Assembly (NCBI RefSeq): GCF_024502345.1 | Contig: NZ_JALDNN010000001.1 | DNA from: Escherichia coli | GTDB taxonomy: Bacteria > Pseudomonadota > Gammaproteobacteria > Enterobacterales > Enterobacteriaceae | Reading direction: 5' to 3' (one strand) | Length of the DNA: 64,000 bases | Part shown: piece by piece, positions 1 through 64,000 of the stretch | Position numbering within the stretch: the stretch's first letter is position 1 | How the letters are laid out: each line of letters starts with the position of its first letter | Translations under genes and position numbers: made by a program | Notes under the pieces: model-generated | What the model saw: the letters and a program-made list of their open reading frames with translations, nothing else | Databases searched by the model: none | Told to the model about the DNA's origin: nothing

Positions 1-468
1 CTTCACCGAAGACCTTCAGCCCGGTGGAATCAATTACCAGGTGTGCGATTTCACCCCGGGTGGGCGTTTTGAAACTGACGTTAACCGACTTTGCCCGCCT
101 GCTGACACAGCTGTAATCCGGGCAGCGTAGCGGAACGTTCATCAGAGAAAAAATGGAATCAATAAAGCCCTGCGCAGCGCGCAGGGTCAGCCTGAATACG
201 CGTTTAATGACCAGCACAGTCGTGATGGCAAGGTCAGAATAGCGCTGAGGTCTGCCTCGTGAAGAAGGTGTTGCTGACTCATACCAGGCCTGAATAGCTT
301 CATTATCCAGCCAGAAAGTTATGGAGCCACGGTTGATGAGGGCTTTATTGTAGGTGGGCCAGTTGGTGATTTTGAACTTTTGCTTTGCCACGGAACGGTC
401 TGCGTTGTCGGGAAGATACGTGATCTGATCCTTCAACTCAGCAAAAGTTCGATTTATTCAACAAAGCC
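1..468 (-). mobile_element. IS903-like (IS5 family) insertion sequence, partial: terminal inverted repeat plus N-terminal part of the transposase gene; element continues past the window start
   Basis: Minus-strand translation of 1..~400 reads ...TFAELKDQITYLPDNADRSVAKQKFKITNWPTYNKALINRGSITFWLDNEAIQAWYESATPSSRGRPQRYSDLAITTVLVIKRVFRLTLRAAQGFIDSIF...TRGEIAHLVIDSTGLKVFGE, recognised as IS903 transposase; terminus ...CAGCAAAAGTTCGATTTATTCAACAAAGCC ends at about 468 and matches the IS903 inverted repeat as I recall it. Confidence 0.85.
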
Positions 469-799
469 GCCCTGAAGTAAGAAAATGGTAATAGACCCCA
501 CCGATTTTCGACTAAAAAACAACCCAATAAGGCATTTAAAATTAATGCTATTTAAATCAATAGATTAAAGTGATGATTTTGACAATATGCAGCCCAACTT
601 AAGGGTAAATCAACCTTTCAACAATCAAAACCACACTCCATTAATTTTTATTATTGTGACAATCATCACATTTTACACCTGCGGGTGCTTTGATTTTGTA
701 CATTCACAAAGCTCACCAACCCCAACGACTATGAACGTAAAAAACCTCTTTTTATGCACATATTATTTCCATGTAAATCAATTCATTATGGAGATAATC

Positions 800-1153
800 A
801 TGTTCAAGCTCACGACACCCACCAGTCTTCCCCTTCTCAAACTGTCCGCCTCCGCGCTGGAAGCCCTCAGCAATGAAATCCTTGGCCCCGTCGATGATAT
901 CGACCTGTTTACCGCCTTCTGGAACGAAACGGAAACCCTGCTCTGGCATCTCAACCATGATGACACGCTGCCCGAAGACCCGCTGCTGGCAGTTGCACTG
1001 GCTAACCCGGAATACGTCACCGCACTTGATGATGGCTGGTATCTGCTTCTCGGTATCGTCTGTGATAACGGACAGGGTATCTATCTGGTATTCCCGGACA
1101 CGACCATTATCACTCAACTCCAGAACCTGATTGAGGCGCTGAACCATGAGTAA
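800..1153 (+). CDS. hypothetical small strongly acidic protein (117 aa); first gene of a four-gene operon
   Basis: ORF 587..1153 trimmed to the ATG at 800 preceded by GGAG; many D/E and almost no K/R; stop overlaps the next start (ATGA at 1146). Confidence 0.5.
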   Translation: MFKLTTPTSLPLLKLSASALEALSNEILGPVDDIDLFTAFWNETETLLWHLNHDDTLPEDPLLAVALANPEYVTALDDGWYLLLGIVCDNGQGIYLVFPDTTIITQLQNLIEALNHE

Positions 1154-1577
1154 GAAAAAAATCGCTACCGAAGCCGCCGTCATCGAAAGCTATACCGTGT
1201 TCTACAGGGGTGAAGCCGAGAAAATCAGTCCCCACAGTAAGGGTCTGCTGACGTATGAGTTGGGTAAAGAGGGTGAAACCGGAAGCCTTGCCCTGCGCTT
1301 AACCGCCAATGGCGAAGGGGGGCTGTTCTCCCGTGAATGGATAGCGCTTGATGCGATTCACGCCATTCTTGAACAACAGCAGGACAGTTTCCCGTCCCGG
1401 GTATTCCGCCCGCTGTTTGGTCAGGGCAGCACCAACAACGCCGGGTTTCTTGCCGCTGTACTGAGAAGCCCGGATATCTGTCTTATCGAGGCGGACAGCA
1501 GCAGACTCTTTATGCACCGCTGCTACGCCGACTGGCCGCATCGTATGACGCAGCTTGCCGCACTCAGCCAGGACTAA
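1146..1577 (+). CDS. hypothetical protein (143 aa)
   Basis: ORF with start overlapping the upstream stop (translational coupling); no family recognised. Confidence 0.55.
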   Translation: MSKKKIATEAAVIESYTVFYRGEAEKISPHSKGLLTYELGKEGETGSLALRLTANGEGGLFSREWIALDAIHAILEQQQDSFPSRVFRPLFGQGSTNNAGFLAAVLRSPDICLIEADSSRLFMHRCYADWPHRMTQLAALSQD

Positions 1578-1623
1578 TCCCCACTTTTTCTGTGTTCCAT
1601 ACCCCTTAAAAAGGAAATTCACT

Positions 1624-2052
1624 ATGTCATCACCCGCTATATTGCAGGGCGGCTATGTGCTGCCTCTCTCCCGGTCGTTCACCCAACTGCTTCTGGATAT
1701 CCTCGCGCAAAAACCGCCTCATCGTCACCCCATCACCGGATTAACCATTAACTTCCGTGACCCTGAATACTCACCGGAAAAGGGCGGCTGGCATCCGGTC
1801 GAAATACGCCTCATCCCTGCCGGAGAAGACTGGCAGCTCGATTACGTCACCGATTTTCACTATGCAGGACATCCATGGCCTGAGCTTGAAAAAGATGTCG
1901 ATGTGAGCTGGACGCAACAATACACGTGGCTTTCCCGTTGTGGCGATATCTCTCATGTCGACGCCCGTGAGTTCTGGTCGCTATGGGAAAGTAACTTTAT
2001 GGCTTACCACGATATGGGGGTTTTCACGGTCCGTACGTTGTGGGAAAGCTGA
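1624..2052 (+). CDS. hypothetical protein (142 aa)
   Basis: ORF 1555..2052 trimmed to the ATG at 1624 (MSSPAILQGG...); same strand and tight spacing with neighbours. Confidence 0.5.
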   Translation: MSSPAILQGGYVLPLSRSFTQLLLDILAQKPPHRHPITGLTINFRDPEYSPEKGGWHPVEIRLIPAGEDWQLDYVTDFHYAGHPWPELEKDVDVSWTQQYTWLSRCGDISHVDAREFWSLWESNFMAYHDMGVFTVRTLWES

Positions 2053-2110
2053 GTGTTCACTACGTTTCCCCCGCATCCCCCCTCTCCCCCATAGTAAGGA
2101 ACTGAATGTT

Positions 2111-2575
2111 ATGTACCGGCTTCTGCTGCTTAACTTCGTGGATTCATTTATCGATAACTGCATTCTGTCCTGCGTCGATGAACCGGCTTACGGCGGTATC
2201 GTGCAGTGCGAACTGCTTTTTGGCCTTGCCGCACACAGCGGTATCTATGTGGGTAACGGCGATATTGTTCATCTTGATGGCGATGGAACCGTTATCAAAA
2301 GTAAGGCTAAAGGTTTTCTTGACCGGCTCGATGGCTGGAACTCCGCTATCTCGGTGTATACCGACTGTATGGATTTGACGCCTCAGGGTTGTGCGCGGGC
2401 CGCTGAACGGGCAAAGGCGGCAGTGGGTCAGCGCTATCCTTATAGCCTGCTCGACTTTAACTGCCACCGGTTTACTGCCCGCTGCGTTACCGGCGATTCG
2501 TGCCCTGATATCTGGCTTGCCAGACACCTCGATACATTTCAGAAAGGGGACCGATGGCGCGTATGGCAACGATGA
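2111..2575 (+). CDS. LRAT/NlpC-P60-like putative acyltransferase or thiol hydrolase
   Basis: ORF 1940..2575 trimmed to the ATG at 2111; contains a His box (IYVGNGDIVHLDG) and the NC motif (YSLLDFNCHRF) in the order typical of the LRAT (H-box/NCEHF) family. Confidence 0.5.
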   Translation: MYRLLLLNFVDSFIDNCILSCVDEPAYGGIVQCELLFGLAAHSGIYVGNGDIVHLDGDGTVIKSKAKGFLDRLDGWNSAISVYTDCMDLTPQGCARAAERAKAAVGQRYPYSLLDFNCHRFTARCVTGDSCPDIWLARHLDTFQKGDRWRVWQR

Positions 2576-2793
2576 AAGCCAGCCGTTGCAGGCAACGTGT
2601 CACCGGACAGGGAGAACGGCTTATCCGGCTGACCATGGTGCTGTTTTACGGTCAGACAATATCTGTTCGCTACATCATCCGGCAGTTTGACGTGTCTCCC
2701 CGCACAGCAAGACGGGACCTCGCTCAACTGGCCTTTGTGCTGGAATCCGCTGGCCCTCACCTCTGGCGACTGGCTCCCTCGCTGAAACCCTGA
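2554..2793 (+). CDS. short HTH protein resembling the N-terminal HTH of the YfjR-like regulators in this window (possibly a truncated remnant)
   Basis: ...RLIRLTMVLFYGQTISVRYIIRQFDVSPRTARRDLAQLA parallels the N-termini of the ORFs at 4249 and 47188; overlaps the 3' end of the upstream gene. Confidence 0.3.
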   Translation: MARMATMKASRCRQRVTGQGERLIRLTMVLFYGQTISVRYIIRQFDVSPRTARRDLAQLAFVLESAGPHLWRLAPSLKP

Positions 2794-2867
2794 CTTTTTT
2801 CTCTGCCGGACATCTCCTGACCACCCCGTATGGCAGGCTGTCTCCGCTTTTCAATCCATAAGGGAAC

Positions 2868-3254
2868 ATGATGAAAATTTCTAAACTGTTAACCGCCACA
2901 CTTCTGCTTTCAGCCTTCAGCCACAGCGCATTTGCCGACGAGCAGGCTGACGCTCAGATGATAACCAACTCGACCTTCTGTGCGATGTACTCCACCCGCC
3001 TGACCCAGACCAGTGACAGCGGCCTTCAGGTAAAAGGCGTCAATCTCAATGCCCGCATCAACGGACCGGTATTCAACAGGGTACTTCAGGTGATGAACAA
3101 AACCTATGGCAGAACCTGGCTCGAATCAAATGCCCGTAACGGCAGCATGACCGCCATGCAGCTTTCGCAGTCGGAGCTGCTTTATAACCCGGAATATGCC
3201 CGGCAGTGCGATGCCTTTGCGGATAAAGTGGAAAAGGAATGGCGCGGAAAGTAA
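2868..3254 (+). CDS. secreted/periplasmic small protein of unknown function
   Basis: N-terminal signal peptide MMKISKLLTATLLLSAFSHSAFA; followed by an intrinsic terminator. Confidence 0.6.
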   Translation: MMKISKLLTATLLLSAFSHSAFADEQADAQMITNSTFCAMYSTRLTQTSDSGLQVKGVNLNARINGPVFNRVLQVMNKTYGRTWLESNARNGSMTAMQLSQSELLYNPEYARQCDAFADKVEKEWRGK

Positions 3255-3290
3255 TCCCGACGCGTTATACCTCCATCCGGTGAACAGAAA

Positions 3291-3314
3291 CCTGCTTTCG
3301 GGCAGGTTTTTTTT
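3291..3314 (+). terminator. rho-independent terminator
   Basis: CCTGC-TTTCGG-GCAGG hairpin followed by a run of eight T, 37 nt after the stop at 3254. Confidence 0.55.
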
Positions 3315-3333
3315 ACTTTTTTATTTTTCAGGC

Positions 3334-3348
3334 GGACAAACCCTGTCC
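3334..3348. promoter_or_regulatory. palindrome GGACA-N5-TGTCC (copy 1 of 3), candidate operator
   Basis: GGACAaacccTGTCC, 49 nt upstream of the ATG at 3397; same dyad recurs at 4191 and 47113. Confidence 0.45.
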
Positions 3349-3396
3349 GGGGGCTTCCTTAAACTGTCAGGTCCAATATCTGCAATGAGGTGAAAT

Positions 3397-4146
3397 ATGG
3401 CTACCTACCGACACGACCCTGATCTTGAATTTCTGCGCCACTGCCATCGTGACGATCTGGATTTACTGGTTTCTGTGCTTATCTGCGATCCGAAAGACGG
3501 ACTGGCACGCATCACGGAAACGCTGACCTATGATCCTCAGTATAAAAAACACAAGCCCAACCACCCGCGCTACTGGGATGCCATTGCCGCCGAGGTTCAG
3601 ACGTTTGGGGCGAACAGCTTTGCCACGCTGCTCCGCTGGGGTAAAGGGGTGCTGTACCGGGAAATTCTCACCGATGCCTGCGATAAAATGAAGGTGAACT
3701 ACAACAACAAATCCAGTGTTGAAACCATTGAAATGAATCTGCTGATGAAGATCCTGGAGAAAAGTCTTGAGAAGATGACGCCTGACCAGCTAAAGACCGT
3801 GGCGGAAGAATTGCAGACAGGCTACAGCAACCCCACGCCGGAGTTGCTGACCATGGCAATCCAGGCGGGGATAAAAACATCCGGGTTTGCGGCCTATCAG
3901 ATGGCACTTGTTGTCACAAATGGTGTGGCGAAAGCCCTGTTAGGCAGAGGGCTGACCGTTGCAGGAAATGCCATGCTGACGCGTACCATGGGCGCTTTTG
4001 CCGGTCCCGTGGGCTGGGTGCTCAGTTCTCTCTGGCTGCTGATTGATTTAGCCGGTCCCGCATACCGGGTGACGCTACCATCCTGCATTTTTATTGCCTA
4101 CATGCGCCAGAAGCATCTTTATTCACCTGAGAATACTGACGTTTAG
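3397..4146 (+). CDS. YaaW-like (UPF0174 family) protein
   Basis: N-terminus ...DPDLEFLRHCHRDDLDLLVSVL... and overall length resemble E. coli YaaW as I recall it; glycine-rich hydrophobic C-terminal segment. Confidence 0.6.
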   Translation: MATYRHDPDLEFLRHCHRDDLDLLVSVLICDPKDGLARITETLTYDPQYKKHKPNHPRYWDAIAAEVQTFGANSFATLLRWGKGVLYREILTDACDKMKVNYNNKSSVETIEMNLLMKILEKSLEKMTPDQLKTVAEELQTGYSNPTPELLTMAIQAGIKTSGFAAYQMALVVTNGVAKALLGRGLTVAGNAMLTRTMGAFAGPVGWVLSSLWLLIDLAGPAYRVTLPSCIFIAYMRQKHLYSPENTDV

Positions 4147-4190
4147 CACTTACATTTAAGGTATTCAGACTTTAAAAAACTTCAGAGGGC

Positions 4191-4205
4191 GGACAAATCC
4201 TGTCC
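4191..4205. promoter_or_regulatory. palindrome GGACA-N5-TGTCC (copy 2 of 3), candidate operator
   Basis: gcGGACAaatccTGTCCgc, 44 nt upstream of the ATG at 4249. Confidence 0.45.
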
Positions 4206-4248
4206 GCTACTGCTGGCATCATTTCCCGGCTAAATTCGGAAATGATGT

Positions 4249-4962
4249 ATGACGCTGATAACACAAGAAAACGAACATGACAGACTGGCAACCCGCCTTT
4301 CCATCATCCTGAGCCGTTTGTTTCAGGGTGAAAAGCTGCATATCGGGACGCTGGCAGAAGAATTTGGAGTGACGACGCGAACGCTGCGACGGGATTTCAA
4401 CGTCCGTCTGACCTACCTTGATATTGAACAGAGCAACGGCGTGTATCAGCTTGCCTCACATTACTTTCGTCGCCGCACGGAACGGGATATGAAGATACTG
4501 GCGAGGTTGCTGCATCTTGACCGTCTGTTACCCGCGATGGATGCCAAACTACTGAGCCTGATGCTTGACGGGGAACGTCCCTCGCCATACAGGATTATGC
4601 TACCGGAGCCGCGCCAGAAACCCACCCTTTTCGGTGATTTCAGCAGACTGACGCTCGCCATACTTAACCAGACCCAGGTGCGTATCAGAACCGACGAAAA
4701 CGTCAGCCATACCGTTCATCCCTACCGTCTGCTTTGCAGCCATGCGGAGTGGTTTCTTGCCGGATGTACGTCATCGGGCGTGTTCGTTATTTCCCTGTCC
4801 CGAATCAGGCTGGTTGAGGTATTACCGGATACAACGTTTGAGATCGATAACACACTCATTTCGCTGATTGAACAGTCTGACTTTATGGAAGCCTTACCCC
4901 ACATGAACATTATTCATCAGATAATGCATTACGGGAGTAAACAGACGAATAATCGTAATTAA
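4249..4962 (+). CDS. HTH transcriptional regulator, YfjR-like (DeoR-type HTH plus WYL-type C-terminal region)
   Basis: N-terminal HTH RLSIILSRLFQGEKLHIGTLAEEFGVTTRTLRRDFN; paralogous to the ORF at 47188. Confidence 0.6.
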   Translation: MTLITQENEHDRLATRLSIILSRLFQGEKLHIGTLAEEFGVTTRTLRRDFNVRLTYLDIEQSNGVYQLASHYFRRRTERDMKILARLLHLDRLLPAMDAKLLSLMLDGERPSPYRIMLPEPRQKPTLFGDFSRLTLAILNQTQVRIRTDENVSHTVHPYRLLCSHAEWFLAGCTSSGVFVISLSRIRLVEVLPDTTFEIDNTLISLIEQSDFMEALPHMNIIHQIMHYGSKQTNNRN

Positions 4963-5393
4963 AATCACAACATATTATTAGTGATGATTAAATCACATTA
5001 ACATGATAAGTGAGAAAGTTATGATTATCGATAAAGAATACGCACTTGTAAATGCAACAGCAAGACTTAACACTGACCTGAGGGATTATGAATATGAAAT
5101 AAACAACGCCGCCATCATAACATTTGGCAATGACCTCATTGAGGTAATCGTATATCAGTTCAGCTTTGTCATCAGCATCAGGGCAGAGGGTGAAAAAATA
5201 AAGCACGGCCTACTTGTTAACTTCGGTAAAAATATAGCAAGACAGGTTTCATCACTTTGTGCATCCGCAATGCGAGTCTACCCGAATGAAAAACACAAAC
5301 CGAGCCGTCAGCTTTTCCATTGCATAAATTAGTTTGTGCAAAGACTGTACTACCGACACGCAATAAATTAAAATAGGCCAGCTAATATAACAT

Positions 5394-7271
5394 ATGAGGT
5401 TTATGATGGCTGGCCAGTATGAAAAAGCAATAACGATAAAACAAGCGATAGATTCAATTAATTTACGCCACTATCTTCTGCCTGCAATTCAGAGGAAGTT
5501 CGTCTGGAGCAGCAGTCAAATATGTTTGCTGTTTGATTCCATCATGCGAGACTACCCGATAAACTCTTTCATGATGTGGGATATCCGTAGTGCCAGTATT
5601 AAAAATGATTACAAATTCTATGAATTCCTGAAAGAATACTGTCAGCGATTTAATGAAGAAAACCCCTGCGTAGCAACAAATGCTGGATTTCATGATTTCA
5701 AGGCGGTGATTGATGGTCAGCAGCGTCTCACATCATTATATATTGGATTGTGTGGAACGTATGCGTATAAACAGCCCCGGGTGTGGTGGCCTTCGGCACA
5801 GGATGATCGCATCCTGCCGCCCAGAAAGCTTTACGTCGATTTAACAGCGCCACTTAATTCAGACGATGAGCTCATGATGAAGTATAACTTCAGGTTCCTG
5901 ACCGACAAGCAATACGCTGATTCACTTACAGACAACAAGCATCACTGGTTCTGCCTGCACGAAATATTCAAATACGAGCAACATGATTCGCCTGATGATA
6001 TTTTATTTAACGTTGTCGTACCAGAACTCGAAAAAAGAGGACTCATTTCCAGTGAATTTTCCAGAAAAACATTACTGAGACTTTATACAAAAATAAGAAC
6101 TGAGAACATCATCCACTACTTCAATGAGAGTAGTCAGGATATTGACCATGTGCTGGATGTTTTCATACGCACGAACAGCGGGGGGACAAAACTTGAGTTC
6201 TCCGACTTACTGATGTCAATAGCGGTAGCGCACTGGCAGGGTGATTTCAGAAGAGAACTGGATGAACTGACAAAAAACATTTATCAGAATAATGAAATGG
6301 GGTTTTATATTGAAAGAGACTGGTTCTTAAAAACCAGCCTGATGCTTATTGACTCTGACGTCCGGTTCAAAGTAAAAAACTTCACTTCAGAGGAGGTCGG
6401 TAAGATACAACAACAATGGTCTGAAATAAAATCCTGCATCAAGGAGACTTTTATTCTTATCAGGCGATTCGGCATCAATCCACAGTCTTTGATATCTAAA
6501 AATGCAGTCATTCCTGTGGTCTACTGGCTTTACAAAAAGCAAACCAGTGGACATCCATTATATACAACGATTAACCTCCTGAATAAAAACCACAATGAAC
6601 GCTCAGTAATTAGCCAGTGGTTTTACATGGTACTTCTGAAAGGGATCTTTGGAAGCCAGGCAGATGCGCTACTCACGAGTATCAGAGATGTAATGAAAAA
6701 TAGTCTTTCAGATATTCACTTTCCTCTTGAAAAGATTATTGACAGATATAAAGGCTCGAATAAAGACCTCAGATTTGACGACGAATACATCGAAAGCCTT
6801 CTCAATATCAGATATGGCGAAGGTCGTTGCCGCGCACTATTGCATCTTCTGTTCCCTGAAATGAATCCGACCGAGGTGTTTCATATTGATCACCTTCACC
6901 CAAGAAATCACTTCTCAAAGAAATATCTTGAAAAATTAGATTATGTTGCGAACTCACCAGAGAACCTCAGCTTTTATGAAAACCCGGAACACTGGGACAC
7001 CATACCTAATCTTCATTTACTGAATCATTCTCAGAATATAAGTAAACAGGATACTTCCCTGAAACAATGGCTATCTCAGCCATCAAACAACTATTCGCCA
7101 TCAATGCTGTTAGTTTCAGATGAAAATATTGAGTTCAGTCGCTTCCCGGAATTCTACAATGAACGAAGAAACGCCCTGAAGCAAAGACTACTGAATCGGG
7201 TATTTCTTACAACAAAAATAGATTCATCACCATCCACAATCGATACGGATGAAGAAATTCTCACCGACTGA
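5394..7271 (+). CDS. DUF262/DUF1524 protein, GmrSD-like putative type IV (modification-dependent) restriction endonuclease
   Basis: N-terminal DUF262 hallmark ...AVIDGQQRLTSL... (DGQQR motif); C-terminal His-rich HNH-like region ...FHIDHLHPRNHF...; sits directly upstream of hsdM. Confidence 0.75.
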   Translation: MRFMMAGQYEKAITIKQAIDSINLRHYLLPAIQRKFVWSSSQICLLFDSIMRDYPINSFMMWDIRSASIKNDYKFYEFLKEYCQRFNEENPCVATNAGFHDFKAVIDGQQRLTSLYIGLCGTYAYKQPRVWWPSAQDDRILPPRKLYVDLTAPLNSDDELMMKYNFRFLTDKQYADSLTDNKHHWFCLHEIFKYEQHDSPDDILFNVVVPELEKRGLISSEFSRKTLLRLYTKIRTENIIHYFNESSQDIDHVLDVFIRTNSGGTKLEFSDLLMSIAVAHWQGDFRRELDELTKNIYQNNEMGFYIERDWFLKTSLMLIDSDVRFKVKNFTSEEVGKIQQQWSEIKSCIKETFILIRRFGINPQSLISKNAVIPVVYWLYKKQTSGHPLYTTINLLNKNHNERSVISQWFYMVLLKGIFGSQADALLTSIRDVMKNSLSDIHFPLEKIIDRYKGSNKDLRFDDEYIESLLNIRYGEGRCRALLHLLFPEMNPTEVFHIDHLHPRNHFSKKYLEKLDYVANSPENLSFYENPEHWDTIPNLHLLNHSQNISKQDTSLKQWLSQPSNNYSPSMLLVSDENIEFSRFPEFYNERRNALKQRLLNRVFLTTKIDSSPSTIDTDEEILTD

Positions 7272-7474
7272 ACGTTCAGCCCCGATAGTATTGGGGCTTC
7301 AGTATTTATCATCAGCGCAACGTTTCTACTGGCCTGGCTGAAAGAGCATTGGCTACACAACCGGGCAAACGAACTCTCAGTGCAACGTATGACATACAAA
7401 GCCTGTCATCAATATGAAATTGCGATAAAATCGGGCCAATAACAGTACTTAAGAATCATACAACAGGATACAAA

Positions 7475-9031
7475 ATGACAAGCCTTCAGCAGCGTGCAGA
7501 GCTACACCGTCAAATCTGGGCCATTGCCAATGATGTCAGAGGCTCCGTAGATGGGTGGGATTTTAAACAGTATGTACTCGGTGCACTTTTCTACCGCTTC
7601 ATCAGTGAGAATTTTTCCAGCTACATGGAAGCAGGGGATGAGAGCATACATTATGCAGCACTTGATGACAGCATCATTACCGATGACATCAAAGACGATG
7701 CCATCAGGACTAAAGGCTATTTCATCTACCCGAGCCAGCTGTTCTGCAACGTTGCCGCTAAAGCGAACACCAACGACAGGCTGAATGCTGATTTAAACAG
7801 TATCTTCGTCGCTATAGAAAGCTCTGCCTACGGCTACCCGTCAGAGGCCGACATCAAAGGCCTGTTCGCCGATTTCGATACGACCAGCAATCGACTGGGG
7901 AACACAGTTAAAGACAAAAACAGCCGTCTTGCCGCGGTTCTGAAAGGGGTTGAAGGGTTAAAACTTGGTGACTTCAACGAACATCAGATTGACCTGTTCG
8001 GTGATGCCTATGAGTTCCTGATTTCTAACTATGCCGCAAATGCCGGTAAGTCAGGCGGTGAGTTCTTTACACCGCAGCACGTCTCCAAGCTGATTGCACA
8101 ACTGGCTATGCACGGGCAGACCAGCGTTAACAAAATCTACGACCCGGCAGCGGGTTCCGGCTCACTGTTGTTGCAGGCGAAAAAACAGTTTGATAACCAC
8201 ATCATCGAAGAAGGCTTTTTCGGTCAGGAAATCAACCATACGACCTATAACCTGGCGCGTATGAACATGTTTTTGCACAATATCAACTACGACAAGTTTG
8301 ATATCAAGCTGGGTAATACACTGACTGAGCCGCACTTCAGAGATGAAAAACCGTTTGACGCCATCGTATCTAATCCACCGTATTCGGTGAAATGGATTGG
8401 CAGCGATGACCCGACGCTGATTAACGATGAACGTTTTGCCCCGGCTGGCGTTCTGGCCCCCAAATCCAAAGCTGACTTTGCGTTTGTATTACATGCACTG
8501 AACTATCTTTCTGCCAAAGGTCGTGCTGCGATTGTCTGCTTCCCGGGTATTTTTTACCGTGGCGGCGCAGAGCAGAAAATCCGTCAATATCTGGTCGACA
8601 ATAACTATGTCGAAACCGTGATTTCACTGGCACCGAACCTGTTCTTTGGCACCACCATTGCCGTCAATATTCTGGTGCTGTCTAAACATAAAACGGATAC
8701 CAAAGTTCAGTTTATTGATGCCAGCGAATTATTCAAAAAAGAGACTAACAACAATATCCTGACCGATGCCCATATCGAACAGATTATGCAGGTATTTGCC
8801 AGCAAGGAAGATGTTGCTCATCTGGCGAAATCTGTCGCGTTTGAGACCGTTGTCGCTAATGACTATAACCTGTCGGTGAGCTGCTATGTAGAAGCGAAAG
8901 ATAACCGCGAAATTATCAATATTGCTGAGCTAAATGCAGAGCTTAAAACTACGGTTAGCAAAATCGACCAGTTGCGTAAAGATATTGATGCGATTGTGGC
9001 TGAAATTGAAGGCTGCGAGGTGCAGAAATGA
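7475..9031 (+). CDS. hsdM: type I restriction-modification system, N6-adenine DNA methyltransferase subunit HsdM
   Basis: 518 aa; NPPY motif ([10 protein letters not shown]); AdoMet-binding region [10 protein letters not shown]; stop overlaps the hsdS start (ATGA). Confidence 0.95.
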
Positions 9032-10200
9032 GCGAGTTGAGTTATCTGGAAAAATTGCTGGATGGGGTTGAGGTTGAGTGGAAATCATTGGGAGATGTTG
9101 TAAATTTTCAGCGCGGAAGGCGGCTCGTAAAATCTCAGTTAGAAACCAGAGGTAAATATGCGGTTTACCAAAACAGCATGACACCACTCGGTTACTATCA
9201 TGAGTATAATGTCGCAGCTCAATCTTCGTTCATTATCTGTGCGGGTGCAGCCGGTGAAATTGGTTATAGCGAAAATGAATTTTGGGCTGCCGACGATGTT
9301 CATTTCGCAATCACACCAGAATATATAAATGACAGGTTTTTGTTTCATTTTTTGTTGACGCAAAAGAATAAAATTTCAGGACAAGTACGCCGTGCCAGTA
9401 TTCCGCGTCTCTCAAAGTCAGTAATTGAAAAACTTGAATTCCCCATCCCCTGCCCGGATAATCCGGAAAAGTCCCTTGCCATCCAGTCTGAAATCGTTCG
9501 GATTCTGGATAAATTTACTGCACTTACCGCTGAGCTTACCGCTGAGCTTAACATGCGTAAAAAACAGTACAACTACTATCGCGACCAGTTGCTGAGTTTT
9601 GATGAGGGTGAGGTTGAGTGGAAGGCTTTGGAGGAAGTCTCAACTTTTGCTAATGGAAAGGGGCATGAAAAAGACATATCAGAAGACGGTAAATATATTG
9701 TTGTAAACTCTAAGTTTATATCTACCAATGGCGAAGTCGCCAAGTTATCAAACAAACAGCTATGCCCTCTTTTTAAAGACGATATTCTTTTGGTTATGAG
9801 TGACCTGCCCAATGGCAAAGCACTTTCAAAAACATTTATTGTTGATGAAGATCATAAATACACTTTAAACCAACGTATTGGTGGAATTACAGTAAAAAAC
9901 AGTAATGAATTACTCCCTAAGTTTTTGCACTATTTTTTAAATAGAACCCCGCAATTGCTGAAACATGACAATGGTGTTGATCAAACAAATTTGCGTAAAG
10001 GTCAAATACTTGAAGTAAAAATACCAATAATTTCACTCATCAAACAAGTTCAGATCGTTGAAACTCTTGATAAATTCGATACTTACACTAAGTCGATTTC
10101 AGAAGGCCTCCCGCGCGAAATCGAGCTGCGCCATAAACAGTACGAGTACTATCGTGATTTATTGTTCAGCTTCCCGAGACCAGAAACCGCCAGCAACTGA
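9028..10200 (+). CDS. hsdS: type I R-M specificity subunit HsdS (type IC-like)
   Basis: Two target-recognition domains separated by a conserved central region with the TAEL repeats (LTAELTAEL) and a related C-terminal repeat (...[14 protein letters not shown]). Confidence 0.9.
9523..9550 (+). repeat. 12-bp direct repeat CTTACCGCTGAG x2 (plus partial CTTA) in the hsdS central spacer region
   Basis: Read directly: cttaccgctgag cttaccgctgag ctta, encoding LTAE-LTAE-L. Confidence 0.9.
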
Positions 10201-10316
10201 CGGACCATTGATACCGGCAGGGTTTGTTCTCACCCGCCCGGTATCAGGCTTTAAGAATGCCGGAAGATGCTTCTGATACCCTTCCGGAATTTGCCAGATG
10301 ACGCACAGGATGCACC

Positions 10317-13300
10317 ATGACACAACAGATACACACCATTGCTGAATCCAATAACTTTATCGTCCTTGATAAATACACCAAAGTTCTGGAGAACGGCGAC
10401 AGCTACCAGAGCGAATCGGATCTTGAGCGGGAACTGATTCAGGACCTTCTGAATCAGGGCTATGAATTTATATCCGTTAAGTCACCGACAGCGATGCTGG
10501 CGAATGCACGGGACCAGCTTCAGCATCTTAATGGTGTGGTGTTTAACGAAAGTGAATGGCGGCGCTTCGCAGAGCAGTATCTGGACAGCCCCAGTGACAG
10601 CAGCCTGGACAAAACTCGTAAAATCCATATCGACTATATCTGTGATTTCACGTTTGATGACGGTCGTCTGGAAAACATCTATCTGATAGATAAAAAGAAC
10701 CTGCTGCGCAATAAGGTGCAGGTCATTCAGCAGTTTGAACAGACCGGCTCACACGCTAACCGTTATGACGTCACCATTCTGGTTAACGGCCTGCCACTGG
10801 TGCAAATCGAACTCAAAAAGCGCGGCGTGGCTATTCGTGAAGCCTTTAACCAGATACACCGTTACAGCAAGGAAAGCTTTAACAGCGACAACTCCCTGTT
10901 TAAATACCTGCAACTGTTTGTGATATCTAACGGAACCGATACCCGGTACTTTGCCAGTACCACTAAGCGGGATAAAAACAGCTTTGATTTCACCATGAAC
11001 TGGGCGAAGTCGGATAACACTCTGATTAAGGACCTGAAGGACTTTACCGCCACCTTCTTCCAGAAACATACCCTGCTGAATGTTCTGTTTAATTACAGCG
11101 TGTTTGACAGCAGCCAGACTCTGCTCGTCATGCGCCCCTATCAGATTGCCGCCACTGAGCGAATCCTCTGGAAAATTAACAGCTCATTTAAAGCGAAGAA
11201 TTGGTCAAAACCCGAAAGCGGCGGGTTTATCTGGCATACCACCGGGTCAGGCAAAACCCTGACCAGTTTTAAGGCTGCACGACTGGCAACCGAACTGGAC
11301 TTTATAGACAAAGTCTTCTTCGTGGTCGACAGAAAAGACCTTGATTACCAGACAATGAAGGAGTATCAGCGCTTTTCTCCGGACAGCGTCAACGGTTCGG
11401 ATAATACAGCAGGCCTCAGAAGAAACCTGGATAAGGACGATAACAAAATCATCGTCACAACCATTCAGAAACTCAATAACCTGATGAAAGCCGAAGCTGA
11501 CCTGCCCGTCTATCAGCAGCAGGTAGTGTTTATCTTTGATGAGTGTCACCGCAGCCAGTTTGGTGAGGCCCAGAAAAACCTCAAAAAGAAATTCAGACGC
11601 TTTTATCAGTTTGGTTTTACCGGTACGCCTATTTTCCCGGAAAATGCACTGGGGGCAGAAACCACAACCAGCGTGTTCGGGCGTGAGTTACATTCTTACG
11701 TCATTACTGATGCGATTCGTGATGAAAAAGTACTGAAGTTTAAGGTGGACTATAACGATGTCCGCCCACAGTTTAAGTCTCTTGAAACGGAAACAGACGA
11801 GAAAAAACTCAGCGCGGCTGAAAACCAACAGGCATTTTTGCACCCCCTGCGTATCCAGGAAATAACGCAATACATTCTCAATAACTTCCGGCAGAAAACA
11901 CACCGAACCTTCCCGGGAGCTAAGGGCTTTAACGCCATGTTAGCAGTTAGCAGCGTGGACGCGGCGAAAGCTTATTACACGACGTTTAAAATGCTACAGG
12001 AAGAAGCAGAGAAGAAATCTGGCAGCTATAAATGCCTTCGGGTGGCAACCATCTTCTCCTTTGCTGCAAATGAAGAGCAAAGCGCCATTGGTGATATTAC
12101 TGACGAAAGCTTTGATACCAGTGCAATGAACAGCAGCGCGAAGGAATTCCTGGATTCAGCCATTGATGACTATAACAATCACTTTAAAACCAATTTCAGC
12201 ACCGACAGTAACGGTTTCCAGAACTACTACCGCAATTTAGCTCAACGAGTGAAAAATCAGGATATTGACCTTCTCATCGTGGTGGGAATGTTCTTGACTG
12301 GCTTTGATGCCCCGACGCTTAACACTCTTTTCGTTGACAAAAACCTCCGTTATCACGGCCTGATGCAGGCATTTTCCCGCACAAACCGTATCTATGATGC
12401 CACCAAAACCTTCGGCAATATCGTGACTTTCAGGGATCTGGAGCGTCCGACCATTGATGCCATCACACTATTTGGCGACAAAAACACCAAGAATGTGGTG
12501 CTGGAAAAAAGCTACGAAGAGTACATGCAGGGCTTTACCGATGCGGCAACCGGTGAGGCTAAACGAGGTTTTATGGCTGTTGTTTCGGAGCTGGAGCAGC
12601 GCTTCCCTGACCCTGCCAGTATCGACAGTGAAAAAGAGAAAAAAGCCTTCGTCAAACTGTTTGGTGAATATCTGCGGGCAGAAAACATCCTGCAAAACTA
12701 TGATGAATTTGCCACGCTGAAAGCCCTGCAGAAGGTTGATATTAGTGACCCGGAAGCGGTAGAAACCTTTAAAGCAGAGCACTATGTGGATGATGAAAAA
12801 TTTGCTGAATTACAAACCATTCGTCTCCCGGCAGAACGTAAAGTTCAGGACTATCGCTCAGCATACAATGATATCCGGGACTGGCAGCGACGCGAAAAAG
12901 CATCAAACGACAGGGATAAATCAACCACAGACTGGGATGACGTGGTGTTTGAAATTGACCTGCTGAAGTCGCAGGAAATTAACCTGGATTACATCCTTGG
13001 TCTGATTTTCGACCACAATCGTCAGAAAAAAGGTAAAGAAGCCCTGACTGAAGAGGTCAGACGCTTAATCCGCTCAAGTCTGGGCAACCGTGCCAAAGAA
13101 GGTCTGATTGTTGACTTTATTCAGCAAACTAACCTTGATGACATGCCGGACAAGGCCAGTATCATTGATGCATTCTTTACCTATGCTCAGCGTGAACAGC
13201 AACGGGAAGCAGAGGCGTTGATTAAGGAAGAAAACCTCAATGAAGAGGCTGCAAGGCGCTATATCCGCACATCACTAAAACGGGAGTATGCCACCGAAAA

Positions 13301-13433
13301 TGGGACGGAGCTAAATGAGACGCTACCAAAGCTCAGTCCGCTGAATCCTCAGTACAAAACGAAAAAGCAGACTGTATTCCAGAAAATTGGGGCATTTATC
13401 GAAAAATTTAAAGGGGTTGGAGGACACCTCTAG
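10317..13433 (+). CDS. hsdR: type I R-M restriction subunit HsdR (SF2 helicase/translocase plus nuclease)
   Basis: 1038 aa; Walker A ([10 protein letters not shown]) and DEAD-box motif II ([10 protein letters not shown]). Confidence 0.95.
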
Positions 13434-13654
13434 ATGTCAGATAAAAGAACAATGCGCTACCGCAATTTATGGGTAAGATTGTATCTTTTAACCTGCATCA
13501 GACCTGTTATGATCGATGAGGCGCTGGTTAATGTTAATGCTAACTGGATGAGTTTTAATCGCTGATTCAGACAATTAGCGTCCAGAACTCACAGAAACCA
13601 GTGCTTGATTTTGGATGGTAAAGTGCTGAACGGACGTATCACAGGAGAATGCTT

Positions 13655-13993
13655 ATGAGCGTAACTATAAAAGACGATCGACTCCGTACCATCGCTACCT
13701 TTGACGGTAAAACCCTGAAAGACGACCGGCTCAGGACCATCGCAACGTTTGACGGTAAAACCCTGAAAGACGACCGGCTCAGAACCATCTCAACTTTTGA
13801 CGGTAAAACCCTGAAAGACGACCGACTCCGCACCATCGCTACCTTTGATGGCAAGACCCTGAAAGACGATCGACTCCGCACCATCGCAACATTTGATGGT
13901 AAAACACTTAAAGACGATCGACTCAGAACCATCGCGACAGTTAATGGTAATGTTAGTATTGTTGTTTTGGCGTTTGCTGCTCGGCTATTTTAG
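13655..13993 (+). CDS. small repeat protein: five 16-aa tandem repeats (KDDRLRTIATFDGKTL) and a hydrophobic C-terminal tail
   Basis: Copies differ almost only at synonymous codon positions in this frame (for example Arg as cgt, agg, aga, cgc), which argues for real coding sequence; AGGAGA 7 nt upstream of the ATG at 13655. Confidence 0.5.
   Translation: MSVTIKDDRLRTIATFDGKTLKDDRLRTIATFDGKTLKDDRLRTISTFDGKTLKDDRLRTIATFDGKTLKDDRLRTIATFDGKTLKDDRLRTIATVNGNVSIVVLAFAARLF
13670..13939 (+). repeat. 48-bp tandem repeat, about 5.6 copies
   Basis: Direct inspection; units begin AAAGACGA(C/T)CG(A/G)CTC... Confidence 0.9.
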
Positions 13994-14270
13994 GGCTAAG
14001 AGCCTATCTCAACAGAGATTAATACTTTACCCAAAAGATATAATATCAGTATCTAAAAGCCTGCACCGTCTGATTTTTAGTCATTGAATCGCGAGAACGG
14101 GAGATAATTTCTCTTCTATGGGTATAGGCTCATAATGGTAGGATTCTGGTAGCTTCGAAACGCCGTATTTAAGCAATACTTAAGTCATGAAGAACCAAAC
14201 TTAAACATTTTTCTCAAGGTAAACCAGTAAAAAACTGTTAGTGCTGATGGATCGTTTGGGCTCTTTTAAA

Positions 14271-14319
14271 GGGATTGAAAATCCCCGTGTCCTTGGTTCG
14301 ATTCCGAGTCCGGGCACCA
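14271..14319 (+). tRNA. tRNA-Phe 3' fragment (anticodon stem to CCA), not a complete gene; likely an island attachment-site remnant
   Basis: GGGATTGAAAATCCCCGTGTCCTTGGTTCGATTCCGAGTCCGGGCACCA matches the 3' two-thirds of enterobacterial tRNA-Phe (GAA anticodon) as I recall it; no matching 5' acceptor or D arm upstream. Confidence 0.7.
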
Positions 14320-14516
14320 AATTCATATCAACGGACCTCCACGGAGGTCCGTTTTTCGTTTCAGAACGCCACAATTTAAGCGTTCTGCCTCCAAATCAAT
14401 TCTACCGAACTCAACCAGATTCCCCCCACATCAACCCCATTGTGTGGGTATAATTGCGGGTATACCCCAGTTCGACAGAATTTGTACCCTCTTTAACGCA
14501 TTCAGAAGGCTGAACT

Positions 14517-15782
14517 ATGGCACTGACTGACGCAAAAATCCGGGCTGCAAAGCCCACTGACAAGGCTTATAAACTCACTGACGGGGCCGGCATGTTCCTG
14601 CTGGTTCATCCTAATGGTTCCCGTTACTGGCGTCTCCGTTATCGTATTCTGGGTAAGGAGAAAACCCTGGCACTTGGTGTGTATCCGGAAGTTTCTCTCT
14701 CCGAAGCTCGTACAAAACGGGATGAGGCCCGAAAACTGATTTCGGAGGGGGTTGACCCTTGCGAACAGAAAAGAGCTAAAAAAGTAGTCCCTGATTTACA
14801 ACTCTCTTTTGAACATATTGCACGACGCTGGCATGCCAGTAATAAACAATGGGCACAATCACACAGCGATAAAGTACTCAAAAGCCTCGAGACACACGTT
14901 TTCCCCTTTATCGGCAACCGGGATATCACAACACTCAGTACCCCGGACCTGCTTATCCCTGTTCGTGCTGCAGAAGCTAAACAAATTTATGAAATCGCCA
15001 GTCGTCTGCAGCAAAGAATATCTGCTGTAATGCGTTATGCCGTACAGTCTGGCATCATCAGATATAACCCGGCTCTGGATATGGCTGGTGCATTGACCAC
15101 GGTAAAACGCCAGCATCGCCCTGCTCTGGATCTTTCACGCCTGCCTGAACTTCTGTCGCGTATTGACGGTTATAAAGGCCAGCCTGTCACCCGACTGGCA
15201 GTTATGCTGAATTTACTGGTTTTTATTCGTTCCAGTGAACTCAGATATGCCCGCTGGTCTGAAATTGATATTGACAATGCCATGTGGACTATTCCAGCCG
15301 AACGCGAACCTCTGCCAGGCGTAAAATTTTCATACCGGGGCTCCAAGATGCGAACACCACATCTTGTGCCACTCAGCCAACAGGCTGTAGCCATACTGGC
15401 AGAACTTCAGACATGGGCAGGTGAAAATGGTCTGATCTTTACGGGAGCACATGACCCACGTAAACCAATCAGTGAAAACACCGTAAATAAAGCCCTGAGG
15501 GTTATGGGGTATGACACAACCCAGGATGTCTGTGGTCATGGATTCCGGGCGATGGCATGTAGTGCATTAATAGAATCAGGTTTGTGGTCCCGCGATGCTG
15601 TGGAACGCCAGATGAGCCATCAGGAGCGTAATGGTGTACGTGCTGCGTATATCCATAAAGCCGAACATCTGGAAGAACGTCGACTTATGCTACAGTGGTG
15701 GGCCGATTTTCTGGATGCAAACAGAGAAAGATTTATCAGTCCATTTGAATATGCAAAGATTAATAATCCATTAAAACAATAA
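14517..15782 (+). CDS. int: P4-type tyrosine integrase
   Basis: 421 aa; N-terminus MALTDAKIRAAKPTDKAYKLTDGAGMFLLVHPNGSRYWRLRYR is characteristic of P4-like integrases; lies about 200 bp downstream of the tRNA-Phe fragment. Confidence 0.9.
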   Translation: MALTDAKIRAAKPTDKAYKLTDGAGMFLLVHPNGSRYWRLRYRILGKEKTLALGVYPEVSLSEARTKRDEARKLISEGVDPCEQKRAKKVVPDLQLSFEHIARRWHASNKQWAQSHSDKVLKSLETHVFPFIGNRDITTLSTPDLLIPVRAAEAKQIYEIASRLQQRISAVMRYAVQSGIIRYNPALDMAGALTTVKRQHRPALDLSRLPELLSRIDGYKGQPVTRLAVMLNLLVFIRSSELRYARWSEIDIDNAMWTIPAEREPLPGVKFSYRGSKMRTPHLVPLSQQAVAILAELQTWAGENGLIFTGAHDPRKPISENTVNKALRVMGYDTTQDVCGHGFRAMACSALIESGLWSRDAVERQMSHQERNGVRAAYIHKAEHLEERRLMLQWWADFLDANRERFISPFEYAKINNPLKQ

Positions 15783-15786
15783 TCCT

Positions 15787-15827
15787 CCCGGGAAAATGCC
15801 CGGGAACCACCCGGGGATTATTTTTTG
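15787..15827 (+). terminator. putative terminator downstream of int
   Basis: CCCGGG-aaaatg-CCCGGG hairpin region followed by ATTATTTTTT. Confidence 0.35.
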
Positions 15828-15949
15828 TTAAAAAAGGCAAAACGATATTAACTGATGTATTAAATGTTTACCGGATTGCTCCCTGCAGGTGGATTATCAG
15901 AATCCGCAGTTATTCGTTATTTATATATATTCAATAAAAAGAAACATCA

Positions 15950-15983
15950 TAAAAAATCCCGCACCCACAGGGTGATGCGGGAT
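15950..15983 (-). terminator. putative rho-independent terminator for the minus-strand gene ending at 16104
   Basis: ATCCCGCA / TGCGGGAT stem with 12-nt loop, followed on the minus strand by a T run. Confidence 0.4.
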
Positions 15984-16103
15984 AACTGACGTAAGGAATG
16001 CTGCCGGGATTTGGTGGTCCCTTGTGCTGATATGAATACAGGTTCTATTCTATACAGAATCCTTTTCAGTACAAGAGACTGTATTACAGTTTGCCATATA
16101 TGA

Positions 16104-17603
16104 TTACCTGTGGTCCGGAAGAATAAGTGGCTGCGGTTTCAGACTGTCTGCCGGCACATTTTTCTCTCCGTTAAAAACCATAACGGGTTCATTATCTTCG
16201 TCTGTCAGCGGATTGAATGGCGGTATATTTTCGGTACGAATACCGGTCAGCCACTGAAAAATGCCTGCGAAATTACGGGCACTGATTTTCCTGCTGACGG
16301 ACTGATGAGACGTGATGTCACTGGCGGTAATAATCAGGGGAACGCTGTAGCCCCCCTGCACATGACCATCATGATGAACAGGATTAGCACTGTCGCTGAC
16401 CGACAGCCCATGGTCAGAAAAGTAAAGCATTGCAAAGTGACGGGAATGCCGGCGAAGGATACCATCAAGCTGATCGAGAAAGTTATCCAGTTTACTGATG
16501 CTGGCGAGGTAACAGGCAATCTTTCGGGGATACTGCTCCAGGTAATAATTCGGCCAGGAGTTAAGTCGGTCACACGGATTCGGATGAGAGCCAATCATGT
16601 GCAGGAAAATCACCTTCGGCGAGGATTTATCCGCCAGCGCACGTTCTGTTTCCTGTAACAACAACATGTCATCCGTTTTACGGGAAGCGAAGCTGCCTTT
16701 CTTGAGGAAAACGGTATGCTCCGCATCAGAAGCAATAACAGAGATGCGTGTGTCATGCTCTCCCAGTTTTCCCTGATTGGATATCCACCATGTGCTGTAT
16801 CCTGCTTTTGCTGCCAGCGCCACCACGTTGTTGCCGGAGTCAGGGTTCTGCTCATAGTCATAAATCAGTGTCCGGCTCAGGGAAGGTACGGTACTGGCTG
16901 CTGCCGATGTATAGCCGTCAATAAATAAACCGGGAGCCGTATTCAGCCATGGTGTGGTTGGCACGGGATAGCCATATACCGACATATAATCCCTGCGCAC
17001 ACTCTCACCAGTAACGATAACAATCGTGTCATACAACGGTGTTCCCGGCAGGATTTTCCAGTTGTCAGCCCCGTGCTGACTCAGTTGTTTATAACGCTGC
17101 ATTTCACGCAATGTGTCAGTTGTTCCCACAACAATTCCTTTAACCATCCGCAACGGCCAGCTGTTTACAGAGCATAATACGAACAGCAGCAGTGCCAGCC
17201 AGTTACGGTGACCGCGGTGGTGTGTCCGCCAGAAAATCACCATGAATACCAGAATCGCGGCACTGACCAGAAAATGATAAACAGGAATCATCCCGGTAAA
17301 CTCTGCAGCCTCATCAGCCGTGGTCTGCAGCAACGCGACAATAAAACTGTTGTTGATTTTACCGTACGTCATACCCGCAGGCGCATACAGTGCACAACAG
17401 AACAGAAATAACAGCGTTGTAATGGATGTGAGGGTATTTCTGTGTGCAAGGAGAAGAAGGAGAAACAGAAGCAGCACATTTCCTGTGGCATTCTTCTCAG
17501 TGTATCCGCATGCAATTGTGATTATCACAGAAATAACAAAAAAGAATAAAAACAATAAAATCCGGGGTGTGTCGCCCGGACAAAACAGTTTTCTGATATT
17601 CAT
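16104..17603 (-). CDS. sulfatase-family phosphoethanolamine transferase (EptA/YhbX-like inner membrane protein)
   Basis: N-terminal multi-TM region then sulfatase-like domain with ...IVTGESVRRDYMSVYGY... and ...IFLHMIGSHPNP... motifs. Confidence 0.7.
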   Translation of the reverse strand: MNIRKLFCPGDTPRILLFLFFFVISVIITIACGYTEKNATGNVLLLFLLLLLAHRNTLTSITTLLFLFCCALYAPAGMTYGKINNSFIVALLQTTADEAAEFTGMIPVYHFLVSAAILVFMVIFWRTHHRGHRNWLALLLFVLCSVNSWPLRMVKGIVVGTTDTLREMQRYKQLSQHGADNWKILPGTPLYDTIVIVTGESVRRDYMSVYGYPVPTTPWLNTAPGLFIDGYTSAAASTVPSLSRTLIYDYEQNPDSGNNVVALAAKAGYSTWWISNQGKLGEHDTRISVIASDAEHTVFLKKGSFASRKTDDMLLLQETERALADKSSPKVIFLHMIGSHPNPCDRLNSWPNYYLEQYPRKIACYLASISKLDNFLDQLDGILRRHSRHFAMLYFSDHGLSVSDSANPVHHDGHVQGGYSVPLIITASDITSHQSVSRKISARNFAGIFQWLTGIRTENIPPFNPLTDEDNEPVMVFNGEKNVPADSLKPQPLILPDHR

Positions 17604-17762
17604 CGGAGTATATCGACAACATTATTATGAAGAGAACAGGATAATAAAAATCAGAAATTATCTGTAAAACAGATAACAGACAACCCTGCAGTATAATTAC
17701 TGCAGGGTGTTTCCTTTTAATTACAGAAGATAAGTAATTATTATCTTTCAGGAGCAGTTTCG

Positions 17763-18503
17763 TCAGAAGTTATAAGTCACACCAAGCATGATGTCATGAC
17801 TTTTAACATCAACCTCTGATTTATATTTATCGCCCCACTCATCCTTGTAACTCACACTGCTGTCACCTGCATCAATATAGCGATAGCTGAGGTCAAGAGC
17901 GATATCCGGGGTTACGTCATAACGGACACCAGCCCCAAGGCTCCATGCAAAGTTGTCAGCAGAGTCTGAGTGTGACAACGACTCACGCCCACTGTACCCG
18001 TACCCGTAATCCCAAGTACTGATACCAGTTGTTTTCTGATGAATTCTGGCGTAACCAATCCCTGCGGATACCCATGGTGTGAATGCACTGTCGTTCCGGA
18101 AGTCATAGTACGTATTCAGCATCAGAGTGTTGACTGACACTTCATTCTTCAGGTCATCACGCCAGTAACCACCTGACCAGCTGTCTTTATCTACGTTATA
18201 CTTCGAATCAGCTTTTCCACGCGCGTAAAACTCCAGTTCTGTACGAACCGGAATACTGAACTGCGGATAAAAATCATAACCGGCCGCAATACCGCCACTG
18301 AATACCGTATCATGGTCATCGCCGCCTTTATACTTTGACGTTTCTTCCTCATCTCCTGACAGGAAACGCTGGTCTGAAAGTGACACCACAGAGGCACCGG
18401 CTTTACCGGTCAGATAAAAACCGCTTTTACCTTCCTCAGCACCTGCATTTGCTGCAAATACACAGGCTGCGGCCACCACTGAAACAGCAAAAACCTTTTT
18501 CAT
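17763..18503 (-). CDS. outer membrane beta-barrel protein, Tia/Hek/PagN-like (Ail/OmpX superfamily)
   Basis: Signal peptide MKKVFAVSVVAAACVFAANAGA; alternating aromatic beta-strand pattern; C-terminal ...GVTYNF. Confidence 0.6.
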   Translation of the reverse strand: MKKVFAVSVVAAACVFAANAGAEEGKSGFYLTGKAGASVVSLSDQRFLSGDEEETSKYKGGDDHDTVFSGGIAAGYDFYPQFSIPVRTELEFYARGKADSKYNVDKDSWSGGYWRDDLKNEVSVNTLMLNTYYDFRNDSAFTPWVSAGIGYARIHQKTTGISTWDYGYGYSGRESLSHSDSADNFAWSLGAGVRYDVTPDIALDLSYRYIDAGDSSVSYKDEWGDKYKSEVDVKSHDIMLGVTYNF

Positions 18504-18937
18504 TTCAATTATCTCCGTTATTGCTCCGTTGCTGCAAGCAGTACTCAGTGCATTTTAAAACCCGCCATGCGATAGTCTCAATTGAATAAAATCGATCGAA
18601 TCGATAGATGATATCGATCGTCATTAACCAGAAATTTTTATCGTATTCAGTCAGCACAGATACAACAAATGCATGCCATGCAGACAGTCATACCCGGCAA
18701 CAACAGCAGATGGTTGCTGAGCAAGCAGGGAGTGAGGCTGAATCCCGGGGAAGAAAAAACCTGTAAAATTTGTTTATTCTGCCAGGAGATAAAAGTGACG
18801 TGTGTTCATGTAACACACCAGGGACGAAAGATGCATGGACTGACAGTTTGGGGGATATGATGCAACTACAGACCAAAGTGTGAATCAGTATGACCCGGGC
18901 CAGAGTTTGTGCGGTTTCTTTATATAAAAAAGCCCAC

Positions 18938-19379
18938 GGTAATGACTCCAACTTATTGATAGTGTTTTATGTTCAGATAATGCCCGATGACTTTGTCATG
19001 CAGCTCCACCGATTTTGAGAACGACAGCGACTTCCGTCCCAGCCGTGCCAGGTGCTGCCTCAGATTCAGGTTATGCCGCTCAATTCGCTGCGTATATCGC
19101 TTGCTGATTACGTGCAGCTTTCCCTTCAGGCAGGATTCATACAGCGGCCAGCCATCCGTCATCCATATCACCACGTCAAAGGGTGACAGCAGGCTCATAA
19201 GACGCCCCAGCGTCGCCATCGTGCGTTCACCGAATACGTGCGCAACAACCGTCTTCCGGAGCCTGTCATACGCGTAAAACAGCCAGCGCTGGCGCGATTT
19301 AGCCCCGACATAGCCCCACTGTTCGTCCATTTCCGCGCAGACGATGACGTCACTGCCCGGCTGTATGCGCGAGGTTACC
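18938..19379 (-). mobile_element. IS1 fragment (about 440 bp from one end), truncated by the adjacent IS3-family element
   Basis: End GGTAATGACTCCAACTTATTGATAGTG at 18938 and InsB C-terminal coding sequence; homology to IS1 stops at about 19379. Confidence 0.85.
18953..19330 (-). pseudogene. insB: IS1 transposase InsB, 5'-truncated
   Basis: Translation [48 protein letters not shown]...[11 protein letters not shown] matches the C-terminal part of InsB; N-terminal region absent. Confidence 0.85.
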
Positions 19380-19445
19380 TGCTCCCCGTTGATTAATACA
19401 CCGTGATGTTAGTAATGTCTTCATAAGCCACATGAGGACATCCCC

Positions 19446-19709
19446 ATGAAGAAGCGTTTTTCCGACGAACAGATCATATGTATTCTCCGCGAGGCCGAAG
19501 CTGGCGTTTCTGCCCGTGAGCTCTGCCGTAAGCACGCCATTTCCGACGCCACCTTTTACACATGGCGTAAGAAGTATGGCGGTATGGAGGTGCCTGAGGT
19601 TAAGCGCCTGAAGTCGCTTGAGGAAGAGAACGCCAGACTCAAGAAGCTGCTTGCCGAAGCCATGCTGGATAAAGAGGCGCTTCAGGTGGCTCTTGGGCGA
19701 AAGTACTGA
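19446..19709 (+). CDS. IS3-family transposase OrfA (HTH)
   Basis: [49 protein letters not shown]... Confidence 0.85.
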
Positions 19710-19732
19710 CGACAGACCAGAAGCGGGAAGCC

Positions 19733-20566
19733 GTGATGTTGATGTGTGATGCGACCGGTCTGTCGCAACGTCGTGCCTGCAGGCTTACAGGTTTATCCCT
19801 GTCGACCTGCCGCTATGAGGCTCACCGTCCGGCTGCTGATGCGCATTTATCAGGGCGCATCACTGAGCTGGCACTGGAGCGCAGGCGTTTTGGCTACCGT
19901 CGTATTTGGCAGTTGCTGCGCCGTGAAGGGCTTCATGTTAATCATAAGCGCGTGTACCGGCTTTATCACCTCAGTGGCCTGAGCGTAAAACGCAGAAGAC
20001 GTCGTAAAGGGCTGGCAACAGAACGTCTGCCGCTGCTCCGTCCGGCGGCGCCCAATCTGACCTGGTCGATGGATTTCGTCATGGACGCACTTTCCACCGG
20101 TCGCAGGATCAAGTGTCTTACCTGCGTCGATGATTTCACAAAGGAATGCCTGACGGTCACTGTTGCCTTTGGGATTTCAGGCGTTCAGGTCACGCGTATT
20201 CTGGACAGCATTGCACTGTTTCGAGGCTATCCGGCGACGATAAGAACTGACCAGGGGCCGGAGTTCACTTGCCGTGCACTGGATCAATGGGCCTTTGAGC
20301 ATGGTGTTGAGTTGCGCTTAATCCAGCCGGGCAAGCCAACGCAGAACGGATTTATTGAGAGCTTTAACGGACGATTTCGCGATGAATGTTTGAATGAGCA
20401 CTGGTTCAGCGATATCGTTCATGCCAGGAAAATTATTAATGACTGGCGGCAGGATTATAACGAATGCCGCCCGCACTCCACGCTGAATTATCAGACACCG
20501 TCTGAATTTGCAGCGGGCTGGAGAAAGGGTCATTCTGAGAATGAAGATTCCGACGTTACTAACTGA
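19733..20566 (+). CDS. IS3-family transposase OrfB (DDE integrase-like catalytic domain)
   Basis: ...[10 protein letters not shown]...[50 protein letters not shown]... Confidence 0.85.
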
Positions 20567-20812
20567 GTGTTGTATCTAATCGTGGGGGCAGGTCACTCGA
20601 CTTGGTTCCATTAAAAACCATGAAGTTGATATAGGGTCAAGATTTTATACGATATACACATCAAGCATCTTGCATGAGTCGCACTGACTGACCCGGGTTA
20701 GTTACCATCATATTCTTTATGGTTGAGACCATACGGAAATCAGTGAATTAAAAATATTTATTCATCCAAAACACAAATGGTTTTAAGAAAGCCTAATGCC
20801 CTTCTTGTAAAA

Positions 20813-21082
20813 TTATTCAAGATAGTCAAGTATGTTTTTTATATTGTCAATTAAGGCGACATGCAGGTCAGGGTCATCACATTCATCTGAATGGCAATAG
20901 GAAATATGTTGAAGTATAATTCTTTTTTTGAATTCACTAACTGTACACTCCAACTCATACACCGACCGTACGATATCAATACAAGGTTCATCATCGATTA
21001 AAAAATCCTGCATTTTATTATACTTATCAGTCAGATCTTCTATCATAGAAATTAATACGGGGTCATTAACTAACATTGGCAT
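20813..21082 (-). CDS. hypothetical small acidic protein (89 aa)
   Basis: ORF 20813..21232 trimmed to the ATG preceded by AGGAGA; AT-rich; no family recognised. Confidence 0.35.
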   Translation of the reverse strand: MPMLVNDPVLISMIEDLTDKYNKMQDFLIDDEPCIDIVRSVYELECTVSEFKKRIILQHISYCHSDECDDPDLHVALIDNIKNILDYLE

Positions 21083-21470
21083 ATCTCTCCTCATAATCTG
21101 AAAGTAAAGATGGACACAGCGCTGATAAATTCCAATTCCCTTGCTTGCGGTACCGACCGGGAGGAAGATGAAACTTGTTTTTAAAAGCTCTCGTGAAAGT
21201 TTGTTGCGAATTAAAACCATACTGAAGTGCAATGTCTAGGACTGTTCTGGAAGTCAATTTCAGATCAATCGCAGCACATGATAATCGACGAGCACGAACA
21301 TATTCACCCAGCGCAACACCGGTCGTCTGTTTAAACAAACGTTGAAAATGCCATCGTGAATACCCAGACTTCTCAGCAATAAATTCTACTGGCAAGGTTG
21401 TATTCAATGAACTTTCAACCCACTGCAAAATATCTTTGACAACACTTTCAGAATATTTCCTGGTGTCCAT
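21066..21470 (-). CDS. AraC-family transcriptional regulator of the MarA/SoxS/Rob type
   Basis: ...KSGYSRWHFQRLFKQTTGVALGEYVRARRLSCAAIDLKLTSRTVLDIALQYGFNSQQTFTRAFKNKFHLPPGRYR aligns in my recollection with MarA/SoxS dual-HTH domains. Confidence 0.7.
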   Translation of the reverse strand: MDTRKYSESVVKDILQWVESSLNTTLPVEFIAEKSGYSRWHFQRLFKQTTGVALGEYVRARRLSCAAIDLKLTSRTVLDIALQYGFNSQQTFTRAFKNKFHLPPGRYRKQGNWNLSALCPSLLSDYEERYANVS

Positions 21471-21562
21471 TCTCTCCCCCCAAACCATATTCTATGAATA
21501 TATTCAAACCAGAATACGGTCTCTGAGTCTGTCATCCATGAAGAACTCAGGGACCCAACTCT

Positions 21563-24064
21563 TTATTTTCGTAATAACCTCAGGCCATTTGCCACAACCA
21601 GAAGACTGGCACCAACATCAGCAAATACAGCCATCCACATAGTTCCCATTCCCATGAGCGTGAGTACAAGGAATACGGCTTTAATACCTAGAGCGAGGCT
21701 GATATTTTGCACGAGTAAGCTGTACGTTTGTCGGGATAATTTTACAAAGGCTGGGATTTTACGCAGGTCATCATCCATTAAGGCTACATCTGCAGTTTCA
21801 ATCGCCGTATCAGTACCCATTGCGCCCATAGCAAAACCGATATCAGCTGCAGCCAGAGCCGGTGCATCATTGATACCATCACCAACCATCCCAGTGATTC
21901 CAATCCGTGAATGCTCTTCAACTGCACGATGTTTATCTTCTGGCAATTGATTCCCTCGAGCCTCATCGATTCCAACCTGAGATGCGATTGCTTTAGCTGT
22001 ATGTGGGTTATCACCAGTCAGCATAATAGTTTTAACGCCAAGTTCATGAAGTTGTTCAATCGCTTCACGGCTGCTGTTTTTAACAGTATCAGCAACAGCG
22101 AACAACCCAAGCACTTGCTTACCATCATTGAGTAAAATAACTGTTTTACCCTGGCTTTCCAGCCTTTGTACTGTTGCTTTAATCTCTGATGGACAATTAA
22201 AGTGTTCTTCAGTCAAACGCAGGTTACCAAGGTAAAAATCCTTACCTGTAATCGCGCCATGCACACCTCGCCCAACAATCGCTTCAAAGCTGTCAACATC
22301 CTGCTTTTTCAAATCAGCAGAAGCATTCACAATTGCCAGTGAAACAGGGTGATCAGAGTAACTAGCGAGACTAGCTGCAGTAGTACGAACTTCACGCTCG
22401 CTCCACCCATTGAATACCATTACGTCGGTTTGTACTGGTTTCCCATAGGTAATAGTTCCTGTTTTATCCAGCGCAAGGGCTTTTAGCTTACGTCCCTGCT
22501 CAAGATAAACACCGCCTTTAATGAGAATCCCTTTGCGAGCAGCTGCAGTAAGTCCACTAACAATCGTTACTGGCGTAGAAATAACCAGGGCACATGGACA
22601 CGCAATGACAAGCATAACTAAAGCTTTATAGATCCACTCCTGCCATGTTCCTGCCCCAAACAATGGTGGCAATACAGCAACCGCAACAGCAATACCCATA
22701 ACGACGGGGGTATAAATCTGGGAAAAGCGGTCAACAAAACGTTGTGTAGCTGCTTTGGCGCCTTGCGCCTGCTCAACGGCATGAATGATGCGAGCAAGGG
22801 TTGTATTATTTGCAGCTGCAGTGACTTTATATTCAAAAGAGCCTGACTGATTTATTGTTCCAGCAAATACAGCATCGCCCGCAATTTTATCGACAGGCAT
22901 ACTTTCACCTGTAATTGGAGCTTGGTTAATGGTGGTTTGGCCTTTGACGATTTCTCCGTCGAGACCAATTCGTTCACCTGGTTTTACCCTGACAATACTG
23001 CCCGGTTGTACGCTACTGGCGTCAACTTCCTGCCATGTTCCATCAGCTTGTTGGACCATTGCAGTTTCAGGAGTCAGGTTCATCAGGGAACCTATTGCAT
23101 TTCTGGCTCTATCAAGTGATTTGGCTTCTATCAGCTCGGCAATGGTGAATAACACCATAACCATCGCCGCTTCTGGCCACTGCCCAAGGACCAAAGCCCC
23201 AGTAACGGCAATACTCATTAGTGCATTGATATTCAAGTTGCCATTGCGAATCGAAATCCAACCTTTTTTGTAGGTTGTCAGACCACAAGAAAGCACTGCT
23301 ATCAAAGCCAACCCAGCTTCTAGCCAGTCAGGCATATCAGCCCAGTGCATCACTTCGGCTGCAAGAGCAGCTACGCCAGCAAGAGCTAATGGCCACCAGG
23401 GCTTTTTTTTCTCCTGGGTATTTTTCTTGCCGCTAGTATTATCAGAGACTTCTGGCGCGAATCCCAACGAGCGAATTGCAGCCATGATAGCTTCAAGCGA
23501 ATCCGGTGTATGGGTTACAGTCAAAACACGCTGCATCAGGTTGAAATCAAGCTCTTTAACAGCGCTCATTCCACCCAGTTTCTTTTTGATAAGATTTTCT
23601 TCAACAGGACAATCCATCTGCATAATGCGAATTTCTGTCCGTAATCCACCAGCCACAACCTGCGAGCCCCCTAGGCTACTCAATTGTTCTGGAGCAGCGG
23701 AGCAACAATCCCCCTCATGGCCGTGATCGTGGCCTTCATGAGAATGCTCTTGCGCGGCATGAGCATGGTTACATCCCTTATGATTATGCTCATCATGCGA
23801 ATGCCCTTCGCCGCCATGGCTATGGGCATCATGATTATGGCCTTCATGGTTATGGCCTTCATGGTTATGACCTTCATGGGAATGATCATCACTGCATTTC
23901 TTGTGATTATGAGCCTGCTGATCATGTGCATGATCATTTGCTTTATGTGATTCACCAGTATTCTTAACCCGGAGTCCTGTCCCTAAATTGAACGTTTCAC
24001 AGCAACTAGCCGCTTCGTCTCCTGCAGGGTTTTTGCTATTTTTTACACCACCACTCATTTTCAT
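21563..24064 (-). CDS. cadA: heavy-metal translocating P1B-type ATPase (Zn/Cd/Pb-type, CadA/ZntA-like) with His-rich N-terminus
   Basis: 833 aa; N-terminal HEGHNHEGHNHEGHNH repeats; CPC membrane motif (IACPCALVIS); phosphorylation motif DKTGT; [10 protein letters not shown] hinge. Confidence 0.9.
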   Translation of the reverse strand: MKMSGGVKNSKNPAGDEAASCCETFNLGTGLRVKNTGESHKANDHAHDQQAHNHKKCSDDHSHEGHNHEGHNHEGHNHDAHSHGGEGHSHDEHNHKGCNHAHAAQEHSHEGHDHGHEGDCCSAAPEQLSSLGGSQVVAGGLRTEIRIMQMDCPVEENLIKKKLGGMSAVKELDFNLMQRVLTVTHTPDSLEAIMAAIRSLGFAPEVSDNTSGKKNTQEKKKPWWPLALAGVAALAAEVMHWADMPDWLEAGLALIAVLSCGLTTYKKGWISIRNGNLNINALMSIAVTGALVLGQWPEAAMVMVLFTIAELIEAKSLDRARNAIGSLMNLTPETAMVQQADGTWQEVDASSVQPGSIVRVKPGERIGLDGEIVKGQTTINQAPITGESMPVDKIAGDAVFAGTINQSGSFEYKVTAAANNTTLARIIHAVEQAQGAKAATQRFVDRFSQIYTPVVMGIAVAVAVLPPLFGAGTWQEWIYKALVMLVIACPCALVISTPVTIVSGLTAAARKGILIKGGVYLEQGRKLKALALDKTGTITYGKPVQTDVMVFNGWSEREVRTTAASLASYSDHPVSLAIVNASADLKKQDVDSFEAIVGRGVHGAITGKDFYLGNLRLTEEHFNCPSEIKATVQRLESQGKTVILLNDGKQVLGLFAVADTVKNSSREAIEQLHELGVKTIMLTGDNPHTAKAIASQVGIDEARGNQLPEDKHRAVEEHSRIGITGMVGDGINDAPALAAADIGFAMGAMGTDTAIETADVALMDDDLRKIPAFVKLSRQTYSLLVQNISLALGIKAVFLVLTLMGMGTMWMAVFADVGASLLVVANGLRLLRK

Positions 24065-24090
24065 TGCCTCATCTGTTAACTATACTGACG

Positions 24091-24121
24091 ATTAAAGACC
24101 CTAATCTAACTAGAGGGTCAA
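24091..24121 (-). promoter_or_regulatory. MerR-type promoter/operator (divergent region between the ATPase gene and cadR)
   Basis: Minus-strand TTGACC (-35), 19-bp spacer containing the dyad GACCCT...AGGGTC, then TTTAAT (-10); the 19-bp spacer with internal dyad is the MerR-family signature. Confidence 0.6.
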
Positions 24122-24139
24122 GCGCATAAGGGGGGAGGC

Positions 24140-24592
24140 ATGAAAATTGGTGAATTGGCCCGTAAGGCGGATTGTCCGGTGGAAACTATTCGGTACTATG
24201 AGAAAGAAGGATTACTTCAGGCTCCATTAAGAGATATTGAAAATAACTATCGCCGTTACAACAATACTCATCTGGAAAAGTTATTATTTATCCGACGCTG
24301 CCGCTCTCTTGATATGACCCATGAGGAAATACGTGCATTGCTACTGGCAATGAATAATCACGGTAAAGACTGTGGCCCCATTGATGCAATAATCAGTGCC
24401 CATCTCACTCATGTTCAGCATCGTATTAAAGAATTAATAGCCCTGGAAATACAACTCAAAGAACTTAATAACTATTGCAGCTCAGACCGGAGCGTGGACG
24501 AATGCGGGATAGTACAGAAATTGACTGCTGATGAAGAGAATGGTGATCTTCCTTTAACCGTACCAACTGACCACTTGGGGGGTGTGCATTAG
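24140..24592 (+). CDS. cadR: MerR-family metal-responsive regulator, CadR/PbrR-like
   Basis: MKIGELARKADCPVETIRYYEKEGLL...; divergent from the P-type ATPase gene. Confidence 0.8.
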   Translation: MKIGELARKADCPVETIRYYEKEGLLQAPLRDIENNYRRYNNTHLEKLLFIRRCRSLDMTHEEIRALLLAMNNHGKDCGPIDAIISAHLTHVQHRIKELIALEIQLKELNNYCSSDRSVDECGIVQKLTADEENGDLPLTVPTDHLGGVH

Positions 24593-24681
24593 TGGTGTGC
24601 GCTTATAAGTTGATTAGACTGATGGCGTAACACAAGCCCATACAGCTTTGTGCTACGCCATCATGCCCTTAAAATAAGGGG

Positions 24682-25146
24682 TCAGGCTTTTTCCATTTCG
24701 TTACCACGAGAACGACGTTGCACTGCCCCTTCTCTCTTACCGGGATGGCTTTTAGCATCAGCGGTCATTAATGTCTGGAGTATTGGGCATTCAACTCGCT
24801 CATCCCCAGCACAGCTTTTGATCAGAGCTCTGAGTGTATCTGCCATTCGTCGCATATTTTCCATACGTCGCTCTAAATCATCCATATGCTCTTGTGCCAG
24901 ACGTTTAACATCGGCGCTCTGGCGAGATTTGTCATTCCATAACTTGAGCAAATCGGCTATCTCTTCAAGAGAAAAACCAAGATCGCGCGCACTGCGGATA
25001 AAAATCAGACGATGGACATCATTGGGTGCATAATCACGGTAGCCCGCTTCGGTACGGCCAGTAGCAGGAATCAGACCAATTTGCTCGTAATAGCGAATCA
25101 TCTTTGCGGAGATTCCTGATTCGTTCGATGCTTTACCAATGTTCAT
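24682..25146 (-). CDS. cueR: MerR-family copper-responsive regulator, CueR-like
   Basis: ORF 24682..25284 trimmed to MNIGKASNESGISAKMIRYYEQIGLIPA...; C-terminal Cys pair ...CAGDERVEC...; immediately downstream of copA. Confidence 0.8.
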   Translation of the reverse strand: MNIGKASNESGISAKMIRYYEQIGLIPATGRTEAGYRDYAPNDVHRLIFIRSARDLGFSLEEIADLLKLWNDKSRQSADVKRLAQEHMDDLERRMENMRRMADTLRALIKSCAGDERVECPILQTLMTADAKSHPGKREGAVQRRSRGNEMEKA

Positions 25147-25159
25147 AGCTCCCCTTTTC

Positions 25160-27655
25160 TTAGTGCTCAGAGTCTTCTGCCAGCGGAGGCTGGAACCGAC
25201 GCAAACGAAGTGCGTTGCCCAGGACAAATACACTGGATAGCGCCATCGCGCCTGCAGCAAAGATTGGTGAAAGCAGCAATCCATAGGCAGGGTACAGCAG
25301 GCCTGCTGCTACAGGGATCAATGCGGCATTATAACCAAACGCCCAAAAAAGATTTTGCCTGATGTTACCTATGGTTGCCTTAGACAATCCAATAGCATTA
25401 GGCACACCCTGTAGGTTGCCGGACATTAAGACAACATCAGCAGATTCCACCGCTATATCGGTACCTGTACCAATTGCAAGCCCAATATCTGCCACGGCTA
25501 AAGCTGGGGCATCATTAATGCCATCACCAACATAAGCGACCTTACCGTAAGACTCCTTCAACCGACGAACTGCTTCAACTTTCCCTTCTGGCAACACTTC
25601 GGCAACCACTTCATCAATACCAAGCTGTCTCGCAATCGCATTTGCTGTATTGGCATTGTCACCGGTAATCATTGCGACTTTGAGCCCCAGTTGGTGCAAT
25701 GCATTTATGGCAATCGGCGTACTTGATTTAATAGGGTCAGCGACTGCGATAATGGCAGCCAGACGTCCATCAATAGCAACATAGAGTGGCGATTTTCCTT
25801 CGTTTCCAAGGCGTATCGCAGTCTTTGAAAAATACTCGATATCCAAGCCTAACTCACGCATAAATCGATCGGCCCCGACCTCTACGCGCTCTCCGTCTAC
25901 GGTAGCCCTGACGCCCATCCCAGTAATTGAATCAAACTCAGTCAACGCTGGCAGCGATATCTCTTTTCCTAGAGCAGCTTCAACGATAGCGCGGGCAATA
26001 GGATGTTCCGAACGTGATTCAACAGCGGCAACTTTTGCTAATACTAAGTCAAGCTCAAACCCTTCGGCCAACTCCAGGTCTGTCATTACTGGGCGCCCTT
26101 CAGTCAAAGTACCTGTTTTGTCTACAGCGACAACCCTGGCATCTTTAAGCAACTGCAGAGCTTCTCCCTTACGGAACAAGATCCCCATTTCTGCACCACG
26201 CCCAGTACCTACCATGATAGAGGTTGGGGTAGCCAATCCCATTGCACATGGGCAGGCAATGATCAATACAGCCACGGCATTAACCAGTGCGAAAGACAGG
26301 GCCGGTGATGGCCCAAATGTTAACCAGGCAAGGAAAGTTAACAACGCTGCCAGCATCACCACAGGAACAAACCATAATGTCACCTTATCGACCACGGCTT
26401 GTATAGGTAGTTTAGAGCCCTGGGCTTGCTCTACCATTCTGATTATTTGTGACAACATCGTCTGGCCACCAACGGCTGTTGCACGCAACCTCAATGCTCC
26501 TTTCTGGTTAACAGTCCCGCCAACCATTAAGCTTCCGGGAACTTTCTCGACGGGGATAGGCTCCCCCGTTATCATCGATTCATCGACAAAACTTGTTCCT
26601 TCACTCACCTCACCATCAACAGGTATCCGCTCACCTGGTCGAACTTCGATAATGTCATCAAGGGCTACATCACTAATGGGAATATCGATGACAATGCCGT
26701 TACGCAGCACATGCGCCTCTTTGGCCTGCAATCCAACCAAACGCTTGATAGCCTCAGACGTTCGACCTTTAGCTCGCGCCTCCATAAATCGTCCTAAAAG
26801 AATAAGAGCGACGATTACCGCAGCAGCTTCGTAATACACATTGACGGTACCTTGAGGCAAAAGACCTGGAGCAAAGGTCGCAATCATTGAATAACCGAAT
26901 GCAGCGAGAGTCCCGACGGAGACGAGAGAGTTCATGTCTGGGCCAAGTCTTAATAACGCGGGAATACCTTTCAGGTAAAAGCGCCGCCCCGGAATAGCCA
27001 ACACCAGCAATGTTAATACAAACTGGAGATACCAGCTTTCCTGGAGCCCAATGGTATCCATTATCCATTGATGCATTCCCGGTATCACATGCGACCCCAT
27101 TTCCAGAATAAATACTGGTAACGCAAGTACGGTCGCCAGAACTAAATCTTTCTTCAACGCAACCTTTTCAGCATCTTTTTTTTCTGCGGCACTATCATTA
27201 TTCTGGCTTTGGTTATCAACCAGGCTGGCTTCATAACCGATTTTTTCGATAGCAGTTATGAGGTCATCAACTCCTGCGGTTCCACGTACAGTAGCTCTTT
27301 CAGTCGCTAAATTAACAGTGGCTTCTTTTACACCTTTAACCGCTCGGAGCGATTTTTCGACACGCCCTACGCATGATGCACATGTCATGCCCTGAACTGA
27401 TAACTCTACAGAAGCTTGAGGAACCTCATAACCAACCTTTTCAACTGCTTCAACCAACGCCATACGATTAACGAATGCATTTAGGCGGATATCTGCACGC
27501 TCTGTTGCAAGGTTAACGCTTACGTTTTGTACGCCTTCAACCTTAGCCAGAGCGGCTTCAACTCGTCCAACGCAGCTTGCACAAGTCATTCCCTCAATGG
27601 GCAAGCTGACTTGAGTTTCACCATCATTAGAATGCTGTTTTTTTTGAATGCTCAT
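25160..27655 (-). CDS. copA: copper(I)-translocating P1B-type ATPase CopA
   Basis: 831 aa; two N-terminal HMA domains with [12 protein letters not shown]; CPC motif ([10 protein letters not shown]); DKTGTLT; [10 protein letters not shown]. Confidence 0.9.
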
Positions 27656-27691
27656 GATGTATTTCTCATCGTTATGGTCAGATAAAGAACA

Positions 27692-27722
27692 ACCTTAAGG
27701 CTTACCATCGTGGGAAGGTCAA
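27692..27722 (-). promoter_or_regulatory. putative CueR-controlled copA promoter
   Basis: Minus-strand TTGACC followed by a spacer with partial dyad (CTTACC...GGGAAG) resembling the E. coli copA operator as I recall it; approximate. Confidence 0.35.
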
Positions 27723-27840
27723 GCGCATTATTTTGAACATGCCGATGCCGTGGAAGGAATGGATATAAAAACCCTTTACATGAACACATATTCATATGTT
27801 ATATTGAAGGCATCATGTATAACCAACCGCTTGAGGCCCT

Positions 27841-28845
<1,005 letters not shown>

Positions 28846-28890
28846 TCAGGCCTCTGGTGATGCACTATCAATTTAGGAGGGAGAATCATA

Positions 28891-29253
28891 ATGTCCAGCA
28901 CATCAGATTGCGGCAACATACAAGACTGTTCCGCGACAGATCATGTCGCGGAGCCAGATCTATCAATGCTCTCGCAAAACGACATTGGGCAACTTTCCGA
29001 GATTTTCCATCTACTGGGGGACCAGTCAAGACTACGAATCCTGCTTTACTGTATGCGTGGTTCGGTCTCTGTAGGCGACATTGCTGAGTCGCTCCAGTTA
29101 TCACAATCTCTGGTCAGTCATCATCTGAGGTTGTTACGAAGTGCAAGGCTTGTTCGCGGAGAGAGAAAGGGTAAGTACATATTTTATAGCATAATGGATC
29201 ACCATGTAAGTCATGTTCTTCAGGACATGGTATTTCACATAGCTGAAGAATAA
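28891..29253 (+). CDS. ArsR/SmtB-family metalloregulatory repressor
   Basis: HTH ...VGDIAESLQLSQSLVSHHLRLLRSARLV...; start codon choice uncertain. Confidence 0.7.
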   Translation: MSSTSDCGNIQDCSATDHVAEPDLSMLSQNDIGQLSEIFHLLGDQSRLRILLYCMRGSVSVGDIAESLQLSQSLVSHHLRLLRSARLVRGERKGKYIFYSIMDHHVSHVLQDMVFHIAEE

Positions 29254-29487
29254 CCCGAATGAATTTTGATAAGTAGAGCTTGTGTAATTCCAACTCACCT
29301 TAGTTTTTCATTACTTTGGTGAGTTGTTTCATCATTAATTTATTAAAACCTTAATAATTAACCTTTTAATAATGAAACCTGCCCCCTTCCCTTGTATGTA
29401 ATAAATACCTGATGGTTCACTATCACCAGATAAAGCGAAGTGAGCAGGCCACCTCATGAAGGAGAAACCTTGCTTTGCAAGCTTATT

Positions 29488-29550
29488 GAATAGCCACGGA
29501 TAATCTAGTTTGTCTGCTTCGTGCCAAAAGCGGACATTGCTACATCACAA
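29488..29550. repeat. solo IS3-family inverted-repeat-like 21-mer followed by a palindromic element (copy 1 of an inverted pair)
   Basis: GAATAGCCACGGATAATCTAG nearly matches the IS end TGAATCGCCACGGATAATCTAG at 33425; then TGTCTGCTTCGTGCCAAAAGCGGACAT...TGCTACATCACAA, inverted relative to the copy at 32483..32519. Confidence 0.5.
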
Positions 29551-29637
29551 TGCGTTATGGTCAACATCAGAATGCAGCCCTTGTGTTGTGACGTGTAGTC
29601 TGGCCTAAACGCAGTTGCACTACATTACCTCGTGGGG

Positions 29638-29886
29638 TCAGCGACGGCCCCGTTTCAGTTCACGTACACAGGGATCATACTCATCTGCATAGCCACCAAA
29701 GTCATGGCTGGGCATGAAGTACCACTTTTCACCTTTCCAACCAGCGATCCGGGTGGTCGGTTTGGTTTTATTCAGAACAACAATACAGACGCCGACGGGA
29801 GACACTGGAGGAAGAAGTCGTTGCACCACACACTCACGATTGCCCACATCAATCCAGTCTTTGACGTGAATTTCAGGATGGTTCAT
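29638..29886 (-). CDS. hypothetical protein (82 aa)
   Basis: ORF only; overlaps a plus-strand ORF (29632..30057); strand choice uncertain. Confidence 0.3.
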   Translation of the reverse strand: MNHPEIHVKDWIDVGNRECVVQRLLPPVSPVGVCIVVLNKTKPTTRIAGWKGEKWYFMPSHDFGGYADEYDPCVRELKRGRR

Positions 29887-30166
29887 TGTTTATCTTCATG
29901 TGATGGAATTGCTTACCGTAATGCATCCGATTACCGTGCAAGATCATGTATCCTGTCGCCTTCCTGCTCCCTTGAGGTGGCGCTGCCTTGGTACAGTCAG
30001 CACTCTGAATGTCAGGCCCAGCCGCGAGGCCGGAAGCTCATCAGGTCGCTGCGGTAGGGGAAAACGGTCCGGGTAACAGACCGTAATCGCCTGCTGGTGG
30101 TTATTGGCCCTGACTGGAGCCGCACTGAAAACTGAAGCGCATTAATATACTCGCGCCTCCGACAGG

Positions 30167-32305
30167 TCAGGCAATTTCTTCCAGCGCATCGTCATTTGCC
30201 GGTGGAGGAGGAAGTATAAGCGCGTCGCACTCCCTGATGACATATTCAGGAATGAGATCAAACCGGGCAGGATCCAGCTGACAGATAAATTCATTTTCAA
30301 TGTGGTAGGTCTCATTCATGAATTTACGTATTACTGCGTTCTCGAGTCCGGTCTGAAGCAACCTGAACACCTGCAGTTTCTCGTAGCCATTACGGCAGAG
30401 CAGATAAAGCGCACGTATACGATCCGGGTCGGTGAGCTGAACGAAAGTGGCCTGGTAGTCAAAGCCGGGAATGCGATCGGCGATTGCCTGGCAGCCGAAG
30501 GCAACTTTTTCTGCGGACATTTCAGGATGTCCCACTCCCTGCACAACGGGTTCACGGGTGTCGATGGGCGTTTCACGGTGATGAAAAAGGTTTGACAGCA
30601 CCTGATAGGCATCACCGAGGTCGTCCATAATTTCATAATGTCGGCGAAGATAGATCAACTTGATGATGTCTTCACTATCAGAGTCAGTGACAGACTGGCA
30701 GATCTGAGCAAAAGTGCGGATATCACTTTCACCGATGAGCTGCTCGGTGATGCAGCCTGCGCTGTAGTGCAAGTGTGAGGCCGTAACCAGATTACTGAAC
30801 AGCTTCCTGACGGACTTCAGTGTATCAATAATAGGCTCAACATCGTGAGTCAGCATCAGTACCGTTTCATTTTTCAGGCACTCACCGGTATTGCGGCGAA
30901 ACAGCATCTCCAGGATGGCAAATTTCTTGTTCTTATCAAACGATGAAATCGGGTCGTCAAGAATGATCAGGCCTGGCTTCTTGGCTAAGCATTCATACAT
31001 AAACAGAACAATGGCAAAGGCGTTGCGTTCACCGTAGCTGAGATGCTGGCTGCCGCCGCTGACGTAGCCTTCAAAGTCTTCGTGGCGCAGTTTCAGCCGA
31101 CATTTATCGCCTTCCCCAGTGATATCCACCTGATAACGATAGCCTGCGTAAGCCAGAAAGGTATTGATATCGGTTTTATGCTTGAGGATCAGCTTCTGCA
31201 TGCCCTGACGCTGCTTATTTATTTGACCCTGCAGGCGTCCGGCCTGCGTCGTCAGGTCGTCTAAAGAGGTATTGAGACTGGCTACGGTGCGGGCCGTTTT
31301 ATCCGACTGCAGCTCCGGGAAAAACTTCACGTCTAGGCGACAGGCTTCCAGTGCAGCCTTGACGTTGGTTGAAGCGCTGAACGTAAAGCCGTTAAGAGTC
31401 TTAAGGGTATTCAGCATATTTATCAGGCTGTCTGTCTGCTTCTTCACTGTCACGAGATATTCTTCGTGCTGTTTTTCCAGCCCACTTTTTAGGGTTGTAA
31501 TATCAGCGAGGCGGGCACGGGCAGGCTCTGAAAAATATTCGCCGAGTTTATCTAGCACGCCGATCAGGCCGATCAGGTTTTTAATGACAGCCTTATCATA
31601 CTCCGCGCTGACGCGGCTAATCTGCTCGGCCTTTTCACGGGAGTCGCCAGTACAGAACGGACAGCAGCCGTCGGATAGCGCGGAGAATTTCTCATACCCC
31701 CGGGTCTGCCACTCGATCCACTCTACGCTGCTTTTACTTTGGATGTACGGCTTATAAGATTCCAAACCGTCGGGAATGTGCTGAAGCTTGTTGCCAGCGG
31801 ATAAGCCTTTCATACCGGTAGACGTTTTTGCAATCCCGGTACTACTCAGCTTAAATGCGGCGCTGAGTTCCCCCAGGTGCGTGATGAATTCTTCAAGCCC
31901 GACGTTATCAGCAAACTGCTGCCGTATGGCCACGACCATGGCTTCGATTTCGCGTTCTGTCTCGTGATACGCTTCACTTTTGATGAAGATGTCAAAACTA
32001 TTACTTACTAACTCGTCTGGTTGAAAAGTGAATTGATCGACATATTTTTCATTAAAGCACATGACGTTTTGCAGGCCATCGACACCAGTTACCCTAGGCT
32101 GTACTGCATCGGGATTAGAACCACGGTATCTAAACGGAAGCAGGTCGCTGAGACCCTGTTCATCCCCGTTTACCGTACACTGAATCGCGCGGGAAATGGT
32201 GCTTTTTCCGGTGCCGTTAGGCGCAAATTTAATATTTAGTTTTTTTTCTGCCAGAGTTATATTTGCTTTATCGATGTTATTACAGCAATTAATTTCAATT
32301 TCCAT
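30167..32305 (-). CDS. ABC-type ATPase with coiled-coil insert and CxxC zinc-hook motif (RloC/Rad50-like); candidate abortive-infection or anticodon-nuclease-type defence protein
   Basis: 712 aa; Walker A FAPNGTGKST near the N-terminus; long helical insert containing DGCCPFCTGD; Walker B LIILDDP; H-loop LTHD; C-terminal domain of about 220 aa with ...YLRRHYEIMDD...FHHRE.... Confidence 0.6.
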   Translation of the reverse strand: MEIEINCCNNIDKANITLAEKKLNIKFAPNGTGKSTISRAIQCTVNGDEQGLSDLLPFRYRGSNPDAVQPRVTGVDGLQNVMCFNEKYVDQFTFQPDELVSNSFDIFIKSEAYHETEREIEAMVVAIRQQFADNVGLEEFITHLGELSAAFKLSSTGIAKTSTGMKGLSAGNKLQHIPDGLESYKPYIQSKSSVEWIEWQTRGYEKFSALSDGCCPFCTGDSREKAEQISRVSAEYDKAVIKNLIGLIGVLDKLGEYFSEPARARLADITTLKSGLEKQHEEYLVTVKKQTDSLINMLNTLKTLNGFTFSASTNVKAALEACRLDVKFFPELQSDKTARTVASLNTSLDDLTTQAGRLQGQINKQRQGMQKLILKHKTDINTFLAYAGYRYQVDITGEGDKCRLKLRHEDFEGYVSGGSQHLSYGERNAFAIVLFMYECLAKKPGLIILDDPISSFDKNKKFAILEMLFRRNTGECLKNETVLMLTHDVEPIIDTLKSVRKLFSNLVTASHLHYSAGCITEQLIGESDIRTFAQICQSVTDSDSEDIIKLIYLRRHYEIMDDLGDAYQVLSNLFHHRETPIDTREPVVQGVGHPEMSAEKVAFGCQAIADRIPGFDYQATFVQLTDPDRIRALYLLCRNGYEKLQVFRLLQTGLENAVIRKFMNETYHIENEFICQLDPARFDLIPEYVIRECDALILPPPPANDDALEEIA

Positions 32306-32482
32306 ACCTAATCCTTTACGGCAAAGACACTGAGCAGGCCCCGTATATTGCAGGCCCGATTAATTATTTAAGCTGAAGCCAGAACATATAAGCACCGTTT
32401 CATTTTTGAGTAAAGCACTCCGGGATTCGCCCTTGGTACCGCAGCGCCGGAGCAGTTGTTTTATAGAGCGTATGTACGGCGC

Positions 32483-32519
32483 TTGTGATGTATGTCCGCT
32501 TCGTGCCAAGAGCGGACAT
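32483..32519. repeat. palindromic element (copy 2 of the inverted pair)
   Basis: TTGTGATGTA TGTCCGCTTCGTGCCAAGAGCGGACAT; inverted repeat partner of 29511..29550. Confidence 0.5.
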
Positions 32520-32588
32520 TTGCACCCTCAGTACCCGCACCAGACTAAGCCGGCTCAGCAATGTCGGCGTTGCTGATACTGACAGACG

Positions 32589-33424
32589 TTATGCCGTTTT
32601 AAAGCGACGTTTCCGGTGTATCACCATGAGAGCGACAATTACCGCCACCGCAATTGTCGCGGTCCCCCGGAAGACGACTGATGAATCTCCTAGGATGATT
32701 TCCATGAATGATGATAAAAACTGGCCGGAGAATATAGCCATAGAAAGCCAGGCAAGGTTACGTCCCCGGACGCGAGCGTGACTCTGCTCGACTGTCATAT
32801 GATTCACAAGCGGCACCGACAGACCAAACCCACAACTCATTAAAACCCCGCCAGCGATGTAGAACACTACATTATCAGCGAATGAAAATATGAAATGTCC
32901 GGCAGCGTAGCAGCTAAACGCCGTGTACAGATTTCCGTACTCACGTAAACGCGCTATGAGGCGCGGCATCATCGCAGCAGCCCCGACGGCGACCAGTGAG
33001 ATAAACGACAGAAAGTATCCGGTTTCTGCTGCCCCAATAGCCATGCAGCTAAACACCTGCGGAATGATGATAATGCTGGTGAAGAAGCAAATCATGGACA
33101 GCAGGGCTGCAAAAAGCACAGGCGCTAATCGAGTCGCACTCACCGATTCGCTTTCTCCGGCGTTTTCATTCATGTTTTCTGTCCCAGAGGACAATTGTTA
33201 CGGCACAAACGCCAGCTGCATAACCAGAAGAACCTAGGCAAAAAGATGAAGCAAAAACGGCCACTGCCAGCCAAGGGTTGCAAGTAATCCGCCTATAAAC
33301 AGAAAAATGACACCGCCCAGCTCAATCAACATTCCCTGCGAAGGTATCATTTTCAGGCAAGCCTGACCGCTATGAAACGAGGAAATCAATCCGGTTCCTG
33401 CTGACATGACGATGGCGGTATCTG
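32589..33424 (-). pseudogene. MFS-type transporter gene remnant, frameshifted and cut by the IS3-family element
   Basis: ORF 32589..33194 is hydrophobic with about 6 TM helices; more TM-like coding sequence continues upstream in another frame to the IS boundary at 33425. Confidence 0.45.
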
Positions 33425-33442
33425 TGAATCGCCACGGATAAT

Positions 33443-33909
33443 CTAGACACTTCCGAGCCGTTGATAATACTGGTTTTCATATTCTGTCGGTGACATCTGA
33501 TCGCTAGAACCATGCCGACGCCTACTGTTATAAAACATTTCGATGTAATCAAAAATATCGCTGCGGGCTTCTTCCCGCGTTCCGTAGATCTTTTTCTTTA
33601 TCCGCTCGCGTTTCAGTAACTGGAAAAAGCTTTCTGCAACCGCGTTATCGTGGCAGTTACCACGACGGCTCATGCTGCCCTCCAGTCCGTGTGATTTCAG
33701 GAACGACTGCCACTCATGGCTTGTGTACTGACTGCCCTGATCCGAGTGAACCAGCACCTGTTTTTGGGGGTTACGCCGCCATACAGCCATCAGCAGTGCG
33801 TTCAGGACAATGTCCTTTGTCATCCGGGATTGCATTGACCAGCCGATAATTTTACGTGAGAACAGATCAACAACCACGGCAAGATACAGCCAGCCTTCGT
33901 GAGTCCTGA
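33443..33909 (-). pseudogene. IS3-family transposase OrfB, 3' exon-like segment downstream of the intron
   Basis: ...IRTHEGWLYLAVVVDLFSRKIIGWSMQSRM...HSDQGSQYTS...GNCHDNAVAESFF... (DDE domain). Confidence 0.8.
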
Positions 33910-36179
33910 GTAGAGTAAGAGGCAGGGCGTAGTCGGACTATTTCCCTGCCTCTCCTCCCCGAACCGGACGTGCACCTTTCAGCGCATCCGGCTCTCCATT
34001 TAAATGCTGGCGAACGCCATTGCCACTTCTGTAAAGCGCGATGTATACGTGTTTCTGGTCTCCGTCCTCAGATAGGGATTACCTTCGGGTAGCCGCCAGC
34101 GGAACAGCTTCTTGCCTTGCCCCACCAACCGGTACAGTATTTCGCCGCTGAGCTTGCCGTGATTGGTTTTACCAAATAAAACCCACGTTTTGCTCTGACC
34201 CGGTTTCGGTGATTTACACCACCACCTCATCAGGGAAGCGATACCTGTACGGTATTTGCGGGCCAGCCAGTGAGCCAGCTTCCAGAACACGACACGGTCG
34301 ATATAACTGAAGACTTTGGCCTTAAAATCAACGAACTGATAGAACATAGCCCAGCCTTTCAGTTTTCGGTTGAGTTGTTCAGCCATATCGACTTTGCTTT
34401 CACTGTAGTTGCCTGATAACAGTGCTGTCAGCGATGCGGCGAAGTTTCTGGCTTTCTCCTGCGGGATCGTTGAGACCACTCGCATCTCGCCATAACGACT
34501 GCGTTTGCGAATGATCCTGTGCCCCAGAAAGATAAAGCCGTCATTAACATGGGTGATTTTAGTCTTATCCATGTTCAGCCTGAGTTTCAGACTGCCTTCG
34601 AGCACACCCCGACACTCCTCCCTGATGGCTTCCGCCTGTGCTTTGGTGCCTTTGACGATGAGGACAAAATCATCGGCATAGCGGCAGTACGCCACCGCGG
34701 GTTTCCACTGCCAGTTTTCTCTGACCGCCGTACTTCGGCCCCGTTGGATACTGTTATTCCAGTACCACCGATCTTTTCTGGCTTTCCCGCTCAGGTAGCG
34801 CTCATGCAGGTATTGATCGAACTCATTCAGCATGATGTTCGATAATAGCGGCGATATAACACCGCCCTGTGGCACACCTTCACTGGCCGCCCGAAAGAGA
34901 CCGACATCGATATGTCCCGCCTTGATGGTTTTCCACAGCAGAGTCATGAAACGTGCGTCACTGATCCTGCGGCGTACAGCCTTCATCAGCAGTCGATGAT
35001 GTACGGTGTCGAAGTAACTGGACAGGTCGCCTTCAATCACCCAGCGTCCCCGGGTTTCACCACAGTCTGTGAGCTGTAATTTCACCGTGCGGATCGCGTG
35101 GTGGACACTGCGCTCAGGCCGGAAGCCATATGAGAGCGTATGAAAATCACTCTCCCATATCGGCTCCATCGCCATCAGCATGGCCCGCTGAACAATACGA
35201 TCCCGCAACGCGGGGATACCCAGTGGTCGCAGTTTGCCGTTGCTTTTAGGGATGTAAACCCGTCTGGCGGGCAAGGGCTGGTAGTGGCCTGAGAGTAATT
35301 CATCCCTGAGGATTTGCAGCTCAACAGCCAGTCTGGCCTGTAGCATTGTTTTGTTCACGCCATCAACGCCGGGGGTATGGGCCCCCTTTGATGAAAGCGT
35401 GATCCGCGCCGCTTCAGCCAGCCATTCTGGTTGTGTTATCAGACGCAGCAGCCGTTGAATCCGTAGGGACGGATCGGTGGCTGCCCATGTGGCAAGCTTG
35501 CGTTGCATTTCGCTGATTATCAAAGGTCTTCACCTCGTTAGGTCAGTTAATTCACGTCGCAAACACATTCAAACTGCTTCCCTTCGCCATGTAATGGGCT
35601 TTCCCCATCGCGGACTACTACGGAAGCTCCGCCAGCCAGCGCGTCATCGGAGCCATGCCCCCTTAACATCCGTCGCTGACCTTCCCCGGTTTACCTGCCT
35701 GGACTCAGGCATACTGAGGAGGCTGCCCGTCGCACTCTTTATCCTTGCTTGCCGCAAGTTGGCAGAAGTCAGCAACGCAAGCGTGATAGACGCTGCTGCC
35801 CCGGTGTTTCGCATACATGTCAAAACACCTTCGACCGGCAGTGCTTACGTATCACTGCCAGTTCCTCCTGCACGGCCTGTCAGATCACGTAGGCCGTGGT
35901 GACGTTTTCAACCCACAGAGGCGGATTAACGGGTTCATGTTCTTCAGCCTTTCAGTACTTAACCTTGAGGATCATCTCGGCTTAGTGATCTCGCCTCAAT
36001 CCCCGTTGTCAGCGGGTTACATCACCCTGCGGGCATGCCGCAGGTCACTGCCGCTCAGGTTCTCCACCGTCACACCCGGTGGGATTGTTGGGTTTCTCAT
36101 CGTGAGTTACCGGTTCAATATTCCAGACAGACTCGCGGTTCATTTAAGCATCCATGCCCGCCCTGAACTCCGGGCACAC
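33910..36179 (-). mobile_element. bacterial group II intron (about 2.27 kb) inserted in IS3-family orfB
   Basis: 5' end GUGUG immediately after exon codon ...DITY; 3' end ...CUAC (AY); domain V GAGCCGGATGCGCTGAAAGGTGCACGTCCGGTTC about 50 nt from the 3' end; internal RT/maturase ORF; joining the flanks restores in-frame ...DITYIRTHEGWLYLAV.... Confidence 0.85.
34000..35523 (-). CDS. group II intron-encoded reverse transcriptase/maturase
   Basis: 507 aa; RT motifs including ...YCRYADDFVLIV... (YADD box) and a C-terminal maturase region; no HNH endonuclease Cys cluster seen. Confidence 0.9.
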   Translation of the reverse strand: MIISEMQRKLATWAATDPSLRIQRLLRLITQPEWLAEAARITLSSKGAHTPGVDGVNKTMLQARLAVELQILRDELLSGHYQPLPARRVYIPKSNGKLRPLGIPALRDRIVQRAMLMAMEPIWESDFHTLSYGFRPERSVHHAIRTVKLQLTDCGETRGRWVIEGDLSSYFDTVHHRLLMKAVRRRISDARFMTLLWKTIKAGHIDVGLFRAASEGVPQGGVISPLLSNIMLNEFDQYLHERYLSGKARKDRWYWNNSIQRGRSTAVRENWQWKPAVAYCRYADDFVLIVKGTKAQAEAIREECRGVLEGSLKLRLNMDKTKITHVNDGFIFLGHRIIRKRSRYGEMRVVSTIPQEKARNFAASLTALLSGNYSESKVDMAEQLNRKLKGWAMFYQFVDFKAKVFSYIDRVVFWKLAHWLARKYRTGIASLMRWWCKSPKPGQSKTWVLFGKTNHGKLSGEILYRLVGQGKKLFRWRLPEGNPYLRTETRNTYTSRFTEVAMAFASI

Positions 36180-36525
36180 TGTAGGTTATGTCCGTTACCC
36201 AACGCTCATCCGGAGCATCCGGATTGAACTGTCGCTGGAGCCTGTTGGGCGACACAATACTGGCCTCGCCTTTACGTGCCCGCGGGCTCCGGTATCCGAC
36301 CTGAGCCTTTATCCCGACACGTTTCATCAGTCGCCAGACTCTGTTGACTCCGCACTGTTGCCCGCTATCCCGCAGATCCAGATGGATCTTGCGATAACCA
36401 TAGACACATCCCGATTCCAGCCAGAACTGTTTAATCTGTCCTGTCAGTCTCAGGTCTACCTGATGGCGTTGTGAATGCGGCTGCTGAAGCCAGGAGTAAA
36501 AGCCACTGGGATGAACATCCAGCAC
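36180..36525 (-). pseudogene. IS3-family transposase OrfB, 5' exon-like segment upstream of the intron
   Basis: ...RQFNPDAPDERWVTDITY then the reading frame runs into the intron. Confidence 0.8.
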
Positions 36526-36611
36526 CCTACAAAGCAGGCGAACAGGCCAGAAACAGGTGTTGTCGCGGATAAAGGCGTACCTCAGTCGGACAGTTTTGCG
36601 AAGTACGCCGC

Positions 36612-37832
36612 TGTAGATTCAATTGGTCAACGCAACAGTTATGTGAAAACATGGGGTTGCGGAGGTTTTTTGAATGAGACGAACATTTACAGCAGAGGAA
36701 AAAGCCTCTGTTTTTGAACTATGGAAGAACGGAACAGGCTTCAGTGAAATAGCGAATATCCTGGGTTCAAAACCCGGAACGATCTTCACTATGTTAAGGG
36801 ATACTGGCGGCATAAAACCCCATGAGCGTAAGCGGGCTGTAGCTCACCTGACACTGTCTGAGCGCGAGGAGATACGAGCTGGTTTGTCAGCCAAAATGAG
36901 CATTCGTGCGATAGCTACTGCGCTGAATCGCAGTCCTTCGACGATCTCACGTGAAGTTCAGCGTAATCGGGGCAGACGCTATTACAAAGCTGTTGATGCT
37001 AATAACCGAGCCAACAGAATGGCGAAAAGGCCAAAACCGTGCTTACTGGATCAAAATTTACCATTGCGAAAGCTTGTTCTGGAAAAGCTGGAGATGAAAT
37101 GGTCTCCAGAGCAAATATCAGGATGGTTAAGGCGAACAAAACCACGTCAAAAAACGCTGCGAATATCACCTGAGACAATTTATAAAACGCTGTACTTTCG
37201 TAGCCGTGAAGCGCTACACCACCTGAATATACAGCATCTGCGACGGTCGCATAGCCTTCGCCATGGCAGGCGTCATACCCGCAAAGGCGAAAGAGGTACG
37301 ATTAACATAGTGAACGGAACACCAATTCACGAACGTTCCCGAAATATCGATAACAGACGCTCTCTGGGGCATTGGGAGGGCGATTTAGTCTCAGGTACAA
37401 AAAACTCTCATATAGCCACACTTGTAGACCGAAAATCACGTTATACGATCATCCTTAGACTCAGGGGCAAAGATTCTGTCTCAGTAAATCAGGCTCTTAC
37501 CGACAAATTCCTGAGTTTACCGTCAGAACTCAGAAAATCACTGACATGGGACAGAGGAATGGAACTGGCCAGACATCTAGAATTTACTGTCAGCACCGGC
37601 GTTAAAGTTTACTTCTGCGATCCTCAGAGTCCTTGGCAGCGGGGAACAAATGAGAACACAAATGGGCTAATTCGGCAGTACTTTCCTAAAAAGACATGTC
37701 TTGCCCAATATACTCAACATGAACTAGATCTGGTTGCTGCTCAGCTAAACAACAGACCGAGAAAGACACTGAAGTTCAAAACACCGAAAGAGATAATTGA
37801 AAGGGGTGTTGCATTGACAGATTGAATCTACA
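36612..37832 (+). mobile_element. IS30, complete (1221 bp)
   Basis: Terminal inverted repeats TGTAGATTCAATTGGTCAACGCAACAG at 36612 and its reverse complement ending at 37832; one 383-aa transposase ORF. Confidence 0.9.
36674..37825 (+). CDS. IS30 transposase
   Basis: 383 aa, MRRTFTAEEKASVFELWKNGTGFSEIANILGSKPGTIF..., recognised as the E. coli IS30 transposase. Confidence 0.95.
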   Translation: MRRTFTAEEKASVFELWKNGTGFSEIANILGSKPGTIFTMLRDTGGIKPHERKRAVAHLTLSEREEIRAGLSAKMSIRAIATALNRSPSTISREVQRNRGRRYYKAVDANNRANRMAKRPKPCLLDQNLPLRKLVLEKLEMKWSPEQISGWLRRTKPRQKTLRISPETIYKTLYFRSREALHHLNIQHLRRSHSLRHGRRHTRKGERGTINIVNGTPIHERSRNIDNRRSLGHWEGDLVSGTKNSHIATLVDRKSRYTIILRLRGKDSVSVNQALTDKFLSLPSELRKSLTWDRGMELARHLEFTVSTGVKVYFCDPQSPWQRGTNENTNGLIRQYFPKKTCLAQYTQHELDLVAAQLNNRPRKTLKFKTPKEIIERGVALTD

Positions 37833-38089
37833 GCGGCTTTTTTTAATATGTCCCGTTCGTCGGTAACCCGCTTCAGCTCTTTCTGAAGGCGGCGGATCTC
37901 GGTCTGAGCATCTGACTGTTCTTTATTAGTGGAAGAATCCGGGCCGTACTTCTTTATCCAGGCGTAAAGGCTGTGGGTGGTGATATCGAGACGTGTTGCA
38001 ACGCTGGCAACAGAATAACCGCGATCAACAACCTGTTTGACTGCTTCAATTTTAAACTCTTCGGGATAACGCTTACCGCTCATGGGCAC
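37833..38089 (-). pseudogene. IS3-family transposase OrfA, interrupted near its 3' end by IS30
   Basis: MSGKRYPEEFKIEAVKQVVDRGYSVASVATRLDITTHSLYAWIKKYG...ILKKAAV then IS30; the continuation (YFAKLSD*) lies on the other side of IS30 near 36585..36611. Confidence 0.8.
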
Positions 38090-38317
38090 CTCTCTTTAAG
38101 CCATCTTAAATGACTCTGAGGTGTCTGTTAAACCCGTGGCGATTCAAGAAGGTTGAATATGATTCCCGACTCATTAATGGAACGCTGCATGATGTTATGC
38201 ATTACGGGTTGACATTACGATGTGACGGGCCGGGTTAGCTGTATGGAGCCTGTACACAAGTTTGTGTAATTGCCTGATTTTGATATGTTCAATTCAACAT
38301 CAAAAGCAGGTTACTTT

Positions 38318-38708
38318 ATGGACGAAAAACAGTTGTAGGCTCTGGCTAACGAACTGACCAAAAATCTCAAAACCCCTGACGATCTCAACCAGTTCGATCG
38401 CCTGCTGAAAAAAATCAACGTTGAGCGCCGCCTCAACGCCGAAATGCTCCATCACCTCGGCTACGGTAAACATCAGTCTAAACCGGGTGCCAACTCCCGC
38501 AACGGCTATTTCACAAAAACCGTTACCACCGGCGATGGCCCGCTGGAACTGCGTACGCCGTGCGATCGTGACGGCTCCTTCGAGCCCCAACTGGTGAAGA
38601 AAAACCAGACCCGGATCACCGGGATGGATAACCAAATCCTGTCACTGTACGCCAAAGGGATGACCACCCGTGAGATAGTGGCTGCGTTCAAAGAGTTGTA
38701 TGACGCGG
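38318..38708 (+). pseudogene. IS256-family transposase remnant (N-terminal part, in-frame stop, 3'-truncated)
   Basis: MDEKQL*ALANELTKNLKTPDDLNQFDRLLKKINVERRLNAEMLHHLGYGKHQSKPGANSRNGYFTKTVTTGDGPLELRTPCDRDGSFEPQLVKKNQTRITGMDNQILSLYAKGMTTREIVAAFKELYDADVSPTL; TAG at codon 7; similarity ends near 38708. Confidence 0.7.
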
Positions 38709-39766
38709 ATGTCTCACCGACGCTGGTAGTCCTTCATGCTCCGGAAGGTCAGACTGATGTTGTCTTCACTGCCATCATCAGCAAGCGTGTTTTTAACGGT
38801 AAGATTGACTTTTGGGGAATATTCAGAAATGACAGAATCACAATTATTTTTATTCAAATCAACTTTTTTGCGCTCAGACAAGGGGCAGACTCCTGACCAT
38901 TACTGAAGTCGCCCGCCACGAGCAATTTCAGGGGGAGCTCCGTTTTCTTGCTCGCACCACCGGTATGCAAATCAAGTTTTAAATTAATACGCGCTTTAGG
39001 GATTTCGGACTGAAAGGAAGAATTAGACATGGCTGTCCCTGTTCTATGGAGTGATAGAAACGGTCAATGCCAGTGAAAAATAAATAAGAAAAAATTACCC
39101 AGCCAGAACAACTTTCCGGTTCGCGTCATCCGACGTAAATAAAAATCCCGGAACCAAAAAAAGCGGGCGCATTCCATCCACCAGCATGTCGACACTGTAT
39201 TTTCTGGGTATTTGTCTGAAATGAAAAATTTCGGATAAGGCCCAATGGCTGGAGTTTGGGAACGTTCCCTGCCAGATCGAAAATGAAAAAATGTAACAAA
39301 GATTTACATTCCTGGCTTTTAACAAAAAAAATATCATCTTTCTGATTTATAAAAATTTTACACCATAACCCTTCAGGCCCCGCGGGATAAGGATGTACAG
39401 AAAATGATCAATTTGGCTTAGGGTGTATATTTGTACAAAATATCACCAGTCACGTGAAATATCTGATTTTGTACTTTTATCAGAAATTGAGAAGCTGGAC
39501 GTGACTGAGCATGTGAAAAACTGGCGACAGTTTCAGGTTTCCATCATTTCTTATTATTCACGTAAACCGGGCTTATTTATTTTTTTTCAGATTAAAGGAA
39601 TTGCAACGCCCGGACTTTACGCATATCTCATACCTGTACCAGCGATATGAATATCTCAGCCGCCGGTGCATTAGCGCGACCAGGAACAACACCCGTTCGG
39701 TTTACAGAAAGACAGACGTGGACAGTGATGAGCTTTGCTGCGGGTTGAGAACGGTTGTTTTACTGC

Positions 39767-40372
39767 TCAAGGTTGTAACACGATCCGATTCGACTCCAGC
39801 ATGACAGCCGACAGTGTATGAGCCGCAAAAACAGCCATACAGGCTGACAAGTCGCCATTCACAAGAAACTCAACCGGCGCAACGAGTTTCCCTCCATCCG
39901 AAAATCCGCAGGTCAGTGCCGACTTCCTTACCAGCAGTGCATTCGCATCGCTGTATTCCAGGGCCAGAAGCGTTTCATTGTCCCAGTCCCTGTCACTCAC
40001 CGCTGCATTGACCCAGCCCCGCGATTTAAGCTGTTCAATTGCGTACGTCAGCCGATACAAATCCGACTGCGCTGACACCGGTCCGGTGCACGAAGACCAC
40101 AGATATTCCAGACGACTGAATAAGCTGGCGGCAAGGCCTTTGTTACGCCCCAGCGTCAGCAATCCCTCAATATCAGATGCGATTGCACGTGGAAACCGTT
40201 TTTGCTTATACGCCACCGTTAACCAGCGCAGTATAAATGCATGCGTGCTGAGTGGCGACAATGCCTGACCATCCTGCTGAGCGGTACGTAAGGCGACAAG
40301 GGCGCACCAGGCGAAATGCGCAAGTGCTGTGACGGTTTGTTCCGGGGGTAAGGTATCGTGAGCTTTTTTCAT
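39767..40372 (-). CDS. hypothetical protein (201 aa), first gene of a CP4-like module
   Basis: ORF; same strand and tight spacing with neighbours. Confidence 0.45.
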   Translation of the reverse strand: MKKAHDTLPPEQTVTALAHFAWCALVALRTAQQDGQALSPLSTHAFILRWLTVAYKQKRFPRAIASDIEGLLTLGRNKGLAASLFSRLEYLWSSCTGPVSAQSDLYRLTYAIEQLKSRGWVNAAVSDRDWDNETLLALEYSDANALLVRKSALTCGFSDGGKLVAPVEFLVNGDLSACMAVFAAHTLSAVMLESNRIVLQP

Positions 40373-40448
40373 TCAGGGATTATATCGGCGCTGCAGACAC
40401 CGGGGAAGACCTGGATAACTCCCCCATTAATTAGAGAAGCTATTACTT

Positions 40449-41015
40449 TCACGGACAAATCATCCCCGTTCTGGCCGTTGCTATTGGCTCTGACATGGCC
40501 TTAACATGCACGGTAAGCTGGTTAAAGGGTGTTGCGAAGACTCCCTGAGCGACGCGGTTAATAATGATCTGCGTCATACTCGTTACACCGTCAGTGCAGG
40601 CGGTACCGGTCACCTTTTGCCATGCGTCGGCGATGATGGCGTTAAGCCCCGGAGGCGCACTGTCGGTCAGTTGCAGGTTTCGCCCTGTACCCAGCGTATC
40701 GAGATTGAGCAGCAGCACCATTTTGCACTCCGGTGCGCTGGCCGTCTCCCATATCCAGCGTAACAGCGTCGGGAGTGAACGATGTCGTGCCTGCTGACGC
40801 TGGCGCGAATATTCGCCGGTGCGCTGCCAGACTTCAGAGTGAAAACGCAGAATCAATGACCGGTATTCGCTCATGGCTTCACGATACGGTAGCGCCAGCG
40901 TAAAGCTGAATGCCGCCAGTCGCGGGTAATGGTCAACGGCCTGTTGCAGAAATGCACGCGTGCTGACGGCATCCGCGCTGACAGCATCAGACGCCCGTAT
41001 GTAAGAATGATTCAT
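40449..41015 (-). CDS. YagK/YfjJ-like hypothetical protein (recurring paralog family, type A)
   Basis: Clear similarity to ORF 62146..62688 (AFLQQAVDHYPRLAAFSFTL vs RFVQQGVDHWPHLLAFHFTL; LRWIWE...KMVLLLNLD vs LRWLRE...RCLLLLSQT); family name from memory of CP4 prophage proteins. Confidence 0.45.
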   Translation of the reverse strand: MNHSYIRASDAVSADAVSTRAFLQQAVDHYPRLAAFSFTLALPYREAMSEYRSLILRFHSEVWQRTGEYSRQRQQARHRSLPTLLRWIWETASAPECKMVLLLNLDTLGTGRNLQLTDSAPPGLNAIIADAWQKVTGTACTDGVTSMTQIIINRVAQGVFATPFNQLTVHVKAMSEPIATARTGMICP

Positions 41016-41090
41016 AATGCAGACTCTCTTTAGGTTAAATCAGGGAGGACACCGCCTCTACGGCGGTATCTGGTTCATAAAGACGGGGAA

Positions 41091-41507
41091 CTATCTGGTA
41101 CTGCAGCAGTAGTTTCTCTGCCAGTGCGCTTCTTCGATGCTGTAGATACCAGTCAGACACCGGGGACAGTGCTTCACGCCCTGGTAATGGTCGCCGCACC
41201 ACACGCAGTACCAGGAGAGCACCATTACCGTCGCTTCCAGCCCGTTGATGAGACTGCGCAGCTTTCGGTGCCGGGCTTCGGTTTTCACTTCCGGGTCAAG
41301 GTGGGCGCAGGCCATCAGCACATGCCGGGCCACGCTCTGCTGGTCATGTTCAAACCACGGCGGCTCCCCGTATGTCCCCGCATGGAGCACCAGTCGACAG
41401 CCGCAGGACGCGCAGCTCCATATCTGCCCCGGCGCACTCACGGCCTCCCCGGCTGTCGCGAAGTGGCCTTCGCGGTCATTGGCCAGATAACATTTCAGCA
41501 TGCGCAT
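41091..41507 (-). CDS. Cys/His-rich putative zinc-binding protein (paralog 1)
   Basis: Shares the pattern SC..C.......PWFEH....C.....W.C..CG..Y.G...C..C.TG with ORF 41495..41944. Confidence 0.45.
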   Translation of the reverse strand: MRMLKCYLANDREGHFATAGEAVSAPGQIWSCASCGCRLVLHAGTYGEPPWFEHDQQSVARHVLMACAHLDPEVKTEARHRKLRSLINGLEATVMVLSWYCVWCGDHYQGVKHCPRCLTGIYSIEEAHWQRNYCCSTR

Positions 41508-41944
41508 GCCGTCACTTCCTCTATCCGGTTGGTATCAGCACGCACATCACTGTGCTCGCCCGTCCGGCAGGTGAGGCAGTAGCGCTCACCGTGGTAATCA
41601 CTGCCGCAGCCGTGACAGTGCCAGTCTGCGTAGAAAACCAGGGGACGGGCTTCCGGTACATAAGACTGCAGTTGCCGGATATGGCGGGTCTCCCTCACCC
41701 CGGGCTTTACATACGGGCAGTGCTGTCGACCGTTCTCCGAAAGCTTTGCTGCATGATGTTCAAACCACGGACGTTCGGTGTCGTATTCAGGATGGTACTG
41801 CAGGGCACTGGCACACAGATGGCAGCTGTAGCGGTCATACGGCGCGGTCTGCGCGGTTATGGCTCCCGTGAGACGGCCGTTGCCGTCCAGAGCCATAAAC
41901 GATTTTGCATACATAGTGGTACTCTCCTTACCGCCAGACGACAC
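41495..41944 (-). CDS. Cys/His-rich putative zinc-binding protein (paralog 2)
   Basis: As above; overlaps the downstream gene by about 13 nt. Confidence 0.45.
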   Translation of the reverse strand: MSSGGKESTTMYAKSFMALDGNGRLTGAITAQTAPYDRYSCHLCASALQYHPEYDTERPWFEHHAAKLSENGRQHCPYVKPGVRETRHIRQLQSYVPEARPLVFYADWHCHGCGSDYHGERYCLTCRTGEHSDVRADTNRIEEVTACAC

Positions 41945-42203
41945 GCAGGCGTCAGCCGTCCCGGTACGGGCAGCGTGGCAGGGTGAATGGCGGTTCAGTT
42001 ATGCGTTAGCGGGTCGGTACGGTTGGTGGTCGGCACCGGAATACAGAAAGGTTACGGTTGTGCAGGTGCGTCGGTGGGTCTGAAACAAACGGGACAGGGT
42101 CTGGCGCCACAGTACTGTCGCCGGCAACGGGGACACGTCCAGCGAACCGGGATGGCCTGTGGCTGAGTGCGGCGTCGTTTTTCCATTCAGATATCCTCCC
42201 TGC

Positions 42204-42443
42204 TCAGACGCCACGGGAATCAGCAATACGCTGCTGCATCCAGGCTTCCACCTCGCTTCTGCGCCAGCGGGAGCTGCGCCCCAGCTTGATGGGTTTCGGA
42301 AACAACCCGTCGCCAATCAGTTTGTAAAACCATTTGTCGGTCATCCCGGTAAACGTGGTGATAAAGGTCATGTCGATAAGCGGGTCCTGAGCTGAAAGCA
42401 GTGTGTCAGGGCTGGCATTAATATTCGTATTCAACGTGGTCAT
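42204..42443 (-). CDS. AlpA-like phage regulatory protein / excisionase-family HTH
   Basis: ...LIDMTFITTFTGMTDKWFYKLIGDGLFPKPIKLGRSSRWRRSEVEAWMQQR...; highly similar to ORF 62914..63144. Confidence 0.65.
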   Translation of the reverse strand: MTTLNTNINASPDTLLSAQDPLIDMTFITTFTGMTDKWFYKLIGDGLFPKPIKLGRSSRWRRSEVEAWMQQRIADSRGV

Positions 42444-42595
42444 GGTATTTTTCTCCCTCTGAGGATATGGCTATCGGGAGACGTCCGGTGGTGGTTGAAT
42501 CATGGGGTTACCGGTTCTCCTCAGAGGATAGGGGAACGTTGTAAAAAATTACCCGGCCCGCACAATCAGGCCTGATGAATCGAGATATGTCTGGC

Positions 42596-43201
42596 TCAGC
42601 CACGGCTGCAACCGAAGTTACGCTCACCGTCACCGGTGATTTTGGTCTCCAGCTTGGCTAAATAGGCCGCCTGCGACAGGGCCTGTTGCAGTTGAGCACC
42701 ATCGCCACGTGTCAACCATGAGACTGGACTCGCCGGGAAACGAGCCAGAACGGCATGCGCCTGTGCATCCACCTTCAGGGCGCTGCACCACGCTTGTTTA
42801 ATCATACCTGCAAGCGAATCCGGGTCTTTGTAATCTCCCGGTCCGCACCACGTATCGCGGTTCAGCAACAGCACCGCGTGGTAATGCTTCTTCCCTTTGA
42901 TTTCACCAAACTCCCGCGCCCAGATAAAACGCAGCGTGGTCGGCCAGACGCGTTTGCCCTCGCGACGTTGACGCGTCTGAAGGGCATCAATCCGGGCTTT
43001 CAGGGAATCGGTGAAGCGGGAGATAACAGCAGCATCGGTGGCCGCTGGCGTATCCGGCAGACGGAGGTCAACACGCAGGGCCAGTAAGCGGGTGTAAGCG
43101 TTAAGAGCGCAACTGAAGGTATCAGCGATGCGTTGCTGCCAGTAAGGGTCGTATGTGTAACTCATTAAAATGGACTCCGGTGGGTTATCGTTCATAACCA
43201 T
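42596..43201 (-). CDS. YagK/YfjJ-like hypothetical protein (type B)
   Basis: ...KHYHAVLLLNRDTW...; related to ORF 63213..63803. Confidence 0.45.
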   Translation of the reverse strand: MVMNDNPPESILMSYTYDPYWQQRIADTFSCALNAYTRLLALRVDLRLPDTPAATDAAVISRFTDSLKARIDALQTRQRREGKRVWPTTLRFIWAREFGEIKGKKHYHAVLLLNRDTWCGPGDYKDPDSLAGMIKQAWCSALKVDAQAHAVLARFPASPVSWLTRGDGAQLQQALSQAAYLAKLETKITGDGERNFGCSRG

Positions 43202-43336
43202 TACCGGTGCTGTTAAAAAAAACTTATTGCCTTCAGCGAGTCCGCCAGTCGATCCCTCAGAGACGGCTGGCTTCAGTAAAATATCGTGGCTGGCAGAATG
43301 ATTGCGTAAAGGGTAATCGCCTCTCAGAAATCGGTT

Positions 43337-43762
43337 CTAATGCCGGGTGACCCGAAGGCTGCGAAAAAACAGTCTTCCCGTTAGACGATGGCGGGTACGC
43401 TTGACATAAGCGGCGTCAACGAGTTCATCGGGTGGCAAATCACGGGTGATATTACAAATCGTCGCCAGTGCTGTATCGGAGAGTTTAAAACTCCGTGACA
43501 AGGCGTAGTAATCCCCGGTTTTTTGGTTACTGATGTTATCGAATAACGCTCTGAAGAAATCCGTCTGTGAAGGTCTGCGGGCGTTGATAATTGCCTCTGT
43601 CGCTTCATCCCTGAATGTTACCTCCACCTCTTCCATCCCCAGTGAGCGAATGATCCCGGCAATGTCAGGCCAGTAGCGAAGATCGAAACTGTTAAGTCGC
43701 TGCAATTCTGGCTTACAGAAGCAGCTGAAGATTGCGATGCCCTTGTATTGACCTGGACCCAA
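43337..43762 (-). CDS. hypothetical protein (141 aa)
   Basis: ORF only. Confidence 0.3.
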   Translation of the reverse strand: MGPGQYKGIAIFSCFCKPELQRLNSFDLRYWPDIAGIIRSLGMEEVEVTFRDEATEAIINARRPSQTDFFRALFDNISNQKTGDYYALSRSFKLSDTALATICNITRDLPPDELVDAAYVKRTRHRLTGRLFFRSLRVTRH

Positions 43763-45311
43763 AATAGGTTGTGGTTACCCTGAAAAGCAAATATTACCCC
43801 AGAGGGATGTATATACCCGGGGCAAGAGCCCCTGTACCAGTCCCTCATTGCTGTCATGATATTATTACCCCGTTCAATAAGCCCGATAAATAATCGTTAT
43901 CGGGACTACTGCTAAAACGCCCTGTAACGCATCAGGAGCGCCATATTCATACTAACCACAGATTTCCACTATCGTGTTATTCAATGCGCTTATGCAGGCT
44001 CACAGGAAGCTATGGCGGTATAAGACACTACAGCGCTCAATTACTTATTAAATAGCTTGCGGTGATTACCAGGATAATCACCCTATTCCACGTCACCTCA
44101 ATCGGGTTATTCTGTTTACGATACAATCATGACTATTATCACCAACACGGATAATGCCCCGTTTACAGTCGTTACCAATGGCCTTGTTTACACATATCAA
44201 AAAACTTTCAGGGATAACGGGTCACCGTAGTATCTGTAACTGACAGGTATTGTAAGCGTCAATATCAGGCAGACAGAGCAATACCGACAGGCTTACTACA
44301 GGTTAGTTCACTGACTGAGCATTTAACGCTCATCACTAATACGCAGACCAGTAATAAACCATTGATACTCACCTGCTGATTTTCAGGCATGACCATTCAC
44401 CCAAAACGTTACTGTTAACCAGTAACCACCCTGTCGTTATGATTATTAGATTACTGATGTTAATCATCTTCACTTTTATCCTGACGAGGACTAGTCAATG
44501 GTAATATCGACTCAATTCAATTCTGTTTTCTTAATGATAGATTTTTAATGAGTGCTAAACATTCAGGTTGTGACTACATTGAATGGTGTATTTCTTACCT
44601 GATGGCAATGATTGCTCAATGGATACCATCCAATAGTACTATCCCCTTAGTGAATACCTTCAGATAATAATACCTCCCAGGCATAACCCACTTACTGATA
44701 ACACATCATCGATTACTGTTACAAATGATAAGACCCCTTCTTTAATATATTAATACCAATCCAACACGCCAGGCATAACAATAGCTATGAAGATAACCAC
44801 GCCAGACAGCACTTACCTACAACAAACGCCTGCATCAGTTACTCTGGAATTATCTTTTTTCAATAACATGAAAATAGACACCACGTCATATCAAATAACC
44901 TCAATCAAATTAACCCCGTATCATCACTGCCCGCAGAAGCCCTCAATCCTGATTATGAGCAACAAAATGGAAATACCTCATGGCAGCCCGACCTGATACC
45001 AGAAATGCCCCCTGAAGCGAACCAGGCACCATGATGGGGATGAAAACGAAAGCATGCAGGAGAACAAGATAACCTATTGAGACGATACTCATCCAGTAAA
45101 CAGAGAAGCATCTGAGAGATAAACAAAGAAAATGACAACTTTAAAACCATGGTAAAACCTTGTCAAAACCAGTATAAATCAACAATAAAACCTCACGATG
45201 ACTACCAGATGTGTTTTTAAGTGACGATAAAACCATCATCGTGATACTGTGTAGCTACAACAATCACCACCATAACCACTACTATGTAGTTTACGATTAC
45301 AGGTATCCACA

Positions 45312-46280
45312 ATGGTTGTACATTACGACAATGGCAGACAACATCTTATAAAAACCCGTGACCTGAGAGTCTGTGCTTTTTATGCCGGGTGGCTGGGTGT
45401 TAATAAAATAATTAACACCCGTGACATTCCTCACCAGGATGCAGAAAGTTGTCGACAGGCACTCAACAAACTGATTAATCAGTTCATACCGAATGCAGAA
45501 CAGCGGGCAAGACTTTTTTCTGATATGGAAACAGCCCGTGATGAAAACATCCTTCCGCTGGAAAGTTTTGACTGGCTAGAACAGGATGAACGGGCAACAT
45601 TCTGGTTATGGGCGTATATTTGCAAGGCCGGAGACTACGAACTTGGTATTGACAAACCAGCAAATGCAGAGTTCGGAAAGAACTGGTATCAGCGAATGAA
45701 TCTGAGTGTATCTCCGACAAGCCACCAGGAAAGAATTAATATTATCATCTCTTTTTTCGACAACATTATTATTCCGACCCCACCGGTAAATCATCTCAAG
45801 CGCCAGGTCATGGACAGGCTGAAAGACCAGTGGAAAAATATTTACAGCAAACCAGCTCCGCTGAAATGGTTACCTAATGAAGAAGACGCGGTACTGTGGG
45901 CATGGAACAGCCTCAAATCGCTTCAGGAAGAAAGAAATGCGCCCACTATCGGGCTCTCATTAAATATTTCAACGCCAGGAATGAGTACCTGGTTTACCCC
46001 CCTGAGTCATTCTGAACGCAATTTAGCCCTGCGCACGGCGATCGACTTATGGGACGATGCACCGGATACAAAGCGTTTATTCCTTCTGAACCTGAATAAA
46101 GCCTGGAACCAGCAAAAATTACGTCAGTCCCGTACCGATAAAAAAGCACTCAATACGTACCTGAAGAACGAAACAAAAACTCGACTGGACTTTATGGCAG
46201 AACGTAGCGGAGTTCGCATCAGTGATATGCTGGAAATGCTGATTAATGACCATTACCGAAAAACCTGTGGTGGTGAGTGA
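45312..46280 (+). CDS. hypothetical protein (322 aa), orphan gene after a 1.5-kb AT-rich non-coding region
   Basis: Long ORF with normal amino-acid composition; no family recognised. Confidence 0.5.
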   Translation: MVVHYDNGRQHLIKTRDLRVCAFYAGWLGVNKIINTRDIPHQDAESCRQALNKLINQFIPNAEQRARLFSDMETARDENILPLESFDWLEQDERATFWLWAYICKAGDYELGIDKPANAEFGKNWYQRMNLSVSPTSHQERINIIISFFDNIIIPTPPVNHLKRQVMDRLKDQWKNIYSKPAPLKWLPNEEDAVLWAWNSLKSLQEERNAPTIGLSLNISTPGMSTWFTPLSHSERNLALRTAIDLWDDAPDTKRLFLLNLNKAWNQQKLRQSRTDKKALNTYLKNETKTRLDFMAERSGVRISDMLEMLINDHYRKTCGGE

Positions 46281-46629
46281 GGGCTTTGCGCTAAAAACAA
46301 GGTGAGCGGAGGCAGTAATACAGACCAGAAATGACATTCAAAATAATTTCAGACCTATATTACCGGTGTGAGAACGGCAGCAGAAGTGCTGCCGTTTTGT
46401 TATTTCACTCACGGAGGTTAATGTGTCCAGTAAGAACAAACGGGGTCCCGATACCCTGTTACCGTCGTTATTCCTTCTCCCGGGTCAACTGTCCCACAAA
46501 ATACCCGTGCGTATGCTTCTCGCGCTAAGTCACAGCTATGCTTTCTGTTCCGGTACCCAGGTCTCTCTGATACACGGTCCGCCAGCTCATGAAGGCGGCT
46601 ATTTATTGCCAGTAATAAGGGAGAAAGAA

Positions 46630-46926
46630 ATGCATTGTCCGAATTGCGGTTCGCAAAACATACGACTGCGCCATGTGGGTAAAAAGACGGGTGGGGTCAT
46701 TGGCGCAACAGCCGGAGGCATTGCCGGGCTTGAAGGAGCCTCCACCGGTGCGCTGATAGGTTCAGTCATTCCGGTTGTCGGTACGATAGCCGGAGGCCTC
46801 ATTGGTTTTCTGTCCGGCGCCTGTGCTGGTGCGGTGGCAGGCTCTCTGGCCGGAGAACAACTGGACGGTACCGTCTTTGATGAATACGGCTGCACGCAGT
46901 GCGAGCATATCTTCAGTGCACCGTAA
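46630..46926 (+). CDS. small zinc-ribbon / glycine-zipper membrane protein
   Basis: ORF 46423..46926 trimmed to MHCPNCGSQN (GGGAG RBS); CPNC...CTQC Cys pairs flanking a Gly-rich hydrophobic segment. Confidence 0.45.
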   Translation: MHCPNCGSQNIRLRHVGKKTGGVIGATAGGIAGLEGASTGALIGSVIPVVGTIAGGLIGFLSGACAGAVAGSLAGEQLDGTVFDEYGCTQCEHIFSAP

Positions 46927-47112
46927 CGTTAATAAGGGTCAGCCCATCCTGCACAAAGCCTGAGCCGCTGACCGTACTCGCTACGGCACGACTGATGACA
47001 GGGCGTGTCAGCATGCTGTCGTCATTTCAGCTACCTGGCACTAACCCTTTGTTAATTCTCCTGTTTACTGAAAGATGAATTTTACTTTTTCTTTTCCGCC
47101 ATTACGGGGGAT

Positions 47113-47127
47113 GGACATAACGTGTCC
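47113..47127. promoter_or_regulatory. palindrome GGACA-N5-TGTCC (copy 3 of 3), candidate operator
   Basis: GGACAtaacgTGTCC, 60 nt upstream of the ATG at 47188. Confidence 0.45.
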
Positions 47128-47187
47128 CTCCCCGCCCGCATAATAACCGCATGAAATATCAACCTATTTATCGCACACGGAGCGTCC

Positions 47188-47916
47188 ATGCAACGACCCG
47201 ATGAAGAGGCCCGCTACGACCGGCTGGCCGTCAGATTGTCGGTCATTATCAGCCGGTTAATGGCCGGAGAAACGCTGACCCTTCAGACACTGTCCGGTGA
47301 GTTTGGTGTATCGATACGCACCCTGCGTCGTGACTTACATCAACGGCTGGTCCACCTCGACATTATCGGGGAGAACGGCACGTATCGGCTCAGTGAGAGC
47401 GCCACGCGTGATCACTCTCCGGGGGCCGTTTCCTTTGCCCGCAGTACCGGTATCGCACGCATTATCCCGTCGCAGAACCGGCAACTGATGCACCTGCTGA
47501 TGAATGAAACGGGCACCTCACCCTGCTTTATCTGGCACGACTTACCGCCAGCATGGACACAGGCTGACAGTTTTCATCGTCTGGCCGAAGCCATTTGTCA
47601 TCACCGGGTGGTCAGTCTGCTGGTCGGCGGTGTCCGTCACGATGAGCAGGAGCCTTACCGCCTGATTTACCGGCATCAGCACTGGTATCTGGTCGTCTGT
47701 TGCCGGGGGAGCCTTCGGGTGTTCCGGCTGGAAGACATTATCTCGGCCTCACTCTCAGAGCAAACCTTCCGTCGCCGGAGCGAAATCAGTTCGCTCATTA
47801 CTGAAGAGGGATTTATCAGCGCACTGCCCCACTTTCGCTTTATCAGTGATGTCATTCACACCTTCAGGGAACAACACCCTGAACATCCATCCAGACCCAA
47901 AGGAGTCAAATCGTGA
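47188..47916 (+). CDS. HTH transcriptional regulator, YfjR-like (second copy)
   Basis: RLAVRLSVIISRLMAGETLTLQTLSGEFGVSIRTLRRDLH; paralog of ORF 4249..4962; stop overlaps the next start. Confidence 0.6.
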   Translation: MQRPDEEARYDRLAVRLSVIISRLMAGETLTLQTLSGEFGVSIRTLRRDLHQRLVHLDIIGENGTYRLSESATRDHSPGAVSFARSTGIARIIPSQNRQLMHLLMNETGTSPCFIWHDLPPAWTQADSFHRLAEAICHHRVVSLLVGGVRHDEQEPYRLIYRHQHWYLVVCCRGSLRVFRLEDIISASLSEQTFRRRSEISSLITEEGFISALPHFRFISDVIHTFREQHPEHPSRPKGVKS

Positions 47917-48179
47917 AACCTGTCGAAGGCCCTCTGCTGCTCTTCACCCTGATGTTGTCTGCCGTAACCCTGAGCGGCTGTGGCGACAAAAATGAACGCG
48001 AGTTTATCCGGGGATGCAAATCAGGCGGCGGTACTACCGCCGTCTGCGGATGTATCCGGGATGACCTCAAAACGAAATATACGCACGGGGAGCTGGAGAA
48101 AATGAACCAGCAATACGGTTATGTCCCCCCGCGCTTCATGGACAACATGCTGAGCGCTGCTCAGCAGTGCAGAAAATAA
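47913..48179 (+). CDS. small lipoprotein
   Basis: Signal peptide with lipobox LSGC (MKPVEGPLLLFTLMLSAVTLSGCGD...). Confidence 0.55.
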   Translation: MKPVEGPLLLFTLMLSAVTLSGCGDKNEREFIRGCKSGGGTTAVCGCIRDDLKTKYTHGELEKMNQQYGYVPPRFMDNMLSAAQQCRK

Positions 48180-48191
48180 GGAAATCTGAAC

Positions 48192-48503
48192 ATGGCGCTT
48201 GTCATTAAATATTTCGCGATTGCCTTCGCCATCGCGCTTGTGGTCGTGCTGTTTAACGTGTTCGGGAGTACCGGCGAGATACGCAGTTTTGGTCAGGGAA
48301 TGGAATATCTGTTCTGGATGACGCTTGGGCCCGGAGCCGGTATGACGGTCGGTGCTGCTCTTCGACAATGGCTGATGCCGGATGCGGTATACACCCGCGA
48401 AGGAATGACCGGATTACTCAAGGCCCGTCTGTTCTGGCTTGTGGGCCCACAGTATATCGGCTGGCTGGCCGGACTTATCGTCGTGGGTAAACAACTCATG
48501 TAA
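48192..48503 (+). CDS. small membrane protein
   Basis: Three hydrophobic segments; ORF only. Confidence 0.45.
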   Translation: MALVIKYFAIAFAIALVVVLFNVFGSTGEIRSFGQGMEYLFWMTLGPGAGMTVGAALRQWLMPDAVYTREGMTGLLKARLFWLVGPQYIGWLAGLIVVGKQLM

Positions 48504-48549
48504 CACGGCTGCCCCCCAACAACATTTTTGACTGAGAAGGAAAAATACC

Positions 48550-49020
48550 ATGCGATTCATGCACGCCATCCTGTCAGCAGGATTACTGACCTTTGCCATC
48601 ACGGCACAGGCGGTCCCCAATATGTGGAGCAGTGGCTTCGGTATGGGCGTCACCGAGTACATCATCACCAGCCCGGAAAACGTGATGATGAACCTGAACT
48701 GCACCGGCAACCCTGACGACCAGAATATCCTGCAGCATCACGTCATGCTCACCCTGCCTGACGGCAGCGGTGCCGATTCACAGGATGAGAAAACCGCCAT
48801 CACCGTCGTCACGGATGACCAGACGTTCCCCCTGCCGTCCTCTCTGGGCTGGCGTAACGGCGACAACGCCTGGCTGTCGTTCATTGATGCCATCAGAAAA
48901 GCAACGTCGTTTGAGATTTACGTCAACGACAAACAGGTGGGGCACTTTACCCCTTCGGCTGGAAACGTTCACAAGGTTCTGGCTGATATGCCCGAATGCA
49001 CGACACTGACCGCCGGGTAA
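48550..49020 (+). CDS. secreted protein of unknown function
   Basis: Signal peptide MRFMHAILSAGLLTFAITAQA. Confidence 0.5.
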   Translation: MRFMHAILSAGLLTFAITAQAVPNMWSSGFGMGVTEYIITSPENVMMNLNCTGNPDDQNILQHHVMLTLPDGSGADSQDEKTAITVVTDDQTFPLPSSLGWRNGDNAWLSFIDAIRKATSFEIYVNDKQVGHFTPSAGNVHKVLADMPECTTLTAG

Positions 49021-49068
49021 CCCGGCGCATCCCCGGTTTACAGCAAAATCAATCAAGGACAATACGAT

Positions 49069-49581
49069 ATGACCGACATTTCGACACTCAGCCAGCGACT
49101 GACGACGCCAACCCTGCATTTTGTTCTACTCACCGTCGCCACCTGCGGCATCTGGCCGTTACTGTGGCTGTACCGAAAACAGCAGATTATCAGCGACACC
49201 ACCGGATATCCGGTTTGCGGCAATCTGTTTATCATCTGGCTCGCCGTCTGTTTTGGGCTCGGACGACAGTTCGGCGTGATGGCCTCACCGGACCTGGCGG
49301 GCTACTACACGGGCAGCGATACACTGTTGGCCTTAAGCGGCATTCTGTCGCTCACCTGCGGCGTGATGTACATCGTCTGGGCCTTTAAGGCCAGAGCAGC
49401 ACTGCGACACTATGCGCTGAACACCTTCCGGTTTGACCTGAAGATGAATGCGTTTTATACCGTGGTGCTCAACGTCTTCTACATTACATACTGCATCAAC
49501 GATATGCCGCAGGCACTGGCGAAGCACCGCATTATTCATGGTCAGGCCCCTGTGCCGCCGGAGTCTCCGTCACCGCAGTAA
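49069..49581 (+). CDS. membrane protein of unknown function
   Basis: Four predicted TM segments; ORF only. Confidence 0.45.
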   Translation: MTDISTLSQRLTTPTLHFVLLTVATCGIWPLLWLYRKQQIISDTTGYPVCGNLFIIWLAVCFGLGRQFGVMASPDLAGYYTGSDTLLALSGILSLTCGVMYIVWAFKARAALRHYALNTFRFDLKMNAFYTVVLNVFYITYCINDMPQALAKHRIIHGQAPVPPESPSPQ

Positions 49582-49663
49582 CGCAGCTCTCCTCTTATTA
49601 TCCGGCCGGGGCATTCCTGTGTGCCCCAGATTCATCCGGATCCCCCCTCTGAGATTTGACCCA

Positions 49664-49885
49664 ATGACATTACTGAAAATCGTGCTCAACACCCTGCGTC
49701 AGGTGCTGACGTGGTGCGCCAGCAGCCGGGCGCAGCAGTTTGTGGAAGACCACTTCCGCGAAGAAGGCTATGACGAAGACAGTATTTACATCGCCAGACA
49801 GGCGGCAACCCTGCTCGCAGGTGCCTTAATCACAGCGCTCATGGAACAGATACTGCAGCTTATTGCCACACACTTAACCCACTGA
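49664..49885 (+). CDS. hypothetical small protein
   Basis: ORF 49448..49885 trimmed to MTLLKIV...; weak RBS. Confidence 0.25.
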
Positions 49886-49940
49886 TGCCCTGCTCACTGA
49901 GCGGGGCATTTTGTTTTATGCCATTCATCAGGAACTGAAT

Positions 49941-50174
49941 ATGCAAGTCACTGACGATACGTCGTTACCGCCAGGGCAATTCACCCGCCGACAGGCTGAA
50001 GCCGTGGTCACGCTTTACCACAACGTCACTATAGAAGATGACCAGGGTACGCACTTTCGGCTGGTTATTCGCGACAGCGAGGGGACGTTAATCTGGCGGG
50101 CCTGGAATTTTGAAGCCAGTGCCGGGGAATGGCTTAACCGCTATCTGCTCAGCCACGGGATCCCCAAACACTGA
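49941..50174 (+). CDS. hypothetical small protein
   Basis: ORF 49911..50174 trimmed to MQVTDDT.... Confidence 0.3.
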
Positions 50175-50277
50175 CACACCACAGCTTAACCCAATAGCGA
50201 CCACACAAAAAAGCCATGCTCCCACAGGAGCATGGCTGTTTTGTTTATGCCGTTAAATCAACAATAAGGAATTTACC

Positions 50278-50673
50278 ATGAGACTAGCCAGCCGCTTTGG
50301 ACGGACAAACCAGATCCGTCGCGATCGTCCGTTAACCCGCGAAGAACTGATGCAGGTCGTTCCCAGCGTATTCAGTGCAGATCGCCACGGTTCCAGGAGC
50401 GAAAAATACGCTTACATACCCACCATTACTCTGCTCGAAAATCTTCAACGCGAAGGCTTTGAACCCTTCTTCGCCTGCCAGTCACGCGTACGCGACCCTG
50501 ACCGCCGGGAGCACACCAAACATCTGCTGCGCCATCTTTGTAGACCGGAGAATGATGTTTGGATGAAAGCGAGTTTTGGTACCCTCATCATTGAGGGTAC
50601 CAACAGCAAAATACTCGGCGAATGCTATTGTCTAAGCACAGCGCCAAGCCTTAGCGGCACGAATAGTTGTTAA
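50278..50673 (+). CDS. DUF932-like (YfjQ-like) protein, probably 3'-truncated
   Basis: MRLASRFGRTNQIRRDRPLTREELMQVVPSVF... resembles N-termini of CP4-prophage DUF932 proteins as I recall them; ORF ends 2 bp before the convergent res gene. Confidence 0.35.
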   Translation: MRLASRFGRTNQIRRDRPLTREELMQVVPSVFSADRHGSRSEKYAYIPTITLLENLQREGFEPFFACQSRVRDPDRREHTKHLLRHLCRPENDVWMKASFGTLIIEGTNSKILGECYCLSTAPSLSGTNSC

Positions 50674-50675
50674 CC

Positions 50676-53414
50676 TTACTCAGCTTTAGCAAACTGCTGG
50701 GTGAAGTAAGCCAATGAATTAGCTTCTTTTACGGCATCATGCGGAATGAGTAAGTATTTCCAAGGTTTGCCACCGTGCTGTGCAAGGTATTCACTGGCAT
50801 GACTACACCATTTCACACCACTGCGGGCTTTTTCGGTGACTTCCTCATTCCAACTGCCGTCTTGGTTTTGATGTTGAGTACTTTTAGTTTCAATCATCAA
50901 TACATAGTCGGCGGTTTCAGCAACGAAATCCGGCACGTATTCAGGATGCTCGCTACCGCGTTTGTAGTACATCTTGAATTGGCCTTTGGCAGGCTTAAAC
51001 CACTTCTCGCAGTCGCGTTCTAAAATCACCGCAAAACGGCGCTCAGTGTCTGAATCAAACTTTTGCAATGGGTATAGACAACGGCTAAAGCCGCCAAAGA
51101 GCATTTGTTTGATGCGACTGACATCGCGTACTGTATCACGGTAGCTTTGCACCGGCTGGTCTTGCGCTATGGTGTAAGCGCAGTCACGTAAGGTACTAAA
51201 GCCACTGCGTACATCGACGACGTACTCGGTTGCTTCTTCAAAGAAGTGGTTGTTCAGTTGCGCATGAATTAACTTCGCAATCGCATCACTCTGGTTTTGC
51301 AGAATGTTCTCAACCACATCGTCGTCGTTTTCAGCGGCCAGTGTATTGACAGCTTGAGTGGCTAGGTCAAACAAAAGTTCAGCTTGCTCGTCGTAAGGAA
51401 TATCGTCGTAATCGAACAGCTTCTTCAAAATATAGTTTTGTTTCACCGGCTCGTAGTTGCCCGAATCGCCTTCGCCACGAATGGTTTGGTGATTGTCTTG
51501 CAGGCTTTGTTGAATCAGAGTTCGGTCGATAGGTTTTAAACCTTTAATGGCAGCAATGTCCAAATCGAACGGGTGATAGCCGGTACGTACTTCACCTGAT
51601 GGTGAAACAATAATACGCGGAATATCTATGGTGTTATCCACCGTGAGCTGGGTGACTTGCTCAACAATCGCCGCAATATCCACCGATTCTTCAGTAAATA
51701 GCTCCCGTTGCTCTTGGGTTAACTGAGCTTTTACTTGTTCGGTGATCTGTGCTTTTACCTCAGTCGTTAACAATGCTTTGCTGGTCGGCGCATCGGTAGG
51801 GCGTGTTTGATATTGCTTGATCACGTCCAATGCAGCGCGGGCAACGGTTTGTTGGTTAGGCGTGGTATAAGTGGCTTTAGGTTCTTGTACCTCACGGTTA
51901 CCGTCTGCACCGGTTGCGGTTACACCTGAACCAGTCAGTTGCTGCTCTAGGTTCGATTTAACCTGCACACTTTGTTTGGTTACATCGTCTTCTGGGCGAT
52001 CTAATACGCGTGTTTTCAGGCGCAGTGGGTTATTCGGGTCGTTAGCCTCATCAACAATTTCTTGGAATTTGTCGTGCGCAACAATGCTCAGCGTATCGAC
52101 GGCTTCAACACCTGTACGTTTGCCATAAGGTAAACGCAAACCACGGCCAATTGACTGTTCAATTAGGGTTCTGGCGTTGGCTGCACGTAGTGGCACAATG
52201 GTGTACAGGTTAGTAACGTCCCAACCTTCTTTCAGCATGTTAACGTGAATGACGATCTCGGTTGGCTCATCGACATGCTCAACATTGAGCAGTGCTTGAA
52301 TAGTTTCTTCTTCTTTTTTACTGCTATCCACTTGAATGACTTTGCCACGGTAGCGGCCGTCAAACACTGTTTCAAGTTTGGTTAAAAGCTCTGCTGCATG
52401 CGTGGTATCACGGGCAATCACCAACATAAAAGGCTTAACTAACTTAGCATCGTTTTCATGTGCATAAGTGATTAAATCCACCTTGGTTTGCTCATGTAAA
52501 CGAATACCGTCCATTAACTTAATGGTTTCTAGTTCGTCTTTATCATATTGGCTGGCATCAAAGTTACGCTGAGTAACAACGGCAGGCTCTTTAACAAAAC
52601 CATCATCCATGGCACAGGCCAATGGGTAATCAATCACCACATTTTTAAAGTGCACAGGGCCACGACTTGATTCGGTAAATGGTGTGGCCGTTAGCTCTAA
52701 TGCGAATAGTGGATTAAGCTCATTGAGCGCACGCATACCGGCATCGGCACGATAGCGATGCGATTCGTCCATCAGCAGCACTAAGTCAGGTAAGTTCGAT
52801 AGATACTCAAAGTAGCTTTCGCCTAGGGTTTCCGCTAAACGCTTAATACGCGGGGCTTTGCCTCCACGTACTTCGGTGTTAATTTTCGCGATGTTAAACA
52901 CATTGATCCGAACCGAACCAAATAGATCGCCCATGACTTGTGCGCCGCGGCTCTCATAGTTATCACCGGTGATCACTTCTGGCGGTGCTAGCACAAAATC
53001 GGTAATGCCTTTAAACACGTACTTCGGTGAGGCGGGCGAGAAATCGCTGATCAGCTTTTCATAAATAGTCAGGTTAGGTGCCAACACAAAATAATTGCGA
53101 ATGCCATGTACCTGATACAAATAGGTAATAAACGCCCCCATCAAACGGGTTTTACCTACACCTGTTGCCAAGGCAAAACACAGTGAAGGAAAGTCACGTT
53201 CAAAATCGCTGAGCTTAGGAAACTGCGCTTTTAAGGTTTCTAATAGCTCCGGCACATCGCGTTTTGGGTTCAGTAGTTTGTGCTCAGAAGCACTAATCGC
53301 CACTGCCAACGCACGCAGCGAATCTTGCTGCGGCTGGCGTAAGCTTAAACGGCCAATAATATTATTAATGGCACGTAATTGGTCGGGTTTTAAGCTTGAT
53401 AAATCCATGGTCAT
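50676..53414 (-). CDS. type III-like restriction enzyme Res subunit (SF2 helicase plus C-terminal PD-(D/E)xK nuclease)
   Basis: 912 aa; Walker A LATGVGKTRLM; DEAH-like motif LVLLMDESHR; C-terminal ...YVPDFVAETADYVLMIETK... reads as a PD-(D/E)xK core. Confidence 0.75.
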   Translation of the reverse strand: MTMDLSSLKPDQLRAINNIIGRLSLRQPQQDSLRALAVAISASEHKLLNPKRDVPELLETLKAQFPKLSDFERDFPSLCFALATGVGKTRLMGAFITYLYQVHGIRNYFVLAPNLTIYEKLISDFSPASPKYVFKGITDFVLAPPEVITGDNYESRGAQVMGDLFGSVRINVFNIAKINTEVRGGKAPRIKRLAETLGESYFEYLSNLPDLVLLMDESHRYRADAGMRALNELNPLFALELTATPFTESSRGPVHFKNVVIDYPLACAMDDGFVKEPAVVTQRNFDASQYDKDELETIKLMDGIRLHEQTKVDLITYAHENDAKLVKPFMLVIARDTTHAAELLTKLETVFDGRYRGKVIQVDSSKKEEETIQALLNVEHVDEPTEIVIHVNMLKEGWDVTNLYTIVPLRAANARTLIEQSIGRGLRLPYGKRTGVEAVDTLSIVAHDKFQEIVDEANDPNNPLRLKTRVLDRPEDDVTKQSVQVKSNLEQQLTGSGVTATGADGNREVQEPKATYTTPNQQTVARAALDVIKQYQTRPTDAPTSKALLTTEVKAQITEQVKAQLTQEQRELFTEESVDIAAIVEQVTQLTVDNTIDIPRIIVSPSGEVRTGYHPFDLDIAAIKGLKPIDRTLIQQSLQDNHQTIRGEGDSGNYEPVKQNYILKKLFDYDDIPYDEQAELLFDLATQAVNTLAAENDDDVVENILQNQSDAIAKLIHAQLNNHFFEEATEYVVDVRSGFSTLRDCAYTIAQDQPVQSYRDTVRDVSRIKQMLFGGFSRCLYPLQKFDSDTERRFAVILERDCEKWFKPAKGQFKMYYKRGSEHPEYVPDFVAETADYVLMIETKSTQHQNQDGSWNEEVTEKARSGVKWCSHASEYLAQHGGKPWKYLLIPHDAVKEANSLAYFTQQFAKAE

Positions 53415-53435
53415 TATAATTATCCTTATTAACCG

Positions 53436-55142
53436 TTAATCTTGCGCTGCATCGTCATCGGCAGACGCATCGTCAGTTAGGTTTGCCACGTTTAACGAAT
53501 AATCGTCCTGACCAAATTGGCACTTGTCTAAAATGGCTTTTGGCAGTTTTTTCAAGGTTAAATTGGTAAAACGACCTGGCTCGCAGCGAAATGCACCACA
53601 CATAACCAGTAAAGTTCGGTCACTGCCAACTTCTTCTGACAGCGCTTCTAATTTATCTACCGATAAGCTTTGTGTGGTGACATAAATATGATCCGTCTCG
53701 GTTGAATAACCGTGATCCCACCAATTCACTTCCGATGGCGCATAGGTAAAACCTTCCAGCTTACAAACGGCTTCGGCGAGCATTTCTGGGTTGTACTCTT
53801 TATTGATCACTTCCAAGCCAAACTTATCTTTCACAATTAAGGTCGGGGCAAGTTTGTAATAGCGGAAGCCACCGCCACCTTGCCAGTTTACAGACTTAGA
53901 AATACCACCTTGATCTTCGCCATCAATCACTTTTTGCAAGCGCGGGATAATATGGGTATGACAATGATCACCTAGCTCGACCGAGATCCAACGTCTTTTC
54001 ATCTTGTGAGCTACAGCAGCAGTAGTTCCCGAACCACCGAATGAATCAAAGACTAAATCGCCTTCTCGCGTACACATTTCGAAAATCCGCTTCAAAAGCG
54101 CTTCGGGTTTTTTTCCATTTTTGAAACTAACGCCGCCTTCATTTGCTATTCCATTCCAACTAATGTCAGTCCAAACATCAGTTATTAGTTCAGCAGGTTG
54201 CATCTCACCGTCAATTTCCAAAAGCCTATTGGAGTAAAAGACCATTTGCCTACCATTTGCGATATAAAAGCCTTCGACATCCTCATTTGGATGTACATAA
54301 ACCTTATCCCTATCTTTCTTTGACTTCTCGATAGTTTCTTTTCTCTTTATTTTAGCACCACCACCAATTGCAACGGATTGAAATACACGTTCTGCATTAT
54401 CAATTGCGAATTGTGCTAATTCATCATCAAATGTATCAGGCAGTTTTTTCTTGGCTTCTTTTGTATCTTTATAGCCATTGGCCTTTGCAAACGCATCGGC
54501 AATACCGCACCACGTCCAACTTTTATAATGGTCATCTGGGTTTAATAGATATTTGTTATATCCCGTATCATATCCTTTAGGTATATAGATTTTGTTAAGC
54601 GGTTTCTGGGTGCGATCTTTTGCGTATACAAGCAAAAAGTTTACTGTGGAGAAAACTGTGGCCCCTGTTGCCTTAAAGCCTGAAGGGTCATTTGTGGTCA
54701 TCGATATGGTATTTAACTGATTTGCACGACCAAAAATCTCGTCCATCAAAACTTTTAAATAAGCCATTTCGCAGTCATCTAAGTGAACGAATATTACTCC
54801 ATCATCACTTAGTAGATTACGAATTATTTCTAACCTATCCCTCATTAAGCCCAGCCAAATGGAATGCTCCAGACCATCATCATAGTGCTCAAAAGCACTT
54901 CCGGTATTGAATGGTGGGTCTATGTAAACACACTTCACTTTGCCTGCATATTCTTGCTCTAGCGCCTTCAATGCCAATAAGTTATCGCCAAAAATCAGTT
55001 TATTATCAAAAATATCGTTTTCGGTCACTTTTTGGCTGGCGTGATAAGACTTGCTCGGGTCTTCTAACAAAATGCGCGGCTCTAACTTTTTGCGCTCGTT
55101 TTTGCCTATCCAGGTCAGTTCTAATTTGGTTTTGCTCATCAT
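53436..55142 (-). CDS. type III-like Mod DNA methyltransferase (beta-class N6-adenine/N4-cytosine)
   Basis: 568 aa; motif IV DPPFNTG near the N-terminus and motif I FDSFGGSGTT about 290 aa later (order IV-TRD-I). Confidence 0.8.
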   Translation of the reverse strand: MMSKTKLELTWIGKNERKKLEPRILLEDPSKSYHASQKVTENDIFDNKLIFGDNLLALKALEQEYAGKVKCVYIDPPFNTGSAFEHYDDGLEHSIWLGLMRDRLEIIRNLLSDDGVIFVHLDDCEMAYLKVLMDEIFGRANQLNTISMTTNDPSGFKATGATVFSTVNFLLVYAKDRTQKPLNKIYIPKGYDTGYNKYLLNPDDHYKSWTWCGIADAFAKANGYKDTKEAKKKLPDTFDDELAQFAIDNAERVFQSVAIGGGAKIKRKETIEKSKKDRDKVYVHPNEDVEGFYIANGRQMVFYSNRLLEIDGEMQPAELITDVWTDISWNGIANEGGVSFKNGKKPEALLKRIFEMCTREGDLVFDSFGGSGTTAAVAHKMKRRWISVELGDHCHTHIIPRLQKVIDGEDQGGISKSVNWQGGGGFRYYKLAPTLIVKDKFGLEVINKEYNPEMLAEAVCKLEGFTYAPSEVNWWDHGYSTETDHIYVTTQSLSVDKLEALSEEVGSDRTLLVMCGAFRCEPGRFTNLTLKKLPKAILDKCQFGQDDYSLNVANLTDDASADDDAAQD

Positions 55143-55196
55143 TTCTGTGCTCTTATCTTGTGTTCGTTACTTAGCGTTATTATTCTACAGCAATCG

Positions 55197-57062
55197 CTAC
55201 GCAGGTTGTGCTTGGCGATTACTCGCTTGGGTGTTTTGCCCTTGTCGGCGTTGCGCTTGCTCGGCTAAGTAACTGAATAAATTCTGGTTGTGTGGGTCGT
55301 TCGCTTGAAGGCGTTCTTGTTTTGCTACAACTGCCGGGCTTTCTGCCAAGTTTAAATGGCTAATCCACACCGTTTGCATTAAACGTGCGGTATCGCCCAA
55401 GCGTTTGAAGTATGCGTGCGGCGCACTGCCTAATACTAATGCCGTAAAACTATCAAAAAATTGCTGACGAAGTTCATCAAAAGCGTGGCTGATTAATCTT
55501 TTAAATGCCGCTTGCTCGGTAATCTCAGGAGCCGTAATAGCGCCTTCAAACTGCGCCATTAATAGCGTGGTTATGCAGTAAGTAAAATGTCGATATACCA
55601 GTTTTTCTGGGCTTGGACTACTGCGCTCTGCGTTTGTACATAAGACTTGAATAGCCAGATAGCAGTTCACCGCGTTAATGGCGACGGCCCCCTGTAAATC
55701 TGTACTAAAAACGGCTTGGTACTCGGCACTTTCTTGGTTAGTGAATTTGCTTGGCTCTACTTTTAGCTGATAAGGCACGCGTACATCACCGTGCATACAG
55801 GCCAATGCTTTGGCCAAGGTGTCGATAGTAATGCTGCGAATACCCGCTGCTGCGCTTTGTTGTGGGCGGTAGAGATATTCAACACCAAACATTTTCATCT
55901 CTTGGCGCAAGCGTTCTTGGGTATCATCCAGCGCGGCAAAGTTGGCTAAATCGACCGGGTTTTGCAGGTTACGCGCTTTGGTTACTTGTTTGTGAAATGC
56001 ATCGTTACCCGTGTTGATAATGGTTACCATCACTTGAGCTTGGCTGATGTCTGCATTTGGGTTTTCACGCATAAACTGTGCAGCACTAGCAATGGTTTGT
56101 GCACCGTTAACGACGGACAGGCCATCGACTGCAACATGCTTGCTACCTGTGTGGCCTCTAATATTCCCTTTTGGTTTTACTGCATTGCCAACCAGAGTAA
56201 TGCCATTGTTAAGATAAATAAAATTTTCCGGCTCATGTAAAAGGGTGTCTTTAATCGCCCTATTTACCCCACGTCTGCCAGCACCAATAAAATAGCGAAT
56301 ATTTTTCTCGTAAAGTTTACGGTCATGAGTAGTGTGCAAGGCAATTAAATCGGTTAGCTTGGCGATACCAAATACGACTTTTCGTGGTTGTTCTTGCACT
56401 CGGAACTTATATACAGCGACACGCTCGTTTACCGTATCAACCGCATGTTCACTGCGAAGAGCCTGCTCAACATCGGTGGCGGTGTATTCTTGATATTCAG
56501 GTGCGATTTGCTCTTCACCTTCATCAATCAGCTCTTGGATCGCTGGTTGTAGGTAGTTTTGTGCTTGTATGGTAATGCCATTACCTGTGTATGCGACAAG
56601 CAGTTGAATTCTTTCGCACTCGTCTAATGCGGCTTCAATATTTGCTTGAAGGTTTTGAACATTTTGATTAAAGCGGTGAAATTGCTTGTTTAAAAGTAAC
56701 TTTACACCCTCAATAAAAGCCTGTGCTTCGCCCAATTGGAATTGCGCATCTTCCTTCATTTTTGACTGTACTAAGTACAGAGTCTGATCAGCTTCGTGAT
56801 AATAAATTGCATCAATACCATGGTCTTCATAGTCGTCCACCACAGCTTTTGCTGCGGTCACTACGTCTAAATCGAATTTTTGCTGTAGTACGAATGCGCT
56901 AAAAGCCCTGGAAATTTGCTTTTTAGGTTTATCTTCTCGCCCACCTTGCCCAAGCAATGGCGGTAAATGCGGCACAAAACGCTGCTGTAGCAGTTCTTTT
57001 AATAGGGTAAGAAATTGTGGTTGTAATGCTGCCAAGTGAGTTGTCCTTATTTTTATTGCCAA
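55197..57062 (-). CDS. AIPR-like putative abortive-infection protein (tentative) with N-terminal PD-(D/E)xK-like motif
   Basis: 621 aa; N-terminal ...[22 protein letters not shown]... resembles a nuclease core; family assignment from memory only; start overlaps the upstream Abi_2 gene by about 10 nt. Confidence 0.35.
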
Positions 57063-57994
57063 ATTGGCCGCGCTTGCCAGTCGGCTGGAAAGCCCATGCG
57101 GTCAATGTCTATTTGGTGATGATTTATCAATTGGATGAGTCGTTGCTTCCAGTGATGTTCACCACTGATCACATCCATGAGGTAGCCCAACATCACCAAG
57201 GTGTTATAAATTTTTCGTAAACGCCGGTCGCTATCGGGCAGGTTTTGCAAGCTTTGAATCAGTGCCGGTTCACCATGGCGTGGCAGTACCGTGGTTTTAA
57301 TAAAATCACGGTTCCATAGCCTAGAATGATGGGCACTTAAATTGCGCACTAGCGACAAATGCTCACAGAATGAGGTAAGAGTTTTTTCATCTAGGCCGTA
57401 GCTTTTGCTTATTACCTGGCGGTCGGCACGCAGCTTGATATTGCTGTACCAACAGGAAAGTTGCCCCATGGTTAACAGCTCAACACAGGCCCAAATAGGG
57501 GGTAGTGGCTCTTGATATTTTTGCGTAAGGTGCTTGATGAACTCTTCACGACTGCACTTTACCTCACCCGTGAGTTTGCCAAGGCTACTGGCGTATTCTA
57601 ATAAATCACCAAAGAGCTCTGGTTTTAAATGAGGGTGCGCGGTTTGGTATTTTTGGCTCAACTGATACGCAATTTGTGTGCGTAATGACACCTCAAAACG
57701 CTCGATGGCATCTAGCACTAACAAACGTAGTTCACGGTCGAAAACATATAGGCTTAGGACTTGGTCAAACTGAGTACCTGTGATAAACGTATGACTGGCA
57801 TGATCTTGCTCATAGGGCAAACAATAAGCCGCAAAACGATAGTAGTTCAGCTGTGCTAAGTAAAACTCAGCTTTCGGGACATCACTGATCACTAGGCCAC
57901 GTTGTTGCAACAAGCGTACTTGATCGCTAAAGCTTGTAGGGGGCTTGGTAAAAGCGACTTTAGGGACTGGTTTGCGGCTCATTTGACCTCCCAT
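57053..57994 (-). CDS. Abi_2 family (AbiD/AbiF-like) abortive infection protein
   Basis: 313 aa; ...FGDLLEY... and ...[19 protein letters not shown]... match the hallmark Abi-like motifs as I recall them. Confidence 0.65.
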
Positions 57995-58139
57995 GCAACA
58001 GAAGATCGAATTTTGCGGGCCCCAGAAACGAGTAACCCCTCACAGGGCGCTGATCTGACGGGTAGCGGGAGGGGTGTTGTTGCAGTGATCATAGCCCCAA
58101 ACTGAAAAAAGTCAATGCTGGCGTTGAAATTGATTGTCA

Positions 58140-61034
58140 TCATTGAACCGTCCACCCAATGGTAAATAGGGTCTCTTGGCTGGTTTTTTTATTCAGTTTG
58201 CCTTCTAAGCTTTCAATCAGCTGTTCGCGCTTTTCGTCCACTTCATCTTGTTTATCAAACAGTTCACGGCGGCTTTTATTGCGCTGACTTTCTAACTGGC
58301 GCTGCTGTTTTTGCAGGGCAAGTTTCTCTTCCAGGGTTGGAGCTATTTTGGCTTCGCGGCGTACTTGCTTGATTTGCTTATCAAGCTCTTTTATAGATTG
58401 TTCAAGCCCTTCTTTTAAATCGTCTGCCCAAGAATCTAACTTGTTTACCTCTTGCTCGAAGAAGCTGAGATTACGATCGTTAACTTGCTTTTCGATGCCT
58501 AGTCTCGACTGCTGTAACGCATGCTGCAGCGCATATTGATAGCCAGGATATAAGGCGGCAAGTTCTTGCTCACTTACTTCACTTTGCACACAGGCACTAA
58601 GCTGCATCAGCTTTTGCACGACTTCACTTGGTAGCGGATGACCATGTTCATCTTGCGCGGCGAACAATAAATGGTCTTCGCTACGCTCCAATGATTCGAC
58701 ACTAAATTTTTGTAGGCTTAGTACACCTGACAAACCCACTAAGGGTTCTAGCATACTGATTTTTGTTTGGTGGTTGCTGTAATCAAAAATTACGCTGGCA
58801 ATGGGTAATTCACGTTGAAGCGCGTTGCTGATCACCCATTCACCCAGCGGGTGGGTGATACGATACACATGGGCATTGGCTAGTTTACCGGTTTCAATAC
58901 TGCCGCTTTGCTGTCCTCGGCGTACAAGTTGGTAGCTACCTGTAGGAGCCTGATTGATACTTTGATTAAGCGTAAAACTATGGTTGCTTGGGTCAATGTC
59001 TGCGATAGCTGCAAGTTCATGCGTACTGAGTTGCCAGAACCAACGGCCTACTTTATCGAGGCGTTGCTGCGCGGCATCTAGCTGAATTTTGAGTAAGTCG
59101 TGAATATCTTCATCGAAATTTTCCAGCAGCAGTTGCTGGGTCTCGCGCATTTTTTGGTTGATGTCGGCTTCTAGCTCTTTTTGCAATTGATCAAAAGCTG
59201 CTTCTATTTCCGCCGGTTGCCGACAAGTCTCGTATATATTTTGGATGCGTTTTTCAAAATCAATACCAGATTCAATGCTGCCTAGCACATCGTCCGATGC
59301 ACCAAACACGCCATCGAACAGATGGAATTTTTCAGTCAGTAACTCTAAAACACGCTGATCGGCTTTGTTGGCTTCGTTGAGGAAGTTGATCACCACAACA
59401 TCAAATTGCTGCCCATAGCGGTGACAACGGCCAATACGTTGCTCTACTCGTTGTGGGTTCCATGGTAAGTCATAGTTAATAAGTAACGAACAGAACTGTA
59501 AGTTAACCCCTTCTGCAGCCGCTTCGGTTGCGATCATAACTTCGGCATGATGGCGGAAGTAATCAATTAGGGCAGTACGGCGGTCAATTTGCGGTGAACC
59601 ACTCACCTTATCACTACCTTGGTTTTCAGCTAACCACTGCTGATAAACTTTGGTTGCTTCTGGATGGTTATTGCTGCCACTAAAGGTGACTAATTTATCA
59701 GCAAAGCCATTCGCCTCGAGGAAACGAGCTAGGTATTCTTGCGTGCGCTTCGATTCGGTAAAAATAATGACTTTACGTGGCGCCCCCATTTCCTCCATTT
59801 TGGCAAACCCTTGATTAAGCGCCGTTAGCAAGGCTTGGGTTTTACTGTCGGTGGTAATGGATTTAGCCTGCTCGATATAATGCTCAAGCTCGGCTATTTC
59901 AGCATTGAGTAACTCAAAGTCAATATCACTCTCAGGGGTATTGCTTTGTGTTTCTTCTACATACTCGCTGTACTCTTCTCCTAAATCATCACTCTCAACA
60001 AGCTCACTGATAATATCGAGGTCCGATTTAGCCTGTACTTTCAAGTCAACCAATCGGCGCTTTATAGTTTCGAGTGTGTTGAGCACTGCGTGCGAACTAG
60101 ATGCTAATAGCTTTCTCAGTATAAGGCCGGTTAAATGACGTTGGCTCTTGGGTAGTGCATAGCTCTCGTCCTTTTCCAATAAGGCACTAATACTTTCGTA
60201 AAGTGCCATCTCAGCATTAGAGGGTGTAAACGGTACGGTGAGTGTTTGACGTTGGGTATAGCGGACGTATTCGAGTACATCTTTGCGCAAGGTACGCTGA
60301 ATAAACCCGGTAAGTCGTTTCTTTAAATGCCCTAGCGCACTTTCGTTATTGACAAAGTGTTGTTTGAAGCTTCGCTCATCGCCGAAGATTTGATCGTCGA
60401 TAATGGTTGAAAGTCCATACAATTCCATGAGCGAGTTTTGTAAGGGTGTTGCAGTAAGTAATAGCTTTTTACTGCCATCTAATGCGCGGCGTAGCGTTTG
60501 ACCCATTTTATTGCTGCTACGATGTGCATTACGTAGCTTGTGCGCTTCGTCGATGACGACAATATCCCATGGCTCTAGCATTAGCTGCGTTTCCATTCTC
60601 GCAGCATAGTGATAGGACATAATAGAAACGCAGTGATTAGCTAGCGGGTTAGTTTGACCATTGTTAACACTAATGCGCCACGTTTTTGCATCAAGCACTT
60701 GCGTTGGTAAATTAAACTTATCGCCCAATTCCTGCGCCCACTGGCGTCGCAATGACGCCGGGCAGATGATCAATATGCGGCGTTTACGCTCTGCCCAATA
60801 CTGTGACAGTACTAAGCCTGCTTCAATAGTTTTCCCTAAGCCCACTTCATCAGCGAGTACAACACCTTTGCTTAACGGGTTGTTGAGCGCAAAAAGTGCC
60901 GCATGAATTTGGTGCGGATTGAGATCAACACTGGCATCAAAAAGAGATTGAGACAATTTATCAACGCCATTTTCAGCGTGGCGAATGGTTAATTCCTGCG
61001 CAAAGTATTTTGCTTGATAATCAGTTATTACCAT
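58140..61034 (-). CDS. SNF2-family (SWI2/SNF2) DEAD/DEAH-box helicase with long coiled-coil C-terminal extension
   Basis: ORF 58140..61115 trimmed to the ATG at 61034 that overlaps the stop of the upstream HTH gene (ATGGTAATAACTGA); motifs LADEVGLGKTIEAG, IVVIDEAHKLRN, helicase C motif ...QRIGRCHRYGQ.... Confidence 0.85.
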   Translation of the reverse strand: MVITDYQAKYFAQELTIRHAENGVDKLSQSLFDASVDLNPHQIHAALFALNNPLSKGVVLADEVGLGKTIEAGLVLSQYWAERKRRILIICPASLRRQWAQELGDKFNLPTQVLDAKTWRISVNNGQTNPLANHCVSIMSYHYAARMETQLMLEPWDIVVIDEAHKLRNAHRSSNKMGQTLRRALDGSKKLLLTATPLQNSLMELYGLSTIIDDQIFGDERSFKQHFVNNESALGHLKKRLTGFIQRTLRKDVLEYVRYTQRQTLTVPFTPSNAEMALYESISALLEKDESYALPKSQRHLTGLILRKLLASSSHAVLNTLETIKRRLVDLKVQAKSDLDIISELVESDDLGEEYSEYVEETQSNTPESDIDFELLNAEIAELEHYIEQAKSITTDSKTQALLTALNQGFAKMEEMGAPRKVIIFTESKRTQEYLARFLEANGFADKLVTFSGSNNHPEATKVYQQWLAENQGSDKVSGSPQIDRRTALIDYFRHHAEVMIATEAAAEGVNLQFCSLLINYDLPWNPQRVEQRIGRCHRYGQQFDVVVINFLNEANKADQRVLELLTEKFHLFDGVFGASDDVLGSIESGIDFEKRIQNIYETCRQPAEIEAAFDQLQKELEADINQKMRETQQLLLENFDEDIHDLLKIQLDAAQQRLDKVGRWFWQLSTHELAAIADIDPSNHSFTLNQSINQAPTGSYQLVRRGQQSGSIETGKLANAHVYRITHPLGEWVISNALQRELPIASVIFDYSNHQTKISMLEPLVGLSGVLSLQKFSVESLERSEDHLLFAAQDEHGHPLPSEVVQKLMQLSACVQSEVSEQELAALYPGYQYALQHALQQSRLGIEKQVNDRNLSFFEQEVNKLDSWADDLKEGLEQSIKELDKQIKQVRREAKIAPTLEEKLALQKQQRQLESQRNKSRRELFDKQDEVDEKREQLIESLEGKLNKKTSQETLFTIGWTVQ

Positions 61035-61227
61035 CCAACACCCCTTTTCCTTGAGCTGCTTGCGTACTGATCCATTCTTCAAGATCGGATTGTTTAAAGC
61101 GCCAAGCATTGCCAACTTTAAAAGCAGGAATTTTATGTACCGCTGCTAGACGGTAAACAGTTCTCTCATTTACCTTCAAATACTCAGCTACTTCTTTAAT
61201 TGTCAGAACGGTATCAGTCATTTTCAC
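61021..61227 (-). CDS. small excisionase/MerR-like HTH DNA-binding protein, first gene of the operon
   Basis: 68 aa; ...LTIKEVAEYLKVNERTVYRLAAVHKIPAFKVGNAWRFKQSDLEEWI.... Confidence 0.6.
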   Translation of the reverse strand: MKMTDTVLTIKEVAEYLKVNERTVYRLAAVHKIPAFKVGNAWRFKQSDLEEWISTQAAQGKGVLDGNN

Positions 61228-61433
61228 TCGGCCACTTTGAAAAGTGCGTCAATTATCTAATGCGAGTGTCAAAATAGTACAAATAAGTACATGAATCAAT
61301 CTTATTCGGCACTTGCCGGAGCTCCTTGGCTTTAATCCTCATCAATTTTAGGTACAGTTTTCAGGCTCGGGGATAAAGTATAAAGAATGTCGTACTGCCG
61401 CTGCCAGAGCAATATTCCCCCCTGCTGGTTGTA

Positions 61434-62093
61434 TCAGAGATGGTATGCCGGTATTTTGCGGGTTGTTCCCGTCAGGTTATCGTGCACCTCCACGGTCGTC
61501 GTTACCACCGGCATTCCGGCCTTTCTCAGCCTCAGGACATCAGCCGCAATACGCTGACTGCCAAACCAGAACAGGCCGTCCAGTGCAGTCACCAGTAAAC
61601 CTGCCTCCAGCGCATACTTCAGCCGTTCACGGGGCGCTTTCACTTCCCTGGCAACCTGCTGATATGGCGATGATGTGCTTTCATTCCCAACCACGCGACG
61701 AATACGGTGAGACAGATGATACCGGTATATATCCGGCACACCAGAAAGACTGGCCTTCAGGCTGTACACGCAGCCAAACCGTTTATCGTTGAACACCACA
61801 TTTTTCTGGCTGATGCCCCATTCTTCACGCAGCGCGGCAATCAGTTGTGGTGTCCGGGTAAGCAGCAAGCGAAAAGGCAGCTCAAAACTGGTGACGTAAT
61901 CCACATTCAACAATGCAATACGCAGTCGTTCTTCTGGCCCGGCCTCTGTCTGCCGACACTCCTCCAGAACATCCTGCCACTGCCGGCGAAGACGGGGCGA
62001 TTCGTTCCGTTCTGTAAAACAGTATTTATCTGCCAGATAATCAATTCGTGTACGCATACTGAAAAGAATTCCGTATAAAGATTCAGCAGACAA
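61434..62093 (-). CDS. hypothetical protein (219 aa)
   Basis: ORF only. Confidence 0.4.
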   Translation of the reverse strand: MSAESLYGILFSMRTRIDYLADKYCFTERNESPRLRRQWQDVLEECRQTEAGPEERLRIALLNVDYVTSFELPFRLLLTRTPQLIAALREEWGISQKNVVFNDKRFGCVYSLKASLSGVPDIYRYHLSHRIRRVVGNESTSSPYQQVAREVKAPRERLKYALEAGLLVTALDGLFWFGSQRIAADVLRLRKAGMPVVTTTVEVHDNLTGTTRKIPAYHL

Positions 62094-62145
62094 AACTTTA
62101 TCAGTCTGTAAAAATTAACGGAAGAGTCGATATTTCTCCCGGTCA

Positions 62146-62688
62146 TCACCGGATGATTGTTGCAATAACCAGTGGCCTCAGAGACTGAACAGCCGTTTTT
62201 AACGCAACGTATTGCTCTGATGTATCAGGCCGGGTAACCCGAAAACACCTTTCCACCCGACATTGTCCGCCCGTATCCATCCCCCGCCAGGTCTGCTGCA
62301 GTAAATCCACCACTTGCGAACATTGTTCATCAACTGTGACACTGGCTCGCGGGTGACAAATACTCGTCTGGCTGAGCAGCAACAGGCATCGCATTGTTGC
62401 TCCTCCATGTTGTTCCCGCAACCAGCGTAATACCACCGGCGATGATGGACTGGTCGTGTGATTACGCTCAGTAATACGTTCATAAAAGGAAGTACAGAAT
62501 GCATGAATATGTTGCCCGTTGATGTTTCCTTCTGCCGAATGGAGCGTGAAGTGAAATGCCAACAGATGTGGCCAGTGGTCCACCCCCTGCTGAACAAAAC
62601 GCCGGATTTCCCCCGGCGCTGAAAGTAAGGCTTCGGTTATTTGCACTATTTTACCCCTGTGAATTTTGTTAAGCCGGTGCAGACACAC
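62146..62688 (-). CDS. YagK/YfjJ-like hypothetical protein (type A, second copy)
   Basis: Paralog of ORF 40449..41015. Confidence 0.45.
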   Translation of the reverse strand: MCLHRLNKIHRGKIVQITEALLSAPGEIRRFVQQGVDHWPHLLAFHFTLHSAEGNINGQHIHAFCTSFYERITERNHTTSPSSPVVLRWLREQHGGATMRCLLLLSQTSICHPRASVTVDEQCSQVVDLLQQTWRGMDTGGQCRVERCFRVTRPDTSEQYVALKTAVQSLRPLVIATIIR

Positions 62689-62913
62689 GGAAAGCGCACA
62701 TCAACACCAGCACAGTACGATACAAACACCAGTGACTGACGGGACGAAGGAAATGACGAATCAGTCAGGAAATGATGACAAACAGTTGGCTGACCAGAGG
62801 GTGTCAGCAGAAAGATGAGCGGGAGTGTCGCCAGCACCAGGGACAGGGCTGATTTCCGCAATACCAGCGCCGGCATTTTGCACATTGACAGCGTACTGGC
62901 ATTACAACACGTT

Positions 62914-63144
62914 TCATGCTGCTCCTCGTGATTCCTCAATTCGCTGCTGCATCCACTGCTCCACTTCACTTTTGTACCAGCGGCTGCTGCGCCCCAGTTT
63001 GATGGGTTTAGGGAAATGACCTTCACTGATCAGCCTGTAAAACCATTTATCGGTCATGCCGGTGAAACTGGTGATGTAGTTCATGTCGATCAGGGGATCA
63101 TCGGCACGCAGCAATACGCTGTCGTGGCTTGTTGTGGTCAACAT
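62914..63144 (-). CDS. AlpA-like phage regulatory protein (second copy)
   Basis: ORF 62914..63264 trimmed to MLTTTSHDSVLLRADDPLIDMNYITSFTGMTDKWFYRLISEGHFPKPIKLGRSSRWYKSEVEQWMQQR. Confidence 0.6.
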   Translation of the reverse strand: MLTTTSHDSVLLRADDPLIDMNYITSFTGMTDKWFYRLISEGHFPKPIKLGRSSRWYKSEVEQWMQQRIEESRGAA

Positions 63145-63212
63145 GGTCAGAATGTCCTCAGTGAGATTTATGAAGAATGGGGTAATACGGGAAATGGGAT
63201 TGCGTGCTGCTT

Positions 63213-63803
63213 TCAGCACTGCCAACCGGGATTGCCGGCAAGGCAACGGGCTTCCGGATCGCACACTCCACGGCGATCGCGGGCGAAATCACTGAACGCC
63301 CAGATAAGGTCCTTAAACAGGGCTTCGCAGTCCGGTGACCGGCGATCCAGTACCACATCCCGGGTGATCTGCTTCTGGTACAGCTTTGCTTCACCTGGTG
63401 ACGCGAAACCCAGCACATTACTCCAGGCATCCAGTATCAACCGATCCAGTTCGGGGCCGTCGAAATACTCCTGTCTGACGCACAGCACCACGTGGTATTC
63501 CGGCTTTTCCGGATGACGGGTCAGGAGCCAGCAGAGGTCACGCCCGGGCGTTGCATTCATCAGCGCACTGACAGTTTCGATAAAGGCCATACCAAACCAG
63601 GTCTTTCTGCTGCTGAAGGTAGTGTCATATTCACATGGCAGACGAAGCAGGATCCGCCGTACCCGGGAGCCGGACTGCTCACGCAGCGCACGCTCAAGAA
63701 CGCCGATGACTTTGCTCTGATAAGATGGCCAGAAGGGGGCAAGGCTATAGTCGAAATAAGGAATAGCATTCATAAGATATGCTCCGTTATGCGCAGCCCA
63801 CAA
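63213..63803 (-). CDS. YagK/YfjJ-like hypothetical protein (type B, second copy)
   Basis: ...EYHVVLCVRQEYFDG...; related to ORF 42596..43201. Confidence 0.45.
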   Translation of the reverse strand: MWAAHNGAYLMNAIPYFDYSLAPFWPSYQSKVIGVLERALREQSGSRVRRILLRLPCEYDTTFSSRKTWFGMAFIETVSALMNATPGRDLCWLLTRHPEKPEYHVVLCVRQEYFDGPELDRLILDAWSNVLGFASPGEAKLYQKQITRDVVLDRRSPDCEALFKDLIWAFSDFARDRRGVCDPEARCLAGNPGWQC

Positions 63804-64000
63804 CGCGTCCTGCCCGAGAATGAGCTGACGTGTTATGGTTTGCGGATGGGGTTGATGGAATACGTGAAGAACCGAAACAGAACGGGAAGATCAGGTCACC
63901 GACAAGGGGCGAACACCGGATACAGGTTCAGGATGAATGATCTCCGTTGACTTCGGTTCACATCATTAATCAAGGCGGTAAGGTTTTACCGACGGAGTGT

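Follow-up and report, generated by a model that had tools for sequence, protein, structure and literature searches.

Several transcription factors that carry a WYL domain have been described together with their DNA sites. DriD of Caulobacter recognizes the box ATACGAC(X)7GTCGTAT, and an “optimised −35” construct of didA places TTGACA at positions 4-9 of the 15-mer (PMC13004042). Two DriD residues, R37 and R41, read the bases of GAC-N7-GTC, while E40 reads position 1 (PMC10853764). The motif of PafBC is tGTCgg(N10)tA(N3)T (PMC8635444). SiwR is a homodimeric WYL activator whose palindrome lies between the −35 and the −10 (PMC10693628). BrxR and CapW, WYL regulators of BREX, CBASS and defence islands, are established repressors. 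YfjR, which belongs to the CP4-57 element of E. coli K-12, is a transcription factor that still has no known motif or function. Genomic SELEX identified the yfjR operon as the single YfjR target (PMC8249747), and a ChIP-exo study in K-12 found no YfjR binding (PMC8464067). K-12 yfjR is expressed, yet a published analysis found no predictable promoter (PMC9308461). No published YfjR binding motif was found in the literature searched.

Two YfjR-like regulators are encoded in the stretch of E. coli DNA analyzed here (64,000 nt in all, hereafter the window). A first-pass annotation had noted a GGACA-N5-TGTCC dyad ahead of three genes of the window and suggested that the WYL/YfjR-like family uses it as an autoregulatory operator. 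Searched over the whole window, the exact pattern GGACANNNNNTGTCC occurs three times and nowhere else, which bears out the positions given for it; 100 dinucleotide-preserving shuffles contained a mean of 0.03 exact dyads and a maximum of 1, and none of the 100 reached three. The copies, to which no strand is assigned, are GGACAAACCCTGTCC (3334..3348) in the promoter of a YaaW-like gene, GGACAAATCCTGTCC (4191..4205) in the promoter of regulator 1, and GGACATAACGTGTCC (47113..47127) in the promoter of regulator 2; all three were also recovered with a position weight matrix (PWM). From the last base of the dyad to the ATG codons at 3397, 4249 and 47188, the distances are 48, 43 and 60 nt, which fits the claimed gaps of 44-60 nt. 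At 47113 the palindrome is lengthened by its flanks (GGGGA-t-GGACA…TGTCC-c-TCCCC).

The weight matrix was trained on sites from other genomes only and then run on the window, where scores above 16 bits were reached by only four sites (null mean, 0.125): the three exact copies and a fourth dyad with one mismatch, GGACATCTCCTGACC (2808..2822, no strand; 16.6 bits). The fourth site lies in the promoter region of ORF 2868-3254, 45 nt 5′ of it, and is kept with the same −10 in an orthologous locus that is 58% identical (L009). A distal, auxiliary dyad, TGACAGGGCGTGTCA (46996..47010, no strand), is located 117 bp upstream of the 47113 dyad in flipped orientation, with the extended half GACAGG on the left. 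By score alone (12.7 bits) this site is near noise, and it is credible because equivalent distal dyads, 108-123 bp upstream, are present in K-12, Klebsiella, Pectobacterium, Yersinia, Buttiauxella and locus L046. The picture of three sites was thus right about the exact copies and missed the sites at 2808 and 46996, for a total of five in the window.

The first dyad-preceded gene of island 1 is an ORF for a 128-aa hypothetical protein (2868..3254, + strand), which gave no match in family searches, including PADLOC. An intrinsic-terminator-like hairpin with a T-run (3286..3311, +) closes this transcription unit just ahead of the next dyad. The identities claimed for the three genes behind the exact dyads hold. 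The gene at 3397..4146 (+) encodes a YaaW/DUF3944-family, JukA-like protein (RefSeq name; PADLOC JukA, E=3.5e-72) and forms a conserved pair with a YfjR-like regulator, while the genes at 4249..4962 (+; regulator 1, 237 aa) and 47188..47916 (+; regulator 2, 242 aa) encode HTH_DeoR plus WYL proteins. Regulator 1 is followed within 5003..7271 (+) by ORF 5003-5332 and a DUF262/GmrSD-type HEC-05 gene (5394-7271; ORF calls, PADLOC); both are probably co-transcribed with regulator 1, since the gaps are 40 and 61 nt and neither gene has a dyad of its own. Type I R-M genes (7475-13433) lie downstream of the HEC-05 gene, such that regulator 1 sits beside three kinds of defence genes: JukA-like, HEC-05 and type I R-M. 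Regulator 2 is not among defence genes and instead heads a CP4-57-like module (small ORFs, DUF4234, DUF905, DUF932).

The two regulators are 35% identical to each other, and both match K-12 YfjR over its full length with the same domain order (regulator 2, 43% over 222 aa, E=3e-53; regulator 1, 36% over 217 aa, E=1e-38). The N-terminal winged HTH (wHTH) of regulator 1 was detected with Pfam HTH_DeoR (E=6e-6) and HTH_11 (E=3e-4), and its AF2 model (pLDDT 88.9) has helices at 5-25, 32-39 and 43-53 and a beta wing at 59-68. The Sm-like WYL domain matches Pfam WYL (E=4.6e-4) and PADLOC WYL (3e-15 and 4e-20), with residues P158, Y159, W168 and L170 conserved. In Foldseek searches with the regulator 1 model, the top matches were all WYL transcription factors (BrxR, CapW, PafBC and DriD; E 4e-8 to 1e-4), BrxR being the first. 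Pfam gave no match to a C-terminal WCX domain in the regulator, which ends about 60-90 residues before DriD and BrxR; in the AF2 model, only a long helix (210-234) follows the WYL barrel. Relatives of ~295 aa do possess WCX.

A scan of related islands, which the first-pass annotation had proposed as a check, supports the association of the dyad with these regulators. Forty-one loci (316.5 kb in total) were fetched by similarity to the regulator protein, not by the DNA motif, and they contain 37 exact dyads, compared with 0.27 expected. Each of the 37 precedes either a YfjR-like regulator or the YaaW-like gene ahead of such a regulator, and no exact dyad was found elsewhere in the 41 loci. The dyad-bearing genomes include Yersinia, Providencia, Pectobacterium, Klebsiella, E. 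coli K-12 (yfjR) and one Vibrio locus, and almost every genome has the dyad 5′ of the regulator or of a YaaW-like gene heading the same operon; one homologue (L026) has no dyad within 270 nt. Metagenomic regulators that are only ~25-31% identical (291-299 aa) retain it, with a −10 beginning at +11 in three of four cases and at +10 in the fourth. On these comparative grounds, the dyad is a family trait of YfjR-like regulators.

The recognition helix and the outermost dyad base vary together. Regulator 1 has the helix TRTLRRD, in which R44, R47 and R48 correspond by profile alignment to DriD R37, E40 and R41. The RTLRRD helix is invariant wherever the G-flanked dyad is present, whereas relatives with an RT[IL]QRD helix have an altered outermost base. 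Overall, this outer base covaries with the residue equivalent to R47: R is found with G, Q with T or C, and E with C. The dyad is therefore very probably the binding site of the adjacent YfjR-like wHTH-WYL regulators, as judged from these sequence comparisons. At the positions of the DriD arginines that contact its effector, ssDNA (R204/R207), regulator 2 has R-V-F-R and regulator 1 lacks both.

Each dyad of the window other than the distal copy is followed after 11 nt by a predicted −10 hexamer on the + strand: CAGGCT (2834..2839; A2 and T6 present, TG at −15/−14; putative) after the 2808 dyad, TAAACT (3360..3365) after the 3334 dyad, CATCAT (4217..4222; TG at −15/−14) after the 4191 dyad, and CATAAT (47139..47144) after the 47113 dyad. 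Among 32 distinct promoters, many of which are related by descent and which make up about ten independent groups, the best −10-like hexamer begins exactly 11 nt past the dyad in 28, and A2/T6 are present at that distance in all 32 despite unrelated intervening sequences. The −10 hexamers of dyad promoters are weak. The −35 is at background level, the best match for spacers of 16-18 averaging 2.3 of 6, and a neutral sigma-70 scan of these intergenic regions called no promoter. The half-site nearer the promoter is the better conserved, and K-12-type proximal sites keep that half alone. Each of the four promoter-proximal dyads thus appears to make up half of a composite promoter that has its −10 at a fixed distance and lacks a −35. 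The 5′ ends are predicted to lie about 6-8 nt downstream of the −10 hexamers, with predicted transcription starts at window positions 2846, 3372, 4229 and 47151 and, for yfjR, around 2,769,665 of NC_000913.3. This layout is unusual and, to our knowledge, has until now been demonstrated for no promoters other than those of DNA-damage activators, Caulobacter DriD being an example. The proposal of an autoregulatory WYL/YfjR operator is therefore supported by the comparative evidence and was incomplete, given the five sites and the composite promoters with their −10.

From these features we infer binding, the residue-to-base contacts, activation over repression, and a ligand. With the regulator bound as a dimer, each GGAC/GTCC half-site would receive one recognition helix. 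Homology with DriD suggests that, in regulator 1, R44 and R48 contact two guanines of the GAC element (its own G and the one paired with its C), with R47 contacting the outer G. The dyad would span about −38 to −24 of a sigma-70 promoter, the usual place of the −35 hexamer, with an A/T-rich, UP-like tract upstream, and downstream a G+C-rich 11-nt spacer and then the −10. The bound regulator may replace the missing −35 contact, and a ligand of the WYL domain probably switches it. Activation would be directed at the regulator’s own operon, the YaaW-like gene and ORF 2868. Since the recognition helix does not differ between the two island regulators, the four promoters of the two islands probably form one cross-talking regulon. 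We somewhat favor a YfjR-like regulator that acts as an activator at the dyad. The best overall reading, in which we place moderate confidence, is a wHTH-WYL operator at −35-less promoters with DriD-like activation.

An alternative, which we consider rather unlikely, is repression of the BrxR/CapW type: the YfjR-like regulator would occupy the core promoter (−38 to −24) and keep RNA polymerase out until a WYL-bound signal releases it and the island genes are de-repressed, a case of negative autoregulation. An operator in this position could also act by occlusion, and the defence-island WYL regulators BrxR and CapW repress via own-promoter palindromes with a 5-bp gap. The adjacency of regulator 1 to defence genes and the lead of BrxR in the fold search are consistent with this model, as is the SELEX result, in which purified YfjR selected its own operon with no ligand supplied. 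Moreover, a TGn extended −10 is present in 5 of 23 representative promoters and an A/T-rich upstream tract in all, so basal activity without an activator is possible; the TGn and UP-like tracts of some promoters could confer intrinsic activity. A repressor needs an active promoter, however, and the lack of a −35 and the weak −10 hexamers therefore count against repression. The dyad-to-(−10) distance is constant across unrelated spacers and distant relatives, as is usual for activators whose function requires docking on RNA polymerase, and the register is that of DriD- and PafBC-dependent promoters. The better conservation of the promoter-proximal half-site, and its sole retention in K-12-type sites, also argue for activation. 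Nor do BrxR and CapW resemble the island regulators at the sequence level: phmmer with either regulator retrieved no BrxR/CapW chain at E≤1, a narrow family profile retrieved none either, and with a wide family profile BrxR appeared only at E=8e-4, in an alignment to the WYL domain. Finally, ChIP-exo detected no occupancy in unstressed K-12.

It is improbable that the dyad is mainly bound by another protein, either a host factor or the product of a 52-aa, HTH-only ORF (…FDVSPRTARRDL…; 2635..2793, +), with an indirect WYL association. The small ORF, identified by translation, lacks a WYL domain, and RefSeq names its homologue a DeoR family regulator. It has the same RT-x-RRD helix, and its VSPRTARRD motif is conserved in loci L003-L013; its product could be a second dyad-binding protein or a remnant. 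In addition, a perfect dyad precedes the gene for a Vibrio fusion of a DeoR-type HTH to a sugar kinase, a protein with no WYL domain, which shows that the motif goes with the HTH rather than with the WYL portion. Against this explanation, the small ORF is confined to the island-1 lineage (L003-L013), while the dyad occurs in all lineages. The dyad also accompanies the regulator gene across genera and metagenomic relatives, and with the covariation of its outer base this makes a host factor needless as an explanation.

There is very little likelihood that the palindrome is a nucleic-acid hairpin (a terminator, attenuator or RNA stability element) rather than a protein site. With flanking sequence included, two window copies out of four do form more stable folds than shuffles (−15.5 and −18.2 kcal/mol; z = −3.8 and −2.9), but the other two do not, none of the copies is followed by a T-run, and the predicted transcription start is downstream of the dyad. 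In a set of 36 sites, no compensatory change occurs at the four inner pairs and 17 departures disrupt pairing, so it is the bases themselves that are conserved rather than their pairing. The idea that a short palindrome recurs by chance is refuted by the shuffle and PWM nulls and by the enrichment, in a single gene context, in protein-retrieved loci; one exact 15-mer version does occur 42 times in unrelated viral contigs with no regulator nearby, such that the 15-mer sequence alone is not unique, yet only 4 of those 42 background copies have a −10 at +11, against 32 of 32 in the family.

With DriD-like activation as the preferred reading, YfjR acquires a candidate operator, a promoter model with predicted starts, and candidate base-contacting residues. 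The WYL-dependent, −35-less architecture of DriD and PafBC may extend beyond Alphaproteobacteria and Actinobacteria, and this class of dyad promoter appears widespread on enterobacterial mobile and defence islands, which is relevant to the way in which defence genes and the modules of cryptic prophages are turned on. One operator is apparently common to paralogous regulators of different islands, which predicts inter-island regulatory cross-talk. A wider proposal, to which we give slightly less than even credence, is that the YfjR family are enterobacterial counterparts of DriD and PafBC: ligand-switched activators at GGAC-N7-GTCC/11 nt/−10 promoters that take the place of the −35 contact and link a nucleic-acid or stress signal to islands, several of which (here two) would, through their common operator, form one cross-activating regulon within a cell, with the distal flipped operator and the HTH-only paralogue modulating. 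If true, such a signal would be coupled to CP4-57-like islands and to defence modules (YaaW/JukA-like, HEC-05, type I R-M).

K-12 YfjR is a full-length homologue of both regulators. Its recognition helix is identical to that of the island regulators, and its upstream region likewise has two sites, the distal GGACACCACCTGTCC and the proximal GTCCATACCCTGTCC, the latter followed by 11 nt and TAAAGT; it differs in that the left arm of the proximal site is degenerate. BrxR and CapW share the wHTH-WYL fold, own-promoter palindromic half-sites 5 bp apart, a second site elsewhere in the island (R-BOX2) and a defence-gene neighbourhood. Their half-sites, however, are 10-11 bp long and of other sequence, compared with conserved arms of 5-7 bp here; the helix of Acinetobacter BrxR is SRQQ; their sites lie on or after canonical −35/−10 promoters, of which there are none here; and they have the WCX domain that the island regulators lack. 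SiwR is similar in being a homodimer on a palindrome, with GGA at −26. PafBC-dependent promoters have an identical GTC-to-(−10) register and no −35, but actinobacterial PafBC is a heterodimeric fusion that binds a single half-site and is inserted between sigma region 4 and the DNA, whereas a full dyad is the rule here, K-12-type proximal sites excepted. DriD is a homodimeric wHTH-WYL protein whose R-T-x-x-R recognition helix aligns residue for residue, and its site has the same GAC-N7-GTC core within 15 bp (CGAC-N7-GTCG for DriD, GGAC-N7-GTCC here). In −35-less promoters that site overlaps the place of the −35 element and keeps a constant distance to the −10, the regulator’s own promoter is among the targets, and the register of the didA “optimised −35” construct equals that of the dyad promoters here. 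There are also differences: DriD has C as the outer base and E40 to read it, against G and, presumably, R47 here; the regulators here have ~235 aa and no WCX; and the genomic setting is a chromosomal DNA-damage regulon for DriD and enterobacterial mobile and defence islands for the YfjR-like regulators.

The best-supported reading of the palindrome GGACA-N5-TGTCC (the dyad) is that it would act as the operator of YfjR-like regulators, forming a composite promoter that lacks a −35 element and carries its −10 hexamer at +11, that is, beginning 11 nt past the last dyad base. An exact pattern scan of the 64-kb window returned three matches, at 3334–3348, 4191–4205 and 47113–47127, in agreement with the three identical palindromes described in the first-pass annotation; dinucleotide-preserving shuffles of the window contained a mean of 0.03 exact dyads and a maximum of one. 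The distances to the start codons also match those noted earlier: 48 nt to 3397 (a YaaW-like gene), 43 nt to 4249 (regulator 1) and 60 nt to 47188 (regulator 2). A one-mismatch copy, GGACATCTCCTGACC, lies at 2808–2822, 45 nt upstream of an ORF at 2868–3254. When the window was scored with a weight matrix trained solely on sites of other genomes, four positions exceeded 16 bits (47113, 4191, 3334 and 2808; null mean 0.125), a ranking unaffected by one K-12 distal training 15-mer that was one base out of register. Matrix hits at 29223, 24680, 42092 and 28934 (12–13 bits) were set aside as noise-level matches without matching gene context, and the scan found no dyads in the window before the HEC-05 gene or hsdM.

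Evidence that the dyad accompanies the regulators came from related loci, which were fetched by protein similarity rather than by DNA motif: 40 from a scan of one genome per species, with the E. coli K-12 yfjR locus added. The motif scan of related islands that the first-pass annotation had proposed showed that the dyad recurs, with 37 exact copies in 316.5 kb against 0.27 expected from composition. Each of the 37 precedes either the regulator or a YaaW-like gene located directly before it. When exact dyads, one-mismatch sites and degenerate proximal sites are pooled, the genera represented are Enterobacter, Citrobacter, Yersinia, Rouxiella, Ewingella, Buttiauxella, Providencia, Pectobacterium, Klebsiella, Hafnia, Serratia and Escherichia, with protein identity down to 34%. 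A YaaW/DUF3944 (JukA-like) gene followed directly by a YfjR-like regulator forms a conserved two-gene unit in Yersinia, Rouxiella, Ewingella, Buttiauxella and Providencia (loci L014–L024). These adjacent pairs have a dyad before the first gene only, whereas at 3397–4962 in the window the YaaW-like gene and the regulator each have their own dyad promoter. In a Vibrio sp. UBA2441 metagenome-assembled genome (L042), the HTH shared with the regulators (VSERTLRRD) is fused to a PfkB/ribokinase-like domain, with no WYL domain, in a gene starting at ~4016; a perfect dyad, GGACATTTATTGTCC, lies at 3880–3894, ~121 nt upstream, which suggests that the HTH module and its operator travel together between domain architectures. 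The sole clear exception among full-length homologues is the Erwinia rhapontici locus, which encodes the RTLRRD helix; inspection of 270 nt upstream of its regulator revealed no recognisable dyad.

A motif-first scan served as a negative control. The exact 15-mer GGACATAACCTGTCC occurs 42 times in IMG/VR, which is about chance level by a rough estimate of collection size. A YfjR-like HTH gene was found within 1.6 kb of none of the 42 copies, so the bare 15-mer is present in unrelated DNA, and just 4 of them have an xAxxxT hexamer at +11. Specificity resides in the composite of dyad, −10 hexamer and regulator gene.

The promoter architecture was defined by aligning 32 distinct promoter sequences with the dyad as anchor. 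The best −10-like hexamer begins at exactly +11 in 28 of them, and A2 and T6 are present in the +11 hexamer of all 32 (examples include TAAACT, CATCAT, CATAAT, TAAAGT, TATCGT and TACGTT), while the 11-nt spacers share no sequence relationship. Because the hexamer is fixed at +11, the dyad covers approximately −38 to −24. On this model, transcription would begin near 2846, 3372, 4229 and 47151 in the window and, for K-12 yfjR, near 2,769,665 of NC_000913.3. Among 23 representative promoters, the best candidate −35 at a spacer of 16–18 agreed with TTGACA in 2.3 of 6 positions on average, equal to background, and a TGn motif was present in five. The spacer has a G+C content of 65%, and the 30 nt upstream of the dyad have an A+T content of 57–71%. 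The promoter-proximal half, CCTGTCC, is more informative than the distal half, and K-12-type proximal sites retain the promoter-proximal half alone. A neutral sigma-70 scan detected no canonical promoter before 3397, 4249 or 47188; likewise, a published survey listed K-12 yfjR as lacking a predictable promoter though well expressed (PMC9308461). The element is kept in all four metagenomic relatives (~25–31% identity, 291–299 aa; WCX hits in three) whose upstream region is on the contig, contigs L047, L048 and L050 being left out since the operon promoter lies off the contig. Three of these relatives have TGACACACCCGGTCC followed after 11 nt by GATAAT, CGTCATAACCTGTCT followed after 11 nt by CATAAT, and TGACATGGGTTGTCA followed after 11 nt by TATTCT; the fourth has a pair, CGACAGGTTGTGTCG and CGTCACAACCTGTCG, with the −10 of the proximal copy at +10.

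Many loci, K-12 yfjR included, have two sites 108–123 bp apart. The proximal form is GGACA-N3-CCTGTCC, and the distal site is often a perfect palindrome in the flipped form, GGACAGG-N3-TGTCC; no distal dyad has a −10 hexamer at +11. Candidate roles for the distal site are DNA looping, an auxiliary operator or a second promoter. In the window, a weaker palindrome, TGACAGGGCGTGTCA (12.7 bits), lies at 46996–47010, 117 bp upstream of the 47113 site. On score alone it is near noise; it gains meaning because equivalent distal copies exist in other genomes (9517–9531 in the K-12 locus, 3010 in L014, 3049 in L018, 3806 in L025, 3782 in L035 and 186 in L046), and it is one such distal copy.

A YfjR-like regulator bound to the dyad would activate transcription in the manner of DriD, a Caulobacter WYL activator, with positive autoregulation included. 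Such activation is somewhat favoured over repression by occlusion: dyad and −10 keep a rigid spacing, the promoters lack a −35 and have weak −10 hexamers, conservation is stronger in the promoter-proximal half-site, three characterised WYL activators have an identical register, and ChIP-exo showed no YfjR occupancy in unstressed K-12 (PMC8464067). Repression, in which the regulator would occlude the promoter by binding the dyad, is a serious rival: WYL regulators in defence islands provide precedent, some of the promoters have TGn and UP-like features, and YfjR bound its own operon in SELEX without added ligand (PMC8249747). A hairpin or terminator was rejected after the four copies had been folded and pairs counted across 36 aligned sites. 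There is no T-run, and the inner four positions in either arm show no compensatory change, while 17 departures break pairing; C4, A5, T11 and G12 are almost invariant. What is conserved is base identity rather than pairing, which fits a protein-binding palindrome. The left arm, xGGACA, was rejected as a −35 hexamer, since it would leave an overlong spacer of 21 bp before the −10. Sigma-54 and sigma-E promoters, with consensus registers GG-N10-GC and GGAACTT-N16-TCAAA, respectively, were dismissed on direct reading because these registers misfit the sequences.

Regulator 1 (4249–4962) has HTH_DeoR/HTH_11 and WYL domains (Pfam). It is 35% identical to regulator 2 (47188–47916), and the full-length identities to K-12 YfjR are 36% and 43%, respectively. 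The AlphaFold model of regulator 1 (pLDDT 88.9) has a winged HTH, linker helices, an Sm-like barrel and one long C-terminal helix; the best PDB structural matches of this predicted model are all WYL transcription factors (BrxR, CapW, PafBC and DriD), which have a WCX domain, whereas the two regulators, at ~235 aa, do not. Since both regulators have the same recognition helix, each protein probably acts on all five sites of the two islands, four proximal and one distal. A 52-aa, HTH-only, DeoR-type ORF (…VSPRTARRDL…) on the plus strand at 2635–2793, conserved in the island-1 lineage (L003–L013), has the same RT-x-RRD recognition helix and stops 15 nt short of the 2808 dyad; it may encode an operator competitor that lacks a WYL domain, or be a gene remnant.

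The YaaW/DUF3944 protein encoded at 3397–4146 hits PADLOC JukA models, with no JukB partner detected. Downstream of regulator 1, a type I restriction-modification operon comes after a small ORF and a DUF262/GmrSD-type HEC-05 gene, and a CP4-57-like module begins with regulator 2. The window matches the CP4-57-like island of E. coli EH09-18-41 at 100% identity up to ~50534, within a DUF932 gene, beyond which lies a minus-strand block whose first gene encodes a DEAD/DEAH helicase (50676–53414), and island 2 appears truncated or interrupted at this point. The inter-island segment (~20600–33400) is shared with E. coli strain 44 at 100% identity and carries copper/silver-type P-type ATPases, cueR, a cation diffusion facilitator, MFS transporters and IS elements, with matches to a group II intron and a phosphoethanolamine transferase close by.

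No paper found in the searched library reports which motif YfjR or related proteins bind. WYL regulators with palindromic operators and the DriD architecture are already known; what is new is that a clade common in Enterobacterales and so far uncharacterised gains a model of its operator and promoter, one that is open to direct test in E. coli K-12.

BrxR and CapW are repressors whose 10–11-bp half-sites are located either on a canonical promoter or downstream of it (PMC9122601, PMC9122589, PMC11662680). Their half-sites are 5 bp apart, as in the dyad, but differ in sequence, and sequence and profile searches detected no sequence-level similarity of regulators 1 and 2 to either protein. SiwR, a homodimeric WYL activator, recognizes a palindrome that lies between the −35 and −10 positions and has its GGA at −26 (PMC10693628). 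The PafBC motif is tGTCgg(N10)tA(N3)T (PMC8635444), in which the distance from GTC to the −10 equals that of the dyad promoters.

The closest parallels are with DriD, which binds ATACGAC(X)7GTCGTAT, for example ATACGACAGTAACTGTCGTAT (PMC13004042). The core is CGACA-N5-TGTCG, and the GAC-N7-GTC arrangement is common to the DriD box and the window dyad. In the DriD–DNA crystal structure, the two arginines R37 and R41 read G2 and the G opposite C4, respectively, and E40 makes contact with C1 (PMC10853764). The family profile VSeRTiqR aligns with DriD VGRRTAER, and R44, R47 and R48 of regulator 1 would thus equate to R37, E40 and R41, an equivalence drawn from a profile alignment whose HTH segment scores weakly; a PDB sequence search with the HTH alone returned SpoIIID only. 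The outermost dyad pair alone varies on both sides, from G/C to C/G or T/A, in relatives with the helix RT[IL]QRD instead of RTLRRD, and the outer base follows the residue that occupies the E40 position: C occurs with E, G with R, and T or C with Q. While RTLRRD was part of one retrieval peptide pattern, making its universality in the retrieved loci partly a matter of construction, the contrast with the Q-type relatives (four loci) is still informative. Regulator 2 has R-V-F-R (residues ~176–182) aligned with the ssDNA-contacting R204-S-W-R207 of DriD, whereas regulator 1 has F-V-I-S, with no matching arginines, so the paralogues may answer different signals yet share an operator. DriD sites cover the usual −35 place at a constant distance from the −10, in promoters that lack a −35. 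In an "optimised −35" didA construct (PMC13004042), TTGACA occupies positions 4–9 of the 15-mer by our counting, the same register that a −35 with a 17-bp spacer would take in the dyad promoters.

Follow-up and report, generated by a model that had tools for sequence, protein, structure and literature searches.

In a 64,000-nt stretch of Escherichia coli DNA (GCF_024502345.1 NZ_JALDNN010000001.1; hereafter the window), a putative nuclease gene lies ahead of a type I restriction-modification (R-M) operon, which raises the question of whether its product is a restriction endonuclease (REase) in its own right or a dependent part of the type I system. GmrSD/BrxU genes have been found in association with type I R-M before (Machnicka 2015, Picton 2021, Payne 2024, TgvAB 2024). 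Our analysis suggested that the 625-aa protein is quite likely an autonomous single-polypeptide type IV REase of the BrxU branch, standing alongside an independent type IC HsdMSR. This reading rests on homology, conserved motifs, the modelled fold, genetic linkage, purifying selection and the survival of the nuclease gene in copies that have lost the hsd genes. The features of the locus are listed in Table 1.

Table 1. Features of the nuclease/hsd locus and its surroundings in window coordinates.
Feature	Position	Strand	Basis or remark
HTH + WYL-domain transcriptional regulator, 237 aa	4249..4962	+	Pfam HTH_DeoR 2.3e-06, WYL 1.6e-04
Small ORF, 109 aa, hypothetical protein in E. coli annotation	5003..5332	+	RefSeq start near 5021
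Conserved leader, ~200 bp, 5' of nuclease gene	5190..5393	+	Near-identical across copy types
Putative BrxU-family type IV modification-dependent REase	5394..7271	+	625-aa ORF; GmrSD superfamily, PADLOC HEC-05
DUF262 / ParB-like NTPase domain	5439..6221	+	Residues 16-276
His-Me (beta-beta-alpha, HNH-like) finger, divergent DUF1524	6879..7046	+	Residues 496-551
Stem-loop	7268..7302	+	Overlaps last codon and stop of nuclease gene, extends just past; then weak U-tract
Promoter-like site CTGTCA-17-TAAAAT	7403..7431	+	Consensus scan 9/12; consensus match only
hsdM, predicted type IC N6-adenine methyltransferase subunit	7475..9031	+	TIGR00497 9.1e-194
hsdS, predicted specificity subunit	9028..10200	+	Pfam Methylase_S, two stretches
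hsdR, predicted type IC translocase/endonuclease subunit	10317..13433	+	Pfam HSDR_N, SWI2_SNF2, T1R_D3-like, EcoR124_C
tRNA-Phe 3' remnant, 49 nt	14271..14319	+	Exact 23-nt 3' end; identity to annotated tRNA-Phe

Family and catalytic residues of the nuclease

ORF calling confirmed the coordinates in an earlier note on this DNA, which gave the span 5394-13433 and a length of 625 aa for the nuclease. Translation probably starts at ATG 5403 or 5406, and the protein probably has 621-622 rather than 625 aa, because GAGG lies just upstream of these codons, RefSeq homologues have 621-622 aa, and the ATG at 5394 is GTG in one copy. The earlier note had called the gene GmrSD-like, and a domain search of the 625-aa protein agreed, with a GmrSD_N match (Pfam PF03235, residues 16-276, E 1.5e-32, above the gathering score). 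PADLOC HEC-05 matched with E 3.9e-231, and its model PDLC04151 gave the nuclease 767 bits, compared with 776 bits for BrxU itself. A phmmer comparison with BrxU (PDB 7P9K) gave E 3.5e-99 over residues 9-600, with 35% identity in the alignment. The AlphaFold model (pLDDT 92.2) found 7p9k_A as its best PDB match in Foldseek (E 2.4e-35, probability 1.0), followed by DndI (9jfl, E 2.5e-05) and SspE (6jiv, E 5.7e-04). Judged by sequence and modelled fold, the protein is firmly assigned as a full-length BrxU homologue in the BrxU/HEC-05 branch of the GmrSD superfamily; it is an uncharacterised member, itself new, of a kind already known.

Conservation was assessed in 80 full-length representatives from a family of at least 771 clusters. 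The nuclease carries the DUF262 motifs QR (33-34), LLFDS (45-49), the DGQQR reported earlier (107-111; nt 5712-5726 of the window) and FIRTN (257-261), that is, QR, DGQQR, FxxxN and the BrxU-type (R)LFDS with its dimer-switch serine S49. Q33, D48, S49, D107-R111, F257, R259 and N261 are invariant columns, and the first residue of LFDS is the only variable position among the motifs checked. The C-terminal HNH-like His cluster described in the earlier note corresponds to residues 496-551 ('FHIDHLHP...IPNLHLLNHSQNISK'), which align with the DHIYP / N / N His-Me finger of BrxU. BrxU D474-H475, N509 and N518 align to D499-H500 (nt 6888-6893), N539 and N548, and K551 completes the finger residues; the catalytic positions, whose loss on alignment would have spoken against a nuclease, are thus present. 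D499, H500 and N539 are invariant across the representatives, N548 is kept in at least 90%, and the AlphaFold model shows the beta-beta-alpha elements as strand 496-500, strand 540-544 and helix 545-551.

In BrxU, mutation of S42, Q101, R102, D474 or H475 abolished defence (PMC8565348). These residues correspond to S49, Q110, R111, D499 and H500 of the nuclease, and all five positions are invariant in the family sample. BrxU R38, N485, N519 and E528 are replaced by L45, K510, I549 and Q558; two of these BrxU residues are dispensable and two gave partial loss of defence (PMC8565348). The earlier description of the protein as DUF262/DUF1524 held directly for its first half, through GmrSD_N, but Pfam GmrSD_C/DUF1524 (PF07510) gave no match at E<=10 with either the whole protein or its C-terminal half. 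Since GmrSD_C matches 35 of the 80 aligned relatives (best E 1.1e-06), the C-terminus can be linked to DUF1524 through these relatives alone and is a divergent form of that domain.

BrxU (Escherichia fergusonii pEFER; PDB 7P9K/7P9M), which is PADLOC HEC-05, is collinear with the nuclease over its full length. Both have a DUF262 NTPase domain, a helical linker and a DUF1524 His-Me finger, both carry LFDS, DGQQR and DHxxP motifs with all experimentally essential residues, and both are single-gene systems lying in the same orientation beside methylation-based defence on a mobile element. They differ in length (587 and 625 aa), in the RLFDS arginine, which is leucine here, and in setting: BrxU is nested in a BREX operon between brxC and pglX with the BrxR regulator first, whereas the nuclease gene is upstream of a type IC operon, not inside it. 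GmrSD (E. coli CT596 / Eco94GmrSD) shares the superfamily, the domain order and the concept of an NTP-stimulated nuclease acting on modified-cytosine DNA, and Eco94GmrSD also lies beside hsd genes, in an immigration control region. It is, however, a distant branch set apart by the description of Payne et al., in which LFDS is absent from SspE, GmrSD and HEC-06 (bioRxiv 10.1101/2024.01.29.577857), and canonical GmrSD acts on glucosylated hmC only, whereas BrxU also cuts 5mC and 5hmC DNA.

The Foldseek matches to DndI and SspE, which share the DUF262-DUF1524 architecture, and the varied modification specificity within the superfamily (PMC12707154) would fit a protein that senses a backbone or non-cytosine modification (phosphorothioate as SspE/DndI, 7-deazaguanine or modified thymidine) and serves as nicking or degrading effector of another modification system. 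We consider this highly improbable: the SspE similarity is marginal (PADLOC 5.2e-05, spanning 14 residues; fold-match identity 10-11% for SspE/DndI vs 34% for BrxU), the nuclease has the BrxU-type LFDS, and no ssp or dnd genes were found among the ORFs and domains of window 1-20 kb.

The type I operon, the gap and the island boundary

As the earlier note stated, the nuclease gene lies directly upstream of hsdM-hsdS-hsdR, and all four genes are on the same strand. Further Pfam assignments were N6_Mtase/HsdM_N on hsdM and ResIII on hsdR. HsdM and HsdR are nearly identical over their full length to those of EcoR124I/II (type IC, plasmid R124), whose M-S-R order also matches: HsdM scored 1133 bits full length against the EcoR124II M protein (7bst_D), and HsdR scored 2121 bits over residues 1-1037 against EcoR124I HsdR (2w00). 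HsdM has NPPY at residue 300 and the AdoMet-binding motif I DPAAGSGS. Compared with EcoR124 HsdS (7bst_A), the N-terminal, central and C-terminal regions and the two TAEL spacer repeats are conserved but both target-recognition domains (TRDs) diverge, and regions 9085-9439 and 9625-10052 also failed to align with other copies. The operon is thus predicted to encode a complete type I R-M system of the EcoR124 (type IC) family. Both TRDs are novel by sequence and, being unlike those of EcoR124, must specify a different recognition sequence.

A BrxU-like gene beside an EcoR124-type system with an NPPY methyltransferase bears out, at the level of prediction, the proposal that modification-dependent and modification-blocked restriction are juxtaposed here. 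The suggested resemblance to the E. coli K-12 immigration control region (hsdRMS-mcrBC-mrr) stands as a functional analogy only. Type I and type IV genes are likewise co-located there, but at a fixed chromosomal site with type IA/IB systems and McrBC/Mrr, whereas here a mobile cassette carries a type IC system and a BrxU-like gene; neither McrBC nor Mrr was found among the ORFs examined in window 1-16 kb.

The nuclease gene had also been described as fused onto the operon, which did not hold, as a 203-bp gap (7272-7474) parts it from hsdM. The stem-loop at its end folds as RNA at -15.1 kcal/mol (z = -2.46 vs shuffles) and may be a weak terminator or mRNA-end stabiliser; a terminator scan did not call it and found no strong terminator between the two genes. 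The promoter-like site sits 44 bp upstream of hsdM. On the other side, the leader is near-identical in island, plasmid and IS-flanked orphan copies, and sequence further upstream diverges. It presumably has its own promoter, together with a Shine-Dalgarno sequence (GAGG 5396-5399), and a consensus promoter scan showed no strong site in it.

The regulator (PADLOC WYL profile 3.2e-15, full length) is present only in the genomic-island version and absent upstream of Klebsiella plasmid copies; it is upstream context outside the conserved cassette. Its similarity to BrxR was not significant (BLASTP E 0.15), and a perfect inverted repeat, CATCATTTCC-N11-GGAAATGATG (4217-4247), abuts its start codon. 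The small ORF gave no match in Pfam, PADLOC or NCBIfam. Klebsiella plasmid homology starts inside it at ~5184-5192, and only its 3' end is common to the plasmid cassette.

The locus was placed earlier at the edge of a tRNA-Phe island. An island junction is indeed marked, but by a 3' remnant alone, as ARAGORN and Rfam found no tRNA gene in the window. The exact 23-nt tRNA-Phe 3' end has a single occurrence in the window (0 expected by chance), and from query position 72 onward the remnant matches annotated tRNA-Phe genes at 100% identity (Rfam tRNA score 17.7, below the gathering score of 29). It is an attachment-site remnant forming the right boundary of the island, and the P4-type integrase gene of the adjacent island (14517-15782) adjoins it.

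Linkage to the type I genes and copies without them

The conserved cassette spans ~5190-13424 (8.2 kb), bounded by the ends of Klebsiella plasmid homology. Its DUF262-gap-hsdM junction was present in 71 complete E. coli genomes and on 224 plasmids, most of them from Klebsiella. Sites of the cassette in E. coli are next to cadC or next to the gss-yghU region, in integrase-bearing islands or on plasmids. The nuclease and hsd units travel together on tRNA-Phe-associated islands and IncF-type plasmids.

Such tight same-strand linkage, with no strong terminator called between the genes, could also point to a dependent accessory of the type I complex. EcoPrrI/PrrC offers a type IC precedent, an embedded effector controlled by the R-M system. 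The DUF262 protein would then be a PrrC-like guard that HsdMSR keeps inactive until a phage anti-restriction protein (Ocr, ArdA or Stp-like) blocks type I restriction. The EcoPrrI locus is mentioned in PMC12707154. This reading is very unlikely in view of the copies that lack one partner. The nuclease gene was found without this hsdM junction in 43 E. coli genomes; in the two of these examined it is intact, with IS3 and IS1 at its sides and hsdMSR missing, and an orphan copy showed purifying selection. IS1 is inserted there at ~7435, just downstream of the promoter-like site, and the nuclease gene has survived alone after IS1 removed hsdMSR. Conversely, related type IC operons lacking the nuclease gene were found on ~600 E. 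coli plasmids, where the homology begins at the hsdM start codon. Outside the enterobacteria, the nearest relatives (66% and 52% identity) sit in BREX loci, between pglX and pglZ, and not beside type I genes. Expressed singly, BrxU and HEC-05 still give protection (PMC8565348; bioRxiv 10.1101/2024.01.29.577857; PMC12373910). Survival without hsdMSR and relatives inside BREX loci argue for an autonomous module.

Some strains do show decay: in E. coli 23CRST042 the gene is split by IS1, and less than 80% of it is present in 41 of the 155 E. coli genomes with a match. That the nuclease is a non-functional or hitch-hiking passenger, a decaying remnant contributing nothing to defence, is nevertheless extremely unlikely. 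In the window the ORF runs without interruption and retains all residues that are invariant in the family, and dN/dS between copies in different hosts and replicons is 0.05-0.07, in the same range as hsdM, which indicates purifying selection. The protein is 97-99% conserved across E. coli, Citrobacter, Cronobacter, Enterobacter, Serratia and Klebsiella.

Within the wider family, only ~4-5 of 48 full-length genome loci have type I neighbours, so the nuclease/hsd linkage is clade-specific and not a family rule. The arrangement has recurred independently in a Saprospiraceae genome, where a BrxU-like gene lies 3 bp upstream of hsdM-hsdS-hsdR (locus L011). The gene studied here is not 'embedded' as defined by Payne et al. 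2024, since it precedes the hsd genes, in the same orientation, and is not nested among them; truly embedded relatives are found in BREX (L006, L007) and in type I (L031). TgvAB (Vibrio cholerae VPI-2 type I cluster) and RloF (Campylobacter jejuni hsd loci) likewise join a GmrSD-like type IV function to a type I operon on a genomic island, an arrangement that was taken to give layered defence, against modified DNA as well as unmodified DNA (PMC11411939; PMC4619093). However, TgvAB consists of two proteins whose genes are embedded in the hsd cluster and RloF is found between hsdS and hsdR, whereas here one gene precedes hsdM, 203 bp apart.

Proposed action of the two units

The substrate specificity, nucleotide dependence, transcript structure and defence phenotype of the nuclease are proposed by analogy. 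As in BrxU, the N-terminal DUF262 (ParB-like) domain would bind and hydrolyse nucleotide via LFDS and DGQQR. This would drive cycling between dimer and monomer, which would allow the C-terminal His-Me finger (D499-H500, N539, N548) to cut modified-base DNA, most likely DNA with modified cytosines (5mC, 5hmC, glucosyl-5hmC) as in T-even-like phages; as the nuclease and BrxU are only 35% identical, their modification specificities could differ. The EcoR124-type HsdMSR would methylate adenine in its own bipartite target and cut DNA lacking the mark. The host mark would be m6A, so methylation by the type I system should not expose host DNA to an enzyme directed at modified cytosines. The two units probably have separate promoters and would act independently, providing complementary cover in which phages hypermodified to evade type I restriction become substrates of the BrxU-like enzyme.

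The nuclease gene may yet be co-transcribed or functionally coupled with hsdMS, because the hairpin U-tract is weak and the hsdM promoter-like site matches at just 9 of 12 positions. A stronger version, in which the BrxU-like enzyme and the EcoR124-type complex are functionally coupled and the clade has been swapped between BREX and type IC hosts as a 'modified-DNA' plug-in with host-specific adaptation, seems very improbable to us. Coupling could arise, for instance, if both were transcribed from the conserved leader, if inhibition of the type I system by anti-restriction proteins were sensed, or if the HsdR translocase were shared. Were it true, the 8.2-kb cassette would be more than two independent neighbours.

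Family, motifs and fold of the DUF262 nuclease

The best-supported reading of the DUF262 gene is that it probably encodes an autonomous modification-dependent nuclease of the BrxU type. As shown by translation, DGQQR occupies residues 107-111 of the 625-aa protein, within VIDGQQRLTSLY, and FHIDHLHPRNH...IPNLHLLNHSQNISK lies near the C-terminus. Pfam placed GmrSD_N/DUF262 on residues 16-276 (E 1.5e-32), so both the motif and the domain named in an earlier note on this DNA were present. The DUF1524 domain proposed there had no direct Pfam match: GmrSD_C/DUF1524 was not detected in the whole protein or its C-terminal half, even at E<=10, and no NCBIfam model was found for the protein. Pfam GmrSD_C matches 35 of 80 full-length relatives, suggesting that the C-terminal domain is a divergent DUF1524 missed by Pfam in this sequence; the question was settled by the family alignment, the BrxU alignment and the structure model.

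Existing defence-finder models pick up the nuclease, and the PADLOC model HEC-05 (PDLC04151), which is BrxU according to Payne et al. (bioRxiv 10.1101/2024.01.29.577857), matched it over its full length with 767 bits (E 3.9e-231), BrxU itself scoring 776 bits. The sole match among PDB sequences was BrxU (7p9k/7p9m; E 3.5e-99, residues 9-600), and BLASTP against the BrxU copy of plasmid p1658/97 gave 35% identity and 54% positives over 603 columns. The residues needed for BrxU defence, S42, Q101, R102, D474, and H475 (Picton et al., PMC8565348), correspond to S49, Q110, R111, D499, and H500 of the nuclease. In contrast, R38, N485, N519, and E528 of BrxU, which are dispensable or partly required (PMC8565348), are replaced by L45, K510, I549, and Q558.

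An exhaustive search of 1.84 billion representatives returned 771 clusters at E<=1e-30. In the alignment of 80 full-length representatives, Q33, W38, D48, S49, P55, W62, D107-R111, F257, R259, N261, L267, D499, H500, N539, and R591 were invariant, showing that the catalytic HNH residues (D499, H500, and N539) were not lost. The AlphaFold model built on this alignment (pLDDT 92.2, pTM 0.87) contains a strand-strand-helix at 496-500, 540-544, and 545-551, and its top PDB fold matches were BrxU (E 2.4e-35), then DndI, then SspE. The TM-score of about 0.5 is modest and fits the BrxU dimer, which is domain-swapped and flexible. An SspE/DndI-like sensor of other modifications, with both names among the fold matches, finds little support as an alternative, and the SspE-like reading was rejected on the PADLOC and fold matches.

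Gene layout, type IC system and flanking islands

The six-frame ORF list returned the DUF262 gene and the three hsd genes at exactly the coordinates first noted, all on the + strand. Literal fusion of the DUF262 gene to the hsd operon, as the earlier note had worded it, was rejected, the two being separated by a 203-bp spacer (7272-7474). The start codon of the DUF262 gene is probably at 5403 or 5406, because homologues are 621-622 aa long, GAGG lies just upstream, and the ATG at 5394 is GTG in one copy.

Coordinates of features in and around the cassette
Feature	Position	Remark
Inverted repeat, perfect 10 bp	4217-4247	CATCATTTCC-N11-GGAAATGATG; end lies 2 bp upstream of the HTH-WYL regulator start codon
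DUF262 gene	5394-7271 (+)	625 aa
Stem-loop	at end of DUF262 gene, in 203-bp spacer	-15.1 kcal/mol, z -2.46
Promoter-like site	7403-7431	CTGTCA-17-TAAAAT; in spacer before hsdM
hsdM	7475-9031 (+)	
hsdS	9028-10200 (+)	
HsdS target-recognition domains	9085-9439 and 9625-10052	inside hsdS; both unlike every compared copy (E. coli, Klebsiella, EcoR124)
hsdR	10317-13433 (+)	
tRNA-Phe 3' 49 nt	14271-14319	exact 23-mer once in window, 0 expected by chance
Strong terminator-like hairpin	14330-14353	after tRNA-Phe fragment
P4-type integrase gene	14517-15782	Pfam

In the three downstream proteins, Pfam found N6_Mtase with HsdM_N, two stretches of Methylase_S, and HSDR_N, SWI2_SNF2, T1R_D3, and EcoR124_C, while NCBIfam identified hsdM at equivalog level and hsdR at subfamily level. 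HsdR aligned with EcoR124I HsdR (2w00) over residues 1-1037 with 2121 bits, and HsdM, which carries NPPY and a DPAAGSGS AdoMet motif, with the EcoR124II M protein (1133 bits). HsdS shares N-terminal, central (two TAEL repeats), and C-terminal conserved regions with EcoR124 HsdS, whereas the target-recognition domains (TRDs) differ. The flanks and central region of hsdS are about 95% conserved, unlike the TRDs, which is the classic picture of TRD-swapping. The hsd genes form an EcoR124-family (type IC) system, and the divergent TRDs point to a new recognition sequence and hence a new specificity.

Upstream of the cassette, the WYL regulator was rejected as an orthologue of BrxR: its BLASTP match to the BrxR homologue of p1658/97 was not significant (E 0.15), and a PDB sequence search with it gave no match. 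It appears to be a generic HTH-WYL regulator outside the cassette, and the inverted repeat before it may serve as an autoregulatory operator, like those of other WYL regulators in defence islands. Directly downstream of hsdR, a small ORF (13649-13993) with a Pfam '5-fold beta-flower' match repeats a unit of about 60 nt (KDDRLRTIATFDGKTL...) in tandem, nearly unchanged, about five times as counted by eye, and is kept in the E. coli island copy.

The locus had been placed at the edge of a tRNA-Phe island. No tRNA gene was found in the window by ARAGORN or by Rfam at its gathering threshold, so an intact tRNA gene is absent, but a 49-nt 3' remnant and an island junction were seen. The remnant is 100% identical to annotated tRNA-Phe genes from the 23-mer position onward and scores 17.7 as an Rfam tRNA, below the gathering score of 29. 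Followed by the hairpin and the P4-type integrase gene, it appears to mark where two tandem tRNA-Phe islands meet.

Elsewhere in the window, mobile-element debris was seen as an IS5-family transposase fragment (1-468) that cuts the island short on its left side, a frameshift element of the IS1222/IS3 family (19676-19793; Rfam, 156.6 bits), and, beside a reverse-transcriptase-sized ORF, a group II intron domain (33910-33996; Rfam, 64.9 bits). A block at about 20596-33424, which carries cueR and genes for a CDF transporter and heavy-metal P-type ATPases, matches a 270-kb contig of E. coli strain 44 at 100% identity. On that contig a DUF262 gene copy of 94.7% identity lies a few kb away, a hint that parts of the window may share a plasmid-type origin. 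A second defence cluster (50676-61115, - strand), 99% identical to APEC E. coli chromosomes, encodes a DrmD-like SNF2 helicase (PADLOC 1.7e-208), AbiD, an AbiU/AIPR-like protein, and a type III methyltransferase together with a type III restriction enzyme. Here, too, Abi genes sit inside an R-M/helicase locus.

Linkage, mobility and selection

At least 80% of window 4000-14500 was found in 39 complete E. coli genomes at about 96% identity, and in the copies examined the block sits on integrase-bearing islands by cadC or the gss/yghU region. Klebsiella IncFIB plasmids match only 5184/5192-13424. This span takes in a leader of about 200 bp, the DUF262 gene, and all three hsd genes, with variable TRDs in hsdS, but neither the WYL regulator nor the bulk of the small ORF upstream of the DUF262 gene. 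The DUF262-hsdM junction (6772-7974, coverage >=80%) was present in 71 E. coli genomes and 224 plasmids, and the DUF262 gene in 114 E. coli genomes and, at >=90% protein identity, about 264 plasmids.

The nuclease gene is also found independently of hsd. It occurs without the hsdM junction in 43 E. coli genomes, and in the two examined (W444 and 210221272; L086 and L087) an intact orphan gene lies between IS3 and IS1, with hsdMSR gone and IS1 inserted at about window 7435, some 40 bp before the hsdM position. In E. coli 23CRST042 (L002, 7404-10049) IS1 splits the DUF262 gene, and a 9-bp overlap at window 5868-5876 suggests a target duplication. IS1 has thus repeatedly eroded the cassette. Conversely, related type IC operons lacking the DUF262 gene occur on about 600 plasmids of E. 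coli, as well as on many chromosomes; their homology begins at the start codon of hsdM, and the genes upstream of it vary (Phd/Doc, or McrBC with a phosphorothioate-dependent nuclease). A guard of the PrrC kind that depends on the type I complex, a reading to which the tight linkage would lend itself, finds little support beside these orphan copies. A decaying passenger gene has little support as well: IS1 disrupts one copy, but dN/dS was 0.05-0.07 for the DUF262 gene, orphan copy included, comparable with hsdM (0.065) and hsdR (0.03).

A one-genome-per-species scan gave 80 loci, of which 48 hold the homologue at full length. Among these 48, type I genes are neighbours of the homologue in L011, L031, L039, and L051; L011 has the order of the window with a 3-bp gap to hsdM, and in L031 the homologue is nested between hsdM and hsdR. 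The two closest non-enterobacterial relatives, from Thalassolituus (marine gammaproteobacteria, 66% identity) and an Alcaligenaceae bacterium (52%), lie between BREX pglX and pglZ (L006, 6522-16461, and L007, 8269-16572), and this nesting indicates that the clade has moved between BREX and type IC neighbourhoods. Single-sequence phmmer queries (HsdM/S/R, BREX proteins) labelled few neighbours. Pfam on the 82 immediately flanking ORFs was heterogeneous (ResIII 5, N6_Mtase 3, PglZ, NERD, C5 methylases, and resolvases 2 each, ThsA-type Macro domain 1, plus housekeeping genes), and type I linkage as a family-wide rule was rejected. The family is thus a module in its own right that has settled next to methylation-based systems again and again, tight type IC linkage being a trait of the enterobacterial clade and not of the family.

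Proposed function and its relevance

Homology, motifs, fold, linkage, selection, and independence from hsd come from the present analysis, whereas phenotype, transcript structure, nucleotide dependence, and the range of substrates we infer from BrxU (PMC8565348) and from studies of BrxU/GmrSD in wild E. coli (PMC12373910). A dimer-monomer cycle driven by nucleotide binding and hydrolysis in DUF262 would license the His-Me finger to break down DNA that contains modified cytosines, and the nuclease would thereby complement the type IC enzyme, which would cut unmethylated DNA. The type IC system is predicted to make m6A and is not expected to sensitise its own host's DNA to the nuclease, because m6A is absent from the modified-cytosine substrates reported for BrxU.

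Among neighbours of GmrSD homologues, Machnicka et al. (2015, PMC4619093) ranked type I R-M domains as the most enriched, and they drew attention to RloF in the hsd loci of Campylobacter. BrxU and BREX form complementary defence layers (Picton et al. 2021, PMC8565348), and V. cholerae TgvAB, a GmrSD-like system inside a type I cluster, restricts hypermodified phages (PMC11411939). Both the association of GmrSD/BrxU with type I systems and the "complementary layers" rationale are therefore already published, and the locus is an uncharacterised member of a well-known kind, with low surprise and no new principle. Likening it to the immigration control region works as an analogy, but the locus is not a member of that region.

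The cassette is compact and highly mobile, predicted to protect enterobacteria against both unmodified and hypermodified invading DNA, and has spread through several enterobacterial genera, including hundreds of Klebsiella plasmids. Because it is common on Klebsiella and E. coli replicons, it may be relevant to phage therapy of both (T-even-like phages, Ip-type inhibitors) and to plasmid transfer barriers.

Follow-up and report, generated by a model that had tools for sequence, protein, structure and literature searches.

A 12-bp tandem repeat in the central region of the specificity gene hsdS raises the question whether an Escherichia coli restriction-modification (R-M) locus carries a working specificity switch, in which the number of repeat units sets the spacer length of the DNA target and changes in natural populations. 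The TAEL repeat mechanism itself has been known since the late 1980s (1989). In the EcoR124 family, two TAEL units correspond to EcoR124I (GAAN6RTCG) and three to EcoR124II (GAAN7RTCG), the change arising via unequal crossing-over, and EcoDXXI and EcoprrI likewise have three units (PMC3874165). Strictly speaking, helix length determines how far apart the two methylated bases lie, and in the EcoR124I state the methylated adenines are 7 nt apart (PMC3874165). EcoR124II has been converted into EcoR124I by engineering one unit out (PMC10644984), and in natural gonococcal NgoAV variants one additional repeat adds one spacer base in the methylomes (PMC6789123). A preliminary description of the locus studied here had invoked the two- versus three-copy spacer account of the EcoR124/EcoR124-3 pair, which agrees with the literature (PMC3874165), and had called the repeat a switching hotspot. 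We consider it highly probable that the locus is an intact type IC, EcoR124-family hsdM-hsdS-hsdR operon on a mobile island, whose two-unit array sets the spacer and can switch.

The window, i.e. the whole stretch of 64,000 nucleotides of E. coli DNA that was analyzed (contig NZ_JALDNN010000001.1), contains the three genes listed in Table 1. Type IC systems have the order hsdM-hsdS-hsdR, in which hsdM and hsdS are coupled and hsdR is set apart. This organization is present in the window: the hsdM stop and the hsdS start overlap (ATGA), and 116 bases separate hsdS from hsdR. R-M families are defined via complementation, antibody cross-reaction and sequence (PMC3874165). At the sequence level, HsdR reaches 2121 bits, or 91% of its self-score, against EcoR124 HsdR (2w00 and others, likewise 1038 aa), and HsdM reaches 1133 bits against the M protein of EcoR124 (97% of its self-score). 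The NCBIfam models TIGR00497 (hsdM) and TIGR00348 (hsdR) are matched with scores far above their cut-offs. HsdS aligns from first to last residue with EcoR124 HsdS (7bst_A); the N-terminal 18 residues, the central region (TAELTAEL included) and the C-terminal region are nearly identical to those of 7bst, whereas both recognition domains have diverged. The similarity of HsdM and HsdR, the organization of HsdS and the M-S-R order with its M/S overlap thus all place the operon in type IC, as the preliminary description had proposed from the gene order and the length of HsdR.

Table 1. Features of the type IC operon and its surroundings in the window
Feature	Position	Strand	Details
625-aa ORF directly upstream of hsdM	5394..7271		homologues annotated DUF262 / GmrSD_N (type IV restriction family)
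hsdM, methyltransferase subunit, 518 aa	7475..9031	+	DPAAGSG (223), NPPY (300)
hsdS, specificity subunit, 390 aa, ORF intact	9028..10200	+	
HsdS N-terminal target recognition domain, ~aa 19-136	9082..9435	+	unlike EcoR124I
HsdS central conserved region, ~aa 137-199, first coiled-coil helix with repeat	9436..9624	+	nearly identical to EcoR124I
Tandem 12-bp repeat, CTTACCGCTGAG x2 + CTTA	9523..9550	+	TAEL-TAEL, HsdS residues 167-174
HsdS C-terminal target recognition domain, ~aa 200-342	9625..10053	+	unlike EcoR124I
HsdS C-terminal conserved region, second coiled-coil helix, without repeat	10054..10197	+	
hsdR, restriction/translocase subunit, 1038 aa	10317..13433	+	D151...E165-x-K167, GSGKT (310), DECH (408)
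Tyrosine integrase gene, downstream of operon	14517..15782		

The recognition domains of the window HsdS have no characterized relative in the structure database. As both differ from those of EcoR124I, the target of the window HsdS is predicted to differ in sequence from the EcoR124I target. Of the seven other E. coli hsdS alleles compared, six share the N-terminal recognition domain with 99-100% identity. Among complete E. coli genomes, the pairing of the two recognition domains was found only in strain PKF8. The exact window HsdS protein occurs on 120 public contigs, where it is named restriction endonuclease subunit S of Enterobacteriaceae.

The operon lies inside a mobile chromosomal island, and a like arrangement is present in several E. 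coli chromosomes. Together, the DUF262/GmrSD-type gene and the type IC system form a small defense island. Between hsdR and the integrase gene, an ORF at 13649..13993 (114 aa), whose PKF8 homologue is annotated as '5-fold beta-flower protein', contains a 48-bp tandem repeat (13670-13935; 5.5 copies, 87% matches). Elsewhere in the window, a short tandem repeat with period 15 and 4.3 copies is located at 23815-23879 and a perfect tandem repeat of ACGAAC with 5.5 copies at 28772-28804. The part from 40000 to 60000 is rare accessory DNA, matched in 120/5426 E. coli genomes; within it, ~50.5-60 kb corresponds to a gene cluster with the annotations DEAD/DEAH helicase, SNF2-related protein, AIPR family protein, DNA methyltransferase and Abi family protein, and this region is probably another defense cluster.

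The claimed presence of two perfect 12-bp copies in hsdS could be verified directly from the letters of the window. Positions 9523-9534 and 9535-9546 each read CTTACCGCTGAG and are followed by CTTA (9547-9550), and Tandem Repeats Finder reports 2.3 copies with period 12 and 100% matches over 9523-9550. No second array besides the TAEL repeat was detected by this program between 9000 and 10300. The peptide 'LTAE LTAE L' of the preliminary description is the same TAEL repeat, with the reading begun one codon earlier. The repeat is in frame within the hsdS ORF, so that the locus has perfect tandem 12-bp units in the first HsdS helix, as in the switch of the EcoR124I/II type. Moreover, the published primers for editing the EcoR124 hsdS repeat (PMC10644984) are found verbatim in the window at 9518 and 9538. 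In its repeat unit and the directly adjoining bases, the window hsdS thus has the DNA sequence of EcoR124, an identity at the DNA level that covers the 40 bases spanned by the primers.

Within one allele the units are identical in DNA, whereas between alleles they show synonymous differences (CTTACCGCTGAG, CTTACAGCTGAA, CTTACAGCAGAG and CTTACAGCTGAG). This pattern indicates that units are repeatedly homogenized or regenerated from their neighbor.

HsdS has a coiled coil that keeps its two DNA-recognition domains apart, and the 12-bp repeat encodes two TAEL turns of the first helix. By analogy with EcoR124, the distance and twist between these domains would depend on how many TAEL units are present, and so would the distance between the methylated adenines, which corresponds to the non-specific spacer length of the bipartite target. 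The two-unit array is the EcoR124I state, with an N6 spacer in the case of the EcoR124I half-sites. We infer from this analogy that unit number sets the spacer length in the window allele and that its two units give the EcoR124I geometry. The parallel drawn earlier with the EcoR124 spacer is transferable to the window as far as the distance between methylated adenines is concerned. The half-sites and the literal 'N6' are not transferable, because the recognition domains are not those of EcoR124I and 'N6' depends on the position of the methylated adenine in each half-site. Gain or loss of one unit would shift the specificity of restriction and modification together, by one bp of spacer.

The number of units was compared among isolates, as had been suggested as a check of the hotspot label, and otherwise identical alleles were indeed found to differ. 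Natural alleles differing only in unit number are the window and P0009, L005 and L006, and L016, L034 and L019. P0009, from a public protein collection, is the window HsdS with one TAEL and an otherwise identical protein. It was read on at least 20 contigs, from several samples and assemblers and from human-gut and other metagenomes (including L008-L013). The island context of the operons encoding P0009 is that of the window; hsdM is full-length (518 aa), as is hsdR (1038 aa) on every contig long enough to include its end. At the DNA level, the recognition domains of P0009 and the window show 0 differences, whereas their central regions are set apart by five substitutions besides the 12-base deletion, and hsdM and hsdR differ by 4-5%. 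Identical recognition domains combined with a diverged central region, hsdM and hsdR are a signature of recombination within the conserved regions. Comparison of window positions 9324-9558 with L001 and L008 likewise reveals hsdS as a mosaic, with recognition-domain DNA identical to that of PKF8 and of metagenome contigs.

Alleles L005 (Ec-U18 chromosome, 380 aa, two units) and L006 (AH04 plasmid, 384 aa, three units) have identical recognition domains. They form a natural counterpart of the EcoR124I/II pair. Both carry the window-type N-terminal domain; the C-terminal domains vary among such E. coli alleles. In the hsdS of another strain, E. coli CS5L (L015), the sequence usually found ahead of the TAEL repeat is present ahead of the C-terminal conserved helix as well, apparently through an exchange of sequence between the two helix regions.

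A near-clonal E. coli lineage covers three, four and five units. The operon of strain STIN_95 (L016) is intact and has three units; four units are present in CUVET21-PYO5 and AB_24_S34 (L034, L035), and five in NC101 and FDAARGOS_1251 (L019, L022). These five loci differ by 12-nt steps only, and the 1,465 nt that the others have in common with L016 contain 0 substitutions. Between L019 and L035, a single 12-base step stands against 0 substitutions in 9,052 nt. In this lineage, no other site of the locus changes as fast as the array.

These comparisons bear on the strongest rival reading, in which the coiled coil contains the two TAEL units as an invariable structural element, a stable state of the window allele without any switch. 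Such stability would fit the occurrence of the exact two-copy protein on as many as 120 contigs, while exact three- and four-unit versions of the window HsdS are absent from the collection of 15 billion proteins; two units are also the commonest state in E. coli, and a two-unit tract is a poor substrate for slippage. Nevertheless, a one-copy derivative of the same HsdS exists in intact operons from several samples, alleles with the window N-terminal domain are found with two and with three units, and the array is the only changing site in the near-clonal series. We therefore regard a fixed array as improbable and retain the reading of a two-unit array that sets the spacer and can switch.

Since the units are identical in DNA, misalignment in replication or recombination can add or remove one unit in frame. 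With two units, only 16 bases are common to the offset copies and switching should thus be rare. As the misalignment route, replication slippage at a low rate seems more likely to us than unequal exchange, and the window tract should switch rarely, unlike a classical phase-variable tract with its high rate. The evidence of unit-number change consists of comparisons between isolates; the window tract has two units. Type IC systems show restriction alleviation, and M.EcoR124I is without preference for hemimethylated DNA (PMC12707154). Given both properties, a switch should be survivable for the cell.

An operon that is silent or decaying, with a repeat devoid of present function, is still less probable, indeed very unlikely. 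Type IC loci that have been disrupted by IS elements, frameshifts or stops are numerous in E. coli, and the window operon gave no promoter signal above the shuffled level: in a consensus promoter and terminator scan of positions 7200-13700, sites were no more numerous than in shuffled sequence, which makes the scan uninformative on a separate hsdR promoter. Against decay, the three ORFs are full-length with intact catalytic motifs and the ATGA overlap of hsdM and hsdS has been kept. The array, at two units, is not expanded and falls within the 1-3 range of undamaged operons from E. coli and metagenomes. A chance duplication or an assembly artefact is refuted, with next to no probability left, because perfect tandem arrays of the strength of the TAEL repeat (period 7-30) number three in the window and 0 in 20/20 shuffles, because the TAEL repeat occurs at the equivalent place in thousands of homologous HsdS proteins, and because the array is in frame and matches the EcoR124 primers verbatim.

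The distribution of array length was determined in complete E. coli genomes, where the central conserved region is present in 1254/5426 (chromosomes and plasmids). In an evenly spaced sample of 60 records from the central-region matches, ~33 had two units, ~21 had three (+12 bases) and 0 were 12 bases shorter. Overall, ~60% of the arrays in complete E. coli genomes have two copies and ~40% have three, and the exact one-unit 32-mer occurs in four genomes. A 48-nt one-copy query joins two half-matches, so that it did not isolate one-copy alleles; the span of its matches revealed long arrays. A four-unit query was matched in one piece by at least 35 records.

Thirteen E. coli loci with arrays of 4-8 identical TAEL units were fetched. 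They represent nine lineages, each with its own damage. In three five-unit loci, hsdM is truncated or removed by IS3 (L014, L023, L024), and a six-unit locus also has an hsdM truncated by IS3 (L036). The longest array (eight units, L017) is accompanied by IS1 in hsdS and a truncated hsdM; IS1 also interrupts hsdS in a five-unit locus (L018). The four- and five-unit members of the near-clonal lineage (L019, L022, L034, L035) carry ISEc45 in hsdS. The remaining four-unit loci have an IS3-family element in hsdS (L020), a frameshifted hsdM (L021) or IS5 in place of the hsdM promoter and the first 18 codons (L033). As controls, eight loci with 2-3 units were picked via the array and not via gene integrity; two of them are damaged (L025 is without hsdR and L029 has a stop in hsdS). 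Damaged operons were thus seen in 9/9 lineages with 4-8 units, always with hsdM or hsdS affected, versus 2/8 controls (one-sided Fisher p = 0.0023).

This pattern in E. coli is compatible with relaxed selection after inactivation. The near-clonal series agrees with this: at least one unit step came after the insertion in the ISEc45 lineage, as its four- and five-unit members share one ISEc45 insertion. Equally compatible is the alternative that expansion is harmful and selects for inactivation. We tentatively propose that EcoR124-like arrays in E. coli are under stabilizing selection at 1-3 units and that 4-8 units are reached only after hsdM/hsdS damage, or else are harmful and select for inactivation, a proposal that on balance we find rather doubtful. 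If it is true, the window allele would be at a functional optimum, and array length would be a quick, sequence-only marker of a live type IC system.

In two of the nine lineages, the ISEc45 lineage and L020, both hsdM and hsdR are intact, and the shortened HsdS retains the N-terminal domain and the complete central region, followed by a stub. This is also the architecture of truncated type IC HsdS proteins for which activity as homodimers on palindromic targets has been reported (PMC3874165), and the two lineages may therefore not be dead. By analogy, an IS-truncated hsdS with intact hsdM/hsdR, as in the NC101 lineage and on the P1-like plasmid of ETEC1701, may encode an active half-HsdS with a palindromic target. 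In that case, the expanded arrays may lengthen both helices of the homodimeric coiled coil.

Long arrays were also searched for outside E. coli. A 75-aa central-region query with five TAEL units, used to find long-array HsdS outside E. coli, returned only short fragments. In a scan of one genome per species for at least four degenerate TAEL units, 17 loci (L037-L053) with 4-9 units were identified in many phyla, with hosts including Clostridia, Mucispirillum, Acinetobacter, Thiothrix, Ghiorsea, Suttonella and others. In 14 of these 17 arrays, all units have the same DNA sequence. At least five loci (L037, L039, L046, L047 and L049; 4-7 units) have hsdM in one frame and a full-length hsdS, and in L039 hsdR, too, is full-length and uninterrupted in one frame. 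In two others hsdM is split over frames, one of which is an Ion Torrent assembly and the split may therefore be a sequencing error; in three, hsdS ends soon after the array. A general rule that four or more units occur only in broken systems was rejected, given the 4-7 units in apparently intact operons across phyla, and the association of long arrays with damage is treated here as a clade-limited hypothesis for E. coli.

The repeat is a textbook element of type IC systems and the exact HsdS protein was already catalogued. What the repeat provides is a mark of EcoR124-family membership and a prediction of the distance between methylated adenines, namely that of the EcoR124I state. Isolates that differ by 12 bases at this position may differ in methylome and in their barriers to phages and plasmids, despite identical recognition domains. 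The one-copy derivative, the pairs with identical domains and the substitution-free series together suggest that the laboratory switch of 1989 operates in natural populations too. The comparative data also raise the testable idea of selection on array length; the added value is modest.

Among known systems, EcoR124I of plasmid R124 is closest to the window locus. It shares the hsdM-hsdS-hsdR order, near-identical HsdM and HsdR, the conserved regions of HsdS and the two TAEL units, but its two recognition domains have diverged from those of the window HsdS. EcoR124I is located on an IncF plasmid, whereas the window locus is chromosomal and lies on an integrase-bearing island. Classical phase-variable type I and III systems also change methylation specificity reversibly through repeats. 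They do so with long, high-frequency tracts, mostly in an ON/OFF manner by frameshift, or with recombinases and spare hsdS copies, while the window tract has two in-frame units only and its ORF list contains no second hsdS nearby. NgoAV of Neisseria gonorrhoeae, also type IC, has LEAT/TAEL repeats whose number differs among natural strains, as is the case here. In NgoAV, a poly-G frameshift acts as a further switch and shortens HsdS to a half-subunit whose target is palindromic; a poly-G tract of this kind was not noted at the window locus. In EcoprrI, the anticodon nuclease gene prrC is embedded in the operon (PMC3874165); the 116 bases between hsdS and hsdR in the window leave no room for a prrC-like gene at this junction. 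EcoR124II (= EcoR124/3), EcoDXXI and EcoprrI are type IC systems with the TAEL repeat like the window locus, but they have three units, N7 spacers and recognition domains that differ from those of the window HsdS. They illustrate the effect that would be expected from the gain of one unit at the window locus.

What the first reader, a model, noticed from the sequence alone, without database searches (positions are those of the whole stretch)
13649..13993. Small tandem-repeat protein gene whose copies differ mainly at synonymous positions
A 48-bp unit is repeated about 5.6 times. In the plus-strand frame every copy encodes KDDRLRTIATFDGKTL (one A to S change), while the nucleotide copies differ at third positions and between Arg codon families. 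This is the signature of a translated repeat under purifying selection, not a neutral minisatellite. The protein ends in a hydrophobic tail and sits between hsdR and the tRNA-Phe fragment. I do not recognise the repeat.
Basis: seen in the sequence. Interest (0 to 1): 0.6.

Follow-up and report, generated by a model that had tools for sequence, protein, structure and literature searches.

The report
Beta-flower repeat protein gene beside hsdR
The repeat is a real, selected gene for a small "beta-flower" protein, a family named in 2023 from predicted structures and already labelled as such in RefSeq, so it is a known family whose function nobody has yet tested.

Summary
A 48-bp unit is repeated 5.5 times at 13670-13935 inside a plus-strand ORF. 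Of the 12 variable columns, 11 are silent, giving pooled pS 0.48 against pN 0.03.

The gene (best start 13655, 112 aa) matches Pfam PF21785 Bflower_2 (E 1.7e-10). An identical protein is annotated "5-fold beta-flower protein" in E. coli RefSeq. The family was defined from AlphaFold models only (Durairaj et al. 2023).

My AlphaFold model (pLDDT 76) has 12 strands and a C-terminal helix. Its best solved-structure matches are the Tubby C-terminal domain and 12-stranded barrels. This allele therefore looks six-petalled, not five.

Alleles carry 1, 2, 4, 5 or 6 full units. The 2-, 4-, 5- and 6-unit alleles are in frame; the 1-unit plasmid copy looks like a remnant.

The gene is optional cargo at the end of a HEC-05/type IC restriction cassette. 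Enterobacterial relatives lie beside Bunzi, a type V retron and pVip. Distant relatives show no such pattern.

Function remains unknown.

The parts
13643..13647 (+). Shine-Dalgarno-like AGGAG, 7 nt upstream of the ATG at 13655
   Evidence: Read directly from the sequence. The spacing favours 13655 over 13649 as the start. RefSeq orthologues use the equivalent start.
13655..13993 (+). Coding sequence of a 112-aa beta-flower family protein (12.7 kDa, pI 10.1, no signal peptide)
   Evidence: ORF list. Pfam PF21785 at E 1.7e-10, 41.2 bits, over residues 6-104. The protein is 100% identical to E. coli WP_020838577.1, annotated '5-fold beta-flower protein'. Composition.
13670..13909 (+). Five full 48-bp units, each encoding KDDRLRTI[A/S]TFDGKTL. 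Each unit is predicted to supply two strands of the barrel.
   Evidence: The model places strands at TIATF and TLKD of every unit.
13910..13957 (+). Sixth, degenerate unit (KDDRLRTIATVNGNVS). It supplies the last strand and the link to the helix.
   Evidence: strand 92-95.
13952..13990 (+). C-terminal hydrophobic helix (residues 100-111 in the model; tail NVSIVVLAFAARLF)
   Evidence: The model gives helix H100-111 with pLDDT of only 52-62. The best 19-residue Kyte-Doolittle window averages 1.58 and contains polar residues, so it is borderline for a membrane span.
10317..13433 (+). hsdR of a type IC (EcoR124-family) restriction system; upstream neighbour, 221 bp away
   Evidence: NCBIfam TIGR00348 at E 6e-219. 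RefSeq orthologues are named 'EcoR124 family'.
5394..10200 (+). The rest of the conserved cassette: HEC-05 (5394-7271), hsdM (7475-9031), hsdS (9028-10200)
   Evidence: PADLOC HEC-05 at E 4e-231. hsdM TIGR00497. The cassette is 94-99% identical in Enterobacter and Pseudocitrobacter; the Mixta contig begins within the last 27 codons of hsdR.
14271..14319 (+). 3' fragment of tRNA-Phe: the island-end direct repeat
   Evidence: Sequence read. No complete tRNA found. The identification rests on my knowledge of the enterobacterial tRNA-Phe sequence. The query that contains this stretch (13400-14350) matches 5425 of 5426 E. coli genomes, which fits a conserved tRNA-Phe segment.
14330..14353 (+). Terminator-like hairpin followed by a T run
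   Evidence: It is the only terminator-like site downstream of the gene.
14517..15782 (+). P4-type tyrosine integrase of the next island
   Evidence: NCBIfam NF007246 at E 7e-74.

Best explanation
This is a genuine gene for a small, basic, cytoplasmic protein of the beta-flower family (Pfam PF21785, Tubby clan).

Predicted structure. Each 16-residue unit contributes two short antiparallel strands (TIATF, a DGK turn, TLKD) joined to the next unit by a charged DDRLR loop. The N-terminal SVTI strand, the five full units and the sixth partial unit together give 12 strands. These close into a shallow barrel, and the C-terminal hydrophobic helix is predicted to fill its core, as in the Tubby C-terminal domain.

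Shown. The array changes by gain, loss and exchange of whole units. Selection keeps every unit at the same amino-acid sequence while silent sites drift.

Inferred. The ring of near-identical Lys/Arg/Asp loops is a multivalent binding surface. By analogy with Tubby it would bind an anionic, repeated ligand such as membrane phospholipid head groups.

Shown. The gene is optional cargo at the outer end of a mobile HEC-05/type IC restriction cassette.

Not shown. Any role in phage defence or in the biology of mobile elements is undemonstrated.
For: Coding and under selection:
- 11 of 12 variable columns are silent; pS 0.48 against pN 0.028; permutation P below 1e-5.
- Orthologues in five genera stay in frame.

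Family:
- PF21785 at E 1.7e-10 over nearly the full model length.
- RefSeq names the orthologues.
- The family and fold are described in PMC10584680.
- Profile and phmmer searches recover about 60 small proteins with the same layout: 16-residue xDGxxIxD repeats followed by a C-terminal hydrophobic segment.

Fold:
- AlphaFold2 with a 61-sequence alignment gives pLDDT 76, 12 strands and helix 100-111.
- Foldseek against AFDB50 gives TM 0.82-0.88 to many 110-140 aa proteins. They carry the 'MORN repeat variant' and 'cell wall-binding' labels that the 2023 paper lists for beta-flowers.

Unit turnover:
- Alleles have 1, 2, 4, 5 or 6 full units.
- L025 equals L022 plus an exact duplicate of unit 3.
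- L010 has three DNA-identical units.
- Window unit 1 differs by 2 nt from unit 3 of L022.
- Lineage-specific residues (R to H, I to L) occur in every unit of a lineage.

Optional cargo:
- 50 of 5426 complete E. coli genomes carry the gene, whereas 87 records carry the same hsdR allele at 95% identity or more.
- NCTC9967 has a different gene in the same slot.
Against: - No member of the family has a solved structure or a tested function (PMC10584680).
- The model is of moderate confidence. It is weakest over the helix (pLDDT 52-62), and I could not inspect coordinates to confirm that the helix lies inside the barrel.
- Alleles with 2, 4, 5 and 6 full units would give 6, 10, 12 and 14 strands. 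One monomeric closed barrel cannot easily accommodate all of these. The short forms may oligomerise, may be inactive, or, in short-read assemblies, may be collapse artefacts.
- The loop motif [DNEQ]xxG quoted for the family reads DDRL here.
- Ligand binding is pure analogy.
- No promoter-like site was found upstream on the plus strand, and expression was not tested.
Confidence: 0.75

Rival explanations
1. It is a defence-linked accessory or effector. The beta-flower protein would work together with, or as an adjunct to, neighbouring anti-phage systems, for example as a membrane-acting or sensor component.
For: Enterobacterial homologues (49-100% identity) lie beside four different defence cargos:
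- HEC-05 plus type IC restriction (window);
- Bunzi BnzA/BnzB (L010);
- retron type V RT plus CSD on about 4 kb ColE1 plasmids, in two diverged lineages;
- pVip on a 4773-bp Klebsiella plasmid.

On such tiny plasmids almost every gene is either backbone or selected cargo.
Against: - There is no PADLOC hit for the protein.
- The gene is absent from many copies of the same hsdR allele and from about 1275 records with 80%-identical hsdR.
- Transposase remnants separate it from Bunzi.
- Distant family members sit among housekeeping and regulatory genes.
- Defence islands and small plasmids collect accessory genes of all kinds, and I computed no enrichment test.
- The retron and pVip plasmids share a replicon type (ColRNAI_rep_cluster_1987 for the two Klebsiella ones), so the gene could belong to the plasmid backbone instead.
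Confidence: 0.15
2. It is a tail-anchored inner-membrane protein or small toxin. The C-terminal hydrophobic segment would span the membrane and the repeats would stay in the cytoplasm.
For: - Hydrophobic C-terminus with no signal peptide.
- The best 19-residue hydropathy window averages 1.58, which is borderline.
- Tolerance of 2 to 6 units is easier to explain for a flexible cytoplasmic array than for a closed barrel.
- Model confidence is lowest over the helix.
Against: - The uninterrupted hydrophobic run is only about 12 residues and contains an Arg.
- Family members that do have N-terminal signal peptides keep the same short C-terminal segment.
- The family was defined on models where the helix is enclosed by the barrel.
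Confidence: 0.1
3. It is a dedicated partner of the type I restriction enzyme, for example a regulator of HsdR.
For: In E. coli, Enterobacter, Pseudocitrobacter and Mixta the gene lies about 220 bp downstream of hsdR on the same strand, with no terminator between them, while the downstream genes differ.
Against: - All these cassettes are 94-99% identical, so they amount to one recently spread module, not independent associations.
- The same hsdR allele occurs without the gene.
- Homologues at 82%, about 52-58% and 49% identity are not next to any hsdR.
Confidence: 0.05
4. It is a non-coding or decaying repeat: a DNA-level element or a spurious ORF.
For: - Decayed copies exist in S. hippei and in Klebsiella plasmids.
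- No promoter-like site was found upstream.
Against: - The DNA is less conserved than the encoded peptide.
- The pattern of change is specific to one frame.
- The gene is conserved across genera with dN/dS about 0.04.
- There is no Rfam match.
Confidence: 0.03

Closest known systems
Beta-flower proteins, Pfam PF21785 Bflower_2 (Durairaj et al., Nature 2023; archetype UniProt A0A494VZL1)
   Same: - Significant HMM match.
- Small size and tandem beta-hairpin units.
- Lys/Arg and Phe in the unit, and a C-terminal hydrophobic helix.
- Known only from predicted structures.
- RefSeq already uses this name for the orthologues.
   Different: - This allele has six hairpins (12 predicted strands), not ten strands.
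- Its units are 96-98% identical to each other, against 25-79% in the other family members I sampled.
- The loop motif reads DDRL, not [DNEQ]xxG.
- It lies on mobile elements next to defence genes. The paper did not discuss genomic context in the sections I read.
Tubby C-terminal domain and LURP-one-related proteins (PDB 1i7e, 2q4m; Pfam clan CL0395)
   Different: - No detectable sequence similarity, and Foldseek finds nothing.
- Strands and loops are much shorter here.
- According to PMC10584680 the topology is circularly permuted and the helix runs the other way.
- Phosphoinositide binding was not tested.
Bacterial 'MORN repeat variant' and 'cell wall-binding repeat' small proteins in AFDB
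   Same: Their models superpose on this one at TM 0.85-0.87.
   Different: Sequence identity is only 18-25%. Pfam finds no MORN hit in this protein. Those labels are automatic and untested.

Membership tests
Pfam PF21785 Bflower_2 (beta-flower family) | Significant match to the family HMM over most of its length | tested here: met
   E 1.7e-10, 41.2 bits, query residues 6-104 against model positions 3-101 of 112. The paper states a general inclusion threshold of 27 bits.
Pfam PF21785 Bflower_2 (beta-flower family) | Tandem short beta-hairpins that close into a shallow antiparallel barrel | tested here: met
Pfam PF21785 Bflower_2 (beta-flower family) | C-terminal hydrophobic helix enclosed by the barrel (present in many members) | tested here: inconclusive
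   Helix 100-111 is predicted, but at pLDDT 52-62. Its position inside the barrel is inferred only from the Tubby superposition.
Pfam PF21785 Bflower_2 (beta-flower family) | Semi-conserved [DNEQ]xxG motif at the hairpin tip | tested here: not met
   The equivalent loop reads D-D-R-L in every unit. Relatives such as P0110 have DAKG and DDRG. The paper calls the motif semi-conserved, so this does not exclude membership.
Five-petal subclass implied by the name '5-fold beta-flower protein' | Ten strands in five-fold symmetry | tested here: not met
   The sequence holds an N-terminal strand, five full units and a partial unit, which makes six hairpins. The model has 12 strands. Its solved-structure neighbours are 12-stranded. 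The 4-unit allele of E. coli ET220 would fit five petals.
Tubby C-terminal domain family | Sequence homology to the Tubby domain, and a phosphoinositide-binding site | tested here: not met
   There are no sequence hits to Tubby chains. The similarity is at fold level only. Ligand binding cannot be tested with these tools.
Accessory subunit of type I restriction-modification systems | Co-occurrence with hsdR across independent systems | tested here: not met
   The gene occurs in 50 genomes, whereas 87 records hold the same hsdR allele and about 1275 hold an 80%-identical hsdR. Homologues elsewhere lack an adjacent hsdR.
Known anti-phage defence proteins (PADLOC-DB 2.0) | Match to a model of a known or candidate defence protein | tested here: not met
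   There are no hits for this protein or for the plasmid homologue P0021.
Tail-anchored or single-pass membrane proteins | A hydrophobic segment long enough to span a membrane (about 18-20 residues) | tested here: inconclusive
   The uninterrupted hydrophobic run is about 12 residues and includes an Arg. The best 19-residue window averages 1.58, which is borderline.
Neutral minisatellite or non-coding tandem repeat | Differences between copies spread without regard to codon position | tested here: not met
   10 of 12 variable columns are at position 3, and permutation P is below 1e-5.

The most novel reading that the evidence does not exclude
The enterobacterial beta-flower proteins could be a generic small accessory of mobile anti-phage cargo. 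They are found beside type IC restriction/HEC-05, Bunzi, type V retrons and pVip. Their petal number would be tuned by gain and loss of whole units (three to seven hairpins), which would change barrel size or oligomeric state and so the target bound. That would give the first function for the beta-flower fold and a new kind of component shared between defence systems.
Probability: 0.12. Interest if true: 0.65.

Novelty: already known. Interest (0 to 1): 0.3.

Why it matters
The gene itself is already catalogued. What this check adds is modest:
- a clean natural example of a symmetric repeat protein whose units are held identical at the protein level while the DNA drifts and units are swapped, duplicated and deleted;
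- a hint that the RefSeq label "5-fold" does not fit the commonest allele;
- a recurring position beside anti-phage genes on islands and tiny plasmids.

The last point offers an experimental handle on a fold that has no known function.

Tried and rejected
- NCBIfam hmmscan of the protein gave only noise. The RefSeq name must therefore come from another rule.
- PADLOC gave no hit.
- The PDB sequence search gave only periodicity artefacts, namely designed Kelch-like SAKe proteins, Sex-lethal and Cas9.
- Foldseek against the PDB gave nothing significant.
- Rfam found nothing in 13300-14600.
- AlphaFold without an alignment failed (pLDDT 48).
- The minus-strand 97-aa ORF 13639-13932 was rejected. 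Its units differ at 24 pairwise amino-acid positions, against 4 in the plus frame.
- The phage collection gave only one weak hit, in a Gordonia phage.
- Neighbourhoods of distant family members showed no shared theme.
- The exact 112-aa sequence is not in the 15-billion-protein collection.
- Many 64-aa forms come from short-read assemblies and may partly be collapsed repeats. The 2-unit form does also occur in an E. coli chromosome from the complete-genome RefSeq set, a record titled 'whole genome shotgun sequence'.

Full report
**Observation.** Tandem Repeats Finder reports a 48-bp period, 5.5 copies and no indels at 13670-13935. The repeat lies in a plus-strand ORF, 13649-13993. The five full units all encode KDDRLRTIATFDGKTL, apart from one Ala-to-Ser change. 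A sixth unit degenerates into KDDRLRTIATVNGNVS and runs into IVVLAFAARLF.

Twelve nucleotide columns vary among the five full units. Ten are at codon position 3. One is the CGN/AGR arginine switch. One is the Ala/Ser change. Pooled Nei-Gojobori values are pS 0.48 and pN 0.028. None of 100,000 random placements of 12 substitutions produced one or fewer amino-acid changes. The other five reading frames give 24-68 pairwise amino-acid differences between units against 4 in this frame, and four of them contain stops.

The Shine-Dalgarno AGGAG at 13643-13647 fits the ATG at 13655, not the one at 13649. This gives a 112-aa protein, the same start that RefSeq uses for the orthologues.

**Identity.**
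- A megablast against complete E. coli genomes shows the orthologous gene annotated "5-fold beta-flower protein". The protein of strain 21AR0133 (WP_020838577.1) is 100% identical to the window's.
- Pfam gives PF21785 Bflower_2 at E 1.7e-10 over nearly the whole model.
- The family comes from Durairaj et al. 2023 (PMC10584680). They found the fold among AlphaFold models. It is a shallow symmetric barrel of short hairpins with four-, five- or six-fold symmetry, often enclosing a C-terminal hydrophobic helix. They placed it in the Tubby clan. No function and no experimental structure were reported.
- A phmmer scan of 1.8 billion representatives and a profile search recovered about 60 small proteins with the same plan: 16-residue xDGxxIxD repeats followed by a short hydrophobic C-terminus. 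Some have signal peptides and some do not.

**Fold.** AlphaFold2 without an alignment failed. With a 61-sequence alignment it gave pLDDT 76, twelve strands and a C-terminal helix at 100-111. The helix is the least confident part.
- Foldseek against AFDB50 finds many 110-140 aa proteins at TM 0.82-0.88.
- Foldseek against the PDB and sequence searches of the PDB find nothing real.

The sequence contains an N-terminal strand, five full units and a partial unit. That makes six hairpins, so this allele looks six-petalled and the label "5-fold" seems not to fit it. I could not inspect coordinates. The closure of the barrel and the burial of the helix therefore rest on these superpositions.

**Evolution of the array.** Alleles from E. 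coli, Enterobacter, Pseudocitrobacter and Mixta are all in frame.
- Full-unit numbers are 5 in 48 of the 50 E. coli genomes that have the gene, 4 in ET220, 2 in ES1 and 6 in Mixta tenebrionis. A Klebsiella retron plasmid carries an unannotated copy with only 1 full unit, which looks like a remnant.
- The Mixta allele is the Enterobacter sichuanensis allele plus an exact duplicate of unit 3.
- A metagenomic relative (82% identity) has three DNA-identical units.
- The window's unit 1 differs by 2 nt from unit 3 of the E. sichuanensis allele.
- Lineage-specific residues occur in every unit of a lineage: His for Arg in one, Leu for Ile in another.

Units are therefore continually duplicated, deleted and exchanged, while selection holds the peptide constant. 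Unit-to-unit identity is 96-98% in this clade against 25-79% in the other family members I sampled. A Succinatimonas orthologue has the same 5.5-unit layout with diverged units.

Two side lineages have decayed. S. hippei has a stop or frameshift. A Klebsiella plasmid lineage has a +1 frameshift after unit 1, with a possible restart.

**Context.** The window upstream of the gene is a defence island: JukA-like, WYL, HEC-05, and hsdM, hsdS and hsdR of a type IC system. The island ends at a tRNA-Phe 3' fragment and is followed by another integrase.

The block HEC-05-hsdMSR-beta-flower is 94-99% identical across genera, while the genes downstream differ. It is thus one recently spread module with the gene at its outer edge.

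The gene is optional:
- 87 E. coli records hold the same hsdR allele, but only 50 genomes hold the gene.
- About 1275 records hold an 80%-identical hsdR without it.
- NCTC9967 has another ORF in the slot.

Other enterobacterial homologues lie near different defence genes:
- Bunzi, separated from the gene by transposase remnants;
- type V retrons (RT plus CSD) on ColE1 plasmids of about 4 kb, in two diverged lineages;
- a pVip-like radical SAM gene on a 4773-bp Klebsiella plasmid.

The literature on type V retrons does not mention such a gene. Distant family members have unrelated neighbours. The defence link is therefore suggestive only, and it is confined to one clade.

**Mechanism.**
- Shown: the gene is coding and under purifying selection, it belongs to the family, and its units turn over.
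- Predicted: a closed 12-strand barrel around the protein's own C-terminal helix.
- Inferred by analogy only: the symmetric ring of charged loops (pI 10.1) binds an anionic repeated ligand such as phospholipid head groups.
- Not shown: any role in defence, and any expression.

**Verdict.** But the protein belongs to a family described in 2023, and the exact protein is already named in RefSeq. I score novelty as already known and interest as modest. The residual interest lies in the petal-number polymorphism and in the neighbourhood of defence genes.

Noticed in passing
window 3397-13433: Defence island: JukA-like (3397-4146), WYL-domain protein (4249-4962), HEC-05 (5394-7271), then type IC hsdM, hsdS and hsdR. 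The JukA partner gene and the completeness of the system were not examined.
   Followed up: partly
window 14271-15782: A tRNA-Phe 3' fragment and a terminator-like hairpin are followed directly by a second P4-type integrase. This suggests two islands inserted in tandem at a tRNA-Phe site.
   Followed up: no
window 13434-13565: A 43-aa ORF starts on the hsdR stop codon (TAGATG) in the 221-bp spacer before the beta-flower gene. It was not assessed.
   Followed up: no
L031 3237-3575; L034 3653-3919; L037 1662-1952; L033 3993-4142 (minus strand): Beta-flower homologues lie about 575-590 bp upstream of type V retrons (RT plus cold-shock-domain effector) on ColE1-type plasmids of about 4 kb from E. 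coli, Salmonella, Klebsiella and Serratia. Between the two lineages the RTs are 84% identical and the CSD effectors 64%. The E. coli/Salmonella plasmid homologue is about 50% identical to the window protein and the Klebsiella/Serratia one 82-87%. The retron papers I read do not mention this gene.
   Followed up: partly
L032 1349-2239 and 2774-3064: A 4773-bp Klebsiella ColE1-type plasmid carries a pVip-like radical SAM gene (PADLOC E 1e-25) convergent with a beta-flower gene. That gene has a +1 frameshift after its first unit.
   Followed up: partly
L002 1410-2729: In E. coli 21AR0133 a PrrC-like anticodon nuclease (PADLOC E 5e-129) is inserted between hsdS and hsdR of the same cassette, as in the classical EcoprrI locus.
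   Followed up: no
L010 1623-4789: In the metagenomic relative at 82% identity, a Bunzi system (BnzA, BnzB) lies upstream of the gene, separated from it by IS256-family transposase remnants.
   Followed up: partly
L025 363-689; L004 6056-6250; L005 5986-6276: Whole-unit copy-number alleles: 6 full units in Mixta tenebrionis, 2 in E. coli ES1 and 4 in E. coli ET220. RefSeq calls the short forms 'hypothetical protein'.
   Followed up: yes
L027 7989-8420: The Succinatimonas hippei copy is interrupted after four units and continues in another frame. It is either a pseudogene or a sequencing error in a draft scaffold. A 1549-aa ORF with no family match lies just downstream.
   Followed up: partly
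L003 6578-7555; L046 5558-6724: The slot after this hsdR allele varies between strains. Some have beta-flower plus a PDC-S08-like 5'-nucleotidase and HrgA. NCTC9967 has a 388-aa protein with no PADLOC match.
   Followed up: partly

Follow-up and report, generated by a model that had tools for sequence, protein, structure and literature searches.

The GI-pheV and GI-pheU islands of E. coli, which carry a P4-type integrase (intP4) and occupy the tRNA-Phe genes pheV and pheU, end on their far side in a repeat of 19-23 bp (PMC11537424), reported as 22 bp in a second description (PMC6174562). Elements with a longer repeat at the same genes are also known: ICEPm1, ICEPm2 and ICEPm3 from Proteus mirabilis use pheV or pheU, are bounded by a 52-bp direct repeat, 51 bp of which lie in the gene, and occur in tandem in AR379 (PMC11278526). 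More generally, Islander distinguishes attP sites centred on the anticodon (A) from those in the T-stem/junction (J), and holds 3919 islands, with 125 tandem arrays among them (PMC4383910). The build-up of such arrays has been described as tandem accretion, following the ICESt1/CIME model cited in PMC11278526. Moreover, E. coli ST101 has been reported to carry a pheU island that encodes a type I restriction-modification (R-M) system (bioRxiv 10.1101/2020.06.07.138552). When we searched the literature, we found no specific description of a 49-bp repeat of tRNA-Phe in enterobacteria.

We focused our attention on position 14271 and its surroundings in a 64,000-nucleotide stretch of E. coli DNA, referred to here as the window. 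Judged from sequence comparison, this region is the seam between two tandem islands, an R-M island on the left (L) and an island with a P4-type integrase on the right (R). The seam is of an ordinary and already known kind, as tDNA fragments at island ends, tandem arrays, intP4 islands at pheV or pheU and long-repeat integrators at tRNA-Phe have all been described. It appears to follow the scheme of the Islander tandem arrays, i.e., a regenerated tRNA, a first island, a tDNA fragment in gene orientation, a second integrase and a second island. It differs from them in that the window shows the middle of the array only, with L's fragment and R's integrase inside it and L's integrase and R's fragment outside, and in that L and R use different sub-sites of one tRNA, with identity blocks of 49 nt and 19-23 nt, respectively.

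At the seam itself, positions 14271-14319 on the plus strand, which read GGGATTGAAAATCCCCGTGTCCTTGGTTCGATTCCGAGTCCGGGCACCA, are identical at 49 of 49 bases to positions 28-76 of the E. coli tRNA-Phe encoded by pheV and pheU. The block takes in everything between the second base of the anticodon stem and the CCA, both included: the anticodon stem minus its first base, the anticodon loop, the variable loop, the T arm and the 3' acceptor strand. The 27 bases located 5' of it match the 5' part of tRNA-Phe at only four positions, which is the chance level. The first-pass annotation of this DNA had described a piece consisting of only the 3' 49 nt of tRNA-Phe, with the 5' half missing, and had named an intact tRNA-Phe directly upstream as one finding that would speak against its reading; the description is confirmed, and no such gene stands there. 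In agreement, ARAGORN detected no tRNA gene in the entire 64-kb window, and Rfam returned no tRNA (RF00005) at the gathering score in the window and none at E ≤ 10 over 14100-14520, so that by both programs the fragment lacks the complete cloverleaf expected of a functional tRNA gene. A match to the Rfam family cow-rumen-3 over 14100-14520 was discarded as noise, with 11.8 bits as to a gathering score of 86.7. When a 23-nt probe for the 3' end of tRNA-Phe was run with up to three mismatches, the fragment was its single match in the window, and 100 shuffles gave none.

The DNA to the left of the fragment was then compared with other genomes. Positions 1-468 are the end of an IS903B element (IS5 family), whose terminal inverted repeat, ending in GATTTATTCAACAAAGCC, stops at 468 and abuts L; about 1800 E. 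coli genomes have IS903B copies with 98.5-99.2% identity to this stretch, and all L homologues align from position 469 only. The right-hand part of L, approximately 13.8 kb at 469-14270 (plus strand), is collinear with the L islands of G3/10, 2018-01-1CC and MB15. It carries, by Pfam content, a GmrSD-type DUF262 gene (5394-7271), the type I R-M genes hsdM (7475-9031), hsdS (9028-10200) and hsdR (10317-13433), and a gene for a 5-fold beta-flower protein (13655-13993), together with small genes, DUF2787, LRAT-like, DUF3944 and HTH genes. About 40 complete E. coli genomes have a collinear island, with about 96% identity at best, and the closest sequence is a Logan contig of 13.9 kb (L045), 99.94% identical over 469-7531. 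Immediately to the left of the fragment, 14136-14270 (plus strand) forms a conserved terminal arm, the putative P arm of L's attP: these approximately 135 nt are kept in 30 L-type right ends (13 of them distinct) from E. coli, Enterobacter, Kluyvera, Pseudocitrobacter and Mixta, and the cargo farther left differs, which is the appearance that an att arm would be expected to have.

The nature of L becomes clearer in genomes where both of its ends are present. The MB15 locus equals that of K-12 pheV with a 20,982-bp insertion, in which L extends from an intact tRNA-Phe at the left end to these 49 nt at the right end, followed by the native flank and yghD. The 2018-01-1CC locus corresponds to K-12 pheU, the yjdQ integrase remnant included, to which L and one IS1 have been added. 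In G3/10, also at pheU, the order is tRNA-Phe, L with a 394-aa integrase (int394), the 49 nt and an intact P4-type integrase (int421). In the window and in these three genomes alike, the 49-nt fragment stands at the right end of L in the same orientation as the gene. The regenerated intact tRNA-Phe and an internal integrase of L were found in MB15, 2018-01-1CC and G3/10, and in two further sequences (L041 and L044); in the window, L is interrupted or cut at 468 by IS903B, which the first-pass annotation had overlooked, and its recombination module and an intact tRNA-Phe would lie beyond the window. In the relatives, the left-end genes of L encode the 394-aa tyrosine integrase, a small Arm-domain protein, a DUF927/Cch-like helicase and a second integrase, and the island also carries a GmrSD-type enzyme and a type I R-M system. 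An Edwardsiella sequence (L012) considered as a link between int394 and the left end was rejected, as it has an L-type left end after a fragment, yet no int394 homologue. Altogether, these comparisons identify L as a discrete integrative element, whose insertion duplicates 49 bp of tRNA-Phe and for which the pheV and the pheU copies both serve as sites, and very probably as an integrative defence island of Enterobacterales of roughly 21-23 kb. By its description, the ST101 island may be comparable to L. With the ICEPm elements it shares the class of long identity block at tRNA-Phe; these are conjugative elements of 88-93 kb, in contrast to the about 21 kb of L with its defence cargo and no conjugation genes seen, and the two are likened by their repeats.

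In all likelihood, then, the fragment is the displaced 3' part of a tRNA-Phe gene, serving as the attR repeat of L, as had been proposed from the sequence of the window, and the MB15 island, which ends with the same 49 nt, bears this out. The alternative of a tRNA gene truncated by random deletion, by insertion of foreign DNA or by a sequencing or assembly error has the missing 5' half as its sole support. It is exceedingly improbable, given that dozens of independent genomes, and 29 species representatives as well, all have the break at exactly position 28, and that every case checked has an intact tRNA copy at the other end of the island. We assign the 49-nt length to L, and not to the adjoining integrase, because P4-type islands at pheV and pheU leave only 19-23 nt. 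The block would fit the anticodon-loop (A) sub-site pattern, the crossover being placed from the length of the identity block only, while the 19-23-nt repeat of the intP4 islands is of the J pattern.

To the right of the fragment, R and DNA accreted to it occupy 14320-64000 (plus strand). R supplies, behind the tRNA 3' end, a terminator hairpin with a perfect 11-bp stem and a T-run (14330-14353, plus strand), a sequence that is also found 3' of intact pheV in XD35 and REL606, and 3' of pheU in K-12. Farther on, two direct repeats, TGTGGGTATA and TGCGGGTATA, are set at 12-bp spacing at 14443-14464 (plus strand; repeat family D1); the core lies about 125 bp to their left, and the integrase ATG follows about 55 bp farther on. 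These repeats are probably arm-type Int-binding sites (P' arm) of R, a function suggested by their layout, and 14320-14516 as a whole may be read as the left att arm of R, in which the repeats would play this part. The GGGTATA repeat has one more copy at 14117-14126, within L but outside its conserved arm, and this copy was taken as chance.

The integrase gene (14517-15782, plus strand) begins 197 bp 3' of the fragment and is an intact open reading frame for a P4-type tyrosine integrase of 421 aa, belonging to the intP4 family of GI-pheV/GI-pheU; the first-pass annotation had placed such a gene some 200 bp on, and the gene proves to be complete. Its three domains, Arm-DNA-bind_3 (PF13356), Phage_int_M (PF22022) and Phage_integrase (PF00589), score 102.8, 96.2 and 62.8 bits, respectively, all above the Pfam cut-offs. 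The catalytic residues R238, K277, H341, R344 and H368 are invariant, and the AAYIH motif aligns with that of phage P4 Int. P4 (X51522) offers a close parallel: its Int is 54.9% identical over 97% of the query (E = 1e-152) and has the same three-domain architecture, its core lies at a tRNA 3' end, and its attP has annotated 12-bp tandem arm repeats between core and int, in the layout seen in R. However, P4 targets leuX and not tRNA-Phe, the repeat sequences differ (GGGTATA versus GGGGGCAT), and none of the P4 replication or capsid-hijacking genes follow the R integrase. As to L, int394 is only 25% identical to the R integrase, and the two integrases of L may be regarded as unrelated to it at the level that matters.

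Comparison with genomes carrying R-type islands alone shows where R comes from. The integrase is 100% identical to WP_001218862.1, the neighbour of an intact pheV in XD35. At the DNA level, the 1830 bp of the window that begin at 14271 and extend to the right match the pheV-int region of XD35 and many other E. coli with 100% identity. The order in XD35 is intact pheV, this integrase and a phosphoethanolamine transferase; in the window, the transferase gene is found at 16104-17603 and an OMP gene at 17763-18503 (both minus strand), and the remainder includes IS elements, a heavy-metal ATPase block, a group II intron and a MADS-like defence block. In REL606, pheV is followed by the same left arm and integrase and, 15 kb on, by TTCGATTCCGAGTCCGG-CACCA and the K-12 pheV flank, so that the far-end repeat (attR) of that island is 22 nt; R-type islands in general have 22-23 nt. 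At K-12 pheU, a decayed remnant of an R-type arm and integrase (yjdQ) lies behind the gene. R thus resembles the GI-pheV/GI-pheU islands (PMC11537424; PMC6174562) in opening, right behind the 3' end of tRNA-Phe, with their left arm and a P4-type integrase, and it shares with them the phosphoethanolamine transferase, the IS elements and a methylase/defence block near the far end. Unlike in those islands, the integrase of R follows a 49-nt fragment only, another island intervenes, and R's own 19-23-nt attR is absent from the window. Indeed, searches with 23-nt, 22-nt (deletion variant) and 16-nt probes, with mismatches allowed, found no second tRNA-Phe 3' copy in the window, and R plus accreted DNA therefore extends past 64000; the far-end attR of R is either beyond the window or lost. 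The counterpart of the last 13 kb of the window continues into further island genes in APEC relatives, and relative to complete E. coli genomes R is a mosaic. The first-pass annotation had pointed to further copies of the 3' fragment in the complete genome; inside the window, there is none.

The occurrence of each island without the other bears on whether two elements are present at all. If the fragment and the integrase were the attP-int module of a single P4-type element, with the R-M genes as its other end, a circularly permuted or non-site-specific insertion would give the observed order of cargo, tRNA-like block and integrase, and the arm repeats do have a layout like that of the P4 attP. 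Nevertheless, MB15 has L alone, its 49 nt running into native chromosome, and XD35 and REL606 have R alone beside a complete tRNA, the first 27 nt of which belong to the chromosome. In addition, R-type islands end in a repeat of 22-23 nt and not of 49 nt, and L has its own, unrelated integrases. A single element is thus very improbable, and the proposal that the integrase opens a second, separate island, the junction being a tandem-island seam, is upheld by the match from 14271 rightwards to intact pheV and its integrase in XD35. With two islands in place, 14271-14319 is, with high likelihood, a hybrid site in which L's attR is fused to R's attL, the fragment being at once the attR of L and the core of the attL of R. 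For annotation purposes, 14319 is the last position of L, and R begins at 14320 or at the core common to both.

We propose that L's attP would hold a copy of tRNA-Phe positions 28-76, and that site-specific recombination, with a crossover placed in the anticodon-loop region, would rebuild an intact tRNA at L's left end and push the original 49 nt, with all DNA downstream, to the right end of L. The DNA downstream would here be R, a P4-integrase island of the GI-pheV/GI-pheU family, whose left arm, i.e., terminator hairpin, arm-type repeats and int, would always lie directly 3' of the tRNA 3' end. Which of the L integrases acts, where exactly the crossover falls and that either island can still excise are points that we infer.

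The order in which the islands arrived was also evaluated. We consider it likely, on comparative grounds, that R came first and that L then entered the regenerated tRNA-Phe. The first-pass annotation had suggested the opposite, that L left its 49-nt attR and that R then reused this fragment as its integration site (attB). This is a plausible route in itself, as the fragment keeps the complete 3' core of 22-23 nt that R-type islands duplicate, the R integrase is intact here, and integration into an attR gave the ICEPm1/ICEPm3 tandem at tRNA-PheU in Proteus (PMC11278526). Both orders yield the same sequence, and the product of one is therefore indistinguishable from the outcome of the other. Two lines of comparison favour R as the first arrival. 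First, L in 2018-01-1CC sits upstream of the dead yjdQ remnant of K-12 type, which is incapable of later integration; about 25 E. coli genomes have a match to the L end and fragment that stops at a common end-point, window position 14433, and they appear to run into this same dead integrase remnant, as checked in one and inferred from the end-point for the rest. Second, the share of E. coli with a P4-type island at pheV is about one half or higher (PMC11537424), as to about 1% for L. Moreover, exact-protein look-ups of assemblies place L with an identical hsdS in many differing right-hand contexts, which suggests that L moved recently and would be expected of a later arrival. In addition, since L would need the anticodon region, which is missing from the 19-23-nt repeat, L upstream of R would be the sole outcome if R came first, and one of two possible outcomes if L did. 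Prior arrival of L is thus conceivable, albeit rather unlikely.

The seam is not restricted to the window. Among 5426 complete E. coli genomes, 56 contain the sequence 14190-14470, five independent ones with 100% identity, and because the same sequence recurs in independent complete genomes, the junction is not an assembly artefact. When a single genome was scanned for each species, 29 Enterobacterales representatives contained the exact 49-nt fragment without the tRNA base G27 ahead of it, and the sequences on its left fall into at least five families unrelated to one another; a P4-type integrase lies 160-200 bp 3' of it in Superficieibacter, Acerihabitans, Mixta and Erwinia psidii (the last with a pseudogene). 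The overall arrangement of the window is absent from complete E. coli genomes, and the exact-protein look-ups, which turned up L in many assemblies, did not yield it either. Furthermore, NT1F34 and 30EVA2 carry a truncated hsdR, the beta-flower gene, the fragment and the integrase, with a junction 100% identical to that of the window, in an IS-rich island near clpA, which indicates that the seam can travel as a passive relic.

This last observation raises the possibility that the seam in the window was imported ready-made, by homologous recombination or an IS-mediated rearrangement, and is now a passive relic, possibly away from tRNA-Phe. The location of the same module near clpA in NT1F34 and 30EVA2, and not at a tRNA-Phe gene, points in this direction, as do the IS903B that bounds L at 468, the many IS elements of R and the lack of a complete E. 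coli genome with the window's arrangement. However, the window differs from NT1F34 in that 13.8 kb of L are intact there and collinear with the tRNA-linked copies, which is compatible with a plain insertion of IS903B into an island otherwise in place. We regard import as unlikely; in any case, it concerns the history of the seam alone, and the identity of the fragment is unaffected.

Because the fragment and the regenerated upstream tRNA would each keep a complete P4-type core, the R integrase could in principle excise either R alone or a composite circle of L and R, in an accretion-mobilisation mode, which would make the seam functional instead of a scar. We give this only a slim chance, yet if it were true, the integrase island could carry a cross-genus defence island, with its type I R-M and GmrSD genes, between hosts. 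More remote still is that read-through from the last gene of L, ending at the hairpin at 14330-14353, yields an RNA resembling a 3' tRNA half.

Overall, the seam is of little general importance, and its value is that of a clean, well-resolved case of island build-up at tRNA-Phe in Enterobacterales, with exact boundaries. A mildly useful generalisation concerns the asymmetry between sub-sites: a 49-nt fragment would be usable by a short-core P4-type integrase, whereas a short fragment would be unusable by a long-site integrase, and this predicts which tandem orders can arise. As for L itself, the comparisons present it as a widespread island that carries defence genes, of the type I R-M and GmrSD kinds, across genera.

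At the left edge of the window, we found a partial IS903B element (IS5 family; positions 1-468, the window start falling within the element), whose terminal inverted repeat stops at position 468, precisely where similarity to the restriction-modification island (island L) begins. The integrase/helicase module of island L has therefore been either displaced further left or deleted. In relatives, the left part of this island carries an unusual module (strain MB15, locus L005, 3135-10000; also loci L003, L004 and L040-L045), in which the 394-aa tyrosine integrase, int394, comes first and points rightward, while the remaining genes lie on the opposite strand. These encode an Arm-domain protein of 118 aa, a DUF927 protein that carries an HTH of the Cch type and is similar to the Cch helicase of SCCmec, and another integrase (435-470 aa). 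Between the tRNA and int394 lies a slot whose cargo varies by host, and comprises a BCCT transporter with DUF2254, dynamin-like proteins, or a restriction endonuclease with ADH and LysR.

Among 29 Enterobacterales species (loci L009-L037), at least five unrelated island-end sequences all stop at one identical base, position 28 of tRNA-Phe, and the base preceding this breakpoint is usually A. The tRNA-Phe fragment at L012 in Edwardsiella ictaluri is of this kind, and an L-type left end comes after it. In CP128618.1 (L055, 15196-21173), the 49-nt tRNA-Phe fragment leads into an L-type left end together with another complement of L cargo genes, forming an L-L' tandem without an integrase module between the two units; this resembles a cis-mobilisable (CIME-like) partner. 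In addition, Mixta tenebrionis (L022) carries a partial second copy of the L right arm, with approximately 26 nt of the fragment, directly upstream of the full 49-nt fragment (full fragment at 9548-9597, the copy approximately 100 nt before it), and this copy is an att end, nested or duplicated. The same module of truncated hsdR, beta-flower gene, 49-nt fragment and P4-type integrase was also found in strains NT1F34 (L008, 16434-21590) and 30EVA2 (L001, 19810-22383), where copies of IS1, IS21 and IS3 surround it within an island adjoining clpA rather than at any tRNA-Phe gene.

To the right of the integrase in the window, an IS1222-type (IS3 family) frameshift element was detected at 19676-19793 (Rfam, 156.6 bits), followed by a 12.8-kb heavy-metal block (20596-33424) with 100% identity to 248-271-kb secondary records of E. 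coli strain 44, which are likely plasmid contigs; in that strain, the block is annotated with two heavy-metal P-type ATPases, cueR, a CDF transporter, MFS transporters and an AAA ATPase. Further right, positions 33910-35523 hold a group II intron domain (Rfam, 64.9 bits) and an adjoining 507-aa minus-strand ORF; the regions that this ORF matches carry the annotation ltrA reverse transcriptase/maturase. Finally, a minus-strand defence block (50524-64000; DEAD/DEAH helicase, DNA methyltransferase, AIPR, Abi and an SNF2 protein) shares 99% identity with APEC O1:K1:H7 genomes, in which the adjoining gene is annotated as MAD1, a component of the methylation-associated defence system (MADS).

Regarding the spread of island L (loci L046-L065), 243 blocks of the assembly collection index it with an HsdS (390 aa) identical to that of the window, and 1000 blocks were indexed for its terminal 112-aa 5-fold beta-flower protein. 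The latter come mostly from 4.7-4.9-Mb genomes, with flanks (pga operon, NicO, KdgT) unlike those of E. coli pheV/pheU, the two tRNA-Phe gene copies. In the species scan, Enterobacter, Kluyvera, Mixta and Pseudocitrobacter had ends of the L type. Overall, island L appears to be a widespread defence island that crosses genera.
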